A stretch of DNA of 64,000 nt from Hypanus sabinus (lineage: Eukaryota). The notes beneath the pieces are model-generated. The model saw only the letters and a program-made list of their open reading frames with translations, was not told where the DNA came from and made no database searches. The position numbers and the translations under genes are program-made. Location: the NCBI RefSeq assembly GCF_030144855.1, contig NC_082731.1:26226001-26290000 (forward strand), in the 5' to 3' direction. This document shows positions 1 to 64,000 of the stretch, one piece after another (the stretch's first letter is position 1; each line of letters begins with the position of its first letter).

Positions 1-579
1 CCCACGGATGGTGGTAATTAAATACTCTCTTTCCGGCCCCAGTGAATAGATCAATAAAGGTGCATTCGGGATCCCTTCTCTCCCACTTAACCGTTTAACC
101 ACTCCAGGGCTTTAGCAGAGAGTAAAATAATGTAAGCTAATTTACTTCGTCCGGTAGGAAACATGAGCGGCATCAGTTCGAACACCAGTGAACACGGGGT
201 TATAAACCCACGGCACGACTCGAAACCTCCGAACTAGCGCTCTGCAGTAGGCAGATTTAAGGAGATATCGGCACACTCCCTCCGATGGTGTGGCGTATCT
301 AATTCCCCTGCTTTTATAATTCACTTGATGGCAAAAAAAAAAAGACATGGCTATTTCCCACATCTACTGCTTGTGATTACTGACCGTGACATTTCACTTT
401 GCCAAATCTAATTGGACTTTGAATCCTGCTAAGATCATTTTTCTTAACTGAGTCGTACGGTGAGGTCCTGTAGCGAACTCCATTGCAGGAACTACTGAGA
501 ATTCCCACAAAACTAAAGATTTCATACAAAAATTAAACAGAAAATATTACAGAAATTAATCAGAGCATTTTCAAAGACA

Positions 580-910
580 GGTGTCTAGAAAGAGCTCGAA
601 GGATCATTGTGGACCCTAGTCATCCGAATCACAAACTGTTCCAGCTCCTACCATCCGGAAAACGGTACCGTGGCATAAAAGGCAGGACTAACAGGCTCCT
701 GGACAGCTTCTTCCACCAGGCCATCGACTGAGTAATTCATACTAATGCAATTGTATTTCTGTGTTACATTGAATATATTTTTGTACCTACTATTTATCAT
801 AAATTACTATAAATTGCACATTGCGGATTTAGATGACGTGACGTCAAAGTTTTTACTCCTCATGTATATAAAGCATATCAGTAATAAATTTAATTCAATA
901 AAGTCAATTC
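580..910 (+). mobile_element. LINE 3' end fragment, Rex1/Babar-like (family recalled, not searched)
   Basis: Degenerate ORF2 C-terminal text (ctgttccagctcctaccatccggaaaacggtaccg...gacagcttcttccaccaggccatc) followed by an AT-rich tail. Related pieces at about 18.1-18.4, 21.0-21.3 and 46.0-46.5 kb. Confidence 0.55.
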
Positions 911-1225
911 GAAAGAACTAACAAGAGCTCCAACAATCTATAAACAGTCTTAACAAACTGAAATCACTCACGATGCACCAAGGAACCCTTTTGAACTTTC
1001 ACCTGACAAGGAAGCGCAGCGACCGATCAAAGAGGGTTAACATGCCCACCTGAAGTACAGCCTAGAGTTTATAGGAATTCAGGACAAGACAGATAATATG
1101 GGTGTCGACGAAGCAATAATCCACAAAGCCACAACTACAAAACAAGACATTGAAACTACCGTGCTAATTAAATTATTCCCAAATTGAATAAAAGTGATGA
1201 ATACAAAGGAGCTTAAAATCTCCAT

Positions 1226-1348
1226 AAGGGTTTCAGCCCGAAACGTCGTCACTACCTCCTCCCATAGATGCTGTCTGGCCTGCTGAGTTCTGCCAGCATT
1301 TTGTGTTTGTTATTTATTTCCAGCATCTGCAGATTCACTCGTGTTGCT
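1226..1348 (+). mobile_element. Penelope-like/short retroposon terminal fragment
   Basis: aagggtttcagcccgaaacgtcg...catagatgctgtctggcctgctgagttctgccagcattttgtg. Related copies recur at about 35.1, 48.4-48.5 and 54.9 kb. Confidence 0.5.
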
Positions 1349-1575
1349 CAATCACAAACAAGCTGGCTTCAAACAGTGAAAACCCCAAGCTAGTCCAAAG
1401 ACAAACAATTAAATATAATGGATAATTAATCCAAAGAGTAGTGCATACCCTCGAGAAAATACAGTCCACATACTAACTGAAAAAAAAATCTTTTTCTTTC
1501 GAACAGCCCCTGGTTGTGACACGATGTGCAAGCTGAGGGTTTCTTTCTAGAGCAAAGGAGAATGAGAGGTGACAT

Positions 1576-1790
1576 TGTGGCGGTGTGCTACGCGCAGCGC
1601 TAAAATTACGACACGGAGTCGGTAACTGCAGTCGAAGGAAAAAACTTTATTCGAAAACTTCAGCCTCACTTTTAAGCCTCTGTCAACCGGCCCCCCATGG
1701 CGAAGAGGCTCCAACGCTCTGTGCTCGCAAACCCCCGTAGGCTATCTAATTGTAAGTCGGTTCGGATACGCTAGGAAATGAGCCGCCACA
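1576..1790 (-). repeat. 3' LTR (215 bp)
   Basis: tgtggcggtgtgct...gagccgccaca; identical to 5580-5794 except at position 4. AATAAA on the minus strand at 1646-1651. Confidence 0.97.
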
Positions 1791-4700
1791 TAACCCCCCC
1801 CCCCCAGAACCGGCGATACACCCCCCAATGTCCACAGCCTGGGCCAGAACCTGCTTGGGAGGTCGGCCTCTGCGCCGAGGCGCCGGAAACTCGGCCGGTT
1901 GCGCCAGGTCCACATGGGCCGGCTTGAGGCGGTCCACCGTGAAAACCTCCTCCTTCCCCCCAACGTCCAGCACGAACGTGGACCCGTTGTTCCGGAGCAC
2001 CGTAAACGGCCCCTCGTATGGCCGCTGCAGCGGTGGCCGATGCCCGCCCCTTCGTACAAACACAAACTTACAGTTCCGTAGGTCTTTGGGTACGCAGGTC
2101 GGGTGCCGCCCATGCTGTGAAGTGGGTATGGGGGCCAGGCTACCGAGCTTCTCGCGAAGTCTGCCCAGGACTGCAGCGGGTTCTTCCTCTTGCCCCCTCG
2201 GGGCTGGTAGGAACTCCCCGGGGACGGCCAGGGGCGCGCCGTATACCAACTCGGCCGACGAGGCGTGCAGGTCGTCCTTGGGCGCTGTGCGGATGCCGAG
2301 AAGGACCCAGGGAAGCTCGTCCGCCCAGTTGGCTCCTCGCAGGCGGGCCATGAGGGCCGACTTCAGGTGACGGTGGAAACGCTCCACTAGCCCGTTCGAC
2401 TGTGGGTGGTAGGCAGTGGTGTGGTGCAGCTGAGTCCCCAAAAGGCTGGCCATAGCTGACCACAGGCTGGAGGTGAACTGGGCGCCTCTGTCGGAGGTAA
2501 TGTGGGCTGGTACACCAAAGCGGGATATCCAGGTGGCGATCAGGGCTCGGGCGCAAGATTCGGAGGTGGTGTCGGTGAGCGGGACCGCCTCTGGCCATCT
2601 TGTGAACCGGTCCACGATAGTCAGGAGGTAACGCGCTCCGCGCGACACTGGCAGGGGGCCCACGATATCCACATGAATGTGGTCGAAACGCCGGTGGGCG
2701 GGATGGAACTGCTGCGGTGGGGCTTTGGTGTGCCGCTGAACCTTGGCCGTCTGGCAGTGCATGCACGTTCTGGCCCAGTCACTGACCTGTTTGCGGAGTC
2801 CGTGCCAAACGAACCTGCTGGAAACCATCCGGACAGTTGTCCGGATGGAGGGATGCGCCAAGTTATGAATGGAGTCGAAAACACGTCGCCGCCAGGCTGC
2901 GGGGACGACCGGACGGGGCCGGCCGGTGGCGACGTCACAGAGTAGGGTCCTCTCACCTGGGCCCACGGGGAGGTCCTGGAGCTGCAAACCAGAGACTGCA
3001 GTCCTGTAACTCGGAATCTCCTCATCTACCTGCTGTGCCTCTGCCAGTGCCTCAAAGTCTACCCCTTGGGAAAGGGCATGAACGGTAGGGCGAGAGAGCG
3101 CATCCGCCACGACATTGTCCTTACCCGAGACGTGCCGGACATCCGTTGTGTATTCAGAGACGTAGGACAGGTGGCGTTGCTGGCGGGATGACCAGGGGTC
3201 GGATGCTTTCGTAAACGCAAAGGTAAGCGGTTTGTGGTCCGTGAACGCGGTGAAGGGCCGACCTTCTAGGAAGTACCTGAAATGACGGATTGCCAGGTAG
3301 AGCGCCAACAGTTCCCGGTCAAAAGCACTGTACTTGAGCTCGGGTGGCCGCAGGTGTTTGCTGAAAAACGCCAGGGGTTGCCAGCGACCTGCGATGAGCT
3401 GCTCCAGCACCCCACCGACTGCCGTGTTTGATGCGTCCACTGTGAGGGCGGTAGGGGTGTCCATTCTGGGATGTACTAGCATTGCGGCGTCAGCCAAAGC
3501 CTCCTTCGTTTGAACGAAAGCGGCGGCGGACTCCTCGTCCCAGGTAATGTCCTTGCTCGGACCCGACATCAGGGCGAACAGGGGGCGCATGATCCGGGCA
3601 GCTGAAGGGAGGAAGCGGCGGTAGAAATTGACCATACCTACGAATTCCTGAAGGCCTTTGATCGTGGTGGGTCGGGGGAAGTGGCGGACCGCATCTACCT
3701 TAGCGGGCAGAGGGGTTGCCCCGTCTTTAGTAATCCTGTGGCCCAGGAAGTCAATGGTATCAAGTCCGAACTGGCATTTGGCAGGGTTGATTGTAAGACC
3801 GTACTCACTCAGTCGGGCGCAGAGTTGACGGAGGTGGGACAGATGCTCCTGACGACTGCCGCTGGCTATGAGGATGTCATCCAAATAGATGAACGCGAAG
3901 TCCAGGTCCCGTCCCACCGCGTCCATTAACCGCTGGAACGTCTGTGCGGCATTCTTCAGGCCGAACGGCATGCGGAGGAACTCGAAGAGGCCAAACGGGG
4001 TGATGAGAGCCGTTTTGGGGACGTCGTCAGGATGCATCGGGATTTGATGGTACCCTCGGACAAGGTCGACCTTGGAGAAGATCCGGGCGCCGTGCAGGTT
4101 TGCCGCAAAGTCCTGAATGTGCGGCACAGGGTAGCGGTCCGGTGTGGTAGCCTCGTTCAGCCTGCGGTAGTCGCCGCACGGTCTCCAGCCCCCCGTCGCT
4201 TTGGGCACCATGTGCAGGGGGGAAGCCCAGGGGCTGTCGGACCGCCGGATGATCCCCAATTCCTCCATTCTCTGGAACTCCTCCTTCGCCAGTCGGAGCT
4301 TGTCCGGGGGAAGCCGCCGAGCACGGGCATGGAGGGGTGGTCCCTGTGTCGGGATGTGGTGCTGTACGCCGTGCCTGGGCATGGCTGCTGTGAACTGCGG
4401 TGCCAGAACCGATGGGAACTCCGCCAGGACCCTGGTGAAGTCGTTGTCGGACAGCGTGATGGAGCCGAGGTGAGGGGCTGGCAACTGGGCCGCGCCCAGG
4501 GAGAACGTCTGAAAGGTCTCGGCGTGTACCAGTCTCTTCCTGGGCAGGTCAACCAGCAGGCTGTGAGCTCGCAAAAAATCCGCACCCAGAAGCGGTTGGG
4601 CTACGGCGGCCAGTGTGAAGTCCCACGTGAACTGGCTGGGGCCGAACAGTAGCTGCACCTGACGGGTGCTATAGGTCCTTACTGTGCTGCCATTCACGGC

Positions 4701-4943
4701 CCTCAGGGGGGGACCCGGTGCCCTGCTGCGGGTGTCGTAACTCGTCGGAGGTAAAACGCTGATCTCAGCCCCAGTATCGACCAAAAACCGGCGTCCCGAC
4801 CTTCTATCCCACACATACAGGAGGCTATCCCGATGGCCAGCCGCCGTAGCCATCAGCGGCGGCTGGCCCTGGCGTTTCCCGGGAACTTGCAGGGCGGGCG
4901 GCAACGGCGGGCTTCTGCGCCCCACCGCTGGTGGTAGAAGCAC
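1746..4943 (-). CDS. pol: Pol polyprotein (protease, RT, RNase H, integrase); probably made as Gag-Pol by -1 frameshift
   Basis: 1065-aa open frame with [10 protein letters not shown] (protease), YLDD (RT), DAS...D (RNase H), H-H-C-C zinc finger, DIVGP...SDRG...VERFH (DDE) and a GPY/F motif. No chromodomain seen. The stop lies inside the 3' LTR. Confidence 0.95.
1791..1808 (-). promoter_or_regulatory. Polypurine tract
   Basis: The + strand has ta + a plus a 12-C run abutting the LTR, giving a G-run immediately upstream of the 3' LTR on the minus strand. Confidence 0.9.
4835..4880 (-). promoter_or_regulatory. -1 ribosomal frameshift signal: G GGA AAC slippery site plus 12-bp stem
   Basis: Slippery heptamer at 4874-4880 in the gag frame (ccG GGA AAC), 5-nt spacer, perfect stem with arms 4835-4846 and 4857-4868. 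Pol is in the -1 frame relative to gag. Confidence 0.85.
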
Positions 4944-5578
4944 CAGTGTTCATTGGGCCGGGGGTTAGTGGGCTCTGCGGCCGGGCCTGGACTGGTTTGC
5001 TGCCGGGAGCGTGGCTGGGAGATCTGCGCGATGGACGCCCCGCTCACCTTTTTGGCGTTCCACAGCAAGTCCGCCCGGGCTGCCACCTTCCGGGGGTCAC
5101 TGAAATCCGCGTCGGACAGCAGCAGGCGTATGTCCTCTGGCAGCTGCTCCAGGAATGCCTGCTCAAACATGAGGCCTGTGTGTCCCTCGGCCAGAGACAA
5201 CATCTCATTCATTAAAGCCGATGGAGGTCTGTCGCCCAAGCCATCCAGGTGCAGTAAACGGGCAGCCCGCTCGCGCCGTGAGAGTCCGAAAGTCCTGAGG
5301 AGCAGGGCTTTGAATTCCGTGTACTTGCCGTCTGCCGGGGGCGACTGTACGAACTCCGCGACCTGGGCAGCTGTGTCCTGGTCGAGGGAGCCCACCACGT
5401 AGTAGTAGCGGGTGTCTTCTGAGGTGATCCGGCGAACGTGGAATTGGGCTTCGGCTTGCTGGAACCATAGGTCCGGGCGCTGTGTCCAGAAACCCGGCAG
5501 TTTCAACGAAACCGCATGAACAGAGGCGGCGTCGGTCATGTCTGGTCCAAAAATCGTTTGGACCGTCGGGGTCACCAA
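4853..5578 (-). CDS. gag: Gag with CHCC-type zinc motif (probable ATG at MTDAAS)
   Basis: LKLPGFW...[10 protein letters not shown]-terminus and C-X2-H-X9-C-X3-C ([18 protein letters not shown]). Confidence 0.93.
5564..5577 (-). promoter_or_regulatory. Primer-binding site complementary to tRNA-Trp 3' end
   Basis: The minus strand reads TGGTGACCCCGACG 2 nt after the 5' LTR; vertebrate tRNA-Trp ends ...CGUCGGGGUCACCA (recalled). Confidence 0.88.
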
Positions 5579-5579
5579 T

Positions 5580-5794
5580 TGTAGCGGTGTGCTACGCGCA
5601 GCGCTAAAATTACGACACGGAGTCGGTAACTGCAGTCGAAGGAAAAAACTTTATTCGAAAACTTCAGCCTCACTTTTAAGCCTCTGTCAACCGGCCCCCC
5701 ATGGCGAAGAGGCTCCAACGCTCTGTGCTCGCAAACCCCCGTAGGCTATCTAATTGTAAGTCGGTTCGGATACGCTAGGAAATGAGCCGCCACA
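5580..5794 (-). repeat. 5' LTR (215 bp)
   Basis: tgtagcggtgtgct...gagccgccaca followed by the TSD acat. Confidence 0.97.
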
Positions 5795-6050
5795 ACATGA
5801 TAGATATATTCAAGATGATAAGAGATAAAGATCGAGTGGTCAGCCAGACACTTTTTTCCAGGGGAGAAGCAGCTAATACGAAGCGGCATAATTTTAAGTT
5901 TATTTGGGTGAAGTATGCAGAAGGATCTCGGACGTAAATGGTGTGTGACACACGGTGCCAGGGGTTGTGTCAGATGCAGAGAAATTCGAGACATTTAAGT
6001 TATTTTTTGATAGGCAGATGGATGTCAGAAACCTGGAGGGATAACTGGTA
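5795..6050 (+). mobile_element. Old CR1 3' fragment that hosts the LTR element (other part at about 1520-1575)
   Basis: Rejoining the flanks gives agagcaaaggagaatgagaggtgACATgatagatatattcaagatgataagagataaagatcgagt, a typical CR1 ORF2 C-terminus. Confidence 0.7.
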
Positions 6051-7079
6051 GTGAGTGGTTACGTTGTTCATGATTGTTTAAAAGGACATTTCATCATTTA
6101 TTTCACTCCTTCCTCATCATCTCTTCTGGTGGTAATTTCAAGCTGAATTTATGCACAACTGCATAAGTTGTCTTACTTCTGGATGGAAATGCATTAAATA
6201 GAGGGTAATAGCAGGCCAGACGTCTATGAGCTTCGATGTCCCAAGCCCCAGATTGATACTGAATATCTGTATACTTTAACTAGATATTGTCCCGGAACTT
6301 AAGATAGCATAAGTTCTTTTTGTTTTCAATCATCTTTAGCTTAGGAAGAAGGGGAGGCATATAATAACAACAACATTCACTTCAATTTAAAGGGCAATCG
6401 TGAAAGTGCAAAAAAATCGTTCTGAAGGAAAGCATGACAATTATCGTACCGGGTGGTCTTAGGAGCTCAGGCTGCTGATTGTGTTCCTCCCGCGTTGTCG
6501 CAGTTGGCCTGTGCCATCTTAATCGGATATCTTCTCCCCCTTGTGGAGGTACGGTGTATTTCAGCGTGCAGAGCGTTTTCAGCTTCGTGGAAGACGAGAG
6601 GTGTGATGAGCTTTATGATAAAGGAAATGCAGCATCGAATTTCCCCACAGCAAGATCGGACACGCCGCAATATGACATTGGTCAGAGGAAACAACCAACA
6701 GTATAGTCAGAGGGAGAAAGTGGGGTGGTGCTGATGGTAAAACAAAGGAAATCGGATCCTTTGAGAGACATAACATAGAAACAAAATATATAGAATCCTG
6801 CGGGTAGCGAAAAGAATCTGCAAGGGTAAGTCCCAGATGAGAGCTGTATGCAAGTCCCCCAACAGTAGCAAGGATGAGGGTTACCAATTTAAACGGGAAA
6901 TAAAATAGACCTGTAATAAGATCAAAGTTACGACAGTCATGGGGGATATCAATTTGCGGGTAGATTAGGAAAGTTAATTAGTGCTGATTACCAAGAAAGA
7001 GAATTTGTTGAACACCAAAGAGATGGCTTTTAAAGTAGTTTGTGGTTGCGCCTACTAGGGAAAGGCAATTCTGAATTAG

Positions 7080-8773
7080 AAAATAGACAATAGACAATAG
7101 GTGCAGAAGTAGACCATTCGGCCCCTCGAGTCTGCACCGCCATTCTGAGATAATGGCTGATCATTCACTATCAATACCCAGTCCCTGCCTTGTCCCCATA
7201 TCCCTTGATTCCCCTATCCATCAGATATCTATCCAGTTCCTTCTTGAAAGCATCCAGAGAATTGGCCTCCACCGTCTTCCGAGGCAGTGCATTCCACACC
7301 TCCACAATTCTCTGGGAGAAGAAGCTCTTCCTCAACTCTGTTTTAAATAACTGACCTCTTATTCTCAATCCATGCCCTCTGGTACTGGACTCTCCCAACA
7401 TCTGGAACATATTTCCTGCCTCAATCCTATCAAATCCTTTAATTATCTTAAACGTTTCAATCAGATCCCCTCTCAATCTCCTCAATTCCAGCATGTACAA
7501 GCCCAATCTCTCCAATCTCTCTGCGTAGGACAGCCCTGCCATCCCAGGAATCAACCTAGTGAATCTACGCTGCACTTCCTCAATTGCCAGAATGTCCTTT
7601 CTTAAACCTGGCGACCAAAACTGTACACAATATTCCAGGTGTGGTCTCACCAGGGCCCTGTACAAATGCAAAAGAACATCCTTGCTCTTGTATTCAATTC
7701 CCGTTGTAACAAAGGCCAACATTCCATTTGCCCTCTTCACTGCCTGTTGCACTTGCTCATTCACCTTCATTGATTGGTGAACTAGGACTCCTAGGTCTCT
7801 TTGCATTTCTCCCTTACCTAACTCGACACCGTTCAGACAATACTCTGCCCTCTTGTTCCAGCTTCCAAAGTGGATAACTTCACATTTATTCACATTGAAT
7901 GACATCTGCCAAGTATCTGCCCACTCACTCAGCCTATTCAAGTCTCCCTGTATTCTCCTAACGTCCTCTTCGCATGTCACACTGCCACCCAGTTTAGTAT
8001 CGTCAGCAAACTTGCTGATATAGTTTTCAATGCCCTCATCTAAATCATTGACATAAATCGTAAAGAGCTGTGGTCCCAATACAGAGCCCTGTGGTACCCC
8101 ACTAGTCACCTCCAGCCAGTCTGAGAAACACCCATTCACTGCTACCCTTTGCTTTCTATCTGCCAACCAGTTTTCTATCCATGTTGAAGCCCTACCCCCA
8201 ATGCCATGAGCTCTGATTTTACTCACCAATCTCCTATGTGGCACCTTATCGAATGCCTTCTGAAAATCTAGGTACACAACATCTACTGGCTTACCCTCAT
8301 CTAACATCCTTGTTACACCCTCAAAAAACTCCAACAGATTAGTCAAGCATGATTTGCCCTTGGTAAATCCATGCTGGCTCGGCCTAATCCTATTTCTGCC
8401 ATCTAGATGTGCCACTATTTCGTCCTTAATAATGGGCTCAAGCATCTTCCCCACGACTGACGTTAGGCTAACAGGGCGATAGTTCTCCGTTTTCTCCTTC
8501 CCTCCCTTCTTGAAAAGTGGGACAGCATTAGCCACTCTCCAATCTTCAGGAACTGATCCTGAATCTAAGGAACATTGGAAAATGATTACCAATGCATCCG
8601 CAATTTCCTGAGCCTCTTTTAGAACCCTCGGATGCAGACCATCTGGACCCGGGGATTTATTAGCCTTCAGTCCTACCAGTCTACTCATCACAGTTTCTTT
8701 CCTAATGTCAATCTGTCTCAATTCCTCTGATATCTTATGACCCTGGCCCATCCATACATCTGGGAGATTGTCT
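7080..8773 (-). mobile_element. Young 5'-truncated CR1 LINE
   Basis: Open RT frame with a (CTATTGT)-type tail at 7081-7098; abrupt 5' junction near 8773. Confidence 0.92.
7171..8773 (-). CDS. CR1 ORF2 reverse transcriptase domain (partial, 5'-truncated)
   Basis: KSPGPDG, NYRPVSLTS, YLDFQKAFDKV, GVPQGSVLGP, FADD and YCVQFWSP. The first ~18 aa of the called ORF (8775-8829) are read-in from flanking DNA. Confidence 0.9.
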
Positions 8774-10419
8774 GTTGTGATCTTTTGAATTGACAGCATA
8801 ACAGCAATCGTTGGTGTTTCTGGCAGCAATTCGAACAGTGCAGGAAAGAACCATCCCGAAGATGAACACGGATTCCGAAGGGAAGATGAGGTAACGATGG
8901 CTCACAGGCGAAGTTAGGGAGAGCTCAAAAGGAAAAGAGATGGCAGAATGGCTTAAGCAGTAATGCAGCAAAACACGTAAAGTTACAGAATTAGGAAGCT
9001 TTTAAAAGCCAACTTATCATAAACAACGTAAGGAAAGAAAAGATGAATTGAATCGAAGGTGAAATATGATGGTAAGCTAGCAAATCGAAGACGATACCAT
9101 TAGATTACTTTTAGTAAATAGAAGCAAGAGTAGATACAATACCGCTGAAAAATGAGGCTGGAGAGGTGGTAATGAGGATAATGAAAAGGCCGGGCTAACT
9201 GAGTAAATATTTTACGACAGTGTCACTGTGGAAGACACTAACATTATTACTGAAATTCCAGAGTGTCGGGGAACAAAACTGAGTGCAGTTGCCATTAGTG
9301 CAATGCTTTGACAGCTGAACGTTCTGAGGGTAGCTGGGTCACCGGGACTTTGTTTACTAGGGTTTTGTAAAGGCTTTTGACAAAGTGACGGATATGAAGT
9401 TGCTTAGCAACATAAGTGCCCATGGTACGACAGGAAAGATACAAGCACGGCGAGATTAGCTGACCGACAGGAGACAAAGAGCCGGAATAAAAGAAGCCTA
9501 TTTTGCTTAGCTACTTAGCTGCTCTGTGCTGTTTTGCAGAGTTTGGCACTTGCCCGCTTCTTTGCACGATATACGTCAGCGATTTGGACGAGGGAATTGA
9601 TGGCTTTGTAGCCAACTTTGCCTACGATACAACCGAAGTTGGACGAGCAGGTAGTATTAAGGAAGCAGGAAATCTGCAGATGCACTTGACATATTGAGAG
9701 AATGGGTAAAGAAGTGGCAGATTTAATATTGTGTAGGAAAGTGTATGGTCATGAACTGAAGGAATAATGGCGTAGAATATTTTCTAAACAGGATTTTTTT
9801 TTTCAAAAATTAAAGGGACATGGGAGTTCTTGGACAGAATTCCCTAATGTTCAACTGCAAGTTGTAAAGTAAGTAAGTGTAATGTTGGCATTCACTTTCA
9901 GAGGGCTAGAATATAAAAATAAGGATATTATGCTGAGGTGTTATAAGGCATTGGCCAGACCCATTCAGAGTATTGTGGACAGCTGAGGGTCTCCTATCTA
10001 AGAGATGCGTTGGACTGAGAGAATGTCCATGTGAGCTTCAAGAGAATTATTTCAGTAAGGAAAAGTTTAACGTCCGACGAGCCTGCATTCACAAGAGTTT
10101 TGAAGAATGGGGGAGGGGTGGATCTCATTGGTACCTATAGAATATTGAAAGACCCAGGCAGAGTGGATGTTTCCAATAGCGTGTGAGTCGCTCAGAGGGG
10201 AAAGTCTCAAAATACGGGTGTATTCATTTTAAGAAGAGATGAAAAGGAATTTCTTTAGGCAGAGTGTGGTGAATCTATGGAATTCATGGATTCATTGCAT
10301 GGACTACGGTGGAGGCCAAGACATCTCAGACTTCCTGCCGGGTCTAGATATTGATTTTAACAGACTTTTCATTTACAACCTCCGCCATTTTCAACAGGGA
10401 TGATGCCTAGGTCTCTCTA

Positions 10420-10990
10420 GTCCTGTGTACCTACTAACTGGTTAAGCCCCAACAATTCAGATTTCCACTGTCCCGCCTGGTTCAAAATAGTATTCCAGTT
10501 CTTAATTAAACTGTGAAATTCGTCTTAGTTGAAATTCTTAGACTCTGGTCTTATTTCAATTGCTTCCATCAGCAGGCAGTCTCAAAGTCCATTGGCACAG
10601 AGCAGTAGTTTTGTGCATTCGAAGTCAATCCTGTAGTCTTTGCGTATACAATGTTCTGCTACCACTGATTCCTCCGGGTAACCCAAACGGGTACACCTAC
10701 TATGCTCTTTCACGCGCATTTCCACCGTCAGGCCGATGTACGCTGCTCCGCATTCACAGTGATTCCTGCATGTATCTGCCGCCCTAGGTTTCTGATCATT
10801 TTCGGCCTGTATACGCTGAGCATTAAGCTTCCTTGTGGGTTTCATGATGGTGTTTCTCCAGGCTTTTTTCAGGATCCTGGCGATCTTTCCAGAAACTGTG
10901 GATATACAGGAAGAAAAGGAGAGCACGTTGTTCACGAATTAACCAAGAGATATTCACGTGAGCGACCGACAAAATTGCGTCATGGAGAAG
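10420..10990 (-). mobile_element. Penelope-like element fragment with GIY-YIG endonuclease
   Basis: The minus ORF contains CECGAAYIGLT...RVKEH...ESVVAEHC. Confidence 0.75.
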
Positions 10991-11070
10991 GTAAATTCTC
11001 CTACACCTATGCAGTTAACCAGAAATGTAACTCATAACTGGAAATGTTCCAAACAGCGATTCAGTATGAA

Positions 11071-14000
11071 GAGTGGGGCTAGAAAGTCTGTGAACCTGAT
11101 AGAATTTTCTCTATTTCTGCACAAATATGATCCAATATGTGATAATATCTTCACGGAAGTCCTAAAACTAGATAAAGGAAACACGATTAAATAAATAACA
11201 CAAAATACGTAATATGTGTTGATTACTTTATCAAGAAAAATATTTTATATTGCATCTATTTGTTGTAAAACGTATGTGAACCGTTCCTTTCAGTAACTGC
11301 TGAGACCCCCTTGCACAGCAATAAATTTAACCAGACATTTCCGGTATATCTTGATCAGTCCTGAACATCAGCTTGGAGAAATTTTAGGCCATTCCTCCTT
11401 ACAAAACTGCTTCAACTATGGGTTTCCATGCGTTATGTTCTTCCACAACATTTCTATAGGATTAATGTCAAGTCTTTGATTCAGCCATTCCAAAGCATGG
11501 ATTTTCTTATTTTTAAACCATTTTGCTGTTGATTTACTCCTGTCTGTCGGGCCATTGTCTTGTTGTATCATTCAACCCTATTAGACTTCGGGTAAGATAC
11601 TGCTAGGCTGAGATTCTCCTATAAAATTTTCTGATACAGTTTTGAAGTCATTGTTCCCTCAATGCTGCAAGCTGTCCGACTGTTCAATCCTGAGGAAGCA
11701 AAGAAGCCCCAAACGATGATGCCACTTCTACCACGTTTCACAATTGGTGTGAGCCTTTGGTGGTGTTGCGCAGTGCCCTTTTTCCTCCAAACATAGGAAT
11801 ATGCATTTCTGCCAAAAAGTTTAACTTTTGACTCGGTTGTCCACGAAACGTTGTCCAAAAAGGTTTCAGAATATCCAGTTGGACTTTTGCTAAGTTGAGA
11901 CGTGCAGCAATGTTTTTGGAGAGCAGTGGTATCCTCCGGGGTGTCCTTCCGTTACCATCATTTCTTGTTCATGTTTTTTTTTCTTATAGTGCACACAGAA
12001 GCAGAGACTTCAGCAAGTTGTAGGTCTTTTGTTGTTACCTTTTAGATTATGTTTCCCCTCCTTCAGCATTGCACGTTGTGTTTTGGTGTGATCTTTAGGC
12101 AGAGTTGCAGCAGTACTGAGTTTTCTCTATTTGTAGACAATTTCTCTTACCATGGACAGATGAACAGTCAGGTCTTCTGAAATGTTTTTGAGGCGTTTTC
12201 CAGCTTCATTCAACTCTACGATCCTCATTCTAAGATCTTTTGAAAATTGTTTTAACCGAGGCATGGTGCAAATAAACAGACCTTTCTTGAGTAGAGCAGG
12301 GCCTGTCAGTAACATGACTTTGTGTTTCTTTGTATAGGGTAGGACACATCCACAACTCACACCTCCAAACTCATCTCATTGATTGTAACACCTGACTCCA
12401 AATAGATTTTGCAGAAGGCATTACCCCCAGAGGAACACACACTTTTTCCAAAAAACACGTGTAATGTTGGATCATTTTTCTTAATTAATAAAAGATCAAG
12501 TATAATGTCTCGTGTTACTTATTTAACTAAACATGGAACGTAGAAATTTACAGCACATTACAGGCCCTTCGGTCCACAATGTTGTGTCTACCATGTAATC
12601 TACTCTAGAAACTGCCAATCATTTCCCTGGCGCATTGACCTTTATTTTTCTAAGTTACATGTACCTATCTAAGAGGCTCTCAAAAGCTCTCTGAGATAGG
12701 TATCCGCTTCCAGCAATGCCGCCGGCAGTGCATTCCGCGCACGCACTACTCTCTGTCTGTTAAACTTACCCCTGACATCCACTCGATACCTATTTCCAAG
12801 CACCTGAAAACTATGTACCCCATGTGTTAACCATTTCACACGTGGGAAAAAGCTTCTGGACATCCACACGATTAATTCCACTCATCACCTTATACGCCTT
12901 TATCAGGTAACATTTCATCCTCCGTCGCTCCGTGGAAAAAAGGTCAAGTACACTCAACTTATTTTCATAAGGTCGGACCTCCAATCCCGACAACGTCCTT
13001 GTACATCTCCTCTGCACTGCCTCTCCAGGGTCCACATCCTTGCTGTAGTGAGGTCACCAGACCTGAACACACTACTCCAAGTGGTGTCTGAACAAGGTCT
13101 TATATATCTGTAACGTTACCTCACGATTTTTGAACTCGATCCCACGGTTGATTAATGCCACCACACCATACGCCTTCTCAACAGCACTGTCAACCTGCGA
13201 GGCATCTTTGAGTGTCCTATCGAAACGGACGCCAAGAGTCTTAACATTTATCTTATATTCTGTCATCAAATTGGAACCACCAAAATGAACAACCTCAAAC
13301 TTATCTGGGTTGAAGTCCATCTGAAATTTCTCATCTCAGTTCTGTATCTTAACGATGTCCCGCTATTACCTCTGACAACCATACAGACAATCCACAACAC
13401 GCCCAAACTTCGTGTTATCAGCAAACTTACTACACCACCCTTGTACTTCTTCATCCAGGTCATTTATAAATATAACAAAAAGGAAGGGTCTCAGAACAGA
13501 TCCCTGTGGAACAGCACAGATCACCGATCGCCATGCAGAATACGAACCGTCTACAACCACTCTTTACCTTCTGCTAGCAAACTAATTCTGGATCCACAAA
13601 ACAAGTCTCCTTGGATCCCATGCCTCCTTACTCTCTGAACGAGACTTGCGTGGGGAACCTTATCAACTGCCTTACTGAAAAGCATATACGCTACATCCAC
13701 AGCTTTACCTTCATCAATGTGTTTTGTTATATCCTCCAAAATTTCAATCAGACTCGTACGACACAACGTGCGCTTGATAAAGCCAAGCTGACTATTCCTA
13801 ATCAGACTATGTCTCTCAAAATGATCATAATTCCTGCCTCTCAGGATTCTCTCCAACAACTTCCGTCAGACGCACTGGTCTATAATTTCCTGGGTTATCG
13901 CTACTCCCTTTTTTGAACAGGGGAACAGCATGGACAACCCTCCAATCATCCAGTAATCAGTAATTCTCCCGTCCGTTTTGATGGCGCAAAGATCAACGCA

Positions 14001-14178
14001 AAAGGCTCATCAATGTCTTCCCTCGCTTCCCACAGTAACCTGGAGTATGCCTCATCCAGTCCCAGTGAAGTGGTTTATATGGTTTTATGACATCCGTGAA
14101 GATTGGTCACATTTTAGATCATATTTATTCAGAAATGGAGAAAATTCTACGAGGTTCACAAGCTTTCTAGCACCACTA
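11071..14178 (-). mobile_element. Decayed Tc1-like DNA transposon, interrupted by a CR1 inside one TIR
   Basis: Transposase pieces MPRLKQFSKDLRMRIV (about 12.27 kb) and VSWTTESKVKLFGRN...VWGFFASSG (11.6-11.86 kb). 11072-11140 and 14100-14177 are inverted repeats of each other. Confidence 0.8.
12528..14090 (-). mobile_element. Degenerate CR1 LINE nested in the Tc1 TIR
   Basis: Fragments VPQGSVLRP, KFADNTK and DEGKAVDVAY...FSKAVDKVPH; 3' tail aacatggaacgtagaaatttacagcac at about 12.53 kb. Confidence 0.85.
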
Positions 14179-14311
14179 TGTTTAGCGGCTAGCGGAACTG
14201 GAGGGGCTAATGAAATATTGAAAACGTTTATACTTCTACATGTAATTGGCGAATATGCTTTGGACATTTTTTGTCCAAATTTTTCTTTTCATGTGGTTGT
14301 TGGTGGGTTTT

Positions 14312-14427
14312 TTTTGCGGAGTCGAGTTGCGATGGAAAGCGTGCCCGGGAGCGGCCCGACTGGGTTAGAACTCAGGAACCTTCTCTCTGGAGTCCGGCGC
14401 TGATATCCCTGCGCCACCAGCCGGCTG
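14312..14427 (-). mobile_element. tRNA-derived SINE head
   Basis: The minus strand reads agccggctggtggcgcagggatatcagcgccggactcc...gagttctaacc, with A-box and B-box-like motifs. Confidence 0.65.
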
Positions 14428-14559
14428 GACAGCTATAACAACCTTCAGATAGATGAGACAACTTTTACAAGTAAAAACATTAAGTTTGAGAGATACGGTA
14501 TAAATGCTTCCTTTTTCCTGTGAATGGAAACAAGGTGTTAGCTTTGAGCAATACTTAGC

Positions 14560-17470
14560 TGAGTTTGACCCACCGAGGGCCTTTGAGTCTGGATACTTCA
14601 GAGACTCAAGATAGCGACAGAATAATTTGCGGAACTTCAGATGAGAAACTCAGAGAAAGTCTACTTCCGACGGCAGAAAAGGCTGTGAATGTGTGCAGGG
14701 AAGCAGAGACCACACAAGCACAAGCTAAGGAATTGCGCAGGGCAAACACAGCTGGCTATGCTGCGAAAACCCGGAACAGCTCAGGGCATTTCCTGAAGCA
14801 ACAACAAAGCAAAGAGATAGGCTCCAGCAGCAAATGAGGCACATGTGGGTGTATGCCCATTCCAATGACGTGTCCCGCTTATGCAAAATTTTTCCAATAA
14901 TTGTGGGGAAAAGAATCGTTTTGCAAAGTGCTGCAAAGGTGTCACTGGGAAGAGAAAGCTGCACACGTTTGCTGAAGAAATTAAGGAAGTCTTTGTGAAT
15001 TCTCTACAGACTGCTGGTATGGGTAAATCAGAATTGTTTCTGTGGCTGTAAATGAGACGGTAATTTAATTTAAGTTTGACACAAGTGCCCTGGTGAATCT
15101 GTTATCCATGGATAAATTCAAACTCTCAGAGTAACGAGCAAGATTTACCCAGTGAAGTCAAAATTTGCAGGCTATACTGGAGAGGGAGAACGTTCCAGTA
15201 AAAGGGAGCTGTATAGTGACCTTCAAACACAAAGGACAGCAAGTAAGGGCACAGTTACTGGCTGTAGATACGAGAGTTCAGCCAACGTTAGATAAGAGTG
15301 CATATGAAAAGCAATACCGGGTGAAAATAGTTTTTTTGTTAGCGTGCTACCGTGCTCCTAGAGCAGAAATGACTAGATCTCTCTTGAGGGAGAATACGCA
15401 GATGTCTTTGAAGGGCTTGGATGCTTATCTGGTGTACACAAACTCATGTAGGTGAGACAGTAGCTCCTGCTGTCCATACATGTAGGAAATGTCCATTTAG
15501 AGACAAACTTAAAGAAGAACTAGCACGCATGGCAGTGACAGATGACATACAGAAGATTGAAGAAGCAGCAGATTAGGTGAGGTCTCCATTCGTTGTATAA
15601 ATGTAAAACGAATCATTGCGGATGACCCAAGGGATTGTCTCTGGCTTTATTGAGAATCCCTTGGGTCATCCGCAATTTTAAATTGCCAAGACGGGAGGAG
15701 ATCGTGTCCGTCCCGGTATGCAGATGCCTTGTAGTTTAGTAAACTTGACTCGTCGGCTGGGTATTGGCAGATGAAACTGGATGAGGCATGTCCGAGACTG
15801 TGTACTTTTAATGCATCACGGGGAAGATACAGCGTCGATTTCTTCGGCTACTGTATGGGATCCTGTCCGAACCAGAAGTCTACCATAAAACCATCCACAT
15901 GAGGGTATACCTGATGTTGAGACCACCATGAATGATATCATCGACTGGGGGTCCAGCAAGGATGAACATGATGCACCAAACAGAAGGATGCTTGACGCGA
16001 CGCAAAATGTCAATTGGAAATTAAAAAGAGGGAAATATGAGTTTGGTATTCAGACATTGACTTTCATAGGAGATGCCATTTCGGAAGAGGGAGTGAAGCC
16101 TGATGCAAGAAAGATGTCAGCCATTGAAAACATGGAGGGGCCTCCAAACAAGGACGAGGTAAGAAGTTTGATGGGGGGTGGGGGTGATGACTTACCTGAC
16201 TAAGTTCATCCCTCGACTGTCTACTGTGTCAGTGCCACTTAGGCCATTCCTGCAGCAGCGAAATGAGTCGGTTTGTTCTCAGGAGCAAGAAGAACGTTTC
16301 CAGATGCTGAAAAGAGTCCCAACTGAAGAGCCCTGCTGACGTTTTATGATACAGAATATGTACTAGAATATCTGCAGATGCGTCCCGGTACAGCCTTGGA
16401 GCACTACTACTGCAGCAGCAAGATGGCACATGGCATATATATCAAGGGTTTTAACAAGCGCAAGCGCTTTTTAACGAATGCATGAAGATAATCCATACAC
16501 TGGGAATATATATATTTGTTGCTGATTAGATGTCTCGACCAGTTAACATGAAAGAAAAAAAGTGACCAAGAGATTAATGTAGATATAAAGGCCGATGGTG
16601 ATATGATTACCGCCTCCATTCCTATATCTCCCGAAAGAACAGAGATGACCAGGACAGCAGCAGTGACAGATGAAACAATCAAAGTACTCAAAGTGATAAT
16701 ACAGAAATGATGGCCAGCGCCCAATCAGATTATTGGGAAGGCAGAGCTGAACTCTCAGTAGTGGAAGGTATAGTCTTCAAAACAAGTTTGTGATTCCACT
16801 GTCGCTACGCAAATAAATCCTCCAAAAGATACATGAAGGGTATCTTGGTGAATTAAAATATAAATGAACAGCTCGTGAACTGATGTACTAGCCAAGAATG
16901 ACCCAAGGCATGAGCCATACCACTGCATGTGAAAAATGTCTTACTTACAGACCAAAGCAGCAAGATTACCAGCTTACATCACTTCATATACAAGACAGGC
17001 CGCACTTCAAATCTAGTGTAGATTTTTTAATGTAATAGGAAGAGTCGTATTGTTGTAATAGACGACTTCTCTAATTACCCAGCGGTCGCAACCATGTAAT
17101 CAATATCCATCAAAGCGGTCCTCACCCTCCTGAATGCTGAGTCTGCGAGGCATGGAGTTCCATGTGAAGTGGTATCAGCCAATGGTCCACAAGTTTCAAG
17201 CTTAGAATTTGAGTCCTTTGCCAGTGATTGTGGGATTTAAACATACATCTTCAAGCCCACATCACCCAGCATTTATTAGCCAGCAGGGAGTTAGGTCGAG
17301 GTATTGATGGGGCCTCATGAAACAAGCGCAAGGTTGACAAAAAGATTTCAACAGGAATCTGGTGAATAGAATGACCTTTCAACAGCCCAAATACTAATGG
17401 ACTGGTGTACTCTTACGATACTTTAGGTGTCAAGAGGATTTCGTGCACTGGAAAGTTCTAGGATATGTGC
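14560..17470 (+). mobile_element. Heavily decayed Ty3/Gypsy internal region (gag-pol)
   Basis: DRIICGTSDEKLRESLL...KAVNVCREAE (gag), CCHC remnant, RT piece TLTFIGDAISEEGVKPD, RNase H piece ISADASRYSLGA, integrase remnants. No LTRs recognised. Confidence 0.75.
15615..15676. repeat. Perfect 22-bp inverted repeat with 18-nt loop
   Basis: attgcggatgacccaagggatt (15615-15636) and aatcccttgggtcatccgcaat (15655-15676). Confidence 0.95.
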
Positions 17471-18099
17471 AGCAGGAAGTTGCACCACATTACCACGGAG
17501 CGAAGAACATCTCTACCAAAGAAGCGTGTGGATCTGCGATCACAAGTTCCAACCCATTGCTGTGACATATCACCTGACTGTACATCAAAGGGGCGAGCAA
17601 ATGTAAAAAATAAACTTACTAATCAAAGTTGTCAGGAAATCACAAACATTCACGCAAAAATTCTAGCAATGCACCTGTGGGACTGTAGAGCAGAATAAAA
17701 TGGGCATTAAAAAACCTCAAATGCTGAGTGAGTAAGGGACTGGCTGCAGAATGCAAATATCGTTCTTGGAACCGATTGTTGGCTTTTGCAGGTTTTTGTG
17801 GGCATAGTATTGTCTCTGTTTTTAAGGGGGAAGATGTGGTATTATGTGTGTAAATAAAATGAAATTCTGTTCCCATTGGGCAAAGAGGGCAGGTCAGAAC
17901 CGGAAATGACGTTGGTGAGTCGGTCGCACGTGCTAAGCGTTGATCCAAAGCCAAAAAGCCAAGTAAAAAAACCGTTCTGACGTTTGTCAACGCTGTTTCT
18001 CTTTACTAAGAGCAAACATAAAAATGCTCTTTTTCGCAGCCATTTCAAATCCATCTTTTTTGCCTAAACTTTATGCTGTATCAATAGTTTTGTACTTTC

Positions 18100-18440
18100 T
18101 ATAGTCATGTAATAGTGTTGTTCTTTTTCACAACATGCATGTCGCTCACTGCCTTCTATAATGTAGTTGATGTATCTTCTATAAAGCAGTTCTGCTAACA
18201 GCTCTTGGAGTTAGTAGTGTGGACCCTGAGGCTTCTGTACCTCCTGCTGGATAGTTTCTGTGAAAAGCTCACATGACCTGAATAATAGGTATCATTGACG
18301 ATCGGTGTTGCGTACTTGAGGCAACACCTCCTGCAGATTCTACTAATGGTGGGGAAGATTGAGCGTGTGATGGACTTGGCGGAGTCCACGACTCCGCACC
18401 TTTCCACCTCTCTACCCATTGTAATTGTTGTACAGAGGGA
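18100..18440 (-). mobile_element. Rex1/Babar-like LINE 3' fragment
   Basis: gaggcttctgtacctcctgc...gaggcaacacctcctgcag...gatggacttggcggagtccac, resembling the other copies in reverse. Confidence 0.5.
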
Positions 18441-19189
18441 CAAATTAATTCAACTATCCACCAGTTCCTACAAGAAATGAATAATATATGTATATCAAAC
18501 TATATAGAGAGTGCGAGGTCAAGAAGATGGTTTCGCTTTTCAATTATTTAACATGGGAAAGTCTCTTCTCTTAGTCAAGTGTAGTTTACAGTGGCATCAG
18601 ATAAATTCAGTTCAAAGAAACTGGAGAATGGCTGCATTATGAGCCTTCTCGCAAACGAGATAAAATGAATTACAGTCTCTGAATTCTCCTTCATCTCAGG
18701 TTGTGGCTGAGATCACATAGTTCGCACACTATTGATTGCAGAACCCACAAAGTTGTCAGGGTCTATCGCATTTGGTTGAGTTCTGAGTCTCAGATATCAG
18801 CCACAAGATAGAACCAAGCTTGTAATAAAACTGCCCGGTACAAGTAGGTAGTAGCCATCGCGAATGCTCTCAATATATGCATGTGGTGCAATTTTCCCAA
18901 ATGTTTCTAGCATCTCAGTGGTATAACAATATAATGATGTGTATGATGGTAACTACACTAACAAATAGACAATACAGGTTATACTCTGGTGGAAAGATTT
19001 CGAACAACAATACAAACTCTGTTTCTTCCTCTGCAGCTGCGGCATGTCCATTCCATAGTGGTTCTGAGGAAGAACAATGTAACAATGTAAATAGTCTGAT
19101 TGCGCAGAAGTTCCTTTTCTGTTCCCGCATAATTGTCTTTTTTATTATTATTTAACAAGTCACAAAGTTAACGAGGTGATCACGAGGAG

Positions 19190-21320
19190 GAAAAAGGGCT
19201 ACGGGACTGCTTCGAACATGTGGGACACGCCATGTTCAAGTACTCATCGGGGGACCTGAATTAATACGCCATGGTTGTCACGGACGTATGGAAGAACAAT
19301 GTTGGACGAGAGTATATGCACAAAGCGAAGTGACAGTTCTGAAATAAACTTGAATTACAGAAGGATGGTCAACTACTTTGCCAGGGCTTCAATGACGCCA
19401 CTTCATATAAAACAAAAGCAAGAAACACTAAGACCATGAGACCATCAGATATAGGGGCAGAATTAATCTATTTGGCCCATCGAGTCTGCTTTGCCATTTC
19501 ATTATTGCTGATCCAAATATCCTCTCAGTCCCAATCTTCTGACTTTTCCTCGTATCCCATCATTCCCTGATCAATCAAGATTCTGTCAGCCTCTGCCTTA
19601 AATATACGTAAAGACTTGAGCTCCACAGCTGCCTTTGTCAAGGAATTCCACAGATTCACCACCTCTGGCTAAAGAAATTCCTCCTCATCTCCGTTTTAAA
19701 AGGACGATCCTCTATTCTGAAACTATGTCAAGCAAGATTTCCTCTTGAGAAAACGATGCTGGCTACGGCCTATTTTATCATATGCTTCCAGAAACCTGAG
19801 AACTCATCCTTAATATTCGACATCTTCCCAATTAACCATCATCTTCCCAAATATCAAATATCTTCCCAATCACTGAGAGGTCATACTAACTGGCCAATAC
19901 TTTCCTTTCTTCTGACTTCCTCCTTTGCTGGGGTAACATTTTCAATTTTCTGGTCTTCTGGAAGCATTCTAGCGATTCTTCAATCATTACTAATGCATCT
20001 AAAATCGCTAAGCCCACCTCTTTCAAAGCTCTGGAGTGTTCACCATCTGCTCCAGGTGAACCTTTCAGTTTCCCAAAATAATTCTCTCTAGTTATGGTAA
20101 CTTCACAGACGTCATGCCCCCTGATACTTCGAACATCCGCCATACTGTTAGTGTCCTGCACAGTGAAGACTGATACAAAATGCTGATTCAGTTCATCCAC
20201 TGTTTTGTTGTCCTCCCATTACGACCCATCCAGCTTCGTCCTCCAGCTGTCCGATATCCACTGTTGCCTCTTTTTACACGTTATGTGTCTGAAGAAACGT
20301 TTGGTATCCTCAGACATTCTTGATACCCATGTAAATGGCAAAAGGTATTGCTTCCAGGTGAGCTCAATGCATTTGATTCCCGCTTTGACGGACAGAACGT
20401 GGAGGACACTTCTTGAACCACCATAGCCTCTGAAATCAGTCCAGCGTACCTGTTCGAGTACTGAAGACTTGTACTAATCTAGGAGAATTTTTTAAGAACA
20501 TCTTCAACCTCTTGCTTTGGCATCTTAAGGTAACTGCTGGCTTCAAGCATGCTTCATTCAGGCAGGTGTACAGGAAGAATACAGCAACCTACCTCAAAGG
20601 CTATCGTCCAATAGTATTTAAATCCACTGTGCTCTCTTATCGCTATTACCATTGGGCAGTAGGTACAGGAGTCTTGGTGTCTCGGTGAGCGCTGACAGAA
20701 AACTGGACCCAGGAACGGAGGAATGGCAGAGTCCCATCTAGAGACAGAATCTAGAGCTTATTCATAGGAATTCCAATAGAGTATCGGTAGCTTGACTGAG
20801 CAGCACCTCCAGGTCCCAGCGATAAGCGCTAATCGGAAGCCCGCTTCAATTACCACTGTCCACAGAAAACCAATGCCATTGAAATAAACTTGACAAGTTT
20901 AAGCACAAGAGCTTAACTACTCGAGATAAGACAATAATTAACAATTACAGGAATACGGGCCTGCAGGGATCGTGACATTAAGATACCGCATCAACAGGTT
21001 CAGGAACAGTTATTACCCTACAATCATCGAGCTCCTGAACAGGTGTCGACAACTTCACTCACCACAACTCTGAACTGATTCCACAACCTGCCCACTCTTT
21101 CAAGGATTTTAGAATTTGTGATGTCGATTTATTACTATTATCATTTTGCACAAACCCTCTTCTTTTGCGCGCTGGTTGCTTGTCAGCATTTGTCTGTGTA
21201 TTTTTTCTTAAGTTCTATTGTATTTATTTATTTCTCTGAAAAATCCTGCAAAAAAGCGAACTCACTGTAGTGTACGGTAACATATACGGACTTCGTTAAT
21301 AAATTTACTTTAACTTTGAC
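19190..21320 (+). mobile_element. Fragmented Rex1-like LINE interrupted by a CR1
   Basis: ORF2-like pieces at about 19.2 kb (gggactgcttcga...tacgccatggttgtcacggac), about 20.45-20.63 kb (catcttcaacctc...gctatcgtccaatag) and a 3' end at about 21.0-21.3 kb. Confidence 0.5.
19425..20340 (-). mobile_element. Degenerate CR1 LINE fragment
   Basis: DELNQHFVSVFTVQDT...SPGADG...ALKEVG on the minus strand; tail accatgagaccatcagatataggggcagaatt. Confidence 0.75.
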
Positions 21321-23077
21321 TGTCACTTTGAGCCGTAGCCTTCGGCTCACTGAATCTGCGTAGCCATAACCTATCCATTTACAATACGCTACTTTAATCT
21401 TTTTTTTTAATTCTCCTCGTTTTTTGTTTCATCAAGACACCCTGCTTCACATTCTATTATTTAATTAGACCCTGAAGTCAATATACTACGGTGAAATAAA
21501 CACTGACCTTCTTGGAAAATGGAAAAAAATCAGAGAGCACAGAGCAACCTACTTAATCACAAGGGTAACATACTAACGACACACCGACAGCACTGAAGGG
21601 TAGGATTGGAAACGGGTACCTGGTTCAGACAGACAGCAACTTCACCACCCACCTCAGGCTGAAGACATTTTCAAGGCTTCTAAAGTATTCAACTCTCTTG
21701 CTAAATTGAAAGTGAGTATACCACCATGAGATGCGCGCGGTAATGGGATGCCGTGGAAAGAGAACATAGTGAGACCCATAGACAGTGCAGATGACAAGTT
21801 GGGTGAAAGATCAAACACGCTAATGGTGCAAGGGGGAGTGTAGCTGTTGATCACGTGGCGAGAAATCAAGGTGCCACCTGGAGAAGGATTACTGATCAGT
21901 TAGTCAAGACGTCCTGTAGTAGCTGGGACTAGATAGAATTCAATTTGTACTCTGGTAGGGTCGCAAACAGGACTTTGGGACTAGAAACATTCGGTTAGCG
22001 AAGATAGGTACATTTAAAGCTGTTATTCTACAGTTGTTCCATACAAAATGTTATTGCACTGTCGAGCCATGAATAAAAATTTAAATCATCATCATATTAA
22101 ACACAACTCTATGGTCCTGTTTCCTCTTTATTTCCGACTCTCCCCGTTCCTCTCCATTTCTCTTACTTATTTATTTTTTCATCTACCTATATATTTATTG
22201 GTAAGTTTCCTTGTGTTATCTAGAGAATAATTATAAGAATAATTGCAGGTTGTTCTGACATGCAGAAATAAAATCAGAAATATTATTGACAAAAATTGCA
22301 AGTATGTTCCTGCATAAGTGCTGCCTCAGTATCGTTGATTATCTCCAGACACGGTCCTTTTTTTTTGTTTATTTCAGGTTTACAACATCGACTGATTTCT
22401 GCTTTTGGAGTACCATATCTAACTCAGCAGGCTGAAATTGGATGCAGGATAGATGTTGGCTGAGTCAACAGGGTGGAAACTGCTGCTCGCCAAAATCGTG
22501 TCATGAAACCTCATCGAAAGACAAAACAAATGTGTCTCTCGTTCAAGTCATCTGAGAGACGGTACCTCTGAAGATGCCATCATCACAGTCTACCGCCTCC
22601 TTGTGGTAGTGTAGTCTTCCTTCTGGACTGTATCAGTGCGCCCGCACATTCTTGGAGTCGGATTGGGGTATTCACAGTTCCCTGACGGAGAAAGAAGCGT
22701 GATTCACTGTGAAACGGACAACTGTGCGGCACTCAAGCTAAAACACGGCGCAAAAGACTTCAAAACTGCAGGGTCTAGTCTACAAATCAGCTGCCCATCC
22801 GATCAGTAATCCTGCGTTAGACCGGGACAATACTGAATATCTGCACTACCTTCGGAACTTTTTGTAATCATTGAGCGGACGGTTTAGATCTGTGGTTCAA
22901 GTGTCAGCCAGCTATTTTCAGGATCCCACCAGATCCCATGATCTGCCCCTCACCCCCTTCAAATACCTTTCTGTTTACATTTTTATAGTACAGAAGTTTG
23001 GACATCACGTGGAATTTTTAAATGGCCGTTGAGAGAGGGGGGAATACAGTGTTTTTCTCAGGGAGCTCACCACTGTA

Positions 23078-23141
23078 AATATAGCATCGGGTGGATGGAA
23101 GGTGAGCTTTGGCAGCGGAACAGTCCTGAAAGTCCAGACCA
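23078..23141 (+). CDS. TRAJ: TRAJ segment NIASGGWKVSFGSGTVLKVQT (5'-most J in window)
   Basis: RSS tgtttttct(23050)-12-cactgta; donor gtgagt. Heptamer ends gta, not gtg. Confidence 0.8.
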
Positions 23142-24078
23142 GTGAGTGGATTTTGTATTGTACACAGTATAGGTTAGAATCGGGAACGTTACCTACTAAT
23201 ACACTATCGCTTTTGAGAAAGAATCGGATAAATGTAGAATCATGTTCAAATTGCAGGTCTAGGACGAAAGGGTCAGGGTGTGGAATTCGAGAATTCCTTG
23301 CAAAGAGGTAGGTCAATGCTCTGTGCTGTAACTGTTACATGAAACTGAGTGGGAGGAAATAGGATACCAATTCCGACCATTCACAATCATAAGAATTCAC
23401 TTGTTTTCTTTCTTTCCCGTTTCTAACAAAAACTGCGTGTGGTGTCATAACCCTGTTTCTTTCCCCCATTGGTGCCAACTGGCCTGCTGCACGGATCCAG
23501 CATTATCCAGTATGTTCGAACAAAAGCATGTAATTCAGCAACTTAGCAGTGGGAAACTAACGGCTCATCCGAGTCAGTGAACATTTTGTTTGCCCTTTCG
23601 CTCTCTCGTGAAGTCATCGATTCGTATACCATATTGTCAATGCCGAATTCCCACCATCGACACGAATCCCATTTGCCTCCATTATAAACGTATCCTTCTA
23701 TACGATCTTTCAGCATCTAGTTTGGTGTTACTACTCTTCAGCGTAATAATTGTATGGGATTCCACGGCATTTTTATTCAACGTGTTCTAGATACTAACTA
23801 CACTCTATGTACTAAAACCTTCCATACAGCTCTGTGGAAGGAATAAATTGAAAGCGTTTGAATTGCCGATTTCCTCAGGTGAGTAAGCCTATGACTAATA
23901 ATCGCCGAAATTATATTTCATTCACCACTAAACACAATCACGATGATGAGCAAGCCAACGGGTTGAAAGACTTAGTGCCTGGAAATGAATGATCAACTCA
24001 CACGGCTGATGTGGAAAGGTACCACGCGGTAGATTCGAGGCACTGAATGGAGTTTTTGTAAGCTTCTTCCACACCGTG

Positions 24079-24144
24079 TGAATTACGGAGGAGCAAATGA
24101 CAAGTTAATCTTTGGAAAGGGGACGAAGGTATCAGTGGAACCCA
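24079..24144 (+). CDS. TRAJ: TRAJ segment NYGGANDKLIFGKGTKVSVEP
   Basis: RSS agtttttgt(24051)-12-caccgtg; donor gtaagt. Confidence 0.95.
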
Positions 24145-25539
24145 GTAAGTATGAACAAAAGCAACTAATGGCATTCAAGGCAAGTTCCAAAAGTTGTATT
24201 TACTTAGTGGCGTGCAAGAAATGTCCAAAAGTGATGTGAATTGGCTTGTTCTCGATGTTCTCGATTTAATGTCACCATTGATGCTGTAAATGGGGAATCG
24301 TATGTCACACGTTCCCCACAAATATCTACAATTTTGACACGGGCAGACAGCAAGGTACGAACAAAATGTCAAATAAAATATGAGCTCTGCGCATCACGAG
24401 ATACTATAATTGGTAACGAAAAGATTGGTTTCAAATAGCGACTTAAACGAGGAGTGTCTGCAAGATACGAGTCACTCAGGGAGAGTATTTCAGAGTTTGG
24501 GCTATCTGCAAAATTGGAAGTTTGTGAGGGCTGGTGACATAACCAATAATCGTGTATGGAAATAGATGTAATTGCCTCTATTGCCATCAATAATCTAATA
24601 ACTAAGTGTGTGGAATGTACGAGTTGATACAAATTTGGACAAAATGACGGTTCCGAAGTTGATCATTTTAAGTCAACGTCACCAACCATGGACTAAGGCC
24701 AGTACTTGAAAAAAAAGTAGATTGATGAATTGATTTACTGTTGAGACATTTTCCGAACTGAAATCGGAAATCGATTTTATATGCCATTCACCTATATTAA
24801 TCAATTATAACAATGCATTGAGTTGTAAAAGGTAACACAATAACAGATTTCAAGATTAAGTATTGCGATTACAGAAAAGATGCAGTGCAGGTAGACAATA
24901 AAGTGGAAGTTTATAATGAGGTATACGGGGGGTGTCAGGATTCCACGTTCTCGTAATAGAGAATCGTTCAACAGCTGTATAAAAACTGGATAGAAGCTAT
25001 CCTTGAGCCTTGACAACAACAACTTTGAGTCTTCCTCGTTTAGTTTAAATAACATTAGACGCTATGCAATAATTACCAGATTGACACACAGTGATATATT
25101 CCGTTGATCTGTATAATTGCGTCCACCGCCTATATTTCTAATTTCAGGATAACTACTTGGATTATATCTGAGAATTTTGACTATATATCTGCAGAAAAAT
25201 GTAAAACTAGATTATTCTAACTTCATGTATTTGTTGTTCATGGCTAAAAGAATATATGTGGTGTGTATCATTTATATGCTTGTATTTACATCTTAATATG
25301 TGTATCAAAATATAAGCGTGTTTGTGCATGGTATTTTTTCGTGTCTTTGTTTAAGTGTGGTAAGTAGTGTATGTGTGCCTGACAGATAGTGCCTTTACGT
25401 GCTTGTATCTGATTGCACGTGGGTATGCGTCCATGCTTGTGCGTGCCTAGGTAAGAAGAGATAGAGAATGAGAGAGGGTGGGTGACAAAGGTTGAGAAAG
25501 CGGAGGCAAAGCAAGAGGGGAGGAAAGAAAGAAATCGCA

Positions 25540-25542
<3 letters not shown>

Positions 25543-25580
<38 letters not shown>
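25543..25580. repeat. (GT)n microsatellite
   Basis: About 19 GT units. Confidence 0.98.
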
Positions 25581-25582
<2 letters not shown>

Positions 25583-26031
25583 ATACATGCGTGAGAGGGT
25601 TCAAATACAGCCACGGAGTGGCTGAGTCCAGTTTCTTCGAAGATGAACTGAGCCCCTACCCTACTCATGGGACATGTGCGGACCACTTAGCAGGGTCAAT
25701 GTCCAGACATTCCTAATACTGGTCGGGTAAGATTAATGCCTGTTTACTTACCTGAGCAAACAGTTCATCTTATTCATATATTTCTAATTGTTGTGGAAGG
25801 GGGTTGTAAGGGACAAAATTGAAAATATATGCAAAGATCTAGGTGAAGGTTTTTTAAGAGAATTGAGCTCGAAATCAGATGAAGTGAAGTAGCCGGATAA
25901 AGTTATAATGCATCGAAACTGCAATTGTCAAAGGAACAGGAGTCAGGAAGTCATCGAGGTGCTAAGGAAAACGCTTGTTCGCCCGATTAAGTAATCATAA
26001 CAAGGTTTCTGCAATGTCATCTAAGGCTGTG

Positions 26032-26097
26032 TGAGTGGATCTGGAATAGGGTATCGTCTAATCTTCGGAACTGGGACTAAACTAACTGTTGAGTCGA
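26032..26097 (+). CDS. TRAJ: TRAJ segment SGSGIGYRLIFGTGTKLTVES
   Basis: RSS ggtttctgc(26004)-12-ggctgtg; donor gtgagt. Confidence 0.92.
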
Positions 26098-26467
26098 GTG
26101 AGTATTGTAAGGGTTCGTTTGTGCTTTTGACCAGAGTAGGGATTTCTGTAAAGTAACTCTTTCCTGCAACATCTGGGTTATTTTGCGAAATATTTCATTA
26201 TTAGTTATATGCGTTTCAGTTCGCCGAGTGAGCCCTACATCAGGGAGTAACGATCTTACCGCCGGCTTTAGAACATAAGTACAGAAGTCTAGGTTGATAT
26301 TTTAGACCTGGTGCGTTTTATTGTCAGAGGTATTGAATTTACACAGCCTGAGCCGTGTCATCAAAATATGGATTATAACGATTGCTCGGGATTACGTGGT
26401 TGTCCAGTGTTACCTGTGTGTTGGTGCAGAGAGGACTGTAGTTTTTGTTTGAGGGTGCCATGTTGTG

Positions 26468-26529
26468 GATAACCTCAGGCAACACAAAGCTCATCTTTGG
26501 CAAAGGGACCAAACTGACGGTGGAGCCAA
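26468..26529 (+). CDS. TRAJ: TRAJ segment ITSGNTKLIFGKGTKLTVEP
   Basis: RSS agtttttgt(26440)-12-tgttgtg; donor gtgagt. Confidence 0.93.
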
Positions 26530-26579
26530 GTGAGTAAACCAAACCTACTCTTCATCAAATGAAGACCGCCTTACCTGCG

Positions 26580-26637
26580 GTAGAAATTGTCACGGGTCAT
26601 TAATTTGGGACTGGGGATAAGTTCGTGGTATTCCCAT
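26580..26637 (+). pseudogene. Possible TRAJ relic (*FGTGDKFVVFP)
   Basis: ttt ggg act ggg gat aag ttc gtg gta ttc cca, with an upstream stop, no GT donor and no clear RSS. Confidence 0.45.
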
Positions 26638-27646
26638 TTCGTTTGTGTTAGAAGCTCATGTTAAGTCACTAATAACATAGATATAATAGGACCTGTTTAT
26701 TTGTTTCCGTAATGACTGATAAATGTTTAGATGCTTTATGTGCTTCTAGTTAGAATCAACAAGGAATCTGACTGGGTTACGCATTTTCTTCTCTAAACAA
26801 ATGGTTAATGGGGTGAAAATGAGCCGGAATAGTGGAACAGTGAAAATGTTTGCTTTTATGAGAGTGAGAGTGACAAAGGTATTCCAACTGATGCTTCTCT
26901 CAAGAGTAGGATTTACGGCTGAGCCGAACATTTTGCGTGTACTTACTGTGCATTACTTTTTGTCGAAGTAATGTCCTCGAAGTTGCAAGCATACTGAACT
27001 TAGCTGACACATAATGGCTTCGAATAGCAGAACTGCGCGTCCTGCCGAAGCCCTGTCGGTTAAAATGCAGAGAAAATATTCGCAAAAAGGCAGGATTTTA
27101 GAATTTTGATCATTGGCATATAATCAAACCATATAGCAACAAGTTCTTCGGCTCGACATGACAATGCGAACTATTATGCAATCATCTCTACTAGCTGCGA
27201 ACTAATCCATTTTTATTGTTAATAAGGCTTTCATAACAATTTGATTACTAACAGAACTGTTTCTGAGGGAGTTTGTAAACTATAGTGTTGATAATGATCG
27301 CGGATTAAAAGACAGGGTGTAAAGAGCGAATGATACAATTATGGTGGATAGTTGATTTCAGTTATTTTGGATAATACAGTCTAAGATGTCAGCGAACGGC
27401 TAGTGTTGTATTCTACAACAGACATTTTTAAAGTTTTATTGATAGGGCCTGTAAACTTTGATGTCAGAGCAGAAAATTCGCGGGGCTCCGGATCGCCATC
27501 AGACGGAGACTAAACTCTTCCAGCAGAAGTTGTGAACGAACCCAGTTCACGGGAGCTGGAAGGAAACAGTACTACCTGCTAAAGCACGGCTACGTTGCGG
27601 AAACGCTGCCCTGGCCTCAGTGTTTGCAGTATGCTTCAATGTTGAG

Positions 27647-27712
27647 TGGGTTGTGATAAGGGGTCTTACATTATAACCTTCGCCGGTGGCAAGAAGTTGC
27701 TCATAAAACTCA
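27647..27712 (+). pseudogene. Probable pseudo-TRAJ GCDKGSYIITFAGGKKLLIKL
   Basis: agtgtttgc(27619)-12-tgttgag (invariant GTG lost); FAGG motif; donor gtact. Confidence 0.55.
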
Positions 27713-28277
27713 GTACTCATATTAATGTTTTATATAAAATCTAACATTGCTCTGTACAGCCAAGTTTTAAAATACGTCAGCCTCATTAAATATTGTTTAA
27801 AAGTTGATAGTTAATTTCGGTTAACTGTGGACATTGATAGAGCCTCGTAGCCTTCTATCTTTGTCAGTCTCGAGAGCGAATGACACAGGCAGAGAGTTCC
27901 AAGCTTCAGAAATGGAGTCCGGGTGAAATATAAAGCAACAATGGTTTTGTCATTTTAGGAAAGTTTATAAGCTATAATACATCACGAAGATTGGCATGTA
28001 AATGGCACAGGCTGGTTCCGATCCTGAATTAAATGACTTCATTAATGAAAACAATACTGAACTGATCCAAATAACAGCCTCAAACAACTGTGCTACAGCA
28101 GTTATTATATGTTAGTGCAAGAGCTCAGAGGTTATATCTATGGCTGGCATTTATCATCTCAAGCTTAAATAAAAAGCTTCGATATGGATTAAAGATGACC
28201 TGTACCCACCCAGACAACGTCAATCGGTCATGGAGGAAGAACGATCACGGTTTTTTTCCTGAGGATATTTCACTGTG

Positions 28278-28340
28278 TTTACTACGAAACATGGAGCAAG
28301 CTCAATTTTGGAGCAGGAACCCGTCTGATCGTGACTGCAG
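28278..28340 (+). CDS. TRAJ: TRAJ segment YYETWSKLNFGAGTRLIVTA
   Basis: RSS gtttttttc(28250)-12-cactgtg; donor gtaagt. Confidence 0.93.
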
Positions 28341-29360
28341 GTAAGTCTCCTGGCGACTTATAGTGTCAGCAGAAAAGAATTTGTACCGGGTTTCCAACTT
28401 GAATCCAAATCCTAAGCAGTTGCTAACTGTACCGGTGCTGCCTGATTGCTTCCGCGAGCTAATTTTCGGTGCCCTTTGTCGGTCTGGTTTGAACATACTC
28501 ATTCTGACTGTGTGGTATTCATTCCAGTGCTCCTTTTACTGTTTCAACAGGTTTATTGGCCACTGTACACTACCTTTAATACGCATGGGAAATAATATCA
28601 GGCAGATGTACGTTGAAAGAACCAAATGGAATATAAATGGGGTTAGATTAAATTACTTCTTTTGGTTGCCGTGAACGCAACGCATCGGATGACCGATTTG
28701 TGTGTCGATGAGGCAACGCTAATGAATGGTCTCTGGCCGAATCGCCAACTGTTCATGTTCCTCCAATAATATTGCCTCACCTCATAAGTTCCTCCAAAAT
28801 TTGAGTGTCTGTGTGTGTGTCGTGTAGGCCAGTGGTACACTTTTGTGAAGGTGACACAAATCACTGGCAAAAAAAAATTCTTCAGTTAGCTCCAGTCAGC
28901 AACGGAGGGGGCGGGGAGGAAATCCAAACAGATTGCAGGAATAATTCTCACAGAGAGTTGTTGGAAATGATTGGAAGAGAGACTACGAACTGAATGGGGG
29001 AGGAGAGTTTGGTGGCATCAAGAACAGCAAGTAATCTTCTTTGCATTTGAAAAGTATTGAATGACCATTTCATATCCCTCATCTTTAAAGTCCCAGGGTT
29101 AGAATGGTGGAACAGATGACTAACGTTCTCAGAATCACAGTCAGTTGACGTACTTTATTTGTTTTAGACAGAGTAGAACGAAGGCCATTCTTCTTTAGCG
29201 CAATTTTCTATCATTCTAAGATCATTATTGGACAACAGTTCTCTATTCTAACAAGCTCCTGGCTGTAGATTTCGTCGTTCAGCCCCTGATAGCATTGCGC
29301 CCACGTGTGGTGTGCAGTGAGGGGGCGGGAGTAGTTTTTGCCTGGATGTTTCTCGCTGTG

Positions 29361-29423
29361 TGTATATGGCAGGGTTAGATAAGTTTCTGTTTGGATCTGG
29401 GACTAAACTCACTGTGATACCAA
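29361..29423 (+). CDS. TRAJ: TRAJ segment YMAGLDKFLFGSGTKLTVIP
   Basis: RSS agtttttgc(29333)-12-cgctgtg; donor gtaagt. Confidence 0.94.
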
Positions 29424-31237
29424 GTAAGTACTTCCATCTCCCCGACACTACATCTGCAGCTGGTTTTTAGATTTCCGCATTCAACACAAAGCCGTAAGGA
29501 AATATGTGGCACGATTGGGCGTACTGGCTTAAAGGTCCAAGGCTTCACATATAGGGATCCATTGCAGTTAGAGTCAGAATTCACCAAAGCTTGAAGTTGT
29601 GTTTATATATGTAGAAATACTGAATGGACACAAGAAAATCGAAAGCTGGCCGTTCCGCCTATTAGGTCCATGTGGCTCTGAAGGGTGCTATCCTATCAGT
29701 CCTATTTCATTCTTCATGATTTTCCCAACCTTACCACCTCCGCTTTGATAGTTAATTGCACTGGAGGGTAATTTATAATTATTCGGATGCATGTCTTGGG
29801 AATGTTGGGGGAAACGGGGCACCTGAGAGAAAACCAGGAAGAACGAGTAAACTTCACCCGGTTAGTGTGCAGTTAGTTCTGCTCCACACAGTTAGTATTC
29901 TGTGTGTGTGGAGTTAATGACTGAACCCGCCCTTCTAACGCTCTGAGTTGCTAAACTACTAGACGATAGCTCTGTCGCGTTACAGTTAGATGTTTTGTTT
30001 GAGAAATTATTAAAACTATGTACAGTAATACATCTGTGAGATTTCCTATTTCCGGAAGGAAGGGGAATCTAATTTTGTGGGAGGGAAGGTTGAGAGTAGT
30101 CTCAATCTGAATTTTAGTACTGCAAAGGATTGAAACGGGTTTCTCGAGTGTAATTCATGGGAGTTATGGACAGGAAAGTGAAAGGTAAACTAAGATGTAT
30201 TGTTGTGATGAGATTATGTAAGATGGCTGTTTAGCGACTGAAGTCGAAGTGCTTAATTGGAATCTGTCTCCTTTTCCTGGGATGTAAGTGCTTTACAATA
30301 CTTAGGCATAGTTCATGGGATACTCTTAAGCAATAGTTTTGGCCAGGGATGCCTGCATGGTGACTGAAACTCTCCTTCAATGTTAACTGATATCATGTCC
30401 GCTTCCTGTGAAAACTTTTGCTCAGAAAGATTCATTAATCCTCTTTCTGGAAGTCCCTGCAAATCTCTGAGGCAAGCACTAAGGCTTAGAATCAGTTCTC
30501 GTCGACAACTTGGCTTGAACTTTGAGAGCAAATGTGCGTGTTGTGTGGTAGGAAAGAAAGGGCTTTGTTGAGCTGGAAAATAAAATTGCTAAGTTCCATG
30601 GGTCTCCTTTGCAAAATCGACTCTCGGGTTATAAATGAAAACTCTCTAGATTGGGTTTGGGGAAGGAATCTGCCTATTTCTAAAATTAAGCAGGTGATTC
30701 TCTATTGTTGTATAGCTTCTTCATATTACAATAAAAGACATTTTAATTAAGGCGATCAAGTCTAATATTCATCCCATCTGCATTTGACATTTTTCTCTTC
30801 ACACTTGTTGATTCTGCCTGTGTACACTTCGCTAATCCCTGTTGTGGCCCTTGCAGTTACCCTACAGGTAATCTGGGTTCCTCTAACATACTGAAATATA
30901 AATTGTAAACCACTATTTCGCGCAAGAAAGGGGCAAGAGGATCAAGGGAAACGACTGGATTCAGGTTAGAAACAGAAATTTAACGAGCAAGTGGAAAAAA
31001 TATGAAGGACTTTTTCATAAAAAAGCAAGTTGTGTGGTTCTAATAGCGTTGCTGCTCTTGGAGTCAACATTCAATTAATGATCCGAATAGCCTTCCCGCC
31101 CTGTGATGCTATAAGCCAGTCCCAATTGTGCATACTCTTTACCGGTTCGCCGTACAGCTGTCACCATTTTGCAGTTAACACCCTTCACCACTGCTCATTG
31201 GAACAAGTGAGTTATTGTCCAGGTGAGTGTCAACGTG

Positions 31238-31303
31238 TGGGTAATGTTGGAAGCTCTGGAAAGTTGATATTCGCTCCAGGAACGAAACTAACTGTGATAG
31301 CCA
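31238..31303 (+). CDS. TRAJ: TRAJ segment GNVGSSGKLIFAPGTKLTVIA (FAPG variant)
   Basis: RSS agttattgt(31210)-12-caacgtg; donor gtaagt. Confidence 0.85.
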
Positions 31304-31730
31304 GTAAGTTCCTTAACATGCACGTCCTTGTGTACAATTCACGGGCATGATGTTGTAGGTTTTTTTTAGCAATCGTAAATAAAGCGAACTTGTAATCTCC
31401 TAGGACAATTCTGCTGAAGAATGCGTTAAGATAGTGATGAGTGAATATTACAGGACCTGGGGGAACTATAGTCTTTTTTTTCAGTATATTCCTTTTAATT
31501 CGTATGTTTTTTCGCAGCTTCGGAACTTATCTAACATCATGTAAAAATGTCCATCCGGATTTAATTCTTGCTCAAAGCTACTAAATATTCAAAGTTTCAA
31601 CATGCCAGAGTAGATAGCGCATTGACGAAAAGTAACAGGCATACAGTAATAACATGCAGACTGCACATTGCCCCACCTCAAATAATGCGTTTGAGTACTC
31701 TGGGTTTTTGTTAAGGCATAGTCTACTGTG

Positions 31731-31795
31731 TGATTATGGAAGCACGCAAGGAAAGTTAATATTTGGAGAAGGAACCCGCATAATCGTGGTACCCA
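31731..31795 (+). CDS. TRAJ: TRAJ segment DYGSTQGKLIFGEGTRIIVVP
   Basis: RSS ggtttttgt(31703)-12-tactgtg; donor gtaagt. Confidence 0.95.
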
Positions 31796-32917
31796 GTAAG
31801 TATGTTTCCATTAGCTGAGTTAATATAGAGGCATAACATAATCACAGAAGGATAACATGTCTCCCAGGATATAATGCCCAGTACTCGCCTTTGCACCATG
31901 TCCACTAACATTAATGTATCAATCTCATCTATGCTGAATTAACTAACAGAGAAGCTATCGCTATTTGTCAATGACGTCTCCGACTTCGGCAATCCTGTGA
32001 GTGCATAATTACACCGAAAAAGACATGTATAAATGACCATGAGCACAGGTCCGTTTCCAATGGAGCAACACGATCAGTCTCATTCCTCAATTCCTTATTT
32101 CCTGTATCCTAGCAACATATCCTGCCTTTCATACACATGCCCTCATTAATTCCTTACCATTACTTACACCGCGGAGCAATTTATAGCAAGCTCTTAATCT
32201 ACCAAAGTGTCATTGGGAAACGGGTGGAAACTAGAGCACCTGCAGGATACTCCCGTATTCACAGAGCGAACGAGTAAAATTAGAACAAACTGCCTCGGAG
32301 TTTAAAAATGAACTAGGGTCATTGGAGCACGGAACTCCAACGACAACGGGATTAATTTCTTTCTGCATTCGTAAATGCCTTTGTTGCTTGAAAATCGTTC
32401 TTGCTGCTTGAATGCATTTGTAAGATGTTATGCCATGGTTTGGCAAGACTGAATATGGTCCAAGTGTTCGAAAGAAGGGCCAGGATGATTCCAATCGTAG
32501 ATCACAGTTGAAATCGTTTTATTTGTAAAACAATACAAACCAAATGTAGTTTGTGAGACATAACTTTCGATTATTTCATAGTCACGGGTGATCATAAAAT
32601 GGTGATTCCATCAGGTGCATTTCCCTTTGTAGAGCATGCAGCTCCCGTTAGGATGCATGCGGAATAACAGTTAGCGGGCGAGCTTTTCCTTGGACATTTG
32701 TTGGTGTGTGAAAGCAGCAATGTCTAAGTAGACTTTGTTTTCCATATTGACTAAACTCAATATGACAGCGAGTAAATACTTCCTTCCCCTACCACCGTTT
32801 CAATATCTTACAAAAGCCGCAAAATGCATAAATCAAAACTAACAATAATAAGCTATTAAGGGACATCGTAGCACTTCAAGTAATATGATGGATTCCTTTA
32901 AAATTCTGTCTACCATG

Positions 32918-32982
32918 TGATTATGAAGCCATGCAAAGATAGATAACATTTGGAGAATGAAACGGAATAAATTTGGCACACA
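32918..32982 (+). pseudogene. Pseudo-TRAJ, decayed paralog of J 31731
   Basis: ggattcctt-12(...gtc)-taccatg tgattatg...ttt gga gaa tga...gtaaat; aligns to 31703-31800; FGE* stop. Confidence 0.7.
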
Positions 32983-33282
32983 GTAAATATAATCCCGCAG
33001 AATTGAAGAGACTATAGAGAGAATAAAATGGGTTCTATGAAGGATGAATGCACCGAGGTACTTGATACTCTATGCGGAATCGATGGACAGAATAACGTGG
33101 TTCCGCGGTACTGGATTATAATTCTAAAAAGGAGTTAAGAGTTTCCCTAAGTTCGTGGAGGGGAGAAAGTAGACCAGGAAGAAGATAGCGAGTTTCGAAT
33201 TTGTGAGACAATTTAGTATGGCAGAAGAAGACAGTTTCAGTGTCAGGTCTGACTGCAAAACGTTTTTGTGATGGATAACGTG

Positions 33283-33341
33283 TGAATACAGCAGTGATGA
33301 GTTGATATTTGGCATCGGAACCAAACAGACTGTAGAACTCA
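33283..33341 (+). pseudogene. TRAJ EYSSDELIFGIGTKQTVEL with RSS spacer shortened to 6 bp
   Basis: cgtttttgt(33261)-gatgga-taacgtg; open frame and donor gtaagt intact. Paralog of 38429. Confidence 0.8.
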
Positions 33342-33913
33342 GTAAGTAAGGCAATATATTTATGAAAGCGTTAATAACGATTGTCAATTCAAGGCAAATG
33401 GTCGACAAAGTTTTTATTAACTCCTGCAGAAATTTTATCCTTAAACTAAATTCCTTTATTGTGCAGCAGCATAACTCAGATACCAGAACTGCAGCTGCAA
33501 ACTCAGCTCCGCTCTTGTCTGTCTGTATGGATCTTCAGCGTTTGTTTCTGATTGTGTGGGATGGCTTTGGGACCTCTGGTTTCATACACGTTACAAAGAT
33601 CGGCGAGTTTGGTGAAGGGTTTATTTCGTCACTGGAATTTGGCACTGGCGGATGGGTATGTGGTCAAATCTCCAGCGGGAGGGAGCAGAATTTGATGGCC
33701 ATGTGGGAAGAATACAATGGTACTGTTGTGGATCGTGTCTGGTTATCAGTGTGCATCTTTCGGTTACTCCATTAACCTATTTAACAGTTCAGGAAACCTC
33801 TGTACCAATATAACCTTTTGAGCACCGAACTGCAGGAACTTTAATTGGTCCTGTGCTCGTAACTGCTTTTGGGGAAAACACGAACAATGTCGAAGAAACA
33901 TATCACAAAGTAA

Positions 33914-34316
33914 CATAGCAACATAGAAACCCTACAGCACAATACAGCCACTTCGGCCCACAAAGTTCTGCCGAACATGTCCCTACCTTAGAAATTACTA
34001 GGCTTACCCATAGACCTCTATTTTTCTATGCTCCATATACCTATCCAAAATTCTCTGGAAAAAAACCCTATCGTATGCGTCTCCACCACCCATTCCACGC
34101 ACTCACCACTTTCTGCATAAAAACTTACCCCTGACATCTCCTCAGTACCTACTCCCCAGTACGTTAAATAAACCTGCGCCCTCCTGTGACAACCATTTCA
34201 GCCCTGGGAAAAAGCCTCTGACTATCCACCCGATCAATACCTCACATCATCTTATACACCTCTATCATGTCACCTCTCATAGTCCGTCGCTCCGAGAAGA
34301 AAGGGCTGATTTCGCT
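33914..34316 (-). mobile_element. 5'-truncated CR1 insertion specific to triplication copy 1, 8-bp TSD
   Basis: caaagtaa at 33906-33913 and 34317-34324. Copies 2 and 3 have the empty site (tatcacaaagtaaacc, tatcacaaagtgaatc). Confidence 0.88.
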
Positions 34317-34742
34317 CAAAGTAAACCAATAATGCGTATTACGCGCATAATGCTGCCAAGGCATTTCATTGCGGACTAATAATAATTATGCACACTAAAA
34401 CGAAGTTAATAAACAAGACTTCCCTGAGGCAGAACTGCAACTGAGGAGTTATATTAAACACGATGCTAATTTAGTTGATTAAGCCGAGAATCGTGATTAA
34501 TATAACTCCTCGTTCCTTCAATGGTGCCGAGTTTTCAGATGCAAGTTGAATAAAATGGCGAAATGACAGTAGTATGGTTGCTTCTCTGCCCAGTTCGTTT
34601 CATGATACAGGTAGCTATCATTATTTCAAAAATGCTATTACGCGTGAACATTAAACATAGCACGTGGAAGAAATCGGAGTCAACACGTCCTCTACAGATC
34701 AATATAGCCCCAGGACATTTTGTACTGCGAGTTGGAACTGTG

Positions 34743-34808
34743 TGAATGCAGGTGGCGGTGCGAACAAACTGATATTCGGATCAGGGACCATGTTAACCGT
34801 GACGCCCA
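34743..34808 (+). CDS. TRAJ: TRAJ segment NAGGGANKLIFGSGTMLTVTP
   Basis: RSS acattttgt(34715)-12-aactgtg; donor gtaagt. Confidence 0.93.
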
Positions 34809-35559
34809 GTAAGTGAATCAAAATAATCCTCGTTAATGTCCTTGCACTCGTAACAAAACGATAAAATCTGAACATAATTAACAGGGCAGACAGAAAGTAT
34901 GGAAGAAAATACTTCTGTATTAACGGTTCAGTTCGAAAACCCGACCTGGTGCGTGTTACAGACCGATTCCCTCCTTAGTTCAGTTTTCCAAACCCTACAA
35001 GGATGTTTTACGGATTGTACTGCTGGTGTTAGTGTCCAATTTACAAATAGGCAAATTCTGTTCAATATACAGAAGTTGTAGGCACCCAGCAAGTCCGGCA
35101 ACATCTGTGGAGCTAAATGAGCCATTGATATCAGCTATGTGTCCCATGCCCATTCCTGATAGAGCAATCTTATCTGACACTTTCCCTCTCTATTATCCTT
35201 GCAACTTATTCTCTTTCATATGCAAGACATTCAATCAATCAATAATTATATGTAATAGTAAGATATCAATCAATAATTATAATGGTAAACCCTCAACTGG
35301 ACACATCACATTAAACAACTGGTTCAACCCATTGCTCCGGGTTTCAATGATCTAAAATATCGGCCGCATACCGGCATAACAGTGACAGCCAGTTATTTGA
35401 TACAGGCAAGTCCCAAAATATTATCCTTTAATTTATAAATCTGTATTCCTGACTTGCAAGACATTCGGGTGCAAGAATGCAACAGGCAATTACACTTAAG
35501 TTGAAATAATTTACGAGAAAATAAGTGTACAGCACAGATGTCACTGTGGCGCATCACGT

Positions 35560-35860
35560 ACAGCTGGTGCCGTCCAGCTCCAGCTATCAATTTTAATGCT
35601 AACATCCATGCTGCCTGTATGGAGTTTGCACGTTCTCGCAAAGACTGCGTGGATTTATTCCCACATCCTACTGATTTGCAGGTCGGGAAGTTAATTGGGC
35701 ACTGTACGTGTAACTTCTCACCGGTTTACACGTGTAATCCGGCGGAATTGATAGGATTTCAGAAAGAATAAAATGGGTTCAGTGAAGGATCAATGTATTT
35801 GGGCACTTGATGCCTTGTGCGTAATCGATGGACAGAATTACGTGGTTGCATGATTTTCCA
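35560..35860 (+). mobile_element. V-SINE-like element at the triplication junction (paralog about 37.9-38.2 kb; 3' half also at about 33.0-33.1 kb)
   Basis: atggagtttgcacgttctc...gactgcgtggattt...cccaca...gcaggt...aattgggcactgta, an HE1/V-SINE-like core (recalled). Confidence 0.6.
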
Positions 35861-36090
35861 TTATAATTCTATAAGAAATAAAGAATTCACTGATGCATAA
35901 AGGGTTTTATTGGGAACATGTGTCGAATGACAGTCTCCCACAAATAGTGGAGGGGAGAAACACTGTTTAAAGTCGGCCAGTAAGGAGAAGGAGGGTTTCT
36001 ATCAGGCAGACAACTTAGTAAGGCAGAAGAAGATAGTTTCAGAGTCAGGTCTGACAGCAAAAGGTTTTCGTGATGGTACCGGACGATAGT

Positions 36091-36152
36091 AAATACAGCA
36101 CCAGGAACGCCGTTGATATTTGGCGCCGGATCTAAGCTGACGACAGTACTCA
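36091..36152 (+). pseudogene. Pseudo-TRAJ NTAPGTPLIFGAGSKLTTVL
   Basis: ggttttcgt(36063)-12-cgatagt (heptamer broken); donor mutated to gaaagt. Paralog of 38429. Confidence 0.85.
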
Positions 36153-37117
36153 GAAAGTAGGGCAATATATTTATGAAAGCGTCAAGATAAGAAAGTGTCG
36201 ACATTGTGTGTGTTAACTCCTGCCAAATTTTATCTTTAAACTAAATCCCTTTATTGTGCAGCAACGTAACGCAGATACCGAAACTGCAGCGTCGAGTCTG
36301 ATCTCCGCTCTTTTCTATCAGTGTGGACCTTGAGCGTCTCCTTCTGATAGTGTGGGATTGCTTTGGGACCTCTAGTTCCATCCACGTTACAAAGAACTGC
36401 AAGTTTGGGGAAGGGTTTTGTTCGCCACTGGAATTAGGCACAGGCGGGTGGGTATGTGGTCAAATCTGGAGCAAGTGGGAGCGGAGTTTCATGGCATGTG
36501 GGTAGAATAAAATGGTACTGATGTGGATCGTTCTGAGTAGCTGTTTGGTTGTCAATATGCATCTTTCGGTGACTCCATTTACTTACTTTAAATTTCAACT
36601 AATCTCTGTACCAAGATAACCTCTTCAGCTCCGAACTGCAGGAACATTAATTGGTCCTGTGCTCTAGCTGCTTATAGGGGAAAATACAAACAATGTCGAA
36701 GAAACATATCACAAAGTAAACCATTAATACGTATTATCCCATATACTGTCCAGGCATTTGATTGCCGACTAATAACTATGTGCACTAAAACGAGGGCAAT
36801 GAACAGGACTTCCGTGAGGCACCACTGCTACTGGTGAGTTAAATTTAACACAATGCTAATTTAGATGTTTGAACTGTAAGTCGTGATTAATATAAACCCT
36901 CGTTCCTTCAAAACTTTCCTTGAATAAAATGGAGAAACGGCAATAGTATGGTTGCTTTCTCTGTCCAGTTCGTTTCATGATACAGGTAGATAGCATTATG
37001 TCAAAAACGGTATGACGCACGAAAATAAAAAGTTGCACGTGAAAGAAATTGGAGTCAGCCCGTCGTTTACAAATCAATACAGCCCCAGGACATTTTGTAC
37101 TGCCGGTTGGCATTGTG

Positions 37118-37183
37118 TGAATTTTGAGAGCAGTGTGAACAAACTGACATTCGGATCAGGAACCAAGTTAACCGTGACGCCCA
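37118..37183 (+). CDS. TRAJ: TRAJ segment NFESSVNKLTFGSGTKLTVTP
   Basis: RSS acattttgt(37090)-12-cattgtg; donor gtaagt. Confidence 0.94.
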
Positions 37184-38428
37184 GTAAGTGTATCAAAACA
37201 ATGTTCATTAAAGTCCTTGCACTCGTAACAAAAAGATAAAATCCGAGCATAATCAACAGGTCAGACAGAAAGTAGGGAAAGAGACAATTCTGCATTACCA
37301 GTTAAGTTTCGAAAACCCGACCTGTTCCGTGTTACCCGCGTATTCTCCTCTTAGCTCAGATTTCCAAACATTTCAAGGACGTTTTATGATTTGTAGTGCT
37401 ACTTTTACTGTCCAATTCGCAAATAGGCAAATTTTGTTCAAAAAGCAGAAGTTATAGAAACAGCAAGTCAAGCAGCATCTGTGGAGGTAAACGAGCCATC
37501 AAAAGAAGCTAGGAGTCCCATGCCCATTCCCGATAGACCAATCTCATCTGACTCTTTCCCTTTTTCCCTGTATCCCTGCAACTTAATCTCATTCAGATGC
37601 AAATTTACTATGCAGACTATCAATCAACAATTATAATAGTAAACCCTCAACCGGACACATCGAATGTGTTCTTAAACTATTGGTTCCATTTGTTGCTCTA
37701 GGTTTCAATGATATAAAATATCGGCCGCGTACCGGCGTAACCGAGACAGCCAGTAAGTGTTTCGGATAGGCAAGTCTCAAAATACTATCCTTTAATTTAT
37801 AAATCTGCTCTGCTGTCTTGCAAGACTATCGGAAACACAAATGCAACAGGCAATTGTACTAAAGTTGAAATAATGTTCGAGAAAATAGCAGTACAGCGCA
37901 GATGGTACAGTGGCGCAGCACGTGGAGCTGGTGCCGTCCAGCTCCAACTATCAGCTTTCATTCCAAATCTCCAAGGCTGAGTGCATGGGGTTTGCACGTT
38001 GTGGCAAAGACTGCGTGGATTTCCTCCCACAGCCTCCTAATTTGCAGTTTGGTAAATTAATTGGCCACTGTAAGTTCTCACTGGTGTGCACGTCTAATCG
38101 GGAGGAATTGATAGGATTACCGTGAAAATAAAATGGGTTCAATGGGCCTGGGTACCTGATGCTCCACGCGGAATCGATGGGCAGAATTATGTGCTTCCGT
38201 GATACTCTATCATAATTCTAAAAAGAAATAAAGTGTTCACAGAAGCATAAACTAATTTATTGGGAACATGTGTCGAATGACAGAGTTTCCCACAAAGAGT
38301 GAGAAAACAGAGTTGGAAGTAGCCCCGTGAGGAGATGGTAGGTTTTGAACTGGTGAGACAATTCAGGAAGACAGTTTCAAACTCAGGTCTGATTGCAAAA
38401 CATTTTTGTGCTGGAGTCGGACGATGTG

Positions 38429-38491
38429 TGAATACAGCTGCAGGAACGCCGTTGATATTTGGCGTCGGAACCAAGCTGATGGTAGAACTCA
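38429..38491 (+). CDS. TRAJ: TRAJ segment NTAAGTPLIFGVGTKLMVEL
   Basis: RSS catttttgt(38401)-12-cgatgtg; donor gtaagt. Confidence 0.9.
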
Positions 38492-39489
38492 GTAAGTAGG
38501 GCAATATATTTATGAAACAGCGATTGTCAATTGATAGCAAAGTGGTCGATAATGTGTGTATTAACAAAATTTTATCTTTAAACTAAATTTCTTTATTGCG
38601 TGGCAACATAATGCAGTTACCGAAACTGCAGTCACGACTCTGACCTCTGCTGTTTTCTGGCTGTATCGAGCGTGAATGTTCCACTTCTGATGGTGTGGGT
38701 TTACTTCGGGTCCTCTAGTTTCATCCACGTTCCAAAGCCTTGCGAGTTTGGGGAAGGGTTTAGTTGGTCAATGCAAATTGGCACTGGCAGGTGGGTATAT
38801 GGACAAATCTGGAGCGGGGGCAGAATTTGATGGGCACGTAGGTAGAATACAATGGTACTGATGCGGATCGTTGTAAATCGCTGTGTGGTTGTCAGTATGC
38901 ATCTTTCCGTGACTGCATTGCCCTATCTAAGGAAGTTCAACAAACCTCTGGACCAAGATAACATCTTGTGCTCTGAACTGCAGGAATTTTAAGATCCTAT
39001 ACTCTTAACTGCTTATAGGGGAAACTACAAAAAATATCGAAGAAACATATCACAAAGTGAATCGGTAATGCGTATTAGGCCCATTATGCTGTCCAGGCAT
39101 TTCATTGCCGACTAATAATAATTATGTAAACTATAACGAGGCTAATGAGCAGGACTTCCCTGGGGCGCGACTGGTACTGATGAGTTATATTAACCACAAT
39201 GCTAACTTAGATGATTGAACCGAGAATCGTGATTAATATAACTCCTCGTTCCTCCAGTGCTGCCGTGTTTTCAGATGCAAGCTGTGCCGAGTTGAATAAA
39301 ATGGCAAAATGTAAGTCTTATGGTTGCTTCCTCTGTCCAGGTCGTTTCATGATACAGGTAGCTGTCATTTTGTCAAAAACGGTATGACATGTGAAAATTA
39401 AACGTAGCATGTGAAAGAAATTTAGGTCAACCTGTCGTCTACAGATCACTACTGCCCCAGGGCATTTTGTACTGCCGGTTGGCACTGTG

Positions 39490-39555
39490 TGAATGATGGT
39501 AGCGGTGTGAACAAACTGATATTCGGATCAGGGACCAAGTTAACCGTGACGCCCA
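39490..39555 (+). CDS. TRAJ: TRAJ segment NDGSGVNKLIFGSGTKLTVTP
   Basis: RSS gcattttgt(39462)-12-cactgtg; donor gtaagt. Confidence 0.95.
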
Positions 39556-40821
39556 GTAAGTGTATCAATGCAACGCTCGTTAATGTCCTTGCTCTCGTAA
39601 CAAAAAGATAAAATCTGAGCATTACCATTAGGTCAGACAGAAACTATGGAAAGAGGCACCTCTGTATCAACGGTTCAGTTCTAAAACCCAACCTGTTCCG
39701 TATTGCCAGCGTGTTCTCTCCTTCGAGTAGATTTCCAAACCCTTCAATGCTGTTTTATGATTTGTAGTGCTGTTTTTAGTGCCCAATTTGCAAATAGGCA
39801 AATTCCGATCAATACGCAAGTCAGGCAGCATCTATGGAGGTAAGTGGGCCATCGATCTACGATAGGAGTCTGTATACATATACAAATAATGTTGAAGTTT
39901 TAAGGCCAATACTAGGAGCAGCCACATACTATGGGATGCAAGCAGAAGAAGAGGGATAATAATAGGAGTTAATAATTGGAGATATGTCAAAAAGAATTGA
40001 ATAGCATTTTATTTCAAGCTTTCTGGGTTGTTCAACTTTGTGTCTGACAGCAGCTCTTTAGGGTTGAGTAAATGTTGACCGGTAATGTTCTTGAGATGAG
40101 ATTAAGCGTTGTGTACATACAGGAACAACTCCACCGATAATTGAAAAGGGAGCCCAATTGAACATTATCCTGAGAAAGAAAGAGATTATGTTGATGAATA
40201 TATTCAGTGCCAAACCCATTGCTCAAGAGGTATCTGGAACTGGATGTGAAATATTACTATTTGCAAATGAAGTATATAAATACAGTTAACAAATAGTCAA
40301 CCTTGGAATAACTTCCAGGCCTGTGAATGAAGGATATGTTTTCTGTCCTCGGTATTTCTAACACAGCTGTGGTGTTATTCTGAGAGTTAGCCTTTTTCCT
40401 GTTAATCGTGTCCAAATGAATTCACAGGGGGTCGTAGCGAGAATTCACTACACTGGTTACAGAGATGTCCAGTTTACTGACAGAATTTGTAGAGACTGCC
40501 ATCTCGAGTACTATGGAATCAGAACAGATCTTTTCAAAGCTTGCAATATTATTCAAGTGCTTGTCAGGCTGAATGTTCGCCATTCATACCTGAACTTTAA
40601 TAGCTCTTCAATTGTGAGCTATGTGCAGTGAAGTTAAACAAACTGAACATGATATGGAAACAGTAAAATAATCAGTCTATATAATTATACAGTCGAGGAA
40701 GCTTTCGTTAGGTTGTTGACAGCACAAGAAACATCAATGGAAACACTCAGAAATATTATATTAGTGAGGCCCTTAATAAATGCACATAATCACTAGATGC
40801 TTTGTACTGCTTGCTATTGTG

Positions 40822-40890
40822 GTGCGGGTACGCATACAATCGTCAATAGGCTATCAATCGGCTGAGGAACGATGTTAAACTTTAAACTCA
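40822..40890 (+). pseudogene. Probable pseudo-TRAJ (...NRLSIG*GTMLNFKL)
   Basis: atgctttgt-9bp-tattgtg; atc ggc tga gga acg atg tta; donor gtaact. Confidence 0.5.
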
Positions 40891-41024
40891 GTAACTGTTT
40901 CAGATGGTGATTGCTGGTATCTAATTTCTAAACGTCCACTCCAGGTGATCAAAAAGCGTAAATGGTGCGCAGAAAGAGTCAGCATTAATTAGAGGGTCGA
41001 ATGTCTGCCGTTAAGTTGCAATAT

Positions 41025-41027
<3 letters not shown>

Positions 41028-41062
<35 letters not shown>
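41028..41062. repeat. (AT)n microsatellite
   Basis: About 17 AT units. Confidence 0.98.
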
Positions 41063-41063
<1 letters not shown>

Positions 41064-41503
41064 TATCGTTAACCTACAGTGTAAAACACGCACAGTAAGT
41101 CCCAGGACATAGTAGCGAAATTAGTTAACGTCGTTGCTGTTAGTAATGAACTATCCATCCCTGAAAATTGTGTCAGAATTGGGCAATCGTGAAAAGGTTG
41201 GCGATAGACCTCCTTGTAGCATAAGTAGGAAATTTCACTGAGAGTACAGTGTGTCGAGATTTGAAGTTACTGAAGAAAAAGCTTCCATCTAAATTGACAT
41301 GGCCACATATTAATCTTCCGCGATTAAAATAATCAGTTTATTCAAGGGATACAATTGTTCAGCGGAATAGTTTAAACAGAGCCACTTATTCTTTGCCTTC
41401 GTGGCGTTTTTTGGTGGGAGATGTGTCCTTTTTGGGACAGGGGGCAGCAAAAACTGTTAATGCGGAAATTGTGGAGGTTTTTGTGAAGGAGTTAGGCGTT
41501 GTG

Positions 41504-41566
41504 TGAATAGCGGAGGAGCTACCCCTCTGATATTTGGAAGTGGGACCAGGCTGACCATAGAACCCA
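41504..41566 (+). CDS. TRAJ: TRAJ segment NSGGATPLIFGSGTRLTIEP
   Basis: RSS ggtttttgt(41476)-12-cgttgtg; donor gtaagt. Confidence 0.95.
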
Positions 41567-42565
41567 GTAAGTAAGATAACATGCTAATAAGTAGAATCGC
41601 CATCCACAGCTAGTCACTCTAATTGAAAGCAGCAATATATACCAGTAAAATATTATTAAAGAAGTGTATCTGAGAAACAGTGTTTCCCTATCGGTACACC
41701 ACCAAGACATGTAACCAAAAAAAAGTACTAATATATATCCTGTTGCCCCTCTTCGTTTGCGAATTTTCAACAAAATTCGTGGACTCTTACCAGAGGAATG
41801 AATAAGGACGGACGAAGCAAATAAGTGTGTGCGGACAAATAATGGTGCTTTAGAATTGCATCGAATATTCTAGGAAATTGATTGAGGTAAAACGTACATT
41901 TTCGTAAGGCTCTTCAGATGCAGAGGCCCTCAGATAAACCATAGCATATTTGAAGTAAATGTTTAACAATTCTGTTCATTATAACTGAAGGAGGCTAAGT
42001 TCTCGAGTCTGACTTCTGTGGATGAGGCTGTTAAGATTAATGTAATTTGGAACATGTGTTGAATGAACGATTCAGGTAATCACATAATCAAGACAAGAAC
42101 TGTTATTGAGAAGTCAACTGAAGATTGGATATGGAGGGGAAAATTTTCACACGGAGGGCGGTGTGTATATGGAATGAGCTACGAGAGAAAGCTGTAGAAG
42201 CAGGGCAATCATCAGGATTGATAGGCATTAGAGGTCAATATATGAATAGGGAAGGCAGAGATGTAGAAAAAAATGAAGGGAAATGGGACTCGCCAAGATT
42301 AACACCTTAGTTGCCATAGATGTAACCAATACCCAGTTGTCATGCTGTCTAACACAAGGATTCTGGTAAAGAGAAACAGTATTCATCCTGTTTATCTTTC
42401 CACTGATTCTGTCTGGTCTGCTGTGTGTTTGCAGGATAGCATAGTTAGTTGTAGATTTCCAGAATATGCAATTATTTTATTTAAAATTCCAAGAATTTTA
42501 TGAGAAGTCTGTCTATAGATACGAAAAGAGCTCGACTGCTTTTTGAGTTGGTGAGTAGCATTGTG

Positions 42566-42631
42566 TGAATACTGGTACATCCATAAGTAGACTGATATTT
42601 GGTTCAGGAACCAGGTTAAGGGTGCTACCTG
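42566..42631 (+). CDS. TRAJ: TRAJ segment NTGTSISRLIFGSGTRLRVLP
   Basis: RSS gctttttga(42538)-12-cattgtg; donor gtaagt. Confidence 0.93.
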
Positions 42632-43561
42632 GTAAGTGCTTCAAACCCCTATTTCTCTGCGTCCTTGGCAACATCTCGAATTTGTAGCATATCTTCAGAG
42701 GAAAAAGTATGTGAAGGAATGAGCGGTGTATTGTATAGAAGCTATGATTTAGCACATATATAAGACTACAATAATGCTCGCACGAAGAAATATGCTATAC
42801 ATTCGATGAAATGAAGCGACATGTTCAGACTGTATCAGGAGAAGGTTAATGAGGAACAGAACGTTGATGGAAGTTATTAAATAGTAGTTTTTGGCTACCT
42901 TAACTGGACATCAGAAGGCTTTAAGGCAGCAAATGGATGGAGACGGTTGGGTGGCGAAGTTACGTTTTATGAGAGTGTCTTTTCCAATCTTTTCTGATAT
43001 TTAAAATGGCGTCTCAGAACACAAGTAAGCCAGCTAACAGGTGAATGTAATGCACAAAAATAATCCGTCTAAAATACAAAATTATATGATAAAATATTAT
43101 AGAAGTGTGCAGTGCCGTCTAGTTTTAAATATGTGGATGACCAGAGAATTAGGAAGGAAAGAATGTGAGAAGGAATAGTTTACATGAAAATAAGTGGATA
43201 CATGGAACTGAAGGAATGTTCAGAATAGACTAGATGAGACTAATGGCGTCCTATGTCATAATTTAATATGAAAATTGAATTAACTCAATTTAATGCAGTT
43301 TTTGATAATTAAATGCAATGGAGAGCAATAGGACATTTAGATGCGGAATCGACTCTATTACACAAGGCAATGCGAGTTATTTGTCCCCAGCACACCAATA
43401 ATGGATTGGGGAGATGTAAAGGGTTTAACAGGAGAATATTCACGAAGAATAAGAATAGGAGTAATTTTAGTTCCATTATTTTATTGCGCTGTAACTGGAC
43501 CAGAGATCTGAGCGAATAAGTGTTCAGTTGGGGGGTTTTTGTGACAGGCTCACGCGTTGTG

Positions 43562-43624
43562 TGTCTGGAGGAGCAGCTACTCCTCTAATATTTGGAGGTG
43601 GGACGAAACTGATCGTCGAGCCCA
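43562..43624 (+). CDS. TRAJ: TRAJ segment SGGAATPLIFGGGTKLIVEP
   Basis: RSS ggtttttgt(43534)-12-cgttgtg; donor gtaagt. Confidence 0.95.
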
Positions 43625-44538
43625 GTAAGTGTTGTTAGTTACAGACAATTCCTCAAAAGTAATGTATGGTTTAGTAACATATCATTATACTGGCATTAAT
43701 CTGTGTTTGGAGAATATTTGGGCGTATAAAGAAAGATATATATTGTACCCTATATAATACCTCGTGCTTTAATGGTAGCAAGGTAAATGTTACACCGTTT
43801 AGAGGGTAAAGCGGGTATAAATTACAGTAGGGCGAGAAATTGGTGTGATTCTGACTGTTGGTTAAAAGAGAACGACAAGTGATAGCCATTTGAAGTATAA
43901 CTACAAAATTGGCAGGTCAACAAGGTCAAAGGACAAAGAAGCAGAGTAATGCTTTAAGTCGAGCACGCCATGTAAGTAGTGCATCTCTCAATATTGCCAT
44001 AAGTGGTCTATCAATAGTCTTAAAAGACTAGTTGGGCACAAGGAGCTTCAGAAATTAAACTCTCTTTATGAAATTTTCATTATTACTGAACGGCTCCATT
44101 TGGTCGGGTGTGAGTGCAGTGCAGTGTCGAAACCAGTAAGTGACCACAAACTGTTTATTGCCATGATCAAGCACAATCTTAAAGAAAATATATAAACAAA
44201 TAATTTGTGCAATATTTTTCTAAAATTTTGCCAATATTAGCACTGCCTCTGGGTGTGTCAGCAAAAGATGCATCAGGTTCGCAACTACATCCAGAAAACG
44301 GTCTGATAATTCGAAGCCATATTAATAAGTATTAAACCCCCTGAAAGCATTTTATTGGTGAATTGTCTGAACTGATTTCAGACCGATTTCCCTTAAAATA
44401 AAGAGTTAATAAATTAACCCACAAACTGTGGGATTTTCAATATTAGCGTAGATTTGATTTATATGAGGACAAAAAAGCCCAAGGAAGGTAAGGCAGGATT
44501 AATATACAGATTACATGGAAGTACACAGAACGATAATG

Positions 44539-44592
44539 ATACTCTCGGACGTTTTTGCACTGTACATACTCTCGGACGTTTTTGCACTGTAC
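44539..44592 (+). repeat. Perfect 27-bp tandem duplication containing the RSS nonamer
   Basis: atactctcggacgtttttgcactgtac twice (44539-44565, 44566-44592). Confidence 0.97.
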
Positions 44593-44604
44593 ATTAATGC
44601 TGTG

Positions 44605-44664
44605 TGTATGCTGGGAATAATAGGTTATCATTTGGCCCAGGAACGAAGTTAATCGTGACACCCA
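44605..44664 (+). CDS. TRAJ: TRAJ segment YAGNNRLSFGPGTKLIVTP
   Basis: RSS cgtttttgc(44577)-12-tgctgtg; donor gtgagt. Confidence 0.93.
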
Positions 44665-45404
44665 GTGAGTACTTCTTCGTAATGCTTGTTTTTTTTTTCT
44701 GGACTGATATAGTGCTGTGGGCGTACTTGAATGGGATGGGACACGCTAGGAGAATGACCTAGGAGATGGTACATATGGGGGAAATGTGACTTCATCCAAT
44801 ATGATAAATGTTGCTATCAGTTGAGTAAGCAGTTAAGATTTAAAGGGAGATGTGTAACATGAATAGCAATGTAAAAGCGGGGTAAACAAAGTAAAGTATA
44901 GTATATTACAAGCGAACTTCAATTGCAAAGTAAATGTACCCTAATACGAGTACATTGGGTCCTTAAGTTCCCTTTGCAGAATAGCCTCCCTAATTGAAGA
45001 AGAGATTACTAAAGATAGCAGAAGGTTATACAACCGTTCTTCAGATTTATTCCTGAGCTGGGGGTGGCATTAGGTTCTTTTGAGGACTGGGGAGAGATGT
45101 GACTATTCCTGAGGAGACATCAAGCAGATTGACTTTTTGAGGCTCAGCCGAATGAGGATTCAGCTTGTGGAAAAACTGAAAACTCCTCTGGGTCGGCGCG
45201 GGGGTGGAAAGGGGGGAGGGAAGGATTAATTTTCACAATCTAAGACAATGCAAACCGTTTTATCTGGCAAGAATTATCGTCCAAAGTAGCTAATATTCCA
45301 ACGATTCAGGACAAAGGACGGTAGAGGCAGCATGCCGACAGTAAGATGTAATCACTGAATAGACATCTGCTGGAAACGTTCTCGTGAGGATGTTATGCAT
45401 TGTG

Positions 45405-45467
45405 TGAGTTTAAGTGGTGTTAATCAAATGATATTTGGAAGAGGGACCAGGCTGACCATAGAATCGA
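45405..45467 (+). CDS. TRAJ: TRAJ segment SLSGVNQMIFGRGTRLTIES
   Basis: RSS cgttctcgt(45377)-12-cattgtg; donor gtaagt. Confidence 0.9.
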
Positions 45468-46039
45468 GTAAGTAAAACAACGCATTAAGAAACTTAATGA
45501 CCACCATTCTGTAGCTCCACTGTACTTCAGTAAGAGGGTGTTACTTAGTGCCCAACGGGGATGGCCATTTCGTCTTGGAAACGGAAGATAGAACTGTGTA
45601 CATAATAGGTCAGTGTTAATTTGTAACCCAAATAGGTTATGTTCATTCTGAAGAGTTTCGGCTAAGAACGCATTTCTACTTGAAACACTTCAGATGTGAA
45701 ATGCATTGTCCAAATTCGCTTTATTTTCATATAAATAATTACCTTTATTGATATTCATTATCTTTCTTCTTTTGCTGAATTACAGCTCTCTAAGTTTAGT
45801 GAAGTTGGAAAACTCTCACTTAGCAGAGCGATTATAAGTTCATGGAACATACTTCAACAATTTGAAGAGAATTCTGTCATACAAGTAGACAGCTTTATAC
45901 TAGACTTTGTAAGCTCGTCTGTATAACAAATTGACCGAGGGTCTTTTTCAATCAGGGACAGTTATTGTCCAGGGTGTGGGGTGGGGGGAGGTTCTGTAGA
46001 TTTCAGGCTAAACTTGGAAAAGGGAACTGAGAATCAAAA

Positions 46040-46545
46040 TAAGAACTAGGTTTAATATCACCTGCATATGTAATGACACTTGTTGTCTTTACAGCAGCAG
46101 TACAATGCAATACATAATAACAGAGAAAGAAACTATGAATTACAGTAATATATTTATTAAATGGTTAAATTAAATAAGTAGTGCAAAAAATGAAAATAAA
46201 ACTGTAGTGAGGTAGTGTTCATGGATTCAATGTCCATTCTGCAATTGGATGACAGAGGGGAACAAATTGTTTCTGAATCGATGAGTGTGTGCCTTCAGGC
46301 TCTTGTGCCTCGTTCCTGATGAATGCAATCACAACAGCGAATATCCCTGGTGGCGTGGCCCTCAATGATGGATGCCGCTTTTTGAGGCATCGCTCCTTGA
46401 AGATGTTTTTGGTACAACGGAGGCTAGTGCCGTCGAACCTTCTTTGTAGCTGCACCGACATACTAGGTCCTAGATACTTTCTAGGAGATTTGACATCCAG
46501 TGGCTTGGAACTGCTCACTCTCTGGTCCCTCTGTGCGGATTGATG
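46040..46545 (-). mobile_element. Rex1/Babar-like LINE 3' fragment
   Basis: Tail gaatcaaaataagaactaggtttaatatcac and body tcttgtgcctcgttcctgatg...gatggatgccgctttttgaggcatcgctcc. Confidence 0.6.
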
Positions 46546-46583
46546 TCCTTAATGAAGGATCATAACCTTATAGTGACACCGAG
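46546..46583 (+). pseudogene. 3' remnant of a TRAJ (...EGS/NLIVTP) abutting the LINE
   Basis: gaaggatcat aac ctt ata gtg aca ccg a|gtaagt; 5' half and RSS absent. Confidence 0.45.
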
Positions 46584-46942
46584 TAAGTGGGAATTCTTCA
46601 CTTATTCTCATACTTTGTGCTGAATGGTAGATATGGTGACGGGTTCTTTCTTTTCAACTCACAAAGAAAACAACTTAAGGAATATTCAGAAAGGAGTTCG
46701 TGAAAAAAGTTTAATTGGAATGCACGATATTGGAATAGGAAGAACCCAATATTCCCATATTTTAAATTTAAGAGCATTTTCAATGTGTTCGTCTTTTGGT
46801 CTTCGGTGACGTCGGTGACATCTCAGACATTGGAAAATCAACGAAATAAATTGGTGGAAGCCATTCAGTCTGAACGGATGAAATGGTGAAGTAGTGATTG
46901 AATCTGACCACAGAGGTTTTTGTGATGGTGTTAATCGTTGTG

Positions 46943-46999
46943 TGTATCAAGGAAATATATTGAAGTTCGGGAGTGGAACCAGACTTACAGTAAAACCCA
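46943..46999 (+). CDS. TRAJ: TRAJ segment YQGNILKFGSGTRLTVKP
   Basis: RSS ggtttttgt(46915)-12-cgttgtg; donor gtaagt. Confidence 0.95.
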
Positions 47000-47887
47000 G
47001 TAAGTATGAAAGCCTGCTATAATATTCAGTAATTAAGTGCCTTGTCATGCAGTAGCATATTCCTTAATCTATAACCAAAAATGACCGATAAGTTGATACA
47101 GCAGCTACCTTGCATCAAAACGACTACCAGTTGGCAAACATAGCTATAATCTGTACATAACGCATAATTCATTTGTAATACAGAATGTGTCTTCTATTAA
47201 TTCTATAAGAAAATCAATAACATTACAGAGCAGCACTTCATAGAAATGAACAAAAAAATCACAGGAGAAGCTGGTATTTGGCATTATTCCGAATATCCAC
47301 TTCAAATACTGAATCCTGGATTCAAATTAATTATTCTAATATATTGTCAAAGTTAGACCTCTCTCAGGCTGATACCACGTCAGATAGTAACTGACCGTGA
47401 ATATTTTTCCTCATTTGTCATTATTACTGAGCGATAACTCTTCATTCGTCAATGGTATATGGCTTATTTTTCATATGTCAATCATGATACCAAAAAATAT
47501 ATATTATTCGGCCTATCAGGTGCGTACCAGTTCATGGAAAAACAATCGCATCAGTCCTGTTCCATTTTTAACTTCCCTATAATACTGTAACTTATTGTCT
47601 GTTGAATACCCATAAACTCCCGTTTGCAGTCTCTAGATAACTTCGATGCACTCCTTTAGAATGCAGGAGGAAACCGGCGCCAGTGTGAGGATCCTTAGCG
47701 AATACTGGGAAAAAGTGCAACCTCCATGCAGCACACAGGATCAAATGCTCCGAATTCTTTTGAAATAGAATATGATTAAGATCGTCAATGGTTAAAAGTC
47801 GATGAAAGTAACAAATTTAGAGACTAGCTTGATGCTTCGCTGTCTGATTATCCGAGGATGGTTTTTATATTGGTGATAGGGGCTGTG

Positions 47888-47947
47888 TGAATGTGGGTAA
47901 TGACAGGCTGATATTCGCTGCGGGAACGAAACTAACCGTGATGCCAA
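47888..47947 (+). CDS. TRAJ: TRAJ segment NVGNDRLIFAAGTKLTVMP (FAAG variant)
   Basis: RSS ggtttttat(47860)-12-ggctgtg; donor gtaagt. Confidence 0.87.
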
Positions 47948-48952
47948 GTAAGTGTCTAAAATGGCTATCCCACAAAGATCCCATCGTCGGGACCTTGGGT
48001 CCTTTTTTTTTAATTACACGGCTCTCTAGATAATGTCAGCGACAAAACGAAGCAAATAATTGTTTGCTTCCTGAAATTATTAACCAAAGTAGTCAATTGT
48101 TTTCCGGGGGGTGGTCAAATATAAATGGAAAGTCCAAATTATTTTCTAAGAGACTCTAATGTGCAGTTGTCCATAGAAATGTGGTAGTAGAGAAATGAAA
48201 GGAATAATGTTAGAAACGGACGTTCCATTGCAGGTTCACTGAATACAATAACGATTTGATTGCTCGGGGCAGATAACAGCGGAGGGAAGTTTGTTGGAAA
48301 GGATTTTGTGACCGTAATGGACATCGTGTGGGATGCAACAAATCGATTGTTGTTTGGTAGGGGCAATTGTACTGACGAGCAACACAGGAGAAAATGTTGG
48401 AGCAGCACAGCAGATCAGGGAAAATAGATGGAGGGAAATTAATAGTAGACATTTCGGATAGAGAAGTGGACTCTTCTCCCTCTATAGATGCTGCTCGTGC
48501 TGCTGAATTCACCCATCACTTTATGTATGTTGCTCACGATCTTCAGTATCTGTACAATCACTTGAGTCTCAGTATTTTGATGAATTGAGGAACTAGATAC
48601 AAGCTGTTAATTAGGTGACAGACTCTTTTTTAGATGTTAATGAAATATCATATCCTTTACACATCGTTAATATTTACATGGAAGAGTTAGGGCTTCATTC
48701 TATATTATTATGCTTTCTGGAAGATTTTACAAAACTTCTAATATTCCGCTAAACACAAAAGAAAATGTGCATTGATGCTGAAACCAGTATTAAACCCGTG
48801 CAGAAAAAATACATAGTAGCCAATGAAAGCAGATAATACTGTAAATAAGAGTGGCTCAAGGGCTGTTATTGGAAAAGAAAGTTACCACTGCTTTGCAAAA
48901 GAGAACGGCTGCTCTTCTCTGCAAAAACTTTGACGTATATTTTGCAATTTAG

Positions 48953-48954
<2 letters not shown>

Positions 48955-49034
<80 letters not shown>
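48955..49034. repeat. (TC)n microsatellite
   Basis: About 40 TC units. Confidence 0.98.
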
Positions 49035-49036
<2 letters not shown>

Positions 49037-49591
49037 TCCCTTATCTATCGATCTATCTATCTCGGCGAGAAGGGCGTCGAGGGTCGAAGAGAATACGGAA
49101 CTCAGATATTAATCAGGTTATCTATATAATTTTTGAATATATGACGTGATTACTACGAGTGGTCTACATCTGCTCGCAATATGCATGGTCAATTTCTCTT
49201 CACTCTTACAACTGCTCTTGAAGAAAATGCATCTTAATTGTTCTTAAAAATCGTTCCCCGCGTAGACTTGGCACTTCAAACTCAAAAACACTAATACTTG
49301 AGCTAGATTTTGAGCTTCAACGAATTACTATTAAAAAAAACACCCCAAACCCCCCCCCCCCCCATCTTTAGTTGTAGAATGTACACCAATGACTTGGACG
49401 GGCAGAAAAATGATCACAACAAGCAAATATGGCTAGGTGATCTGCTTATCTAATAAACTGATTGACAAATATTTCGCTCCCTCGACAGAGAATATTCCAT
49501 CTGAAAAGTAAACATGAAAGACTAGAGAAATCAGAAGTCCTTCCCGTGAATAAAGTTACTCCAATTTTCAGTACTGCTGATTGGCACTGTG

Positions 49592-49651
49592 CGAGTCATA
49601 ATTATGACAAGATAATATTCGGACGTGGAACCAGGTTAACTGTCAAACCGA
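49592..49651 (+). CDS. TRAJ: TRAJ segment SHNYDKIIFGRGTRLTVKP
   Basis: RSS attttcagt(49564, weak)-12-cactgtg; donor gtgagt. Confidence 0.9.
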
Positions 49652-50662
49652 GTGAGTTCTCTCCACATGACAAAATCTTGACTTTGCTGTTCTAGTATTT
49701 AATTTGCAACTAAATGTTCACAAAGAAACTGTAGACATTGAAGAAAAATTATATAGTGTATGATCTAAACAGTCAGCAGGTAAGACAGCTTCTGCCGATG
49801 GTCCTGGTAAAGCAGCTTAAATTTTGGCTTCGTTAGAACACATGCACCTATTCTTAACCTGAAATAATTCAGAGAATAAGAAAACTTAGTTTATAAAAAG
49901 ATATATTGGCGTGAAGATCCCGTTCCCCAAATAAGTAATATTGGGCGTTTCTGGTGCTATATTCCAAATGCAGACACTCCATTCCTCGCTCTGGTAAGCA
50001 GATGGAGGGAAAAGTTCAGTGATAAGTTAAAAGTTTCATGAACAACTGGCTCTATTTAACCTGTAGATTATTTGGAATGGATACGAGGAGACTTTAACTT
50101 GCGTCATTTATGTGGATGGGCTCCTGTCTCTTGGTCTTTTCTCTCTTCTGAATCAAACTGCAGGTTTATCAAGACTTCACTCGTTTTCTTTTCTTTCTCT
50201 CTGTATCCTTTTAATTATGTTTCACATTCATCCAGCATTGGCCTCAAGTGCAATTTAAAATAATTTTAGTACAAATTAAAAATATTTCCGTATAAATCCA
50301 AGGATAGAAAAGAAAAAAATACCGATCGAAAAAGAAATAACAAGATGACGACCTCAAGAGGAGAGAAAATTAGTAAAATGATTGCAGAAAAGGTTTAACA
50401 TTATTCCACTGATGCTCCATTTTAACAATTGTGGCAATTCGTTAGTCAGGAATTCAGGCATAGAACTCTTTTGACAAGGAAATCATGTATTTTACAACAT
50501 AATTGAGACCCCTTATATAATTAGCATTGAGGGCAGCACAATGATAAGCAGACATAATAACTCAAATATATCTCAGGTCAGTTGAATGATACCATACGAA
50601 AGCATACAATTACTTTTAGCAAAATACTACACGGTGTTTTTGTACCTATAGTCGGCACTGTG

Positions 50663-50728
50663 TGAATGAAGGTGCAGGTTATGGAAAATTAATATTCGGC
50701 CAGGGAACCAAGTTAACCGTGACACCCA
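50663..50728 (+). CDS. TRAJ: TRAJ segment NEGAGYGKLIFGQGTKLTVTP
   Basis: RSS tgtttttgt(50635)-12-cactgtg; donor gtaagt. Confidence 0.96.
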
Positions 50729-51581
50729 GTAAGTATTTTAAGCAGATTTTGTAAATCTTATTGCAGAGGTGACAAAGATGGGATCTGGTTCCCAGTGCTT
50801 TAAATCTGTCGTGAAAATCTGCATAAGGTATAATAGTCAGCAGCAAAAAAAAATGAACTGCAGATACTGAAAATGGGTGCATAAAGGCGCAGGTGAAGGT
50901 TTCAGGAAGATGATGGGAATGTAGGGCGAATAGAATGGAATTCCTGTAGGTTTATGTAAATGAGTTGTTGACGGACTCGCTTGGCTGAAGGGCCAACTTT
51001 CCATGCTTCACAGATCTGTGAATCTGACCTGCAACATGTGTGTAATATGTTCTGTTTTGCAACAAGTCGTTCGAGATAGTCAGCGCCAAAAATAAGTTAT
51101 TCGGCTCCTTGCATTAAGTATAACACCTAGAAGTAGTGTCACTTTACTCTTGGAGTAGCAGCAGTCTTTTAATGCTTAATTAACAGCTGGGTGTTTTTAT
51201 TTCAGCGTCCAGCGTATAATCTAAAGTCAAATTACCTCATATACAAGGAGTCCTATGTATCTATCTGATCACTTTCAAGAAATAATATATGTATCTGAAA
51301 AGTAAAAGAAGTGCTGTACTTAATCACAAGAACAGCAAAATAATCTTTTCTTTGATTATGTCTGTGAAGTCAATACTGCAGAGCCGCGAGATTAAAGAAT
51401 GCAGCTTGTTCAGCTGTACTAAAATGACTGAAACGCAGAAAATTGAGCTGATAGTGATCATCTTCGAGAGAAATCGGTTATTATACGAAAAGGAGGTAGG
51501 CAATCAAATTGTAAAGAACTAAGATGGCAGTTCCAGAACCAAAATAAACGTGTCGTTTTTGTACCGGGGATTACCACTGTG

Positions 51582-51641
51582 TGGATGCTGGTGATAGGAA
51601 GCTAATATTCGGGTCAGGGACGAGATTAACAGTGACGCCAA
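51582..51641 (+). CDS. TRAJ: TRAJ segment DAGDRKLIFGSGTRLTVTP
   Basis: RSS cgtttttgt(51554)-12-cactgtg; donor gtaagt. Confidence 0.96.
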
Positions 51642-52454
51642 GTAAGTGTTTCCGACAGAATTCTGTTCTATCTGTTACATATCCATTCCAATTCATATAT
51701 GCAGAACTCTTCTTAAAGAATAGGCTTTAATGTGCTGCAAATAGTGTTGACATATATCCTGCTATAATCCGGAGAGGAGAGAATCCTGTCCTGGGAATAA
51801 AGAGTGGGGTTGTGAACAAACGGAGGAAATGTTCTGAAGTGGACTAGGGATAGGTCAGAGGGGAAATTAAGATAGACTGTTTGCTTCACTGTGTAATATT
51901 TGACTGTGCTTCACTTCTCGACGGGATCCACTGATGGCGGGTTGGGGAGGTTACGGGAACAGCAAGTACACGGATATGTGGAGGAGGGGGTCAAAATGAC
52001 CAAAGAACACAGAAGACAGAAGTCACGTTGTTGTCTCAGTCATCAACAACCACCAATTTGTCAAATGGTAACAGAAAGATTGCGTGTTTTAATGAAGATT
52101 AGTTGCTATATATCAAAGGTTACCCTTAGATCCGAGAATAATTTCCTGTTGGAGGAAGACCTAGACATGTCAGCGACAATATGTTGTCACGTTATGTCAT
52201 TCCTGTGATCAATTGGATGCTCAATAATCATGATTGATTATGATTTATTTGCAAATGCTCAGAGTTGTCCGCAGGTTTCTTTAGTAATATCGTGGAAAGT
52301 AGAAAACTACATGTTAATCCACATCTGGAGAAATTTCCCGTTAGATTCGCCCCCGGTAGGATCTAACAATACTGCTTACCTTCTGCATTTCATGTTAAAA
52401 CTGATTTGAAATCTAATCAGAAATATGCATTCCTTAATTCGAAGGACATGTTTC

Positions 52455-52654
52455 NNNNNNNNNNNNNNNNNNNNNNNNNNNNNNNNNNNNNNNNNNNNNN
52501 NNNNNNNNNNNNNNNNNNNNNNNNNNNNNNNNNNNNNNNNNNNNNNNNNNNNNNNNNNNNNNNNNNNNNNNNNNNNNNNNNNNNNNNNNNNNNNNNNNNN
52601 NNNNNNNNNNNNNNNNNNNNNNNNNNNNNNNNNNNNNNNNNNNNNNNNNNNNNN
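52455..52654. other. Assembly gap (N run)
   Basis: Run of N. Confidence 0.99.
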
Positions 52655-52781
52655 TTTTGCCAAAACAACCGAAAATGGGCCCTTGGCAATAATATCTACC
52701 ATTTCTCCGGGTGATATATCCATAGGCTGTATATAGTTTAATATAATGCTTCCGGGATTTGTGCTATCGGACAGGACGTAG

Positions 52782-52839
52782 TAGGTTATCAATAGCAAAT
52801 TGAATTTTGGGAAAAGGACAATATTAATCGTATAATCAA
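52782..52839 (+). pseudogene. Probable pseudo-TRAJ (*VINSKLNFGKRTILIV*S)
   Basis: gggatttgt(52754)-12-gacgtag; ttt ggg aaa agg aca ata tta atc gta taa; no GT donor. Confidence 0.55.
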
Positions 52840-53562
52840 TTACATATGACGAATGGATGCATTCCATTATGGAATGGGCACGACACAAAACTATCTAATT
52901 CTATGCATTGAGAATCGTTTTTGCTGGCATTGGAATTCACTATCTAAAGGACTTTAAATTTATCAATATGTGTGGATTTACCCACCATAATGCAAGCCAT
53001 GAAATCCAATCCAGCGGTAGGCAAACGAATTTAGGAAATAGATTGAGTTTAAACCGCTGCTGTATTTCCATTTTTTCCGCATTTAATTGTGTACTGAATG
53101 AATGCAACGGTGAAGTGTTGATAAGTATGCATAAGAATCAGGCCCGGTCATCAGAATTGGAATGGAGCGGCTGCTAGAGCTCTTGTCTCACAACTCCAGA
53201 TCAGGGGTTTTATCTACGCTGACCTCTAGTGCTGTCTTTATGGAGTTTATAACTTATCCTTATGACCGTGTGGGATTCCTGCCGTTCCCTGATGTGTTAT
53301 TAGGTGATAAGGGTTAATAGGTTAATTGGTCCTGTGACTGCAAACATTAGGAAGTTGATGGTAAAATATTGTAACAGATAAGAACAGACAGATGGAGGAA
53401 ACCTTCACTAATTATGTAATAAATGCAGAAGTTCTGAAAATGTTCCACATACCAGGTACAGCTTGTGGAGAAAAAAAACAGGGCTTAAATTATCTCTGTT
53501 ACAAAACACAAAACATTTCATACAGTTGCCCGGGAGTTTTTGAGCGCCATATTGCCACTGTG

Positions 53563-53619
53563 CGAATGATGGTTATACCCTCAAATTTGGATCTGGAACA
53601 AAGCTATCTGTTATTCCGA
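53563..53619 (+). CDS. TRAJ: TRAJ segment NDGYTLKFGSGTKLSVIP
   Basis: RSS agtttttga(53535)-12-cactgtg; donor gtaagt. Confidence 0.95.
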
Positions 53620-53769
53620 GTAAGTTTGGAATAGGTTGCATTTGGTTTGTGTCATATCGGAGTAACTGGAGCAGGTTTCACCAAACTGCTGTGTGCAAAT
53701 TTGAATGTTTGGAAGTTTGAGTTAGAAGGTTGAATTGGTTTTGAACTATTGACTCTAGTTAAAATGGCG

Positions 53770-53995
53770 TCATAGGGGCGTAGCGGTTAGTGCGACGCTA
53801 TTATATCTCAGGTCGTTGGAGCTTGGAGTTCTCCCCGAGAAATTGTGAGTTTTCTCCGGTTTCTTCTCACATCCCAAAGACGTAACGGTTCTTAGATTAA
53901 TTGATCATTGTAAATTGTTCCTTGATTAGACCAGGTTTGCTCGGTGGTGCGGCTCTAAGGGCTTTAAACGGACAATTCCACGCTGTATATCTAAA
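53770..53995 (+). mobile_element. V-SINE-like element
   Basis: tRNA-like head ggcgtagcggttagtgcgacgct and core ttctccggtttcttctcacatcccaaagacgt. Confidence 0.65.
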
Positions 53996-53996
53996 T

Positions 53997-54203
53997 AGGC
54001 TGGCTTGTGGAATGCCACTACTTCAAGGCTGATGGTATTGAGTTCAAACCCAGCCGGGTCCCACATTGGGCAGCAGCAGTATCCGCAGGGAAGCAAGGCC
54101 TAGCAATCTACTTCCGGGGTATCTTGCCATGAAAACCTTATGGACCCTATGGTCCATGAGGTCACGAAGAGTCGAACTTGACTTAACGACTGAGCAACAA
54201 CAA
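53997..54203 (+). mobile_element. tRNA-headed SINE with RTE/BovB-type tail
   Basis: B-box gagttcaaacc at about 54040; 3' end gtccatgaggtcacgaagagtcgaacttgacttaacgactgagcaacaacaa. Confidence 0.6.
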
Positions 54204-55049
54204 TCCCTCAATAAACAGAGATTATTTACTTCGACTTAGACTCAGGCTTAAACTTTTCTTTGGAGTGAAACAGACTATGTAGTAACCTTTACAATCATGG
54301 ATGGACAGATAGCTCCAGCATTTCCTTCAGAGTCATTGAGTCTGAACTCAAAGGCATTGGTTTAAACAGATCCTTAATAGGGAGATGCGGGGCAAGGTTT
54401 TCAGGTGCTGAGTATGTGGAATATGCTGTTGACTAAATGATGGAATCTGCATAATAATGGTGCCTAAAAAAACACTTGGACAGGTACTTGGTTGGGAAAC
54501 GTCTGGAGGGGAGGGATGGTATTAAAGCAAAAAGTAAAGGCAAGTAGGATGAGAAAAGAAATGCATCTTGGTCGGCATAGACGTATTTGGACGAAGTACC
54601 TTATCTGTTCTGCTATTTAATAAGATTGCTCAAATCCTCTTCCTACCTTTCCCACTACCCTTCATTTTTCTAAAATATAAATCCACGCTTGTAAATATGA
54701 TCAAAGATTCAGCCTCTACAGCCGTTCAGCGGACAGAATTCCAAAAGTACATAACCCTGACAGTGAAGGTATTTCTCTTGAATCCAATCTCAAATTGAAG
54801 ACCACTAAAACCCTTCAATCCATCAATCCATCAATCCATCACCATTAGTTGTGTGATGGTCCGAAGAAGTATTTTGAGAGTTGGTGCCCATTTGGATTTC
54901 GGCCAGAAATGTCGACCGTACTCTCTTCCATAGATGCAGCATGGCCGACTGGGTTCTTCCACCATTTTGCATGTGTCGCCCATTTATAGGACTTTATAGT
55001 TTGTTGTTCACCCCTGACACTGGTTTTTGTTAGCCTCTCACACACTGTG

Positions 55050-55112
55050 GGTGAATGATGTTTGGATACACGCTCATATTTGGATCTGGTACCAAACTCA
55101 CTGTTCAACCAA
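55050..55112 (+). CDS. TRAJ: TRAJ segment (*)MMFGYTLIFGSGTKLTVQP; in-frame stop at the 5' tip, usable only after trimming
   Basis: RSS ggtttttgt(55022)-12-cactgtg (consensus); TGA at 55052-55054; donor gtacgt. Confidence 0.8.
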
Positions 55113-55388
55113 GTACGTATCAGACAAATTACCTGAGCTATTGTTGAAGGGCTTGGATGTGTTTTAAATAGCTGTCATGTGTGTTGTAATGATGTAAAAT
55201 AAGGTAAAATAAGCATGTGATTGATACCATCATCTATACTTATTAATAAGACCATAAGATATAGAAACAGAATTCGACTTTGTTACATCTACGCTTTTTG
55301 CTGTTTTATCGGAATGCGACAATGAGTTGATTATGCACGAATGGCCAGAAGGAAGTGAGAGGTTTGTGTTTGGGGATATGGCACTGTG

Positions 55389-55451
55389 TGACTTATGGCA
55401 ACACCAACGTTTTAACTTTTGGAACTGGGACACGCCTAACTGTACAGCCCA
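55389..55451 (+). CDS. TRAJ: TRAJ segment TYGNTNVLTFGTGTRLTVQP
   Basis: RSS ggtttgtgt(55361)-12-cactgtg; donor gtaagt. Confidence 0.95.
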
Positions 55452-56654
55452 GTAAGTCTTATTTTGTCCTTTTAACAGCACGGAACGAGAATGTTAGCAC
55501 ATCGCCTTAGATTAATGTAATCATCACGGACGATTACAAGATAATCATGTCCATGAATTAACGTATTTGGAATCTTTGGGATAATTCTTTTTAGCTCAAA
55601 GCGAGGACAAAACAAAAATGTTGTAATTTTATTTAGAACACGAAGAGGTGACGTATCTAGCGATGGGATGCAAAAGGGTGCAGGGTTATAGGGGCTTCGG
55701 GTATATGCTGATGGTAACACGGTAGTGTAAGGAGGCGTCGGATGGAAATGCAGGTGATACTGCAGAAAATTGTGCAGTTCTTTTGTAGGACGTTGGTTTG
55801 GCCACAACTGGAGCATTCTATCTATTTCTGGCAGCTAAACTTTCAAAGCGATTGGGACGAGAAGGGACAAGGGAATGGGAGGGTGTCCATAGGCCGAAGG
55901 ATAGAATGGGTTAATCTGGCGTGATTCCGCTCGGAAAAGATAAGGCGCGGGGGGACATGAGATAATTGTCCATTGAAGTTAATGGCAGGCAGAGGAAGGA
56001 AAGAACACTCCAATTGGCAGAAGCGTCGAGATTGAGATCACGAGCCAGGAAGAATTTATGCAACGAGAAGTGTTGGTCTACAGCTTAGTGAAGGGATTTG
56101 GGAGCACATTCCACCGTAGTTTTCATAGGCCATGTAGATTTCTACGTGTGGCGGTGCGGAAAGGATGTAGATGGATAAGGAATGGAGCAAGGGATGAAAG
56201 TATTTGACTTTGATTTTACAGAAAAGGTCTTCACCGGATAAAAGTGCCGATTAACCCCAAAATGCACTTTTTGAGCTTTCTCTGTAATCAAAGAACATGC
56301 CAAAGCGGAGTTGCCGCTGTCAATCAGATCTTCCTTAATACAGGATAAACTGCTATCAATTAACATTTAACAGTTGGGAATAATTTAATGTGTAATAGAT
56401 TCATACAATTTAGAGCTTTCGCATTCATTGCATATTTCTAAGAGGCTTGACCAGGAGTTTACTCCGTGCATATATTCAGAAACATATTTGCTAATCAGAA
56501 ATAAGATACATTTGTTATTATACATTGCCGGAAAAAATGAGATTTTAGATACTTTGAACAGTCATTTACAGCTCTTGTAATGTAGTCCTGCATTCAGAGA
56601 TGGCAGTGTAACGTCTGACTAGCAAATATTTTGTTACTGGGATTTCATGCTGTG

Positions 56655-56711
56655 TGAACCCTGCCAACAACATCATCTTTGGATCTGGCACGAGGCTTCG
56701 TGTTATGCCTA
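56655..56711 (+). CDS. TRAJ: TRAJ segment NPANNIIFGSGTRLRVMP
   Basis: RSS tattttgtt(56627, weak)-12-tgctgtg; donor gtaaag. Confidence 0.82.
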
Positions 56712-56883
56712 GTAAAGTAGGAGTTTTCAGGACATGGAATTTCTAAATTGAGAGTCAGATGTATCACAGAGTTTGAGCAGAAAAGTATGTCAACTTGTAG
56801 CAAGATGATTTCTCTCTAAAGTCCTTCTACCTCCATGGACAGTATAAATGAACTACTTCAAGATGTTGATCAATGTAATCCTT

Positions 56884-57052
56884 NNNNNNNNNNNNNNNNN
56901 NNNNNNNNNNNNNNNNNNNNNNNNNNNNNNNNNNNNNNNNNNNNNNNNNNNNNNNNNNNNNNNNNNNNNNNNNNNNNNNNNNNNNNNNNNNNNNNNNNNN
57001 NNNNNNNNNNNNNNNNNNNNNNNNNNNNNNNNNNNNNNNNNNNNNNNNNNNN
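56884..57052. other. Assembly gap (N run)
   Basis: Run of N. Confidence 0.99.
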
Positions 57053-57955
57053 CTCTCTCTTAGAATGAAAGAGACTGTGTGAGAAACTTATAGCTGATAA
57101 TATCACGATAGGGGCATGGATAGGGTAAAAACTTGCAGTCCTTCTCTCATGGTCATGGAGTCTGACCTTAGAGCTATTGGTTTATCTGGAGAAGAGAGAA
57201 ATTTAATGGGGAGCTGAGGGATAATGTGTTCAGGTGGTTAGAATATGGAATGAGCTGCCAGAGTAAGAGGTAGAGATGGCACAATTATGATATGTGAAAA
57301 AAATAGTTGGAAAGTTACTTGGCGGGAAAAGATCAGGAGGGGCGATTGTAGACAAAAAAAAATCAAGCACAAACCGAGTTAGCACAGAAATGCATCCTGG
57401 TCGGCGTGGTCGAGTTGGTCCGAAGTGTCTGTTTGCATGTTGTTTTACTGCATGGATCGGATACAACTGCAATCCACTTAACAAACCATACTGCAAACTC
57501 CTTTGACTATGCAAAGGGTTCGGTTAGGAAGCACAACAGACGAAATGTAGCTGGAAGCCAGTGCCATTAACCTTCAACAATATTCCTTTTAATAGTGGTC
57601 CGAAAGGGAAATAGAGCCTCAGGAACAAAGGCAGGGAGAGCCCATTGAGCCCCTCCAGTTTGTTAAATCGATTAAATCAACTTCCTATCTTTATTTTGAT
57701 TTCCTTAAAGTATAAATCCACTTTTGTGTATGCGATCGGCGCTTCACCATCCACAGCCGTTCAGCGAAGAGAATTCTAAATATATATCAGCCTGGGAGTG
57801 AAGATATTTCTCTTCAATTCAATGCCAAATGGACAAGCACTGATGGCGAGAATGTCCCAAAAGTTCTTTTGAGGGCTGTTGCCCATTTATAAAAGACTTT
57901 GTAGTATGCTGCTTACCTCTGACAAGTGGTTTTTGTCAACCCCTCACGCACTGTG

Positions 57956-58017
57956 GGCGAATGTTGGTGGATACACGCTCATATTTGGATCTGGTACCAA
58001 ACTCACTGTTAAACCAA
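57956..58017 (+). CDS. TRAJ: TRAJ segment ANVGGYTLIFGSGTKLTVKP
   Basis: RSS ggtttttgt(57928)-12-cactgtg; donor gtaggt. Confidence 0.95.
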
Positions 58018-58311
58018 GTAGGTGTGAGAAAATATACCTGGGCTATTCGCGAAGGATGTAGATTTGTTTTAAATGGCTGTCATGTACATTGTACTGATGT
58101 AACAGAAGATGAAATAAGATGCGATCAATACCGTCATAATAATGCCACAAGATATAGAAACAGAATTGTGCCATTCGGCCCATCGACTCATTGTTTGTCC
58201 GTTTTGCTATCTACGCTTTTTGCTGTTTTATCTAAGTGCTTCAACGAGTTGATTATGTAGGAATGGTCAGAATGAAGTGGAGGGGTTTGTGTTTGGGGAT
58301 ACAGCACTGTG

Positions 58312-58374
58312 TGGCTTATGACAGCACGAACGTTTTAACCTTTGGAACTGGGACACGTCTAACTGTGCAGCCCA
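58312..58374 (+). CDS. TRAJ: TRAJ segment AYDSTNVLTFGTGTRLTVQP
   Basis: RSS ggtttgtgt(58284)-12-cactgtg; donor gtaagt. Confidence 0.95.
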
Positions 58375-59598
58375 GTAAGTCTTCTCATAGAACAGAAGGA
58401 AGCCATTGATATATCATATGTTAAATTGATGAGATTATCGTAAACGATTACAAGATAATCACATACGTAAATTTAGCCATTGGGATAATCTTTGCGATAA
58501 TTCTTTATGACTGTGAGCGAGGACTGACTAACGAGGATGTGCTTTTATTTGGAGAACAAAGAGGCGACGTGACAGGACGAGGAGACATAAAAGGGTGGGG
58601 ATCAATGGGGAATCGACTATATGCTGGTAACAGGATAGCGTGAGAAAGCATCGGATGAAAATGCAGGGGATCCTGCAGAAAATTATGCAGCACTTTCTAA
58701 GTATACTAGTTTGGCCACAACTGGAGCACTGTATCCATTTTTGACCCCGATCTTTCGAAGCATCTGGACTTAGAAGAGTAGTGGGAAGTGTTTCCTTGGA
58801 TCGAGGGATAGAATGGGTAAATCTGGTGTCATTCCGGCCAGAAACGTCGACAGTACTCTTTTCCATACGAAAAGACAAGTAAAGGAAGGACATGAGATAG
58901 GTGTTCATTGTAGTTAGTGGTAGGCAATTGAAAAGGTAACCAATCCCATTGTCAGAAGGGATAACGAGATTGAGACACAGATGTGAAGTCATTAGCCAGG
59001 GAGAATTGACGATCGAGATGTCATAGTCTACAACTCAGTCAAGGAGACTTAGATGCAAATTCCACCGTTACTTTCATAGGGGATGTTGATTTCTTCGTGT
59101 AGATGTACGTATAGACGCATAAAGAAGGGGTCAGGGGATAGAAAGTGTTTGATAATAAGAAAAATTCCTTCACAAGCTAAAAATGCCAATTATCCTCAGA
59201 TAATCATACTCTTTGAGGTTTCTCAGTAATCAAAAAACATGCTTAGGTTGTGTCGCTTCTGCGATACAGAGCTTCCTTAACACAGCATAAACTGACGTCA
59301 ATTAACATTTAACAGTTGGGAATAATTAAATATGTAATAGATTCATGCAATTTAGACAATGTGTAGTCATTGAATGTTTCTGATCAGTTTGGCCAAGAGT
59401 TAACTCAGAGCATATATTCAGAAACAAATTTGCTAATCAGGAATAAATTACATTTCATTATTATACATCACTGGGGAAAATGAAATTTTGGGCTACTTTC
59501 GACAGAAGCTCACAGCTGTTGTAATGTAGTCCTGCATTCAGAGCTGGCAGTGTAACGTCTGGCCCGCAAGGGATTTGGTACTGGGATTTCATGCTGTG

Positions 59599-59655
59599 TG
59601 AACATTGGTAACAACATCATCTTTGGATCTGGCACAAGGCTCCATATTACGCCTA
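59599..59655 (+). CDS. TRAJ: TRAJ segment NIGNNIIFGSGTRLHITP
   Basis: RSS ggatttggt(59571)-12-tgctgtg; donor gtaagt. Confidence 0.9.
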
Positions 59656-59873
59656 GTAAGTAGGAGCTTTTGGATATCATGTTTATGTATTGAAAGTCAG
59701 GTGTATCTTACAAAACGAGCGGAAACGTAGATCAACTTTTGTTTCTCTGATGCCTTTCAAAGCCCTTCTATGTTTACGTACAGTGAGAGGGAATTGCTTC
59801 CAGAGCATCTCATAGAAACTTGAAACATCTTCAAAATTACAGTTTATTCCATAGATAAATTAATGTTCATCAC

Positions 59874-60087
59874 NNNNNNNNNNNNNNNNNNNNNNNNNNN
59901 NNNNNNNNNNNNNNNNNNNNNNNNNNNNNNNNNNNNNNNNNNNNNNNNNNNNNNNNNNNNNNNNNNNNNNNNNNNNNNNNNNNNNNNNNNNNNNNNNNNN
60001 NNNNNNNNNNNNNNNNNNNNNNNNNNNNNNNNNNNNNNNNNNNNNNNNNNNNNNNNNNNNNNNNNNNNNNNNNNNNNNNNNNNNNNN
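59874..60087. other. Assembly gap (N run)
   Basis: Run of N. Confidence 0.99.
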
Positions 60088-61121
60088 ATGAAAGCATTAG
60101 TAGACTTCTAAAACAAAATCATTTGTTCTTTAAACTTCAAATCCATAATCAGACTATTTGATGGAAAGCAGCAGAATGTTGCTTATCTCCCCGAAATGTA
60201 AGGATTCGTTCTATCTAAATACCTTTTAAACATATTCATAACTTCTTGTGCAGCTCCTTCCATAAATACACTATCACTCGGTTTTTGAAATATTTGCTTA
60301 ACAAGTGCTCTTTATGTCTTTTCCTTCTCACCTTCAACCTATACTATCCAGTATTAGACTCCCCTACATGACTGTTCACTTTGTCGATGCTACTCGTCGT
60401 TTTATATGCATCTATATGGCATCCCAAATCTTCCTGCGCTCCAACAAATGAAGCTCAATTTGTCCATTCTTTCTTGCAACTCAAGTTCTCCGGTCCCTGT
60501 AATGTCCGTGCAAATCTTTTCGGCCACTCTTAACAACTTAATTGCCATTCTCTTCCTAGGGCAGTATTTGCCTGATCTGCTTTAGCAATCATCTTCTCTT
60601 CTGAGTTCATTCTCCATATGCTTCATTTCCAGGTCTTTCAAACAGTTAATTCCATCTTCTCTCACTGTACTCAGTAATCTGGTGGCCACAGCTCTTTGTT
60701 GCAGTGATTTCCAAGGAGCTTTATGGCGAGCCATTCGCTTTCGTGGTCGTCATTGCCAAGATGATCTTACCGTTTTCATTTTAAAGTGACATTCTTGAAT
60801 ATCAATCACAAACCACTATGGTTAAATTTCATATTCAAGTCCTTGGATAATTGCTCCAGAATATCGATTGCTTGTTCATTAACAAGGATTACACTATCAT
60901 GTGCCACTTTACAATTAATAATGAATAGGCCAAGTATGGGTTTTGAACCAATATATCTTTCAAAGTAATTAATAAGTATTGGTTAGCATTCCTTTGAAAC
61001 TGAGCGTTCTATGGATAATTCCATTGAATGTTTCCAAACACTCAGATATAGCAACCAATAGGTGTAGTTATCTACTAATTCTGGCCTAGTGAGAGTTTTT
61101 GGTTTGGGGTATAGTACTGTG

Positions 61122-61184
61122 TGAATGCGGGAGCTAATAGCAAACTTATCTTTGGAACTGGGACTAAGTTATCTGTGTTGCTAA
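61122..61184 (+). CDS. TRAJ: TRAJ segment NAGANSKLIFGTGTKLSVLL
   Basis: RSS agtttttgg(61094)-12-tactgtg; donor gtgagt. Confidence 0.94.
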
Positions 61185-62123
61185 GTGAGTATTAATTAAC
61201 ATTTAACCTGAGTCTATTTCCTACAAGTGTATAGAAGTTCAATTTCTCGATATCCATACATTGTGTACTTTAGTTTCCTGTTATATTTAATGAGTCTGAA
61301 TTGAGTTGGTTATGAGTACTCAGGGCAATGGCAGAACCGTTAATTTCCTAAAACTTAATATGTTTGTAGAGTTAAAGAAATATTAGTAGAATTTGGATTA
61401 CAGGAAAATAAATGCAATGAGAATGAAAGGTCTGTTTTCAGGGCCGGTGTGGTCTTTTGGTAAGGAAATTGCAGAAATATGATAACATCTACTCTTCTGA
61501 AAAAAACAGTCCGATAACATGTGTTATCGAACAATCTAGTGTACTGAAACATGAGCTTGTCATTGGGCCAGTAACTGGCGATTATGTTCGTCGATTCAGG
61601 GACAGGAAATTAGATCTTAGGAGCACCTGGACAATTCCATTCTCGCCTTTTAGAAATACGGCCATCTTAAAGTAACTTCTTTTCACACTTTTCGTTTCTT
61701 ATGAAGGCTCTTAGAACAGATCCATCTACTCTGTTTCTCTTTCCACATATGCTACCTGGCCTAACGAGTGACTTTAGCATTTCCTGTTATATTAGATCCA
61801 AGAAAATGTTGTTAGAGCTTTGACTCAAATAGCGAAGGGTGCTGGAAGTTTTCAATAATTTTAGAAAGTATGACAAATCTCAGCAATTCTAACCAGCATT
61901 CAGCATGAAAGAAAATCTAAATCAAAATTTCAGTTCACCAAGATTTTCCTGAAGATTTGACAGTTCAGAATTCATGGCAAGGAAAGTGGAAGATCAGTTC
62001 CTTCTCTGCTACAAAATACTATAACACTAGCATGCATTTTTAGTTAAATAAGTGAAATCTAAACTGGTAAGAATGGGCTAGCTTAACTGAGAATGGGTTT
62101 ATGTTATGGCATGGCTTACTGTG

Positions 62124-62180
62124 TGGACTATGGACAGATACTCTCATTTGGTACAGGGAGCAAGCTGACAGTTTTACCAA
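62124..62180 (+). CDS. TRAJ: TRAJ segment DYGQILSFGTGSKLTVLP
   Basis: RSS ggtttatgt(62096)-12-tactgtg; donor gtaagt. Confidence 0.94.
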
Positions 62181-62345
62181 GTAAGTTCAATGACATCCTT
62201 AATCCGATTAACCAGTACTTTAGGATATTACTTTCAAAATCTGAATTCCTGTTTGTTATCTTTAAATCTTTGAAAACTCATGTTTTGCAAATGAACTGCA
62301 TGCTTAGGATCAAATGGGGTTTCTGTACTGATGCGTAACACTGTG

Positions 62346-62402
62346 CTTTTGCTGGCAACGAGATAATATTTGGATATGGGACCAAACTCACCGTACAACC
62401 AG
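62346..62402 (+). CDS. TRAJ: TRAJ segment FAGNEIIFGYGTKLTVQP
   Basis: RSS ggtttctgt(62318)-12-cactgtg; donor gtaagt. Confidence 0.95.
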
Positions 62403-63039
62403 GTAAGTGCGGTGATGCCAGACTCTGGAGTCCTCTGTTCATAACTATCGTGAGATTGTTAGAATTAAAACAGTAAATAGTTTCCCAGGTCCTCTGTAGA
62501 GGAAGTCCTCCTTTAGAAACAGGATAGCTGAATGATAATCTAATAAAGAAAATCCCTGATTATATAGACATTATGAAAGGCAGATCAGAAGATCAGAAGA
62601 TCTCTCTGATTTTGAGGAAGAACAAAATTAGACCTCATCTAAATGAGGTTGTCTAATAGATTCCATTCATTATAGCATTCTATGCATAAGGAGGAGATAT
62701 AAAGCAGATGTATGTCAGATTTAGCCGAGATACCTCGTGGGAAATTCAAGCAAGACCTGTATGAAGGAATATTTAGAGAGGTACAAAAGGGAGGAAGTAC
62801 AGGCAAGTTGGATTCTCAATTAGATCAATTGACGGAAAGAAGAGACGACAATTCTAAGTGTTAAGATGCAGGTAAGGAAGGGGGAGAAAAAATAGATAGA
62901 CTTGACCTAAATGCTCTATAGTTTAGAACAAAGGGAGGGCATCATCTTTGAAGCTACCTCACTGGGGTGGACCGTGGTGTATGTTCTCTTGGTTGAGGAA
63001 TCAAGAACCATGCGTCACAAAGCCACAATAAGGGGTATG

Positions 63040-63290
63040 ACTGGGATATGCAGCATTTCTTTCGTTTGCAGGAAGTGAATCTTTGGAATTCTCTAACCAG
63101 ATCGGAGAACTGTGAAGGCTGAGACATTAATTTCATTCAAAACGGCGTAGGCTGGTATTTGGATTCATGATAATAGGTGGGATCGAGGGATATGAAGTTA
63201 ATGAGTAATAATATCTGTCATGATCTTGAAGATTGGAGAGCAGGAAAAAAGGTCGAAGGGCCCAGCTCCTATTGTCTTGCTAAAGGTTCA
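63040..63290 (+). mobile_element. CR1 3' end fragment (similar short pieces at about 42.1-42.3, 43.1-43.3, 54.4-54.6 and 57.1-57.4 kb)
   Basis: tttgcaggaagtgaatctttggaattctctaaccaga...aaggtcgaagggcccagctcctattg. Confidence 0.6.
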
Positions 63291-63619
63291 GGACGTCGGA
63301 TTGCCATCAGGACTGGTGGTGAAATAAAGGGAAAACAAGTATTGGGATTCTATATGTAGGGGAGCGGAAGGTGGAGTACTTTAGAAGAAGCAGGACAACT
63401 GAATGGTGGTGACCACCGTGTGAGTAGCAGAGGCAGAACTGAAAGAGAAGGAAATTAGAAAATAATTTTGCATCAAAATGGGCTGCAGGAATTATATCAT
63501 TGAAATCATCCAACGCATTAAAAAAAAACAAAAAAAGAACAAAAGCGGACCTTCCCTTAGTGTGTATTGGAAGAAATAAAGTTATTCAATGGATTTTTGT
63601 TTGAGGGTATGATGGTGTG

Positions 63620-63679
63620 TGAATGATAACACCGGCAGGCTGACATTTGGATCTGGAACAAGGCTTAAAGTTCAACCCA
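63620..63679 (+). CDS. TRAJ: TRAJ segment NDNTGRLTFGSGTRLKVQP
   Basis: RSS gatttttgt(63592)-12-tggtgtg; donor gtgagt. Confidence 0.92.
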
Positions 63680-64000
63680 GTGAGTGGTTTAACATCTCCT
63701 CGCTTTTTTGCATAACCTTTTAAACTGTGTGCAACACAATTTATTTTTAAAAACAAAAGGTGTTTTCAATCTCATTGTCAATCTTACCATAATCAATGAG
63801 TAAACTAAAGTGGTTTTTCATATGTGTTGCTTGTAGAAAAATATATAACTAAATTGAACTTCTCTCGGAATGTGTAACATTCTTCACTAATGTGATAAGG
63901 GTTTCCAAATTCATGAATGGTAGTTGAGATTTAAACTGCCCGAATGAGTAATACGACCCAATTATTCTGAGGCTCTTAAATGCTTTGTTATATCCCCTGC

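What the first reader, a model, noticed from the sequence alone, without database searches (positions are those of the whole stretch)
23050..63685. A hidden 40-kb TCR-alpha J array with at least 33 usable segments
Seen: 33 units of nonamer, exactly 12 bp, heptamer, 57-66 nt coding, FGxG/FAxG and GT donor, all on the + strand and spaced about 0.2-3 kb apart. The ORF track does not identify them because J segments are tiny. Known: a long D-less array of 12-RSS Js is the TRA architecture, which supports successive V-J revision, and nurse shark TCR-alpha also undergoes somatic hypermutation. Inference: a mammal-scale J-alpha array in a chondrichthyan, probably unannotated and extending past the window.
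Basis: partly seen in the sequence, partly recalled or inferred. Interest (0 to 1): 0.8.

Follow-up and report, generated by a model that had tools for sequence, protein, structure and literature searches.

The report
TCR-alpha J-segment array of a ray
This stretch is the start and first 40 kb of the joining-segment (J) array of a T-cell receptor alpha gene in a cartilaginous fish, apparently a ray or skate; it is real and well preserved, but arrays of this size are already published for sharks, so it is an ordinary new member of a known kind.

Summary
A script finds 33 plus-strand units at 23050-63679. Each has a nonamer, a 12-bp spacer, a heptamer, 57-66 nt of coding sequence with FGxG or FAxG, and a GT donor 34 nt after the Phe codon. 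There are none on the minus strand and none in 200 shuffles.

A weight-matrix scan adds one intact J coding region whose signal has only a 6-bp spacer, plus five decayed J relics. Two of the 33 are doubtful: J1 has the heptamer CACTGTA and J24 has an in-frame TGA as its first codon.

The three assembly gaps all lie between Js, at least 172 nt from any unit. No frame depends on them, but spacing and count are minimum estimates.

The alpha reading is well supported. Coding lengths fall in the 57/60/63/66-nt classes (29 of 33), and 25 of 33 start with TG. These match the published fish J-alpha signature and the bamboo-shark TRAJ classes. There are no V, D or C exons in 64 kb. Js and their signals are better conserved than their flanks between old duplicated cassettes.

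TRAC and TRDC lie outside the window, and no T-cell transcripts were found.

Sharks are already known to have 63-156 J-alpha. Only the batoid case seems unreported in the papers I could search.

The parts
23050..23141 (+). J1: 12-bp signal plus 64-nt coding, FGSG, ends VQT; doubtful (heptamer CACTGTA, out of phase)
24051..24144 (+). J2: 12-bp signal plus 66 nt, ..DKLIFGKGTKVSVEP
26004..26097 (+). J3: 66 nt, FGTG
26440..26529 (+). J4: 62 nt (out of phase), FGKG
28250..28340 (+). J5: 63 nt, FGAG
29333..29423 (+). J6: 63 nt, FGSG
31210..31303 (+). J7: 66 nt, FAPG
31703..31795 (+). J8: 65 nt (out of phase), FGEG, consensus nonamer
33261..33341 (+). Extra J coding region (59 nt, FGIG, GTAAGT donor) whose signal has only a 6-bp spacer; probably cannot recombine
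34715..34808 (+). J9: 66 nt, FGSG; copy A of the 2.37-kb cassette
36063..36152 (+). J relic: heptamer CGATAGT, donor GT changed to GA (TPLIFGAGSKL..)
37090..37183 (+). J10: 66 nt, FGSG; cassette copy B
38401..38491 (+). J11: 63 nt, FGVG
39462..39555 (+). J12: 66 nt, FGSG; cassette copy C
40086..40175 (+). J relic: good 12-bp signal (17.7 bits), but FG motif and donor lost
40845..40890 (+). J relic: SIG*G with a stop in the motif, no signal
41476..41566 (+). J13: 63 nt, FGSG, consensus nonamer
42538..42631 (+). J14: 66 nt, FGSG
43534..43624 (+). J15: 63 nt, FGGG
44577..44664 (+). J16: 60 nt, FGPG; its nonamer lies in a perfect 27-bp tandem duplication
45377..45467 (+). J17: 63 nt, FGRG
46915..46999 (+). 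J18: 57 nt, FGSG
47860..47947 (+). J19: 60 nt, FAAG
48301..48395 (+). J relic: good 12-bp signal (18.3 bits) and FGRG, then a shifted frame and no donor
49564..49651 (+). J20: 60 nt, FGRG
50635..50728 (+). J21: 66 nt, FGQG
51554..51641 (+). J22: 60 nt, FGSG
52754..52839 (+). J relic: FGKR, no donor, 100 nt to the right of gap 1
53535..53619 (+). J23: 57 nt, FGSG
55022..55112 (+). J24: 63 nt, FGSG, perfect signal, but TGA as first full codon; usable only after trimming
55361..55451 (+). J25: 63 nt, FGTG
56627..56711 (+). J26: 57 nt, FGSG, weak nonamer, donor GTAAAG
57928..58017 (+). J27: 62 nt (out of phase), FGSG; paralogue of J24
58284..58374 (+). J28: 63 nt, FGTG; paralogue of J25
59571..59655 (+). 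J29: 57 nt, FGSG; paralogue of J26
61094..61184 (+). J30: 63 nt, FGTG
62096..62180 (+). J31: 57 nt, FGTG
62318..62402 (+). J32: 57 nt, FGYG
63592..63679 (+). J33: 60 nt, FGSG; last J before the window ends

Best explanation
This is the 5' boundary and first ~40 kb of the germline J-alpha (TRAJ) array of the TCR alpha/delta locus of a cartilaginous fish, said to be a batoid by the scan's own notes.

Shown by the sequence: 33 J exons, each preceded by a recombination signal with a 12-bp spacer and followed by a phase-1 GT splice donor. All point the same way, and the array was partly built by tandem duplication of 2.4-kb and 2.9-kb multi-J cassettes.

Inferred from established V(D)J biology:

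- In thymocytes RAG1/RAG2 joins an upstream V segment (23-bp spacer signal) directly to one of these Js, with no D segment, deleting the DNA between them, including the delta gene.
- The VJ exon is then spliced from the J donor to the alpha constant exon further downstream.
- The long one-way array lets a cell replace a failed or unselectable VJ join with a new join between a more upstream V and a more downstream J.
- The fixed position of the signal relative to the frame (coding lengths 57/60/63/66 nt) and the conserved TG(AAT) start are the fish-type signature proposed to steer microhomology-directed, mostly in-frame joins (Giorgetti et al. 2023).
For: - There are 33 composite units on + and 0 on -, with 0 in 200 shuffles.
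- The FGxG-to-donor distance is 34 nt in 33 of 33 units. This is the J-alpha criterion of PMC10322711.
- Coding lengths are 57 (6 units), 60 (5), 63 (10) and 66 (8) nt, so 29 of 33 are in the same phase. Twenty-five of 33 start with TG, with consensus TGAAT.
- Annotated bamboo-shark TRAJ have signal positions mostly at -60/-63/-66/-69, the same classes.
- The density of one J per 1.23 kb compares with about 0.9-1.1 kb in catshark, nurse, zebra and epaulette sharks.
- No V-end, TRAC or TRDC peptide signature occurs anywhere in the 64 kb.
- Between paralogous cassette copies the Js and their signals are 84-93% identical, against 54-65% for the rest. An exception is the J11-family position of the 2.37-kb cassette, whose other two copies are decayed; it scores only 61% (signal) and 76% (coding). 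Overall this suggests selection on the Js and signals.
- A DNA run of a related organism carries the region at about 96% identity.
- Unverified scan notes place a TRDC gene 51 kb upstream and alpha/delta V arrays 1.5-5 Mb upstream on the same piece.
Against: - The alpha constant gene is not in the window, so no J is shown to splice to it.
- No RNA run holding these Js was found.
- J shape alone does not separate alpha from delta Js. J2 (DKLIFGKGTKVSVEP) looks delta-like from memory.
- The TRDC position comes from an unchecked note.
- Six J-derived units are dead or lack a usable signal, and two of the 33 are doubtful, so part of the array is decaying.
Confidence: 0.9

Rival explanations
1. The Js, or the first few of them, serve TCR delta or a second delta-like constant gene rather than alpha.
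For: Delta and alpha Js share the 12-bp signal, the 34-nt FGxG-to-donor distance and the ..VxP ending (my knowledge of mammalian TRDJ, not tested here). J1 and J2 are atypical or delta-like. A scan note reports an alpha/delta-like constant gene on another piece of the assembly.
Against: No vertebrate delta locus I know of has tens of Js. No D-type segment and no constant exon occurs in the 64 kb. The phase and TG signature match published J-alpha. The noted TRDC lies upstream, not downstream (unverified).
Confidence: 0.04
2. The array belongs to a beta, gamma or immunoglobulin locus.
For: FGxG Js with a 12-bp signal also occur in beta, gamma and light-chain loci. IgH genes are linked to the alpha/delta locus in elasmobranchs (PMC12227049).
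Against: Cartilaginous-fish Ig genes are V-(D)-J-C miniclusters with the J next to its own V and C, and none is present here. Beta, gamma and light-chain Js have, from my knowledge of the human genes, 31 nt rather than 34 nt from FGxG to the donor, and they sit in small groups next to D or C.
Confidence: 0.02
3. The count is inflated by misassembly (collapsed or duplicated haplotypes around the three gaps), or the array is a disused relic.
For: There are three assembly gaps in the last 12 kb, two at similar offsets behind the third J of each 2.9-kb cassette copy. Six dead J-derived units exist. No transcripts were found.
Against: Cassette copies are only about 80-84% identical in their best-conserved repeat blocks and encode different J peptides, so they are old duplications, not assembly doubles. 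Thirty-three units keep signal, frame and donor together. Js and signals are far better conserved than their flanks. The absence of RNA reflects the lack of suitable lymphoid runs, not silence.
Confidence: 0.04

Closest known systems
Shark TRAJ arrays (Giorgetti et al. 2023, Nature 619:193, PMC10322711): catshark 66 Js in 59 kb, nurse shark 63 in 72 kb, zebra shark 73 in 64 kb, epaulette shark 156 in 138 kb, bamboo shark 139 annotated
   Same: One-way array at about 1-kb spacing. 12-bp signal. 34 nt from FGxG to the donor. Signal positions in classes three bases apart (coding 57/60/63/66 nt). TG at the first two coding bases.
   Different: This appears to be a batoid; the two batoids in that survey (sawfish, thorny skate) are listed NA. 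The share of Js in the primordial phase is 0.88, against 0.92-0.97 in sharks, which is not significant (p about 0.1). The first five coding bases are more variable: 5.55 bits or 3.85 nats, against 2.3-2.8 in an unstated unit. Only part of the array is in the window.
Mammalian TRAJ array (human: 61 Js in about 70 kb between TRDC and TRAC; from my own knowledge)
   Same: Scale, density, one orientation, 12-bp signals, FGxGTxLxVxP core, a mix of functional and defective Js, and a weak first J next to the delta side.
   Different: In mammals the position of the signal relative to the frame varies (share 0.52-0.75) and the 5' ends are diverse. Here the fish-type fixed phase and TG start are kept.
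Teleost TRAJ arrays (zebrafish: 134 of 137 Js in one phase; PMC10322711)
   Same: Fixed phase, length classes three bases apart, TG start, 34-nt rule.
   Different: Teleost arrays are denser (for example 45 Js in 33 kb) and more uniform at the 5' end.
TRDJ segments
   Same: 12-bp signal, similar J core and length.
   Different: TRDJ segments are few (one to a handful), lie upstream of TRDC and are paired with D segments. Here there are at least 33 Js, no D or C, and the array reportedly lies downstream of TRDC.

Membership tests
TCR alpha J (TRAJ) array | Each J is preceded by a nonamer, 12-bp spacer and heptamer signal | tested here: met
   33 of 33 units. Heptamer positions 5-7 are GTG in 32 of 33. 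Nonamer T-run is conserved. Weight-matrix scores are 16-31 bits.
TCR alpha J (TRAJ) array | FGxG tetrad with 34 nt from its first base to the intron donor (criterion of PMC10322711) | tested here: met
   33 of 33 (31 FGxG, 2 FAxG). GT donor in phase 1.
TCR alpha J (TRAJ) array | Tens of Js in one orientation, about 1 kb apart, with no D, V or C between them | tested here: met
   33 Js in 40.6 kb on +, none on -. No V-end, TRAC or TRDC signatures in 64 kb.
TCR alpha J (TRAJ) array | Fish-type fixed signal phase and TG start (cartilaginous, basal and teleost fishes) | tested here: met
   29 of 33 units have coding of 57/60/63/66 nt. 25 of 33 start TG. These are the same classes as bamboo-shark TRAJ.
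TCR alpha J (TRAJ) array | Canonical order 5'-TRDC-(TRAJ)n-TRAC-3' | not testable with these tools
   Neither constant gene is in the window. An unverified scan note puts TRDC 51 kb upstream. Nothing is known downstream.
TCR alpha J (TRAJ) array | Rearranged V-J transcripts spliced to the alpha constant region | tested here: inconclusive
   No RNA holder was found. Three small possible-RNA runs of a related organism covered only a repeat at 46.0-46.4 kb.
TCR beta / gamma / Ig light-chain J | 31 nt from FGxG to the donor, and small J groups beside D or C (human genes, from my own knowledge) | tested here: not met
   The distance is 34 nt in all 33, and no D or C is in the window.
Cartilaginous-fish Ig minicluster | V-(D)-J-C cassette with one J beside its own V and C (PMC12227049) | tested here: not met
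   No V or C signature in 64 kb, and Js follow Js.

The most novel reading that the evidence does not exclude
This may be the first resolved J-alpha region of a batoid. Compared with sharks it may have partly loosened the germline signature that makes fish alpha-chain junctions predictable. Only 88% of its Js are in the primordial phase, and the first five coding bases are more variable than reported for sharks. That would mean rays moved towards a less germline-determined alpha repertoire independently of tetrapods.
Probability: 0.12. Interest if true: 0.4.

Novelty: new member of a known kind. Interest (0 to 1): 0.25.

Why it matters
The result gives a clean, coordinate-level germline list of 33 Js, one signal-defective J and five relics. 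It also fixes the 5' boundary of the J-alpha array for a batoid. In the one broad survey I could read, batoid J-alpha regions were not scored. Such a list is needed as a reference for repertoire sequencing in rays and skates, and it allows the published microhomology model of alpha-chain assembly to be tested in the second elasmobranch lineage. It does not change the picture: large J-alpha arrays are already accepted as a shared feature of jawed vertebrates, sharks included.

Tried and rejected
- **Transcript evidence.** Both run searches found no RNA holder. Laying three small possible-RNA runs and one DNA run on 41400-47100 showed RNA-run contigs only on a high-copy repeat at 46.0-46.4 kb. 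The DNA run covered the region at about 96% identity. This neither supports nor counts against expression.
- **Constant or V exons in the window.** A six-frame signature search for the TRAC pattern (CLxTD followed by F or xF), the TRDC pattern (CLxxxFxP), V-domain ends and C-domain motifs gave only chance or transposon hits.
- **Rfam.** No family matched at gathering score.
- **Scan notes.** Nothing turned up near the window, by words for a downstream alpha constant gene, or for DAD1.
- **Literature on batoid alpha loci.** No paper in the held library gives a J-alpha count for a ray or skate. One search was wasted because 'TRAJ' matched 'trajectory'.
- **Looser phase than sharks.** 29 of 33 against about 0.945 gives p = 0.11, so no claim is made.
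- **Entropy comparison with the published table.** This is left open because the table's unit is not stated.
- **Protein database search with J peptides.** Not attempted. Js are too short for the length window of that tool, and joining them would have meant typing a long artificial sequence.
- **Assembly-double explanation of the cassettes.** Rejected, because the copies are only 79-84% identical.


Full report
**Observation**

The window is 64 kb at 42% G+C, with three runs of N at 52455-52654, 56884-57052 and 59874-60087.

Two independent scripts were run. One was anchored on the recombination signal. The other was anchored on the peptide core and then asked for a signal upstream and a GT donor downstream. 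Both recover the same 33 units on the + strand between 23050 and 63679, and none on the - strand.

Each unit has:

- a T-rich nonamer (consensus GGTTTTTGT);
- exactly 12 bp of spacer;
- a heptamer (consensus CACTGTG; its last three bases are GTG in 32 of 33);
- 57-66 nt of open coding sequence carrying FGxG (31 units) or FAxG (2 units);
- a GT donor, mostly GTAAGT, exactly 34 nt after the first base of the Phe codon.

A strict composite pattern finds 31 units on +, 0 on - and 0 in 200 Markov shuffles.

**Assembly gaps**

None of the three gaps touches a unit. They lie between J22 and J23, J26 and J27, and J29 and J30, and the nearest unit is 172 nt away. No reading frame depends on continuity across a gap. 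What the gaps do leave open is the true spacing, and whether a further J is hidden in one. The count is therefore a minimum. I did not try to fill them.

A weight matrix built from the 33 units finds six more J-derived elements, all on +:

- 33261-33341: an intact coding region (FGIG, GTAAGT donor) whose signal has only 6 bp between nonamer and heptamer, so it probably cannot recombine.
- 36063-36152: heptamer and donor both mutated.
- 40086-40175: good signal, FG motif lost.
- 40845-40890: a stop inside the motif.
- 48301-48395: good signal and FGRG, then a shifted frame and no donor.
- 52754-52839: FGKR and no donor.

Among the 33, two are doubtful. J1 has the heptamer CACTGTA, 64 nt of coding sequence and an atypical ending. 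J24 has TGA as its first full codon. About 31 units are therefore clean.

**How the array was built**

Two tandem cassette families are present:

- a 2.37-kb unit in three copies at 33.2-40.3 kb, each holding a 'TPLIFG'-type and an 'NKLIFGSGTKLTVTP'-type J;
- a 2.92-kb unit in two copies at 55.0-56.9 and 57.9-59.9 kb, each holding three Js.

In their best-conserved repeat blocks the copies are mostly 79-84% identical, and they encode different J peptides. They are old duplications, not assembly doubles.

Within the aligned cassettes the Js and their signals are 84-93% identical, while the remaining columns are 54-65% identical. The exception is the J11-family position of the 2.37-kb cassette, whose other two copies are the decayed units listed above; there the signal is 61% and the coding 76% identical. 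This contrast is what selection on signal plus coding sequence would give.

**Which receptor chain**

The window holds no V, D or constant exon. A six-frame search for V-domain ends, C-domain motifs and the published exon-1 signatures of TRAC and TRDC gave only chance or transposon hits. The chain therefore has to be inferred from four lines of evidence.

1. Giorgetti et al. 2023 (PMC10322711) identified J-alpha in 302 genomes by the rule that FGxG to the intron donor is 34 nt. All 33 units obey it.
2. That paper describes a fish-type signature. The signal sits at a fixed phase relative to the J frame, giving length classes three bases apart, and the coding sequence starts with TG. Here 29 of 33 units have 57, 60, 63 or 66 nt, and 25 of 33 start with TG, with consensus TGAAT.
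3. The 139 TRAJ annotated in the bamboo shark have signal positions mostly at -60, -63, -66 and -69 counted from the donor T. These correspond exactly to coding lengths of 57, 60, 63 and 66 nt.
4. Only alpha loci are known to hold tens of Js in one run. Cartilaginous-fish Ig genes are V-(D)-J-C miniclusters (PMC12227049). Beta, gamma and light-chain Js have, from my knowledge of the human genes, 31 nt from FGxG to the donor.

Unverified notes of this scan add that the same piece of this genome carries:

- an intact TRDC gene 51 kb before the window;
- IgW-like V genes 107 kb before it;
- alpha/delta V arrays 1.5-5 Mb before it.

They also describe the genome as that of a stingray or skate-like fish. 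This fits the canonical TRDC-(TRAJ)n-TRAC order, but I could not check it.

**Expression**

No public RNA run holding these Js was found. I laid three small possible-RNA runs and one DNA run of a related organism on 41400-47100. The RNA-run contigs lay only on a high-copy repeat at about 46030-46430. The DNA run covered almost the whole stretch at about 96% identity. The array is thus present in a relative, but use of the Js is not shown.

**Mechanism**

Shown: the sequence anatomy described above.

Inferred from established V(D)J biology:

- RAG joins an upstream V (23-bp spacer signal) to a J (12-bp spacer signal) without a D segment.
- The join deletes the DNA between them, including the delta gene.
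- The J donor then splices to TRAC.
- The long one-way array permits successive replacement joins.
- The fixed phase and TG start are proposed to favour in-frame joins directed by microhomology (PMC10322711).

**Comparison and novelty**

Large J-alpha arrays in cartilaginous fish are already on record:

| Species | J-alpha count | Span |
|---|---|---|
| Catshark | 66 | 59 kb |
| Nurse shark | 63 | 72 kb |
| Zebra shark | 73 | 64 kb |
| Epaulette shark | 156 | 138 kb |
| Bamboo shark | 139 annotated | not given |

Ott et al. 2018 state that sharks, like all gnathostomes, have many J-alpha (PMC5931798). A stingray alpha/delta locus has been mapped at chromosome scale (PMC12227049).

In the 2023 survey the two batoids (sawfish, thorny skate) and the elephant shark are listed NA. 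I found no paper in the held library that gives a J-alpha count for a ray or skate. The finding is therefore a new member of a known kind. It is useful as a reference but not surprising.

**Open point**

The share of Js in the primordial phase is 0.88, below the 0.92-0.97 of sharks, but not significantly so (p = 0.11). [quoted passage not shown] Sharks score 2.3-2.8 in a table whose unit is not stated. This could mean a looser junction-directing signature in batoids. It could equally reflect the partial array and a difference in method.

**Verdict**

Interest is low to moderate.

Noticed in passing
window 1574-5794 (- strand): An LTR retrotransposon whose two 217-nt LTRs are 100% identical. 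It has an open gag (241 aa, DUF7041) and an open pol (1065 aa: RT, RNase H, integrase). It looks like a very recent insertion. It is 52% G+C, against 42% for its surroundings.
   Followed up: partly
window 7171-8829 (- strand): An open 552-aa reverse-transcriptase ORF of LINE type (Pfam RVT_1 only). More broken RT fragments lie at about 12.6-13.9 kb and 19.9-20.2 kb.
   Followed up: partly
window 46030-46430: A high-copy interspersed repeat between J17 and J18. Its summed contig depth reaches 283,000 in a DNA run of a related organism. It is the only part of 41.4-47.1 kb seen in three possible-RNA runs.
   Followed up: no
window 44539-44594: A perfect 27-bp tandem duplication (2.1 copies) that doubles the nonamer of J16. 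It places a second nonamer-like site 39 bp before the heptamer.
   Followed up: no
window 23001-64000: The DNA between the Js has a G-over-C skew of +0.086 on the J-coding strand, with the J units themselves left out. The skew is -0.01 in the 14 kb upstream. It starts where the array starts, and its cause is unknown.
   Followed up: partly
window 56884-57052 and 59874-60087: Two assembly gaps sit at similar offsets (172 and 218 nt) behind the third J of each copy of the 2.9-kb cassette. This suggests that a shared hard-to-assemble element was duplicated with the cassette.
   Followed up: no
window 9000-23000: No J, V or C exon lies between the transposon-rich start of the window and J1. The 5' edge of the array is therefore inside the window. 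Any germline promoter upstream of J1, such as the mammalian TEA element, would lie here but could not be tested without RNA.
   Followed up: no
window 48955-49034: A perfect (TC)40 microsatellite lies between a J relic and J20. There are also (GT)19 at 25543-25581 and (AT)17 at 41028-41062.
   Followed up: no
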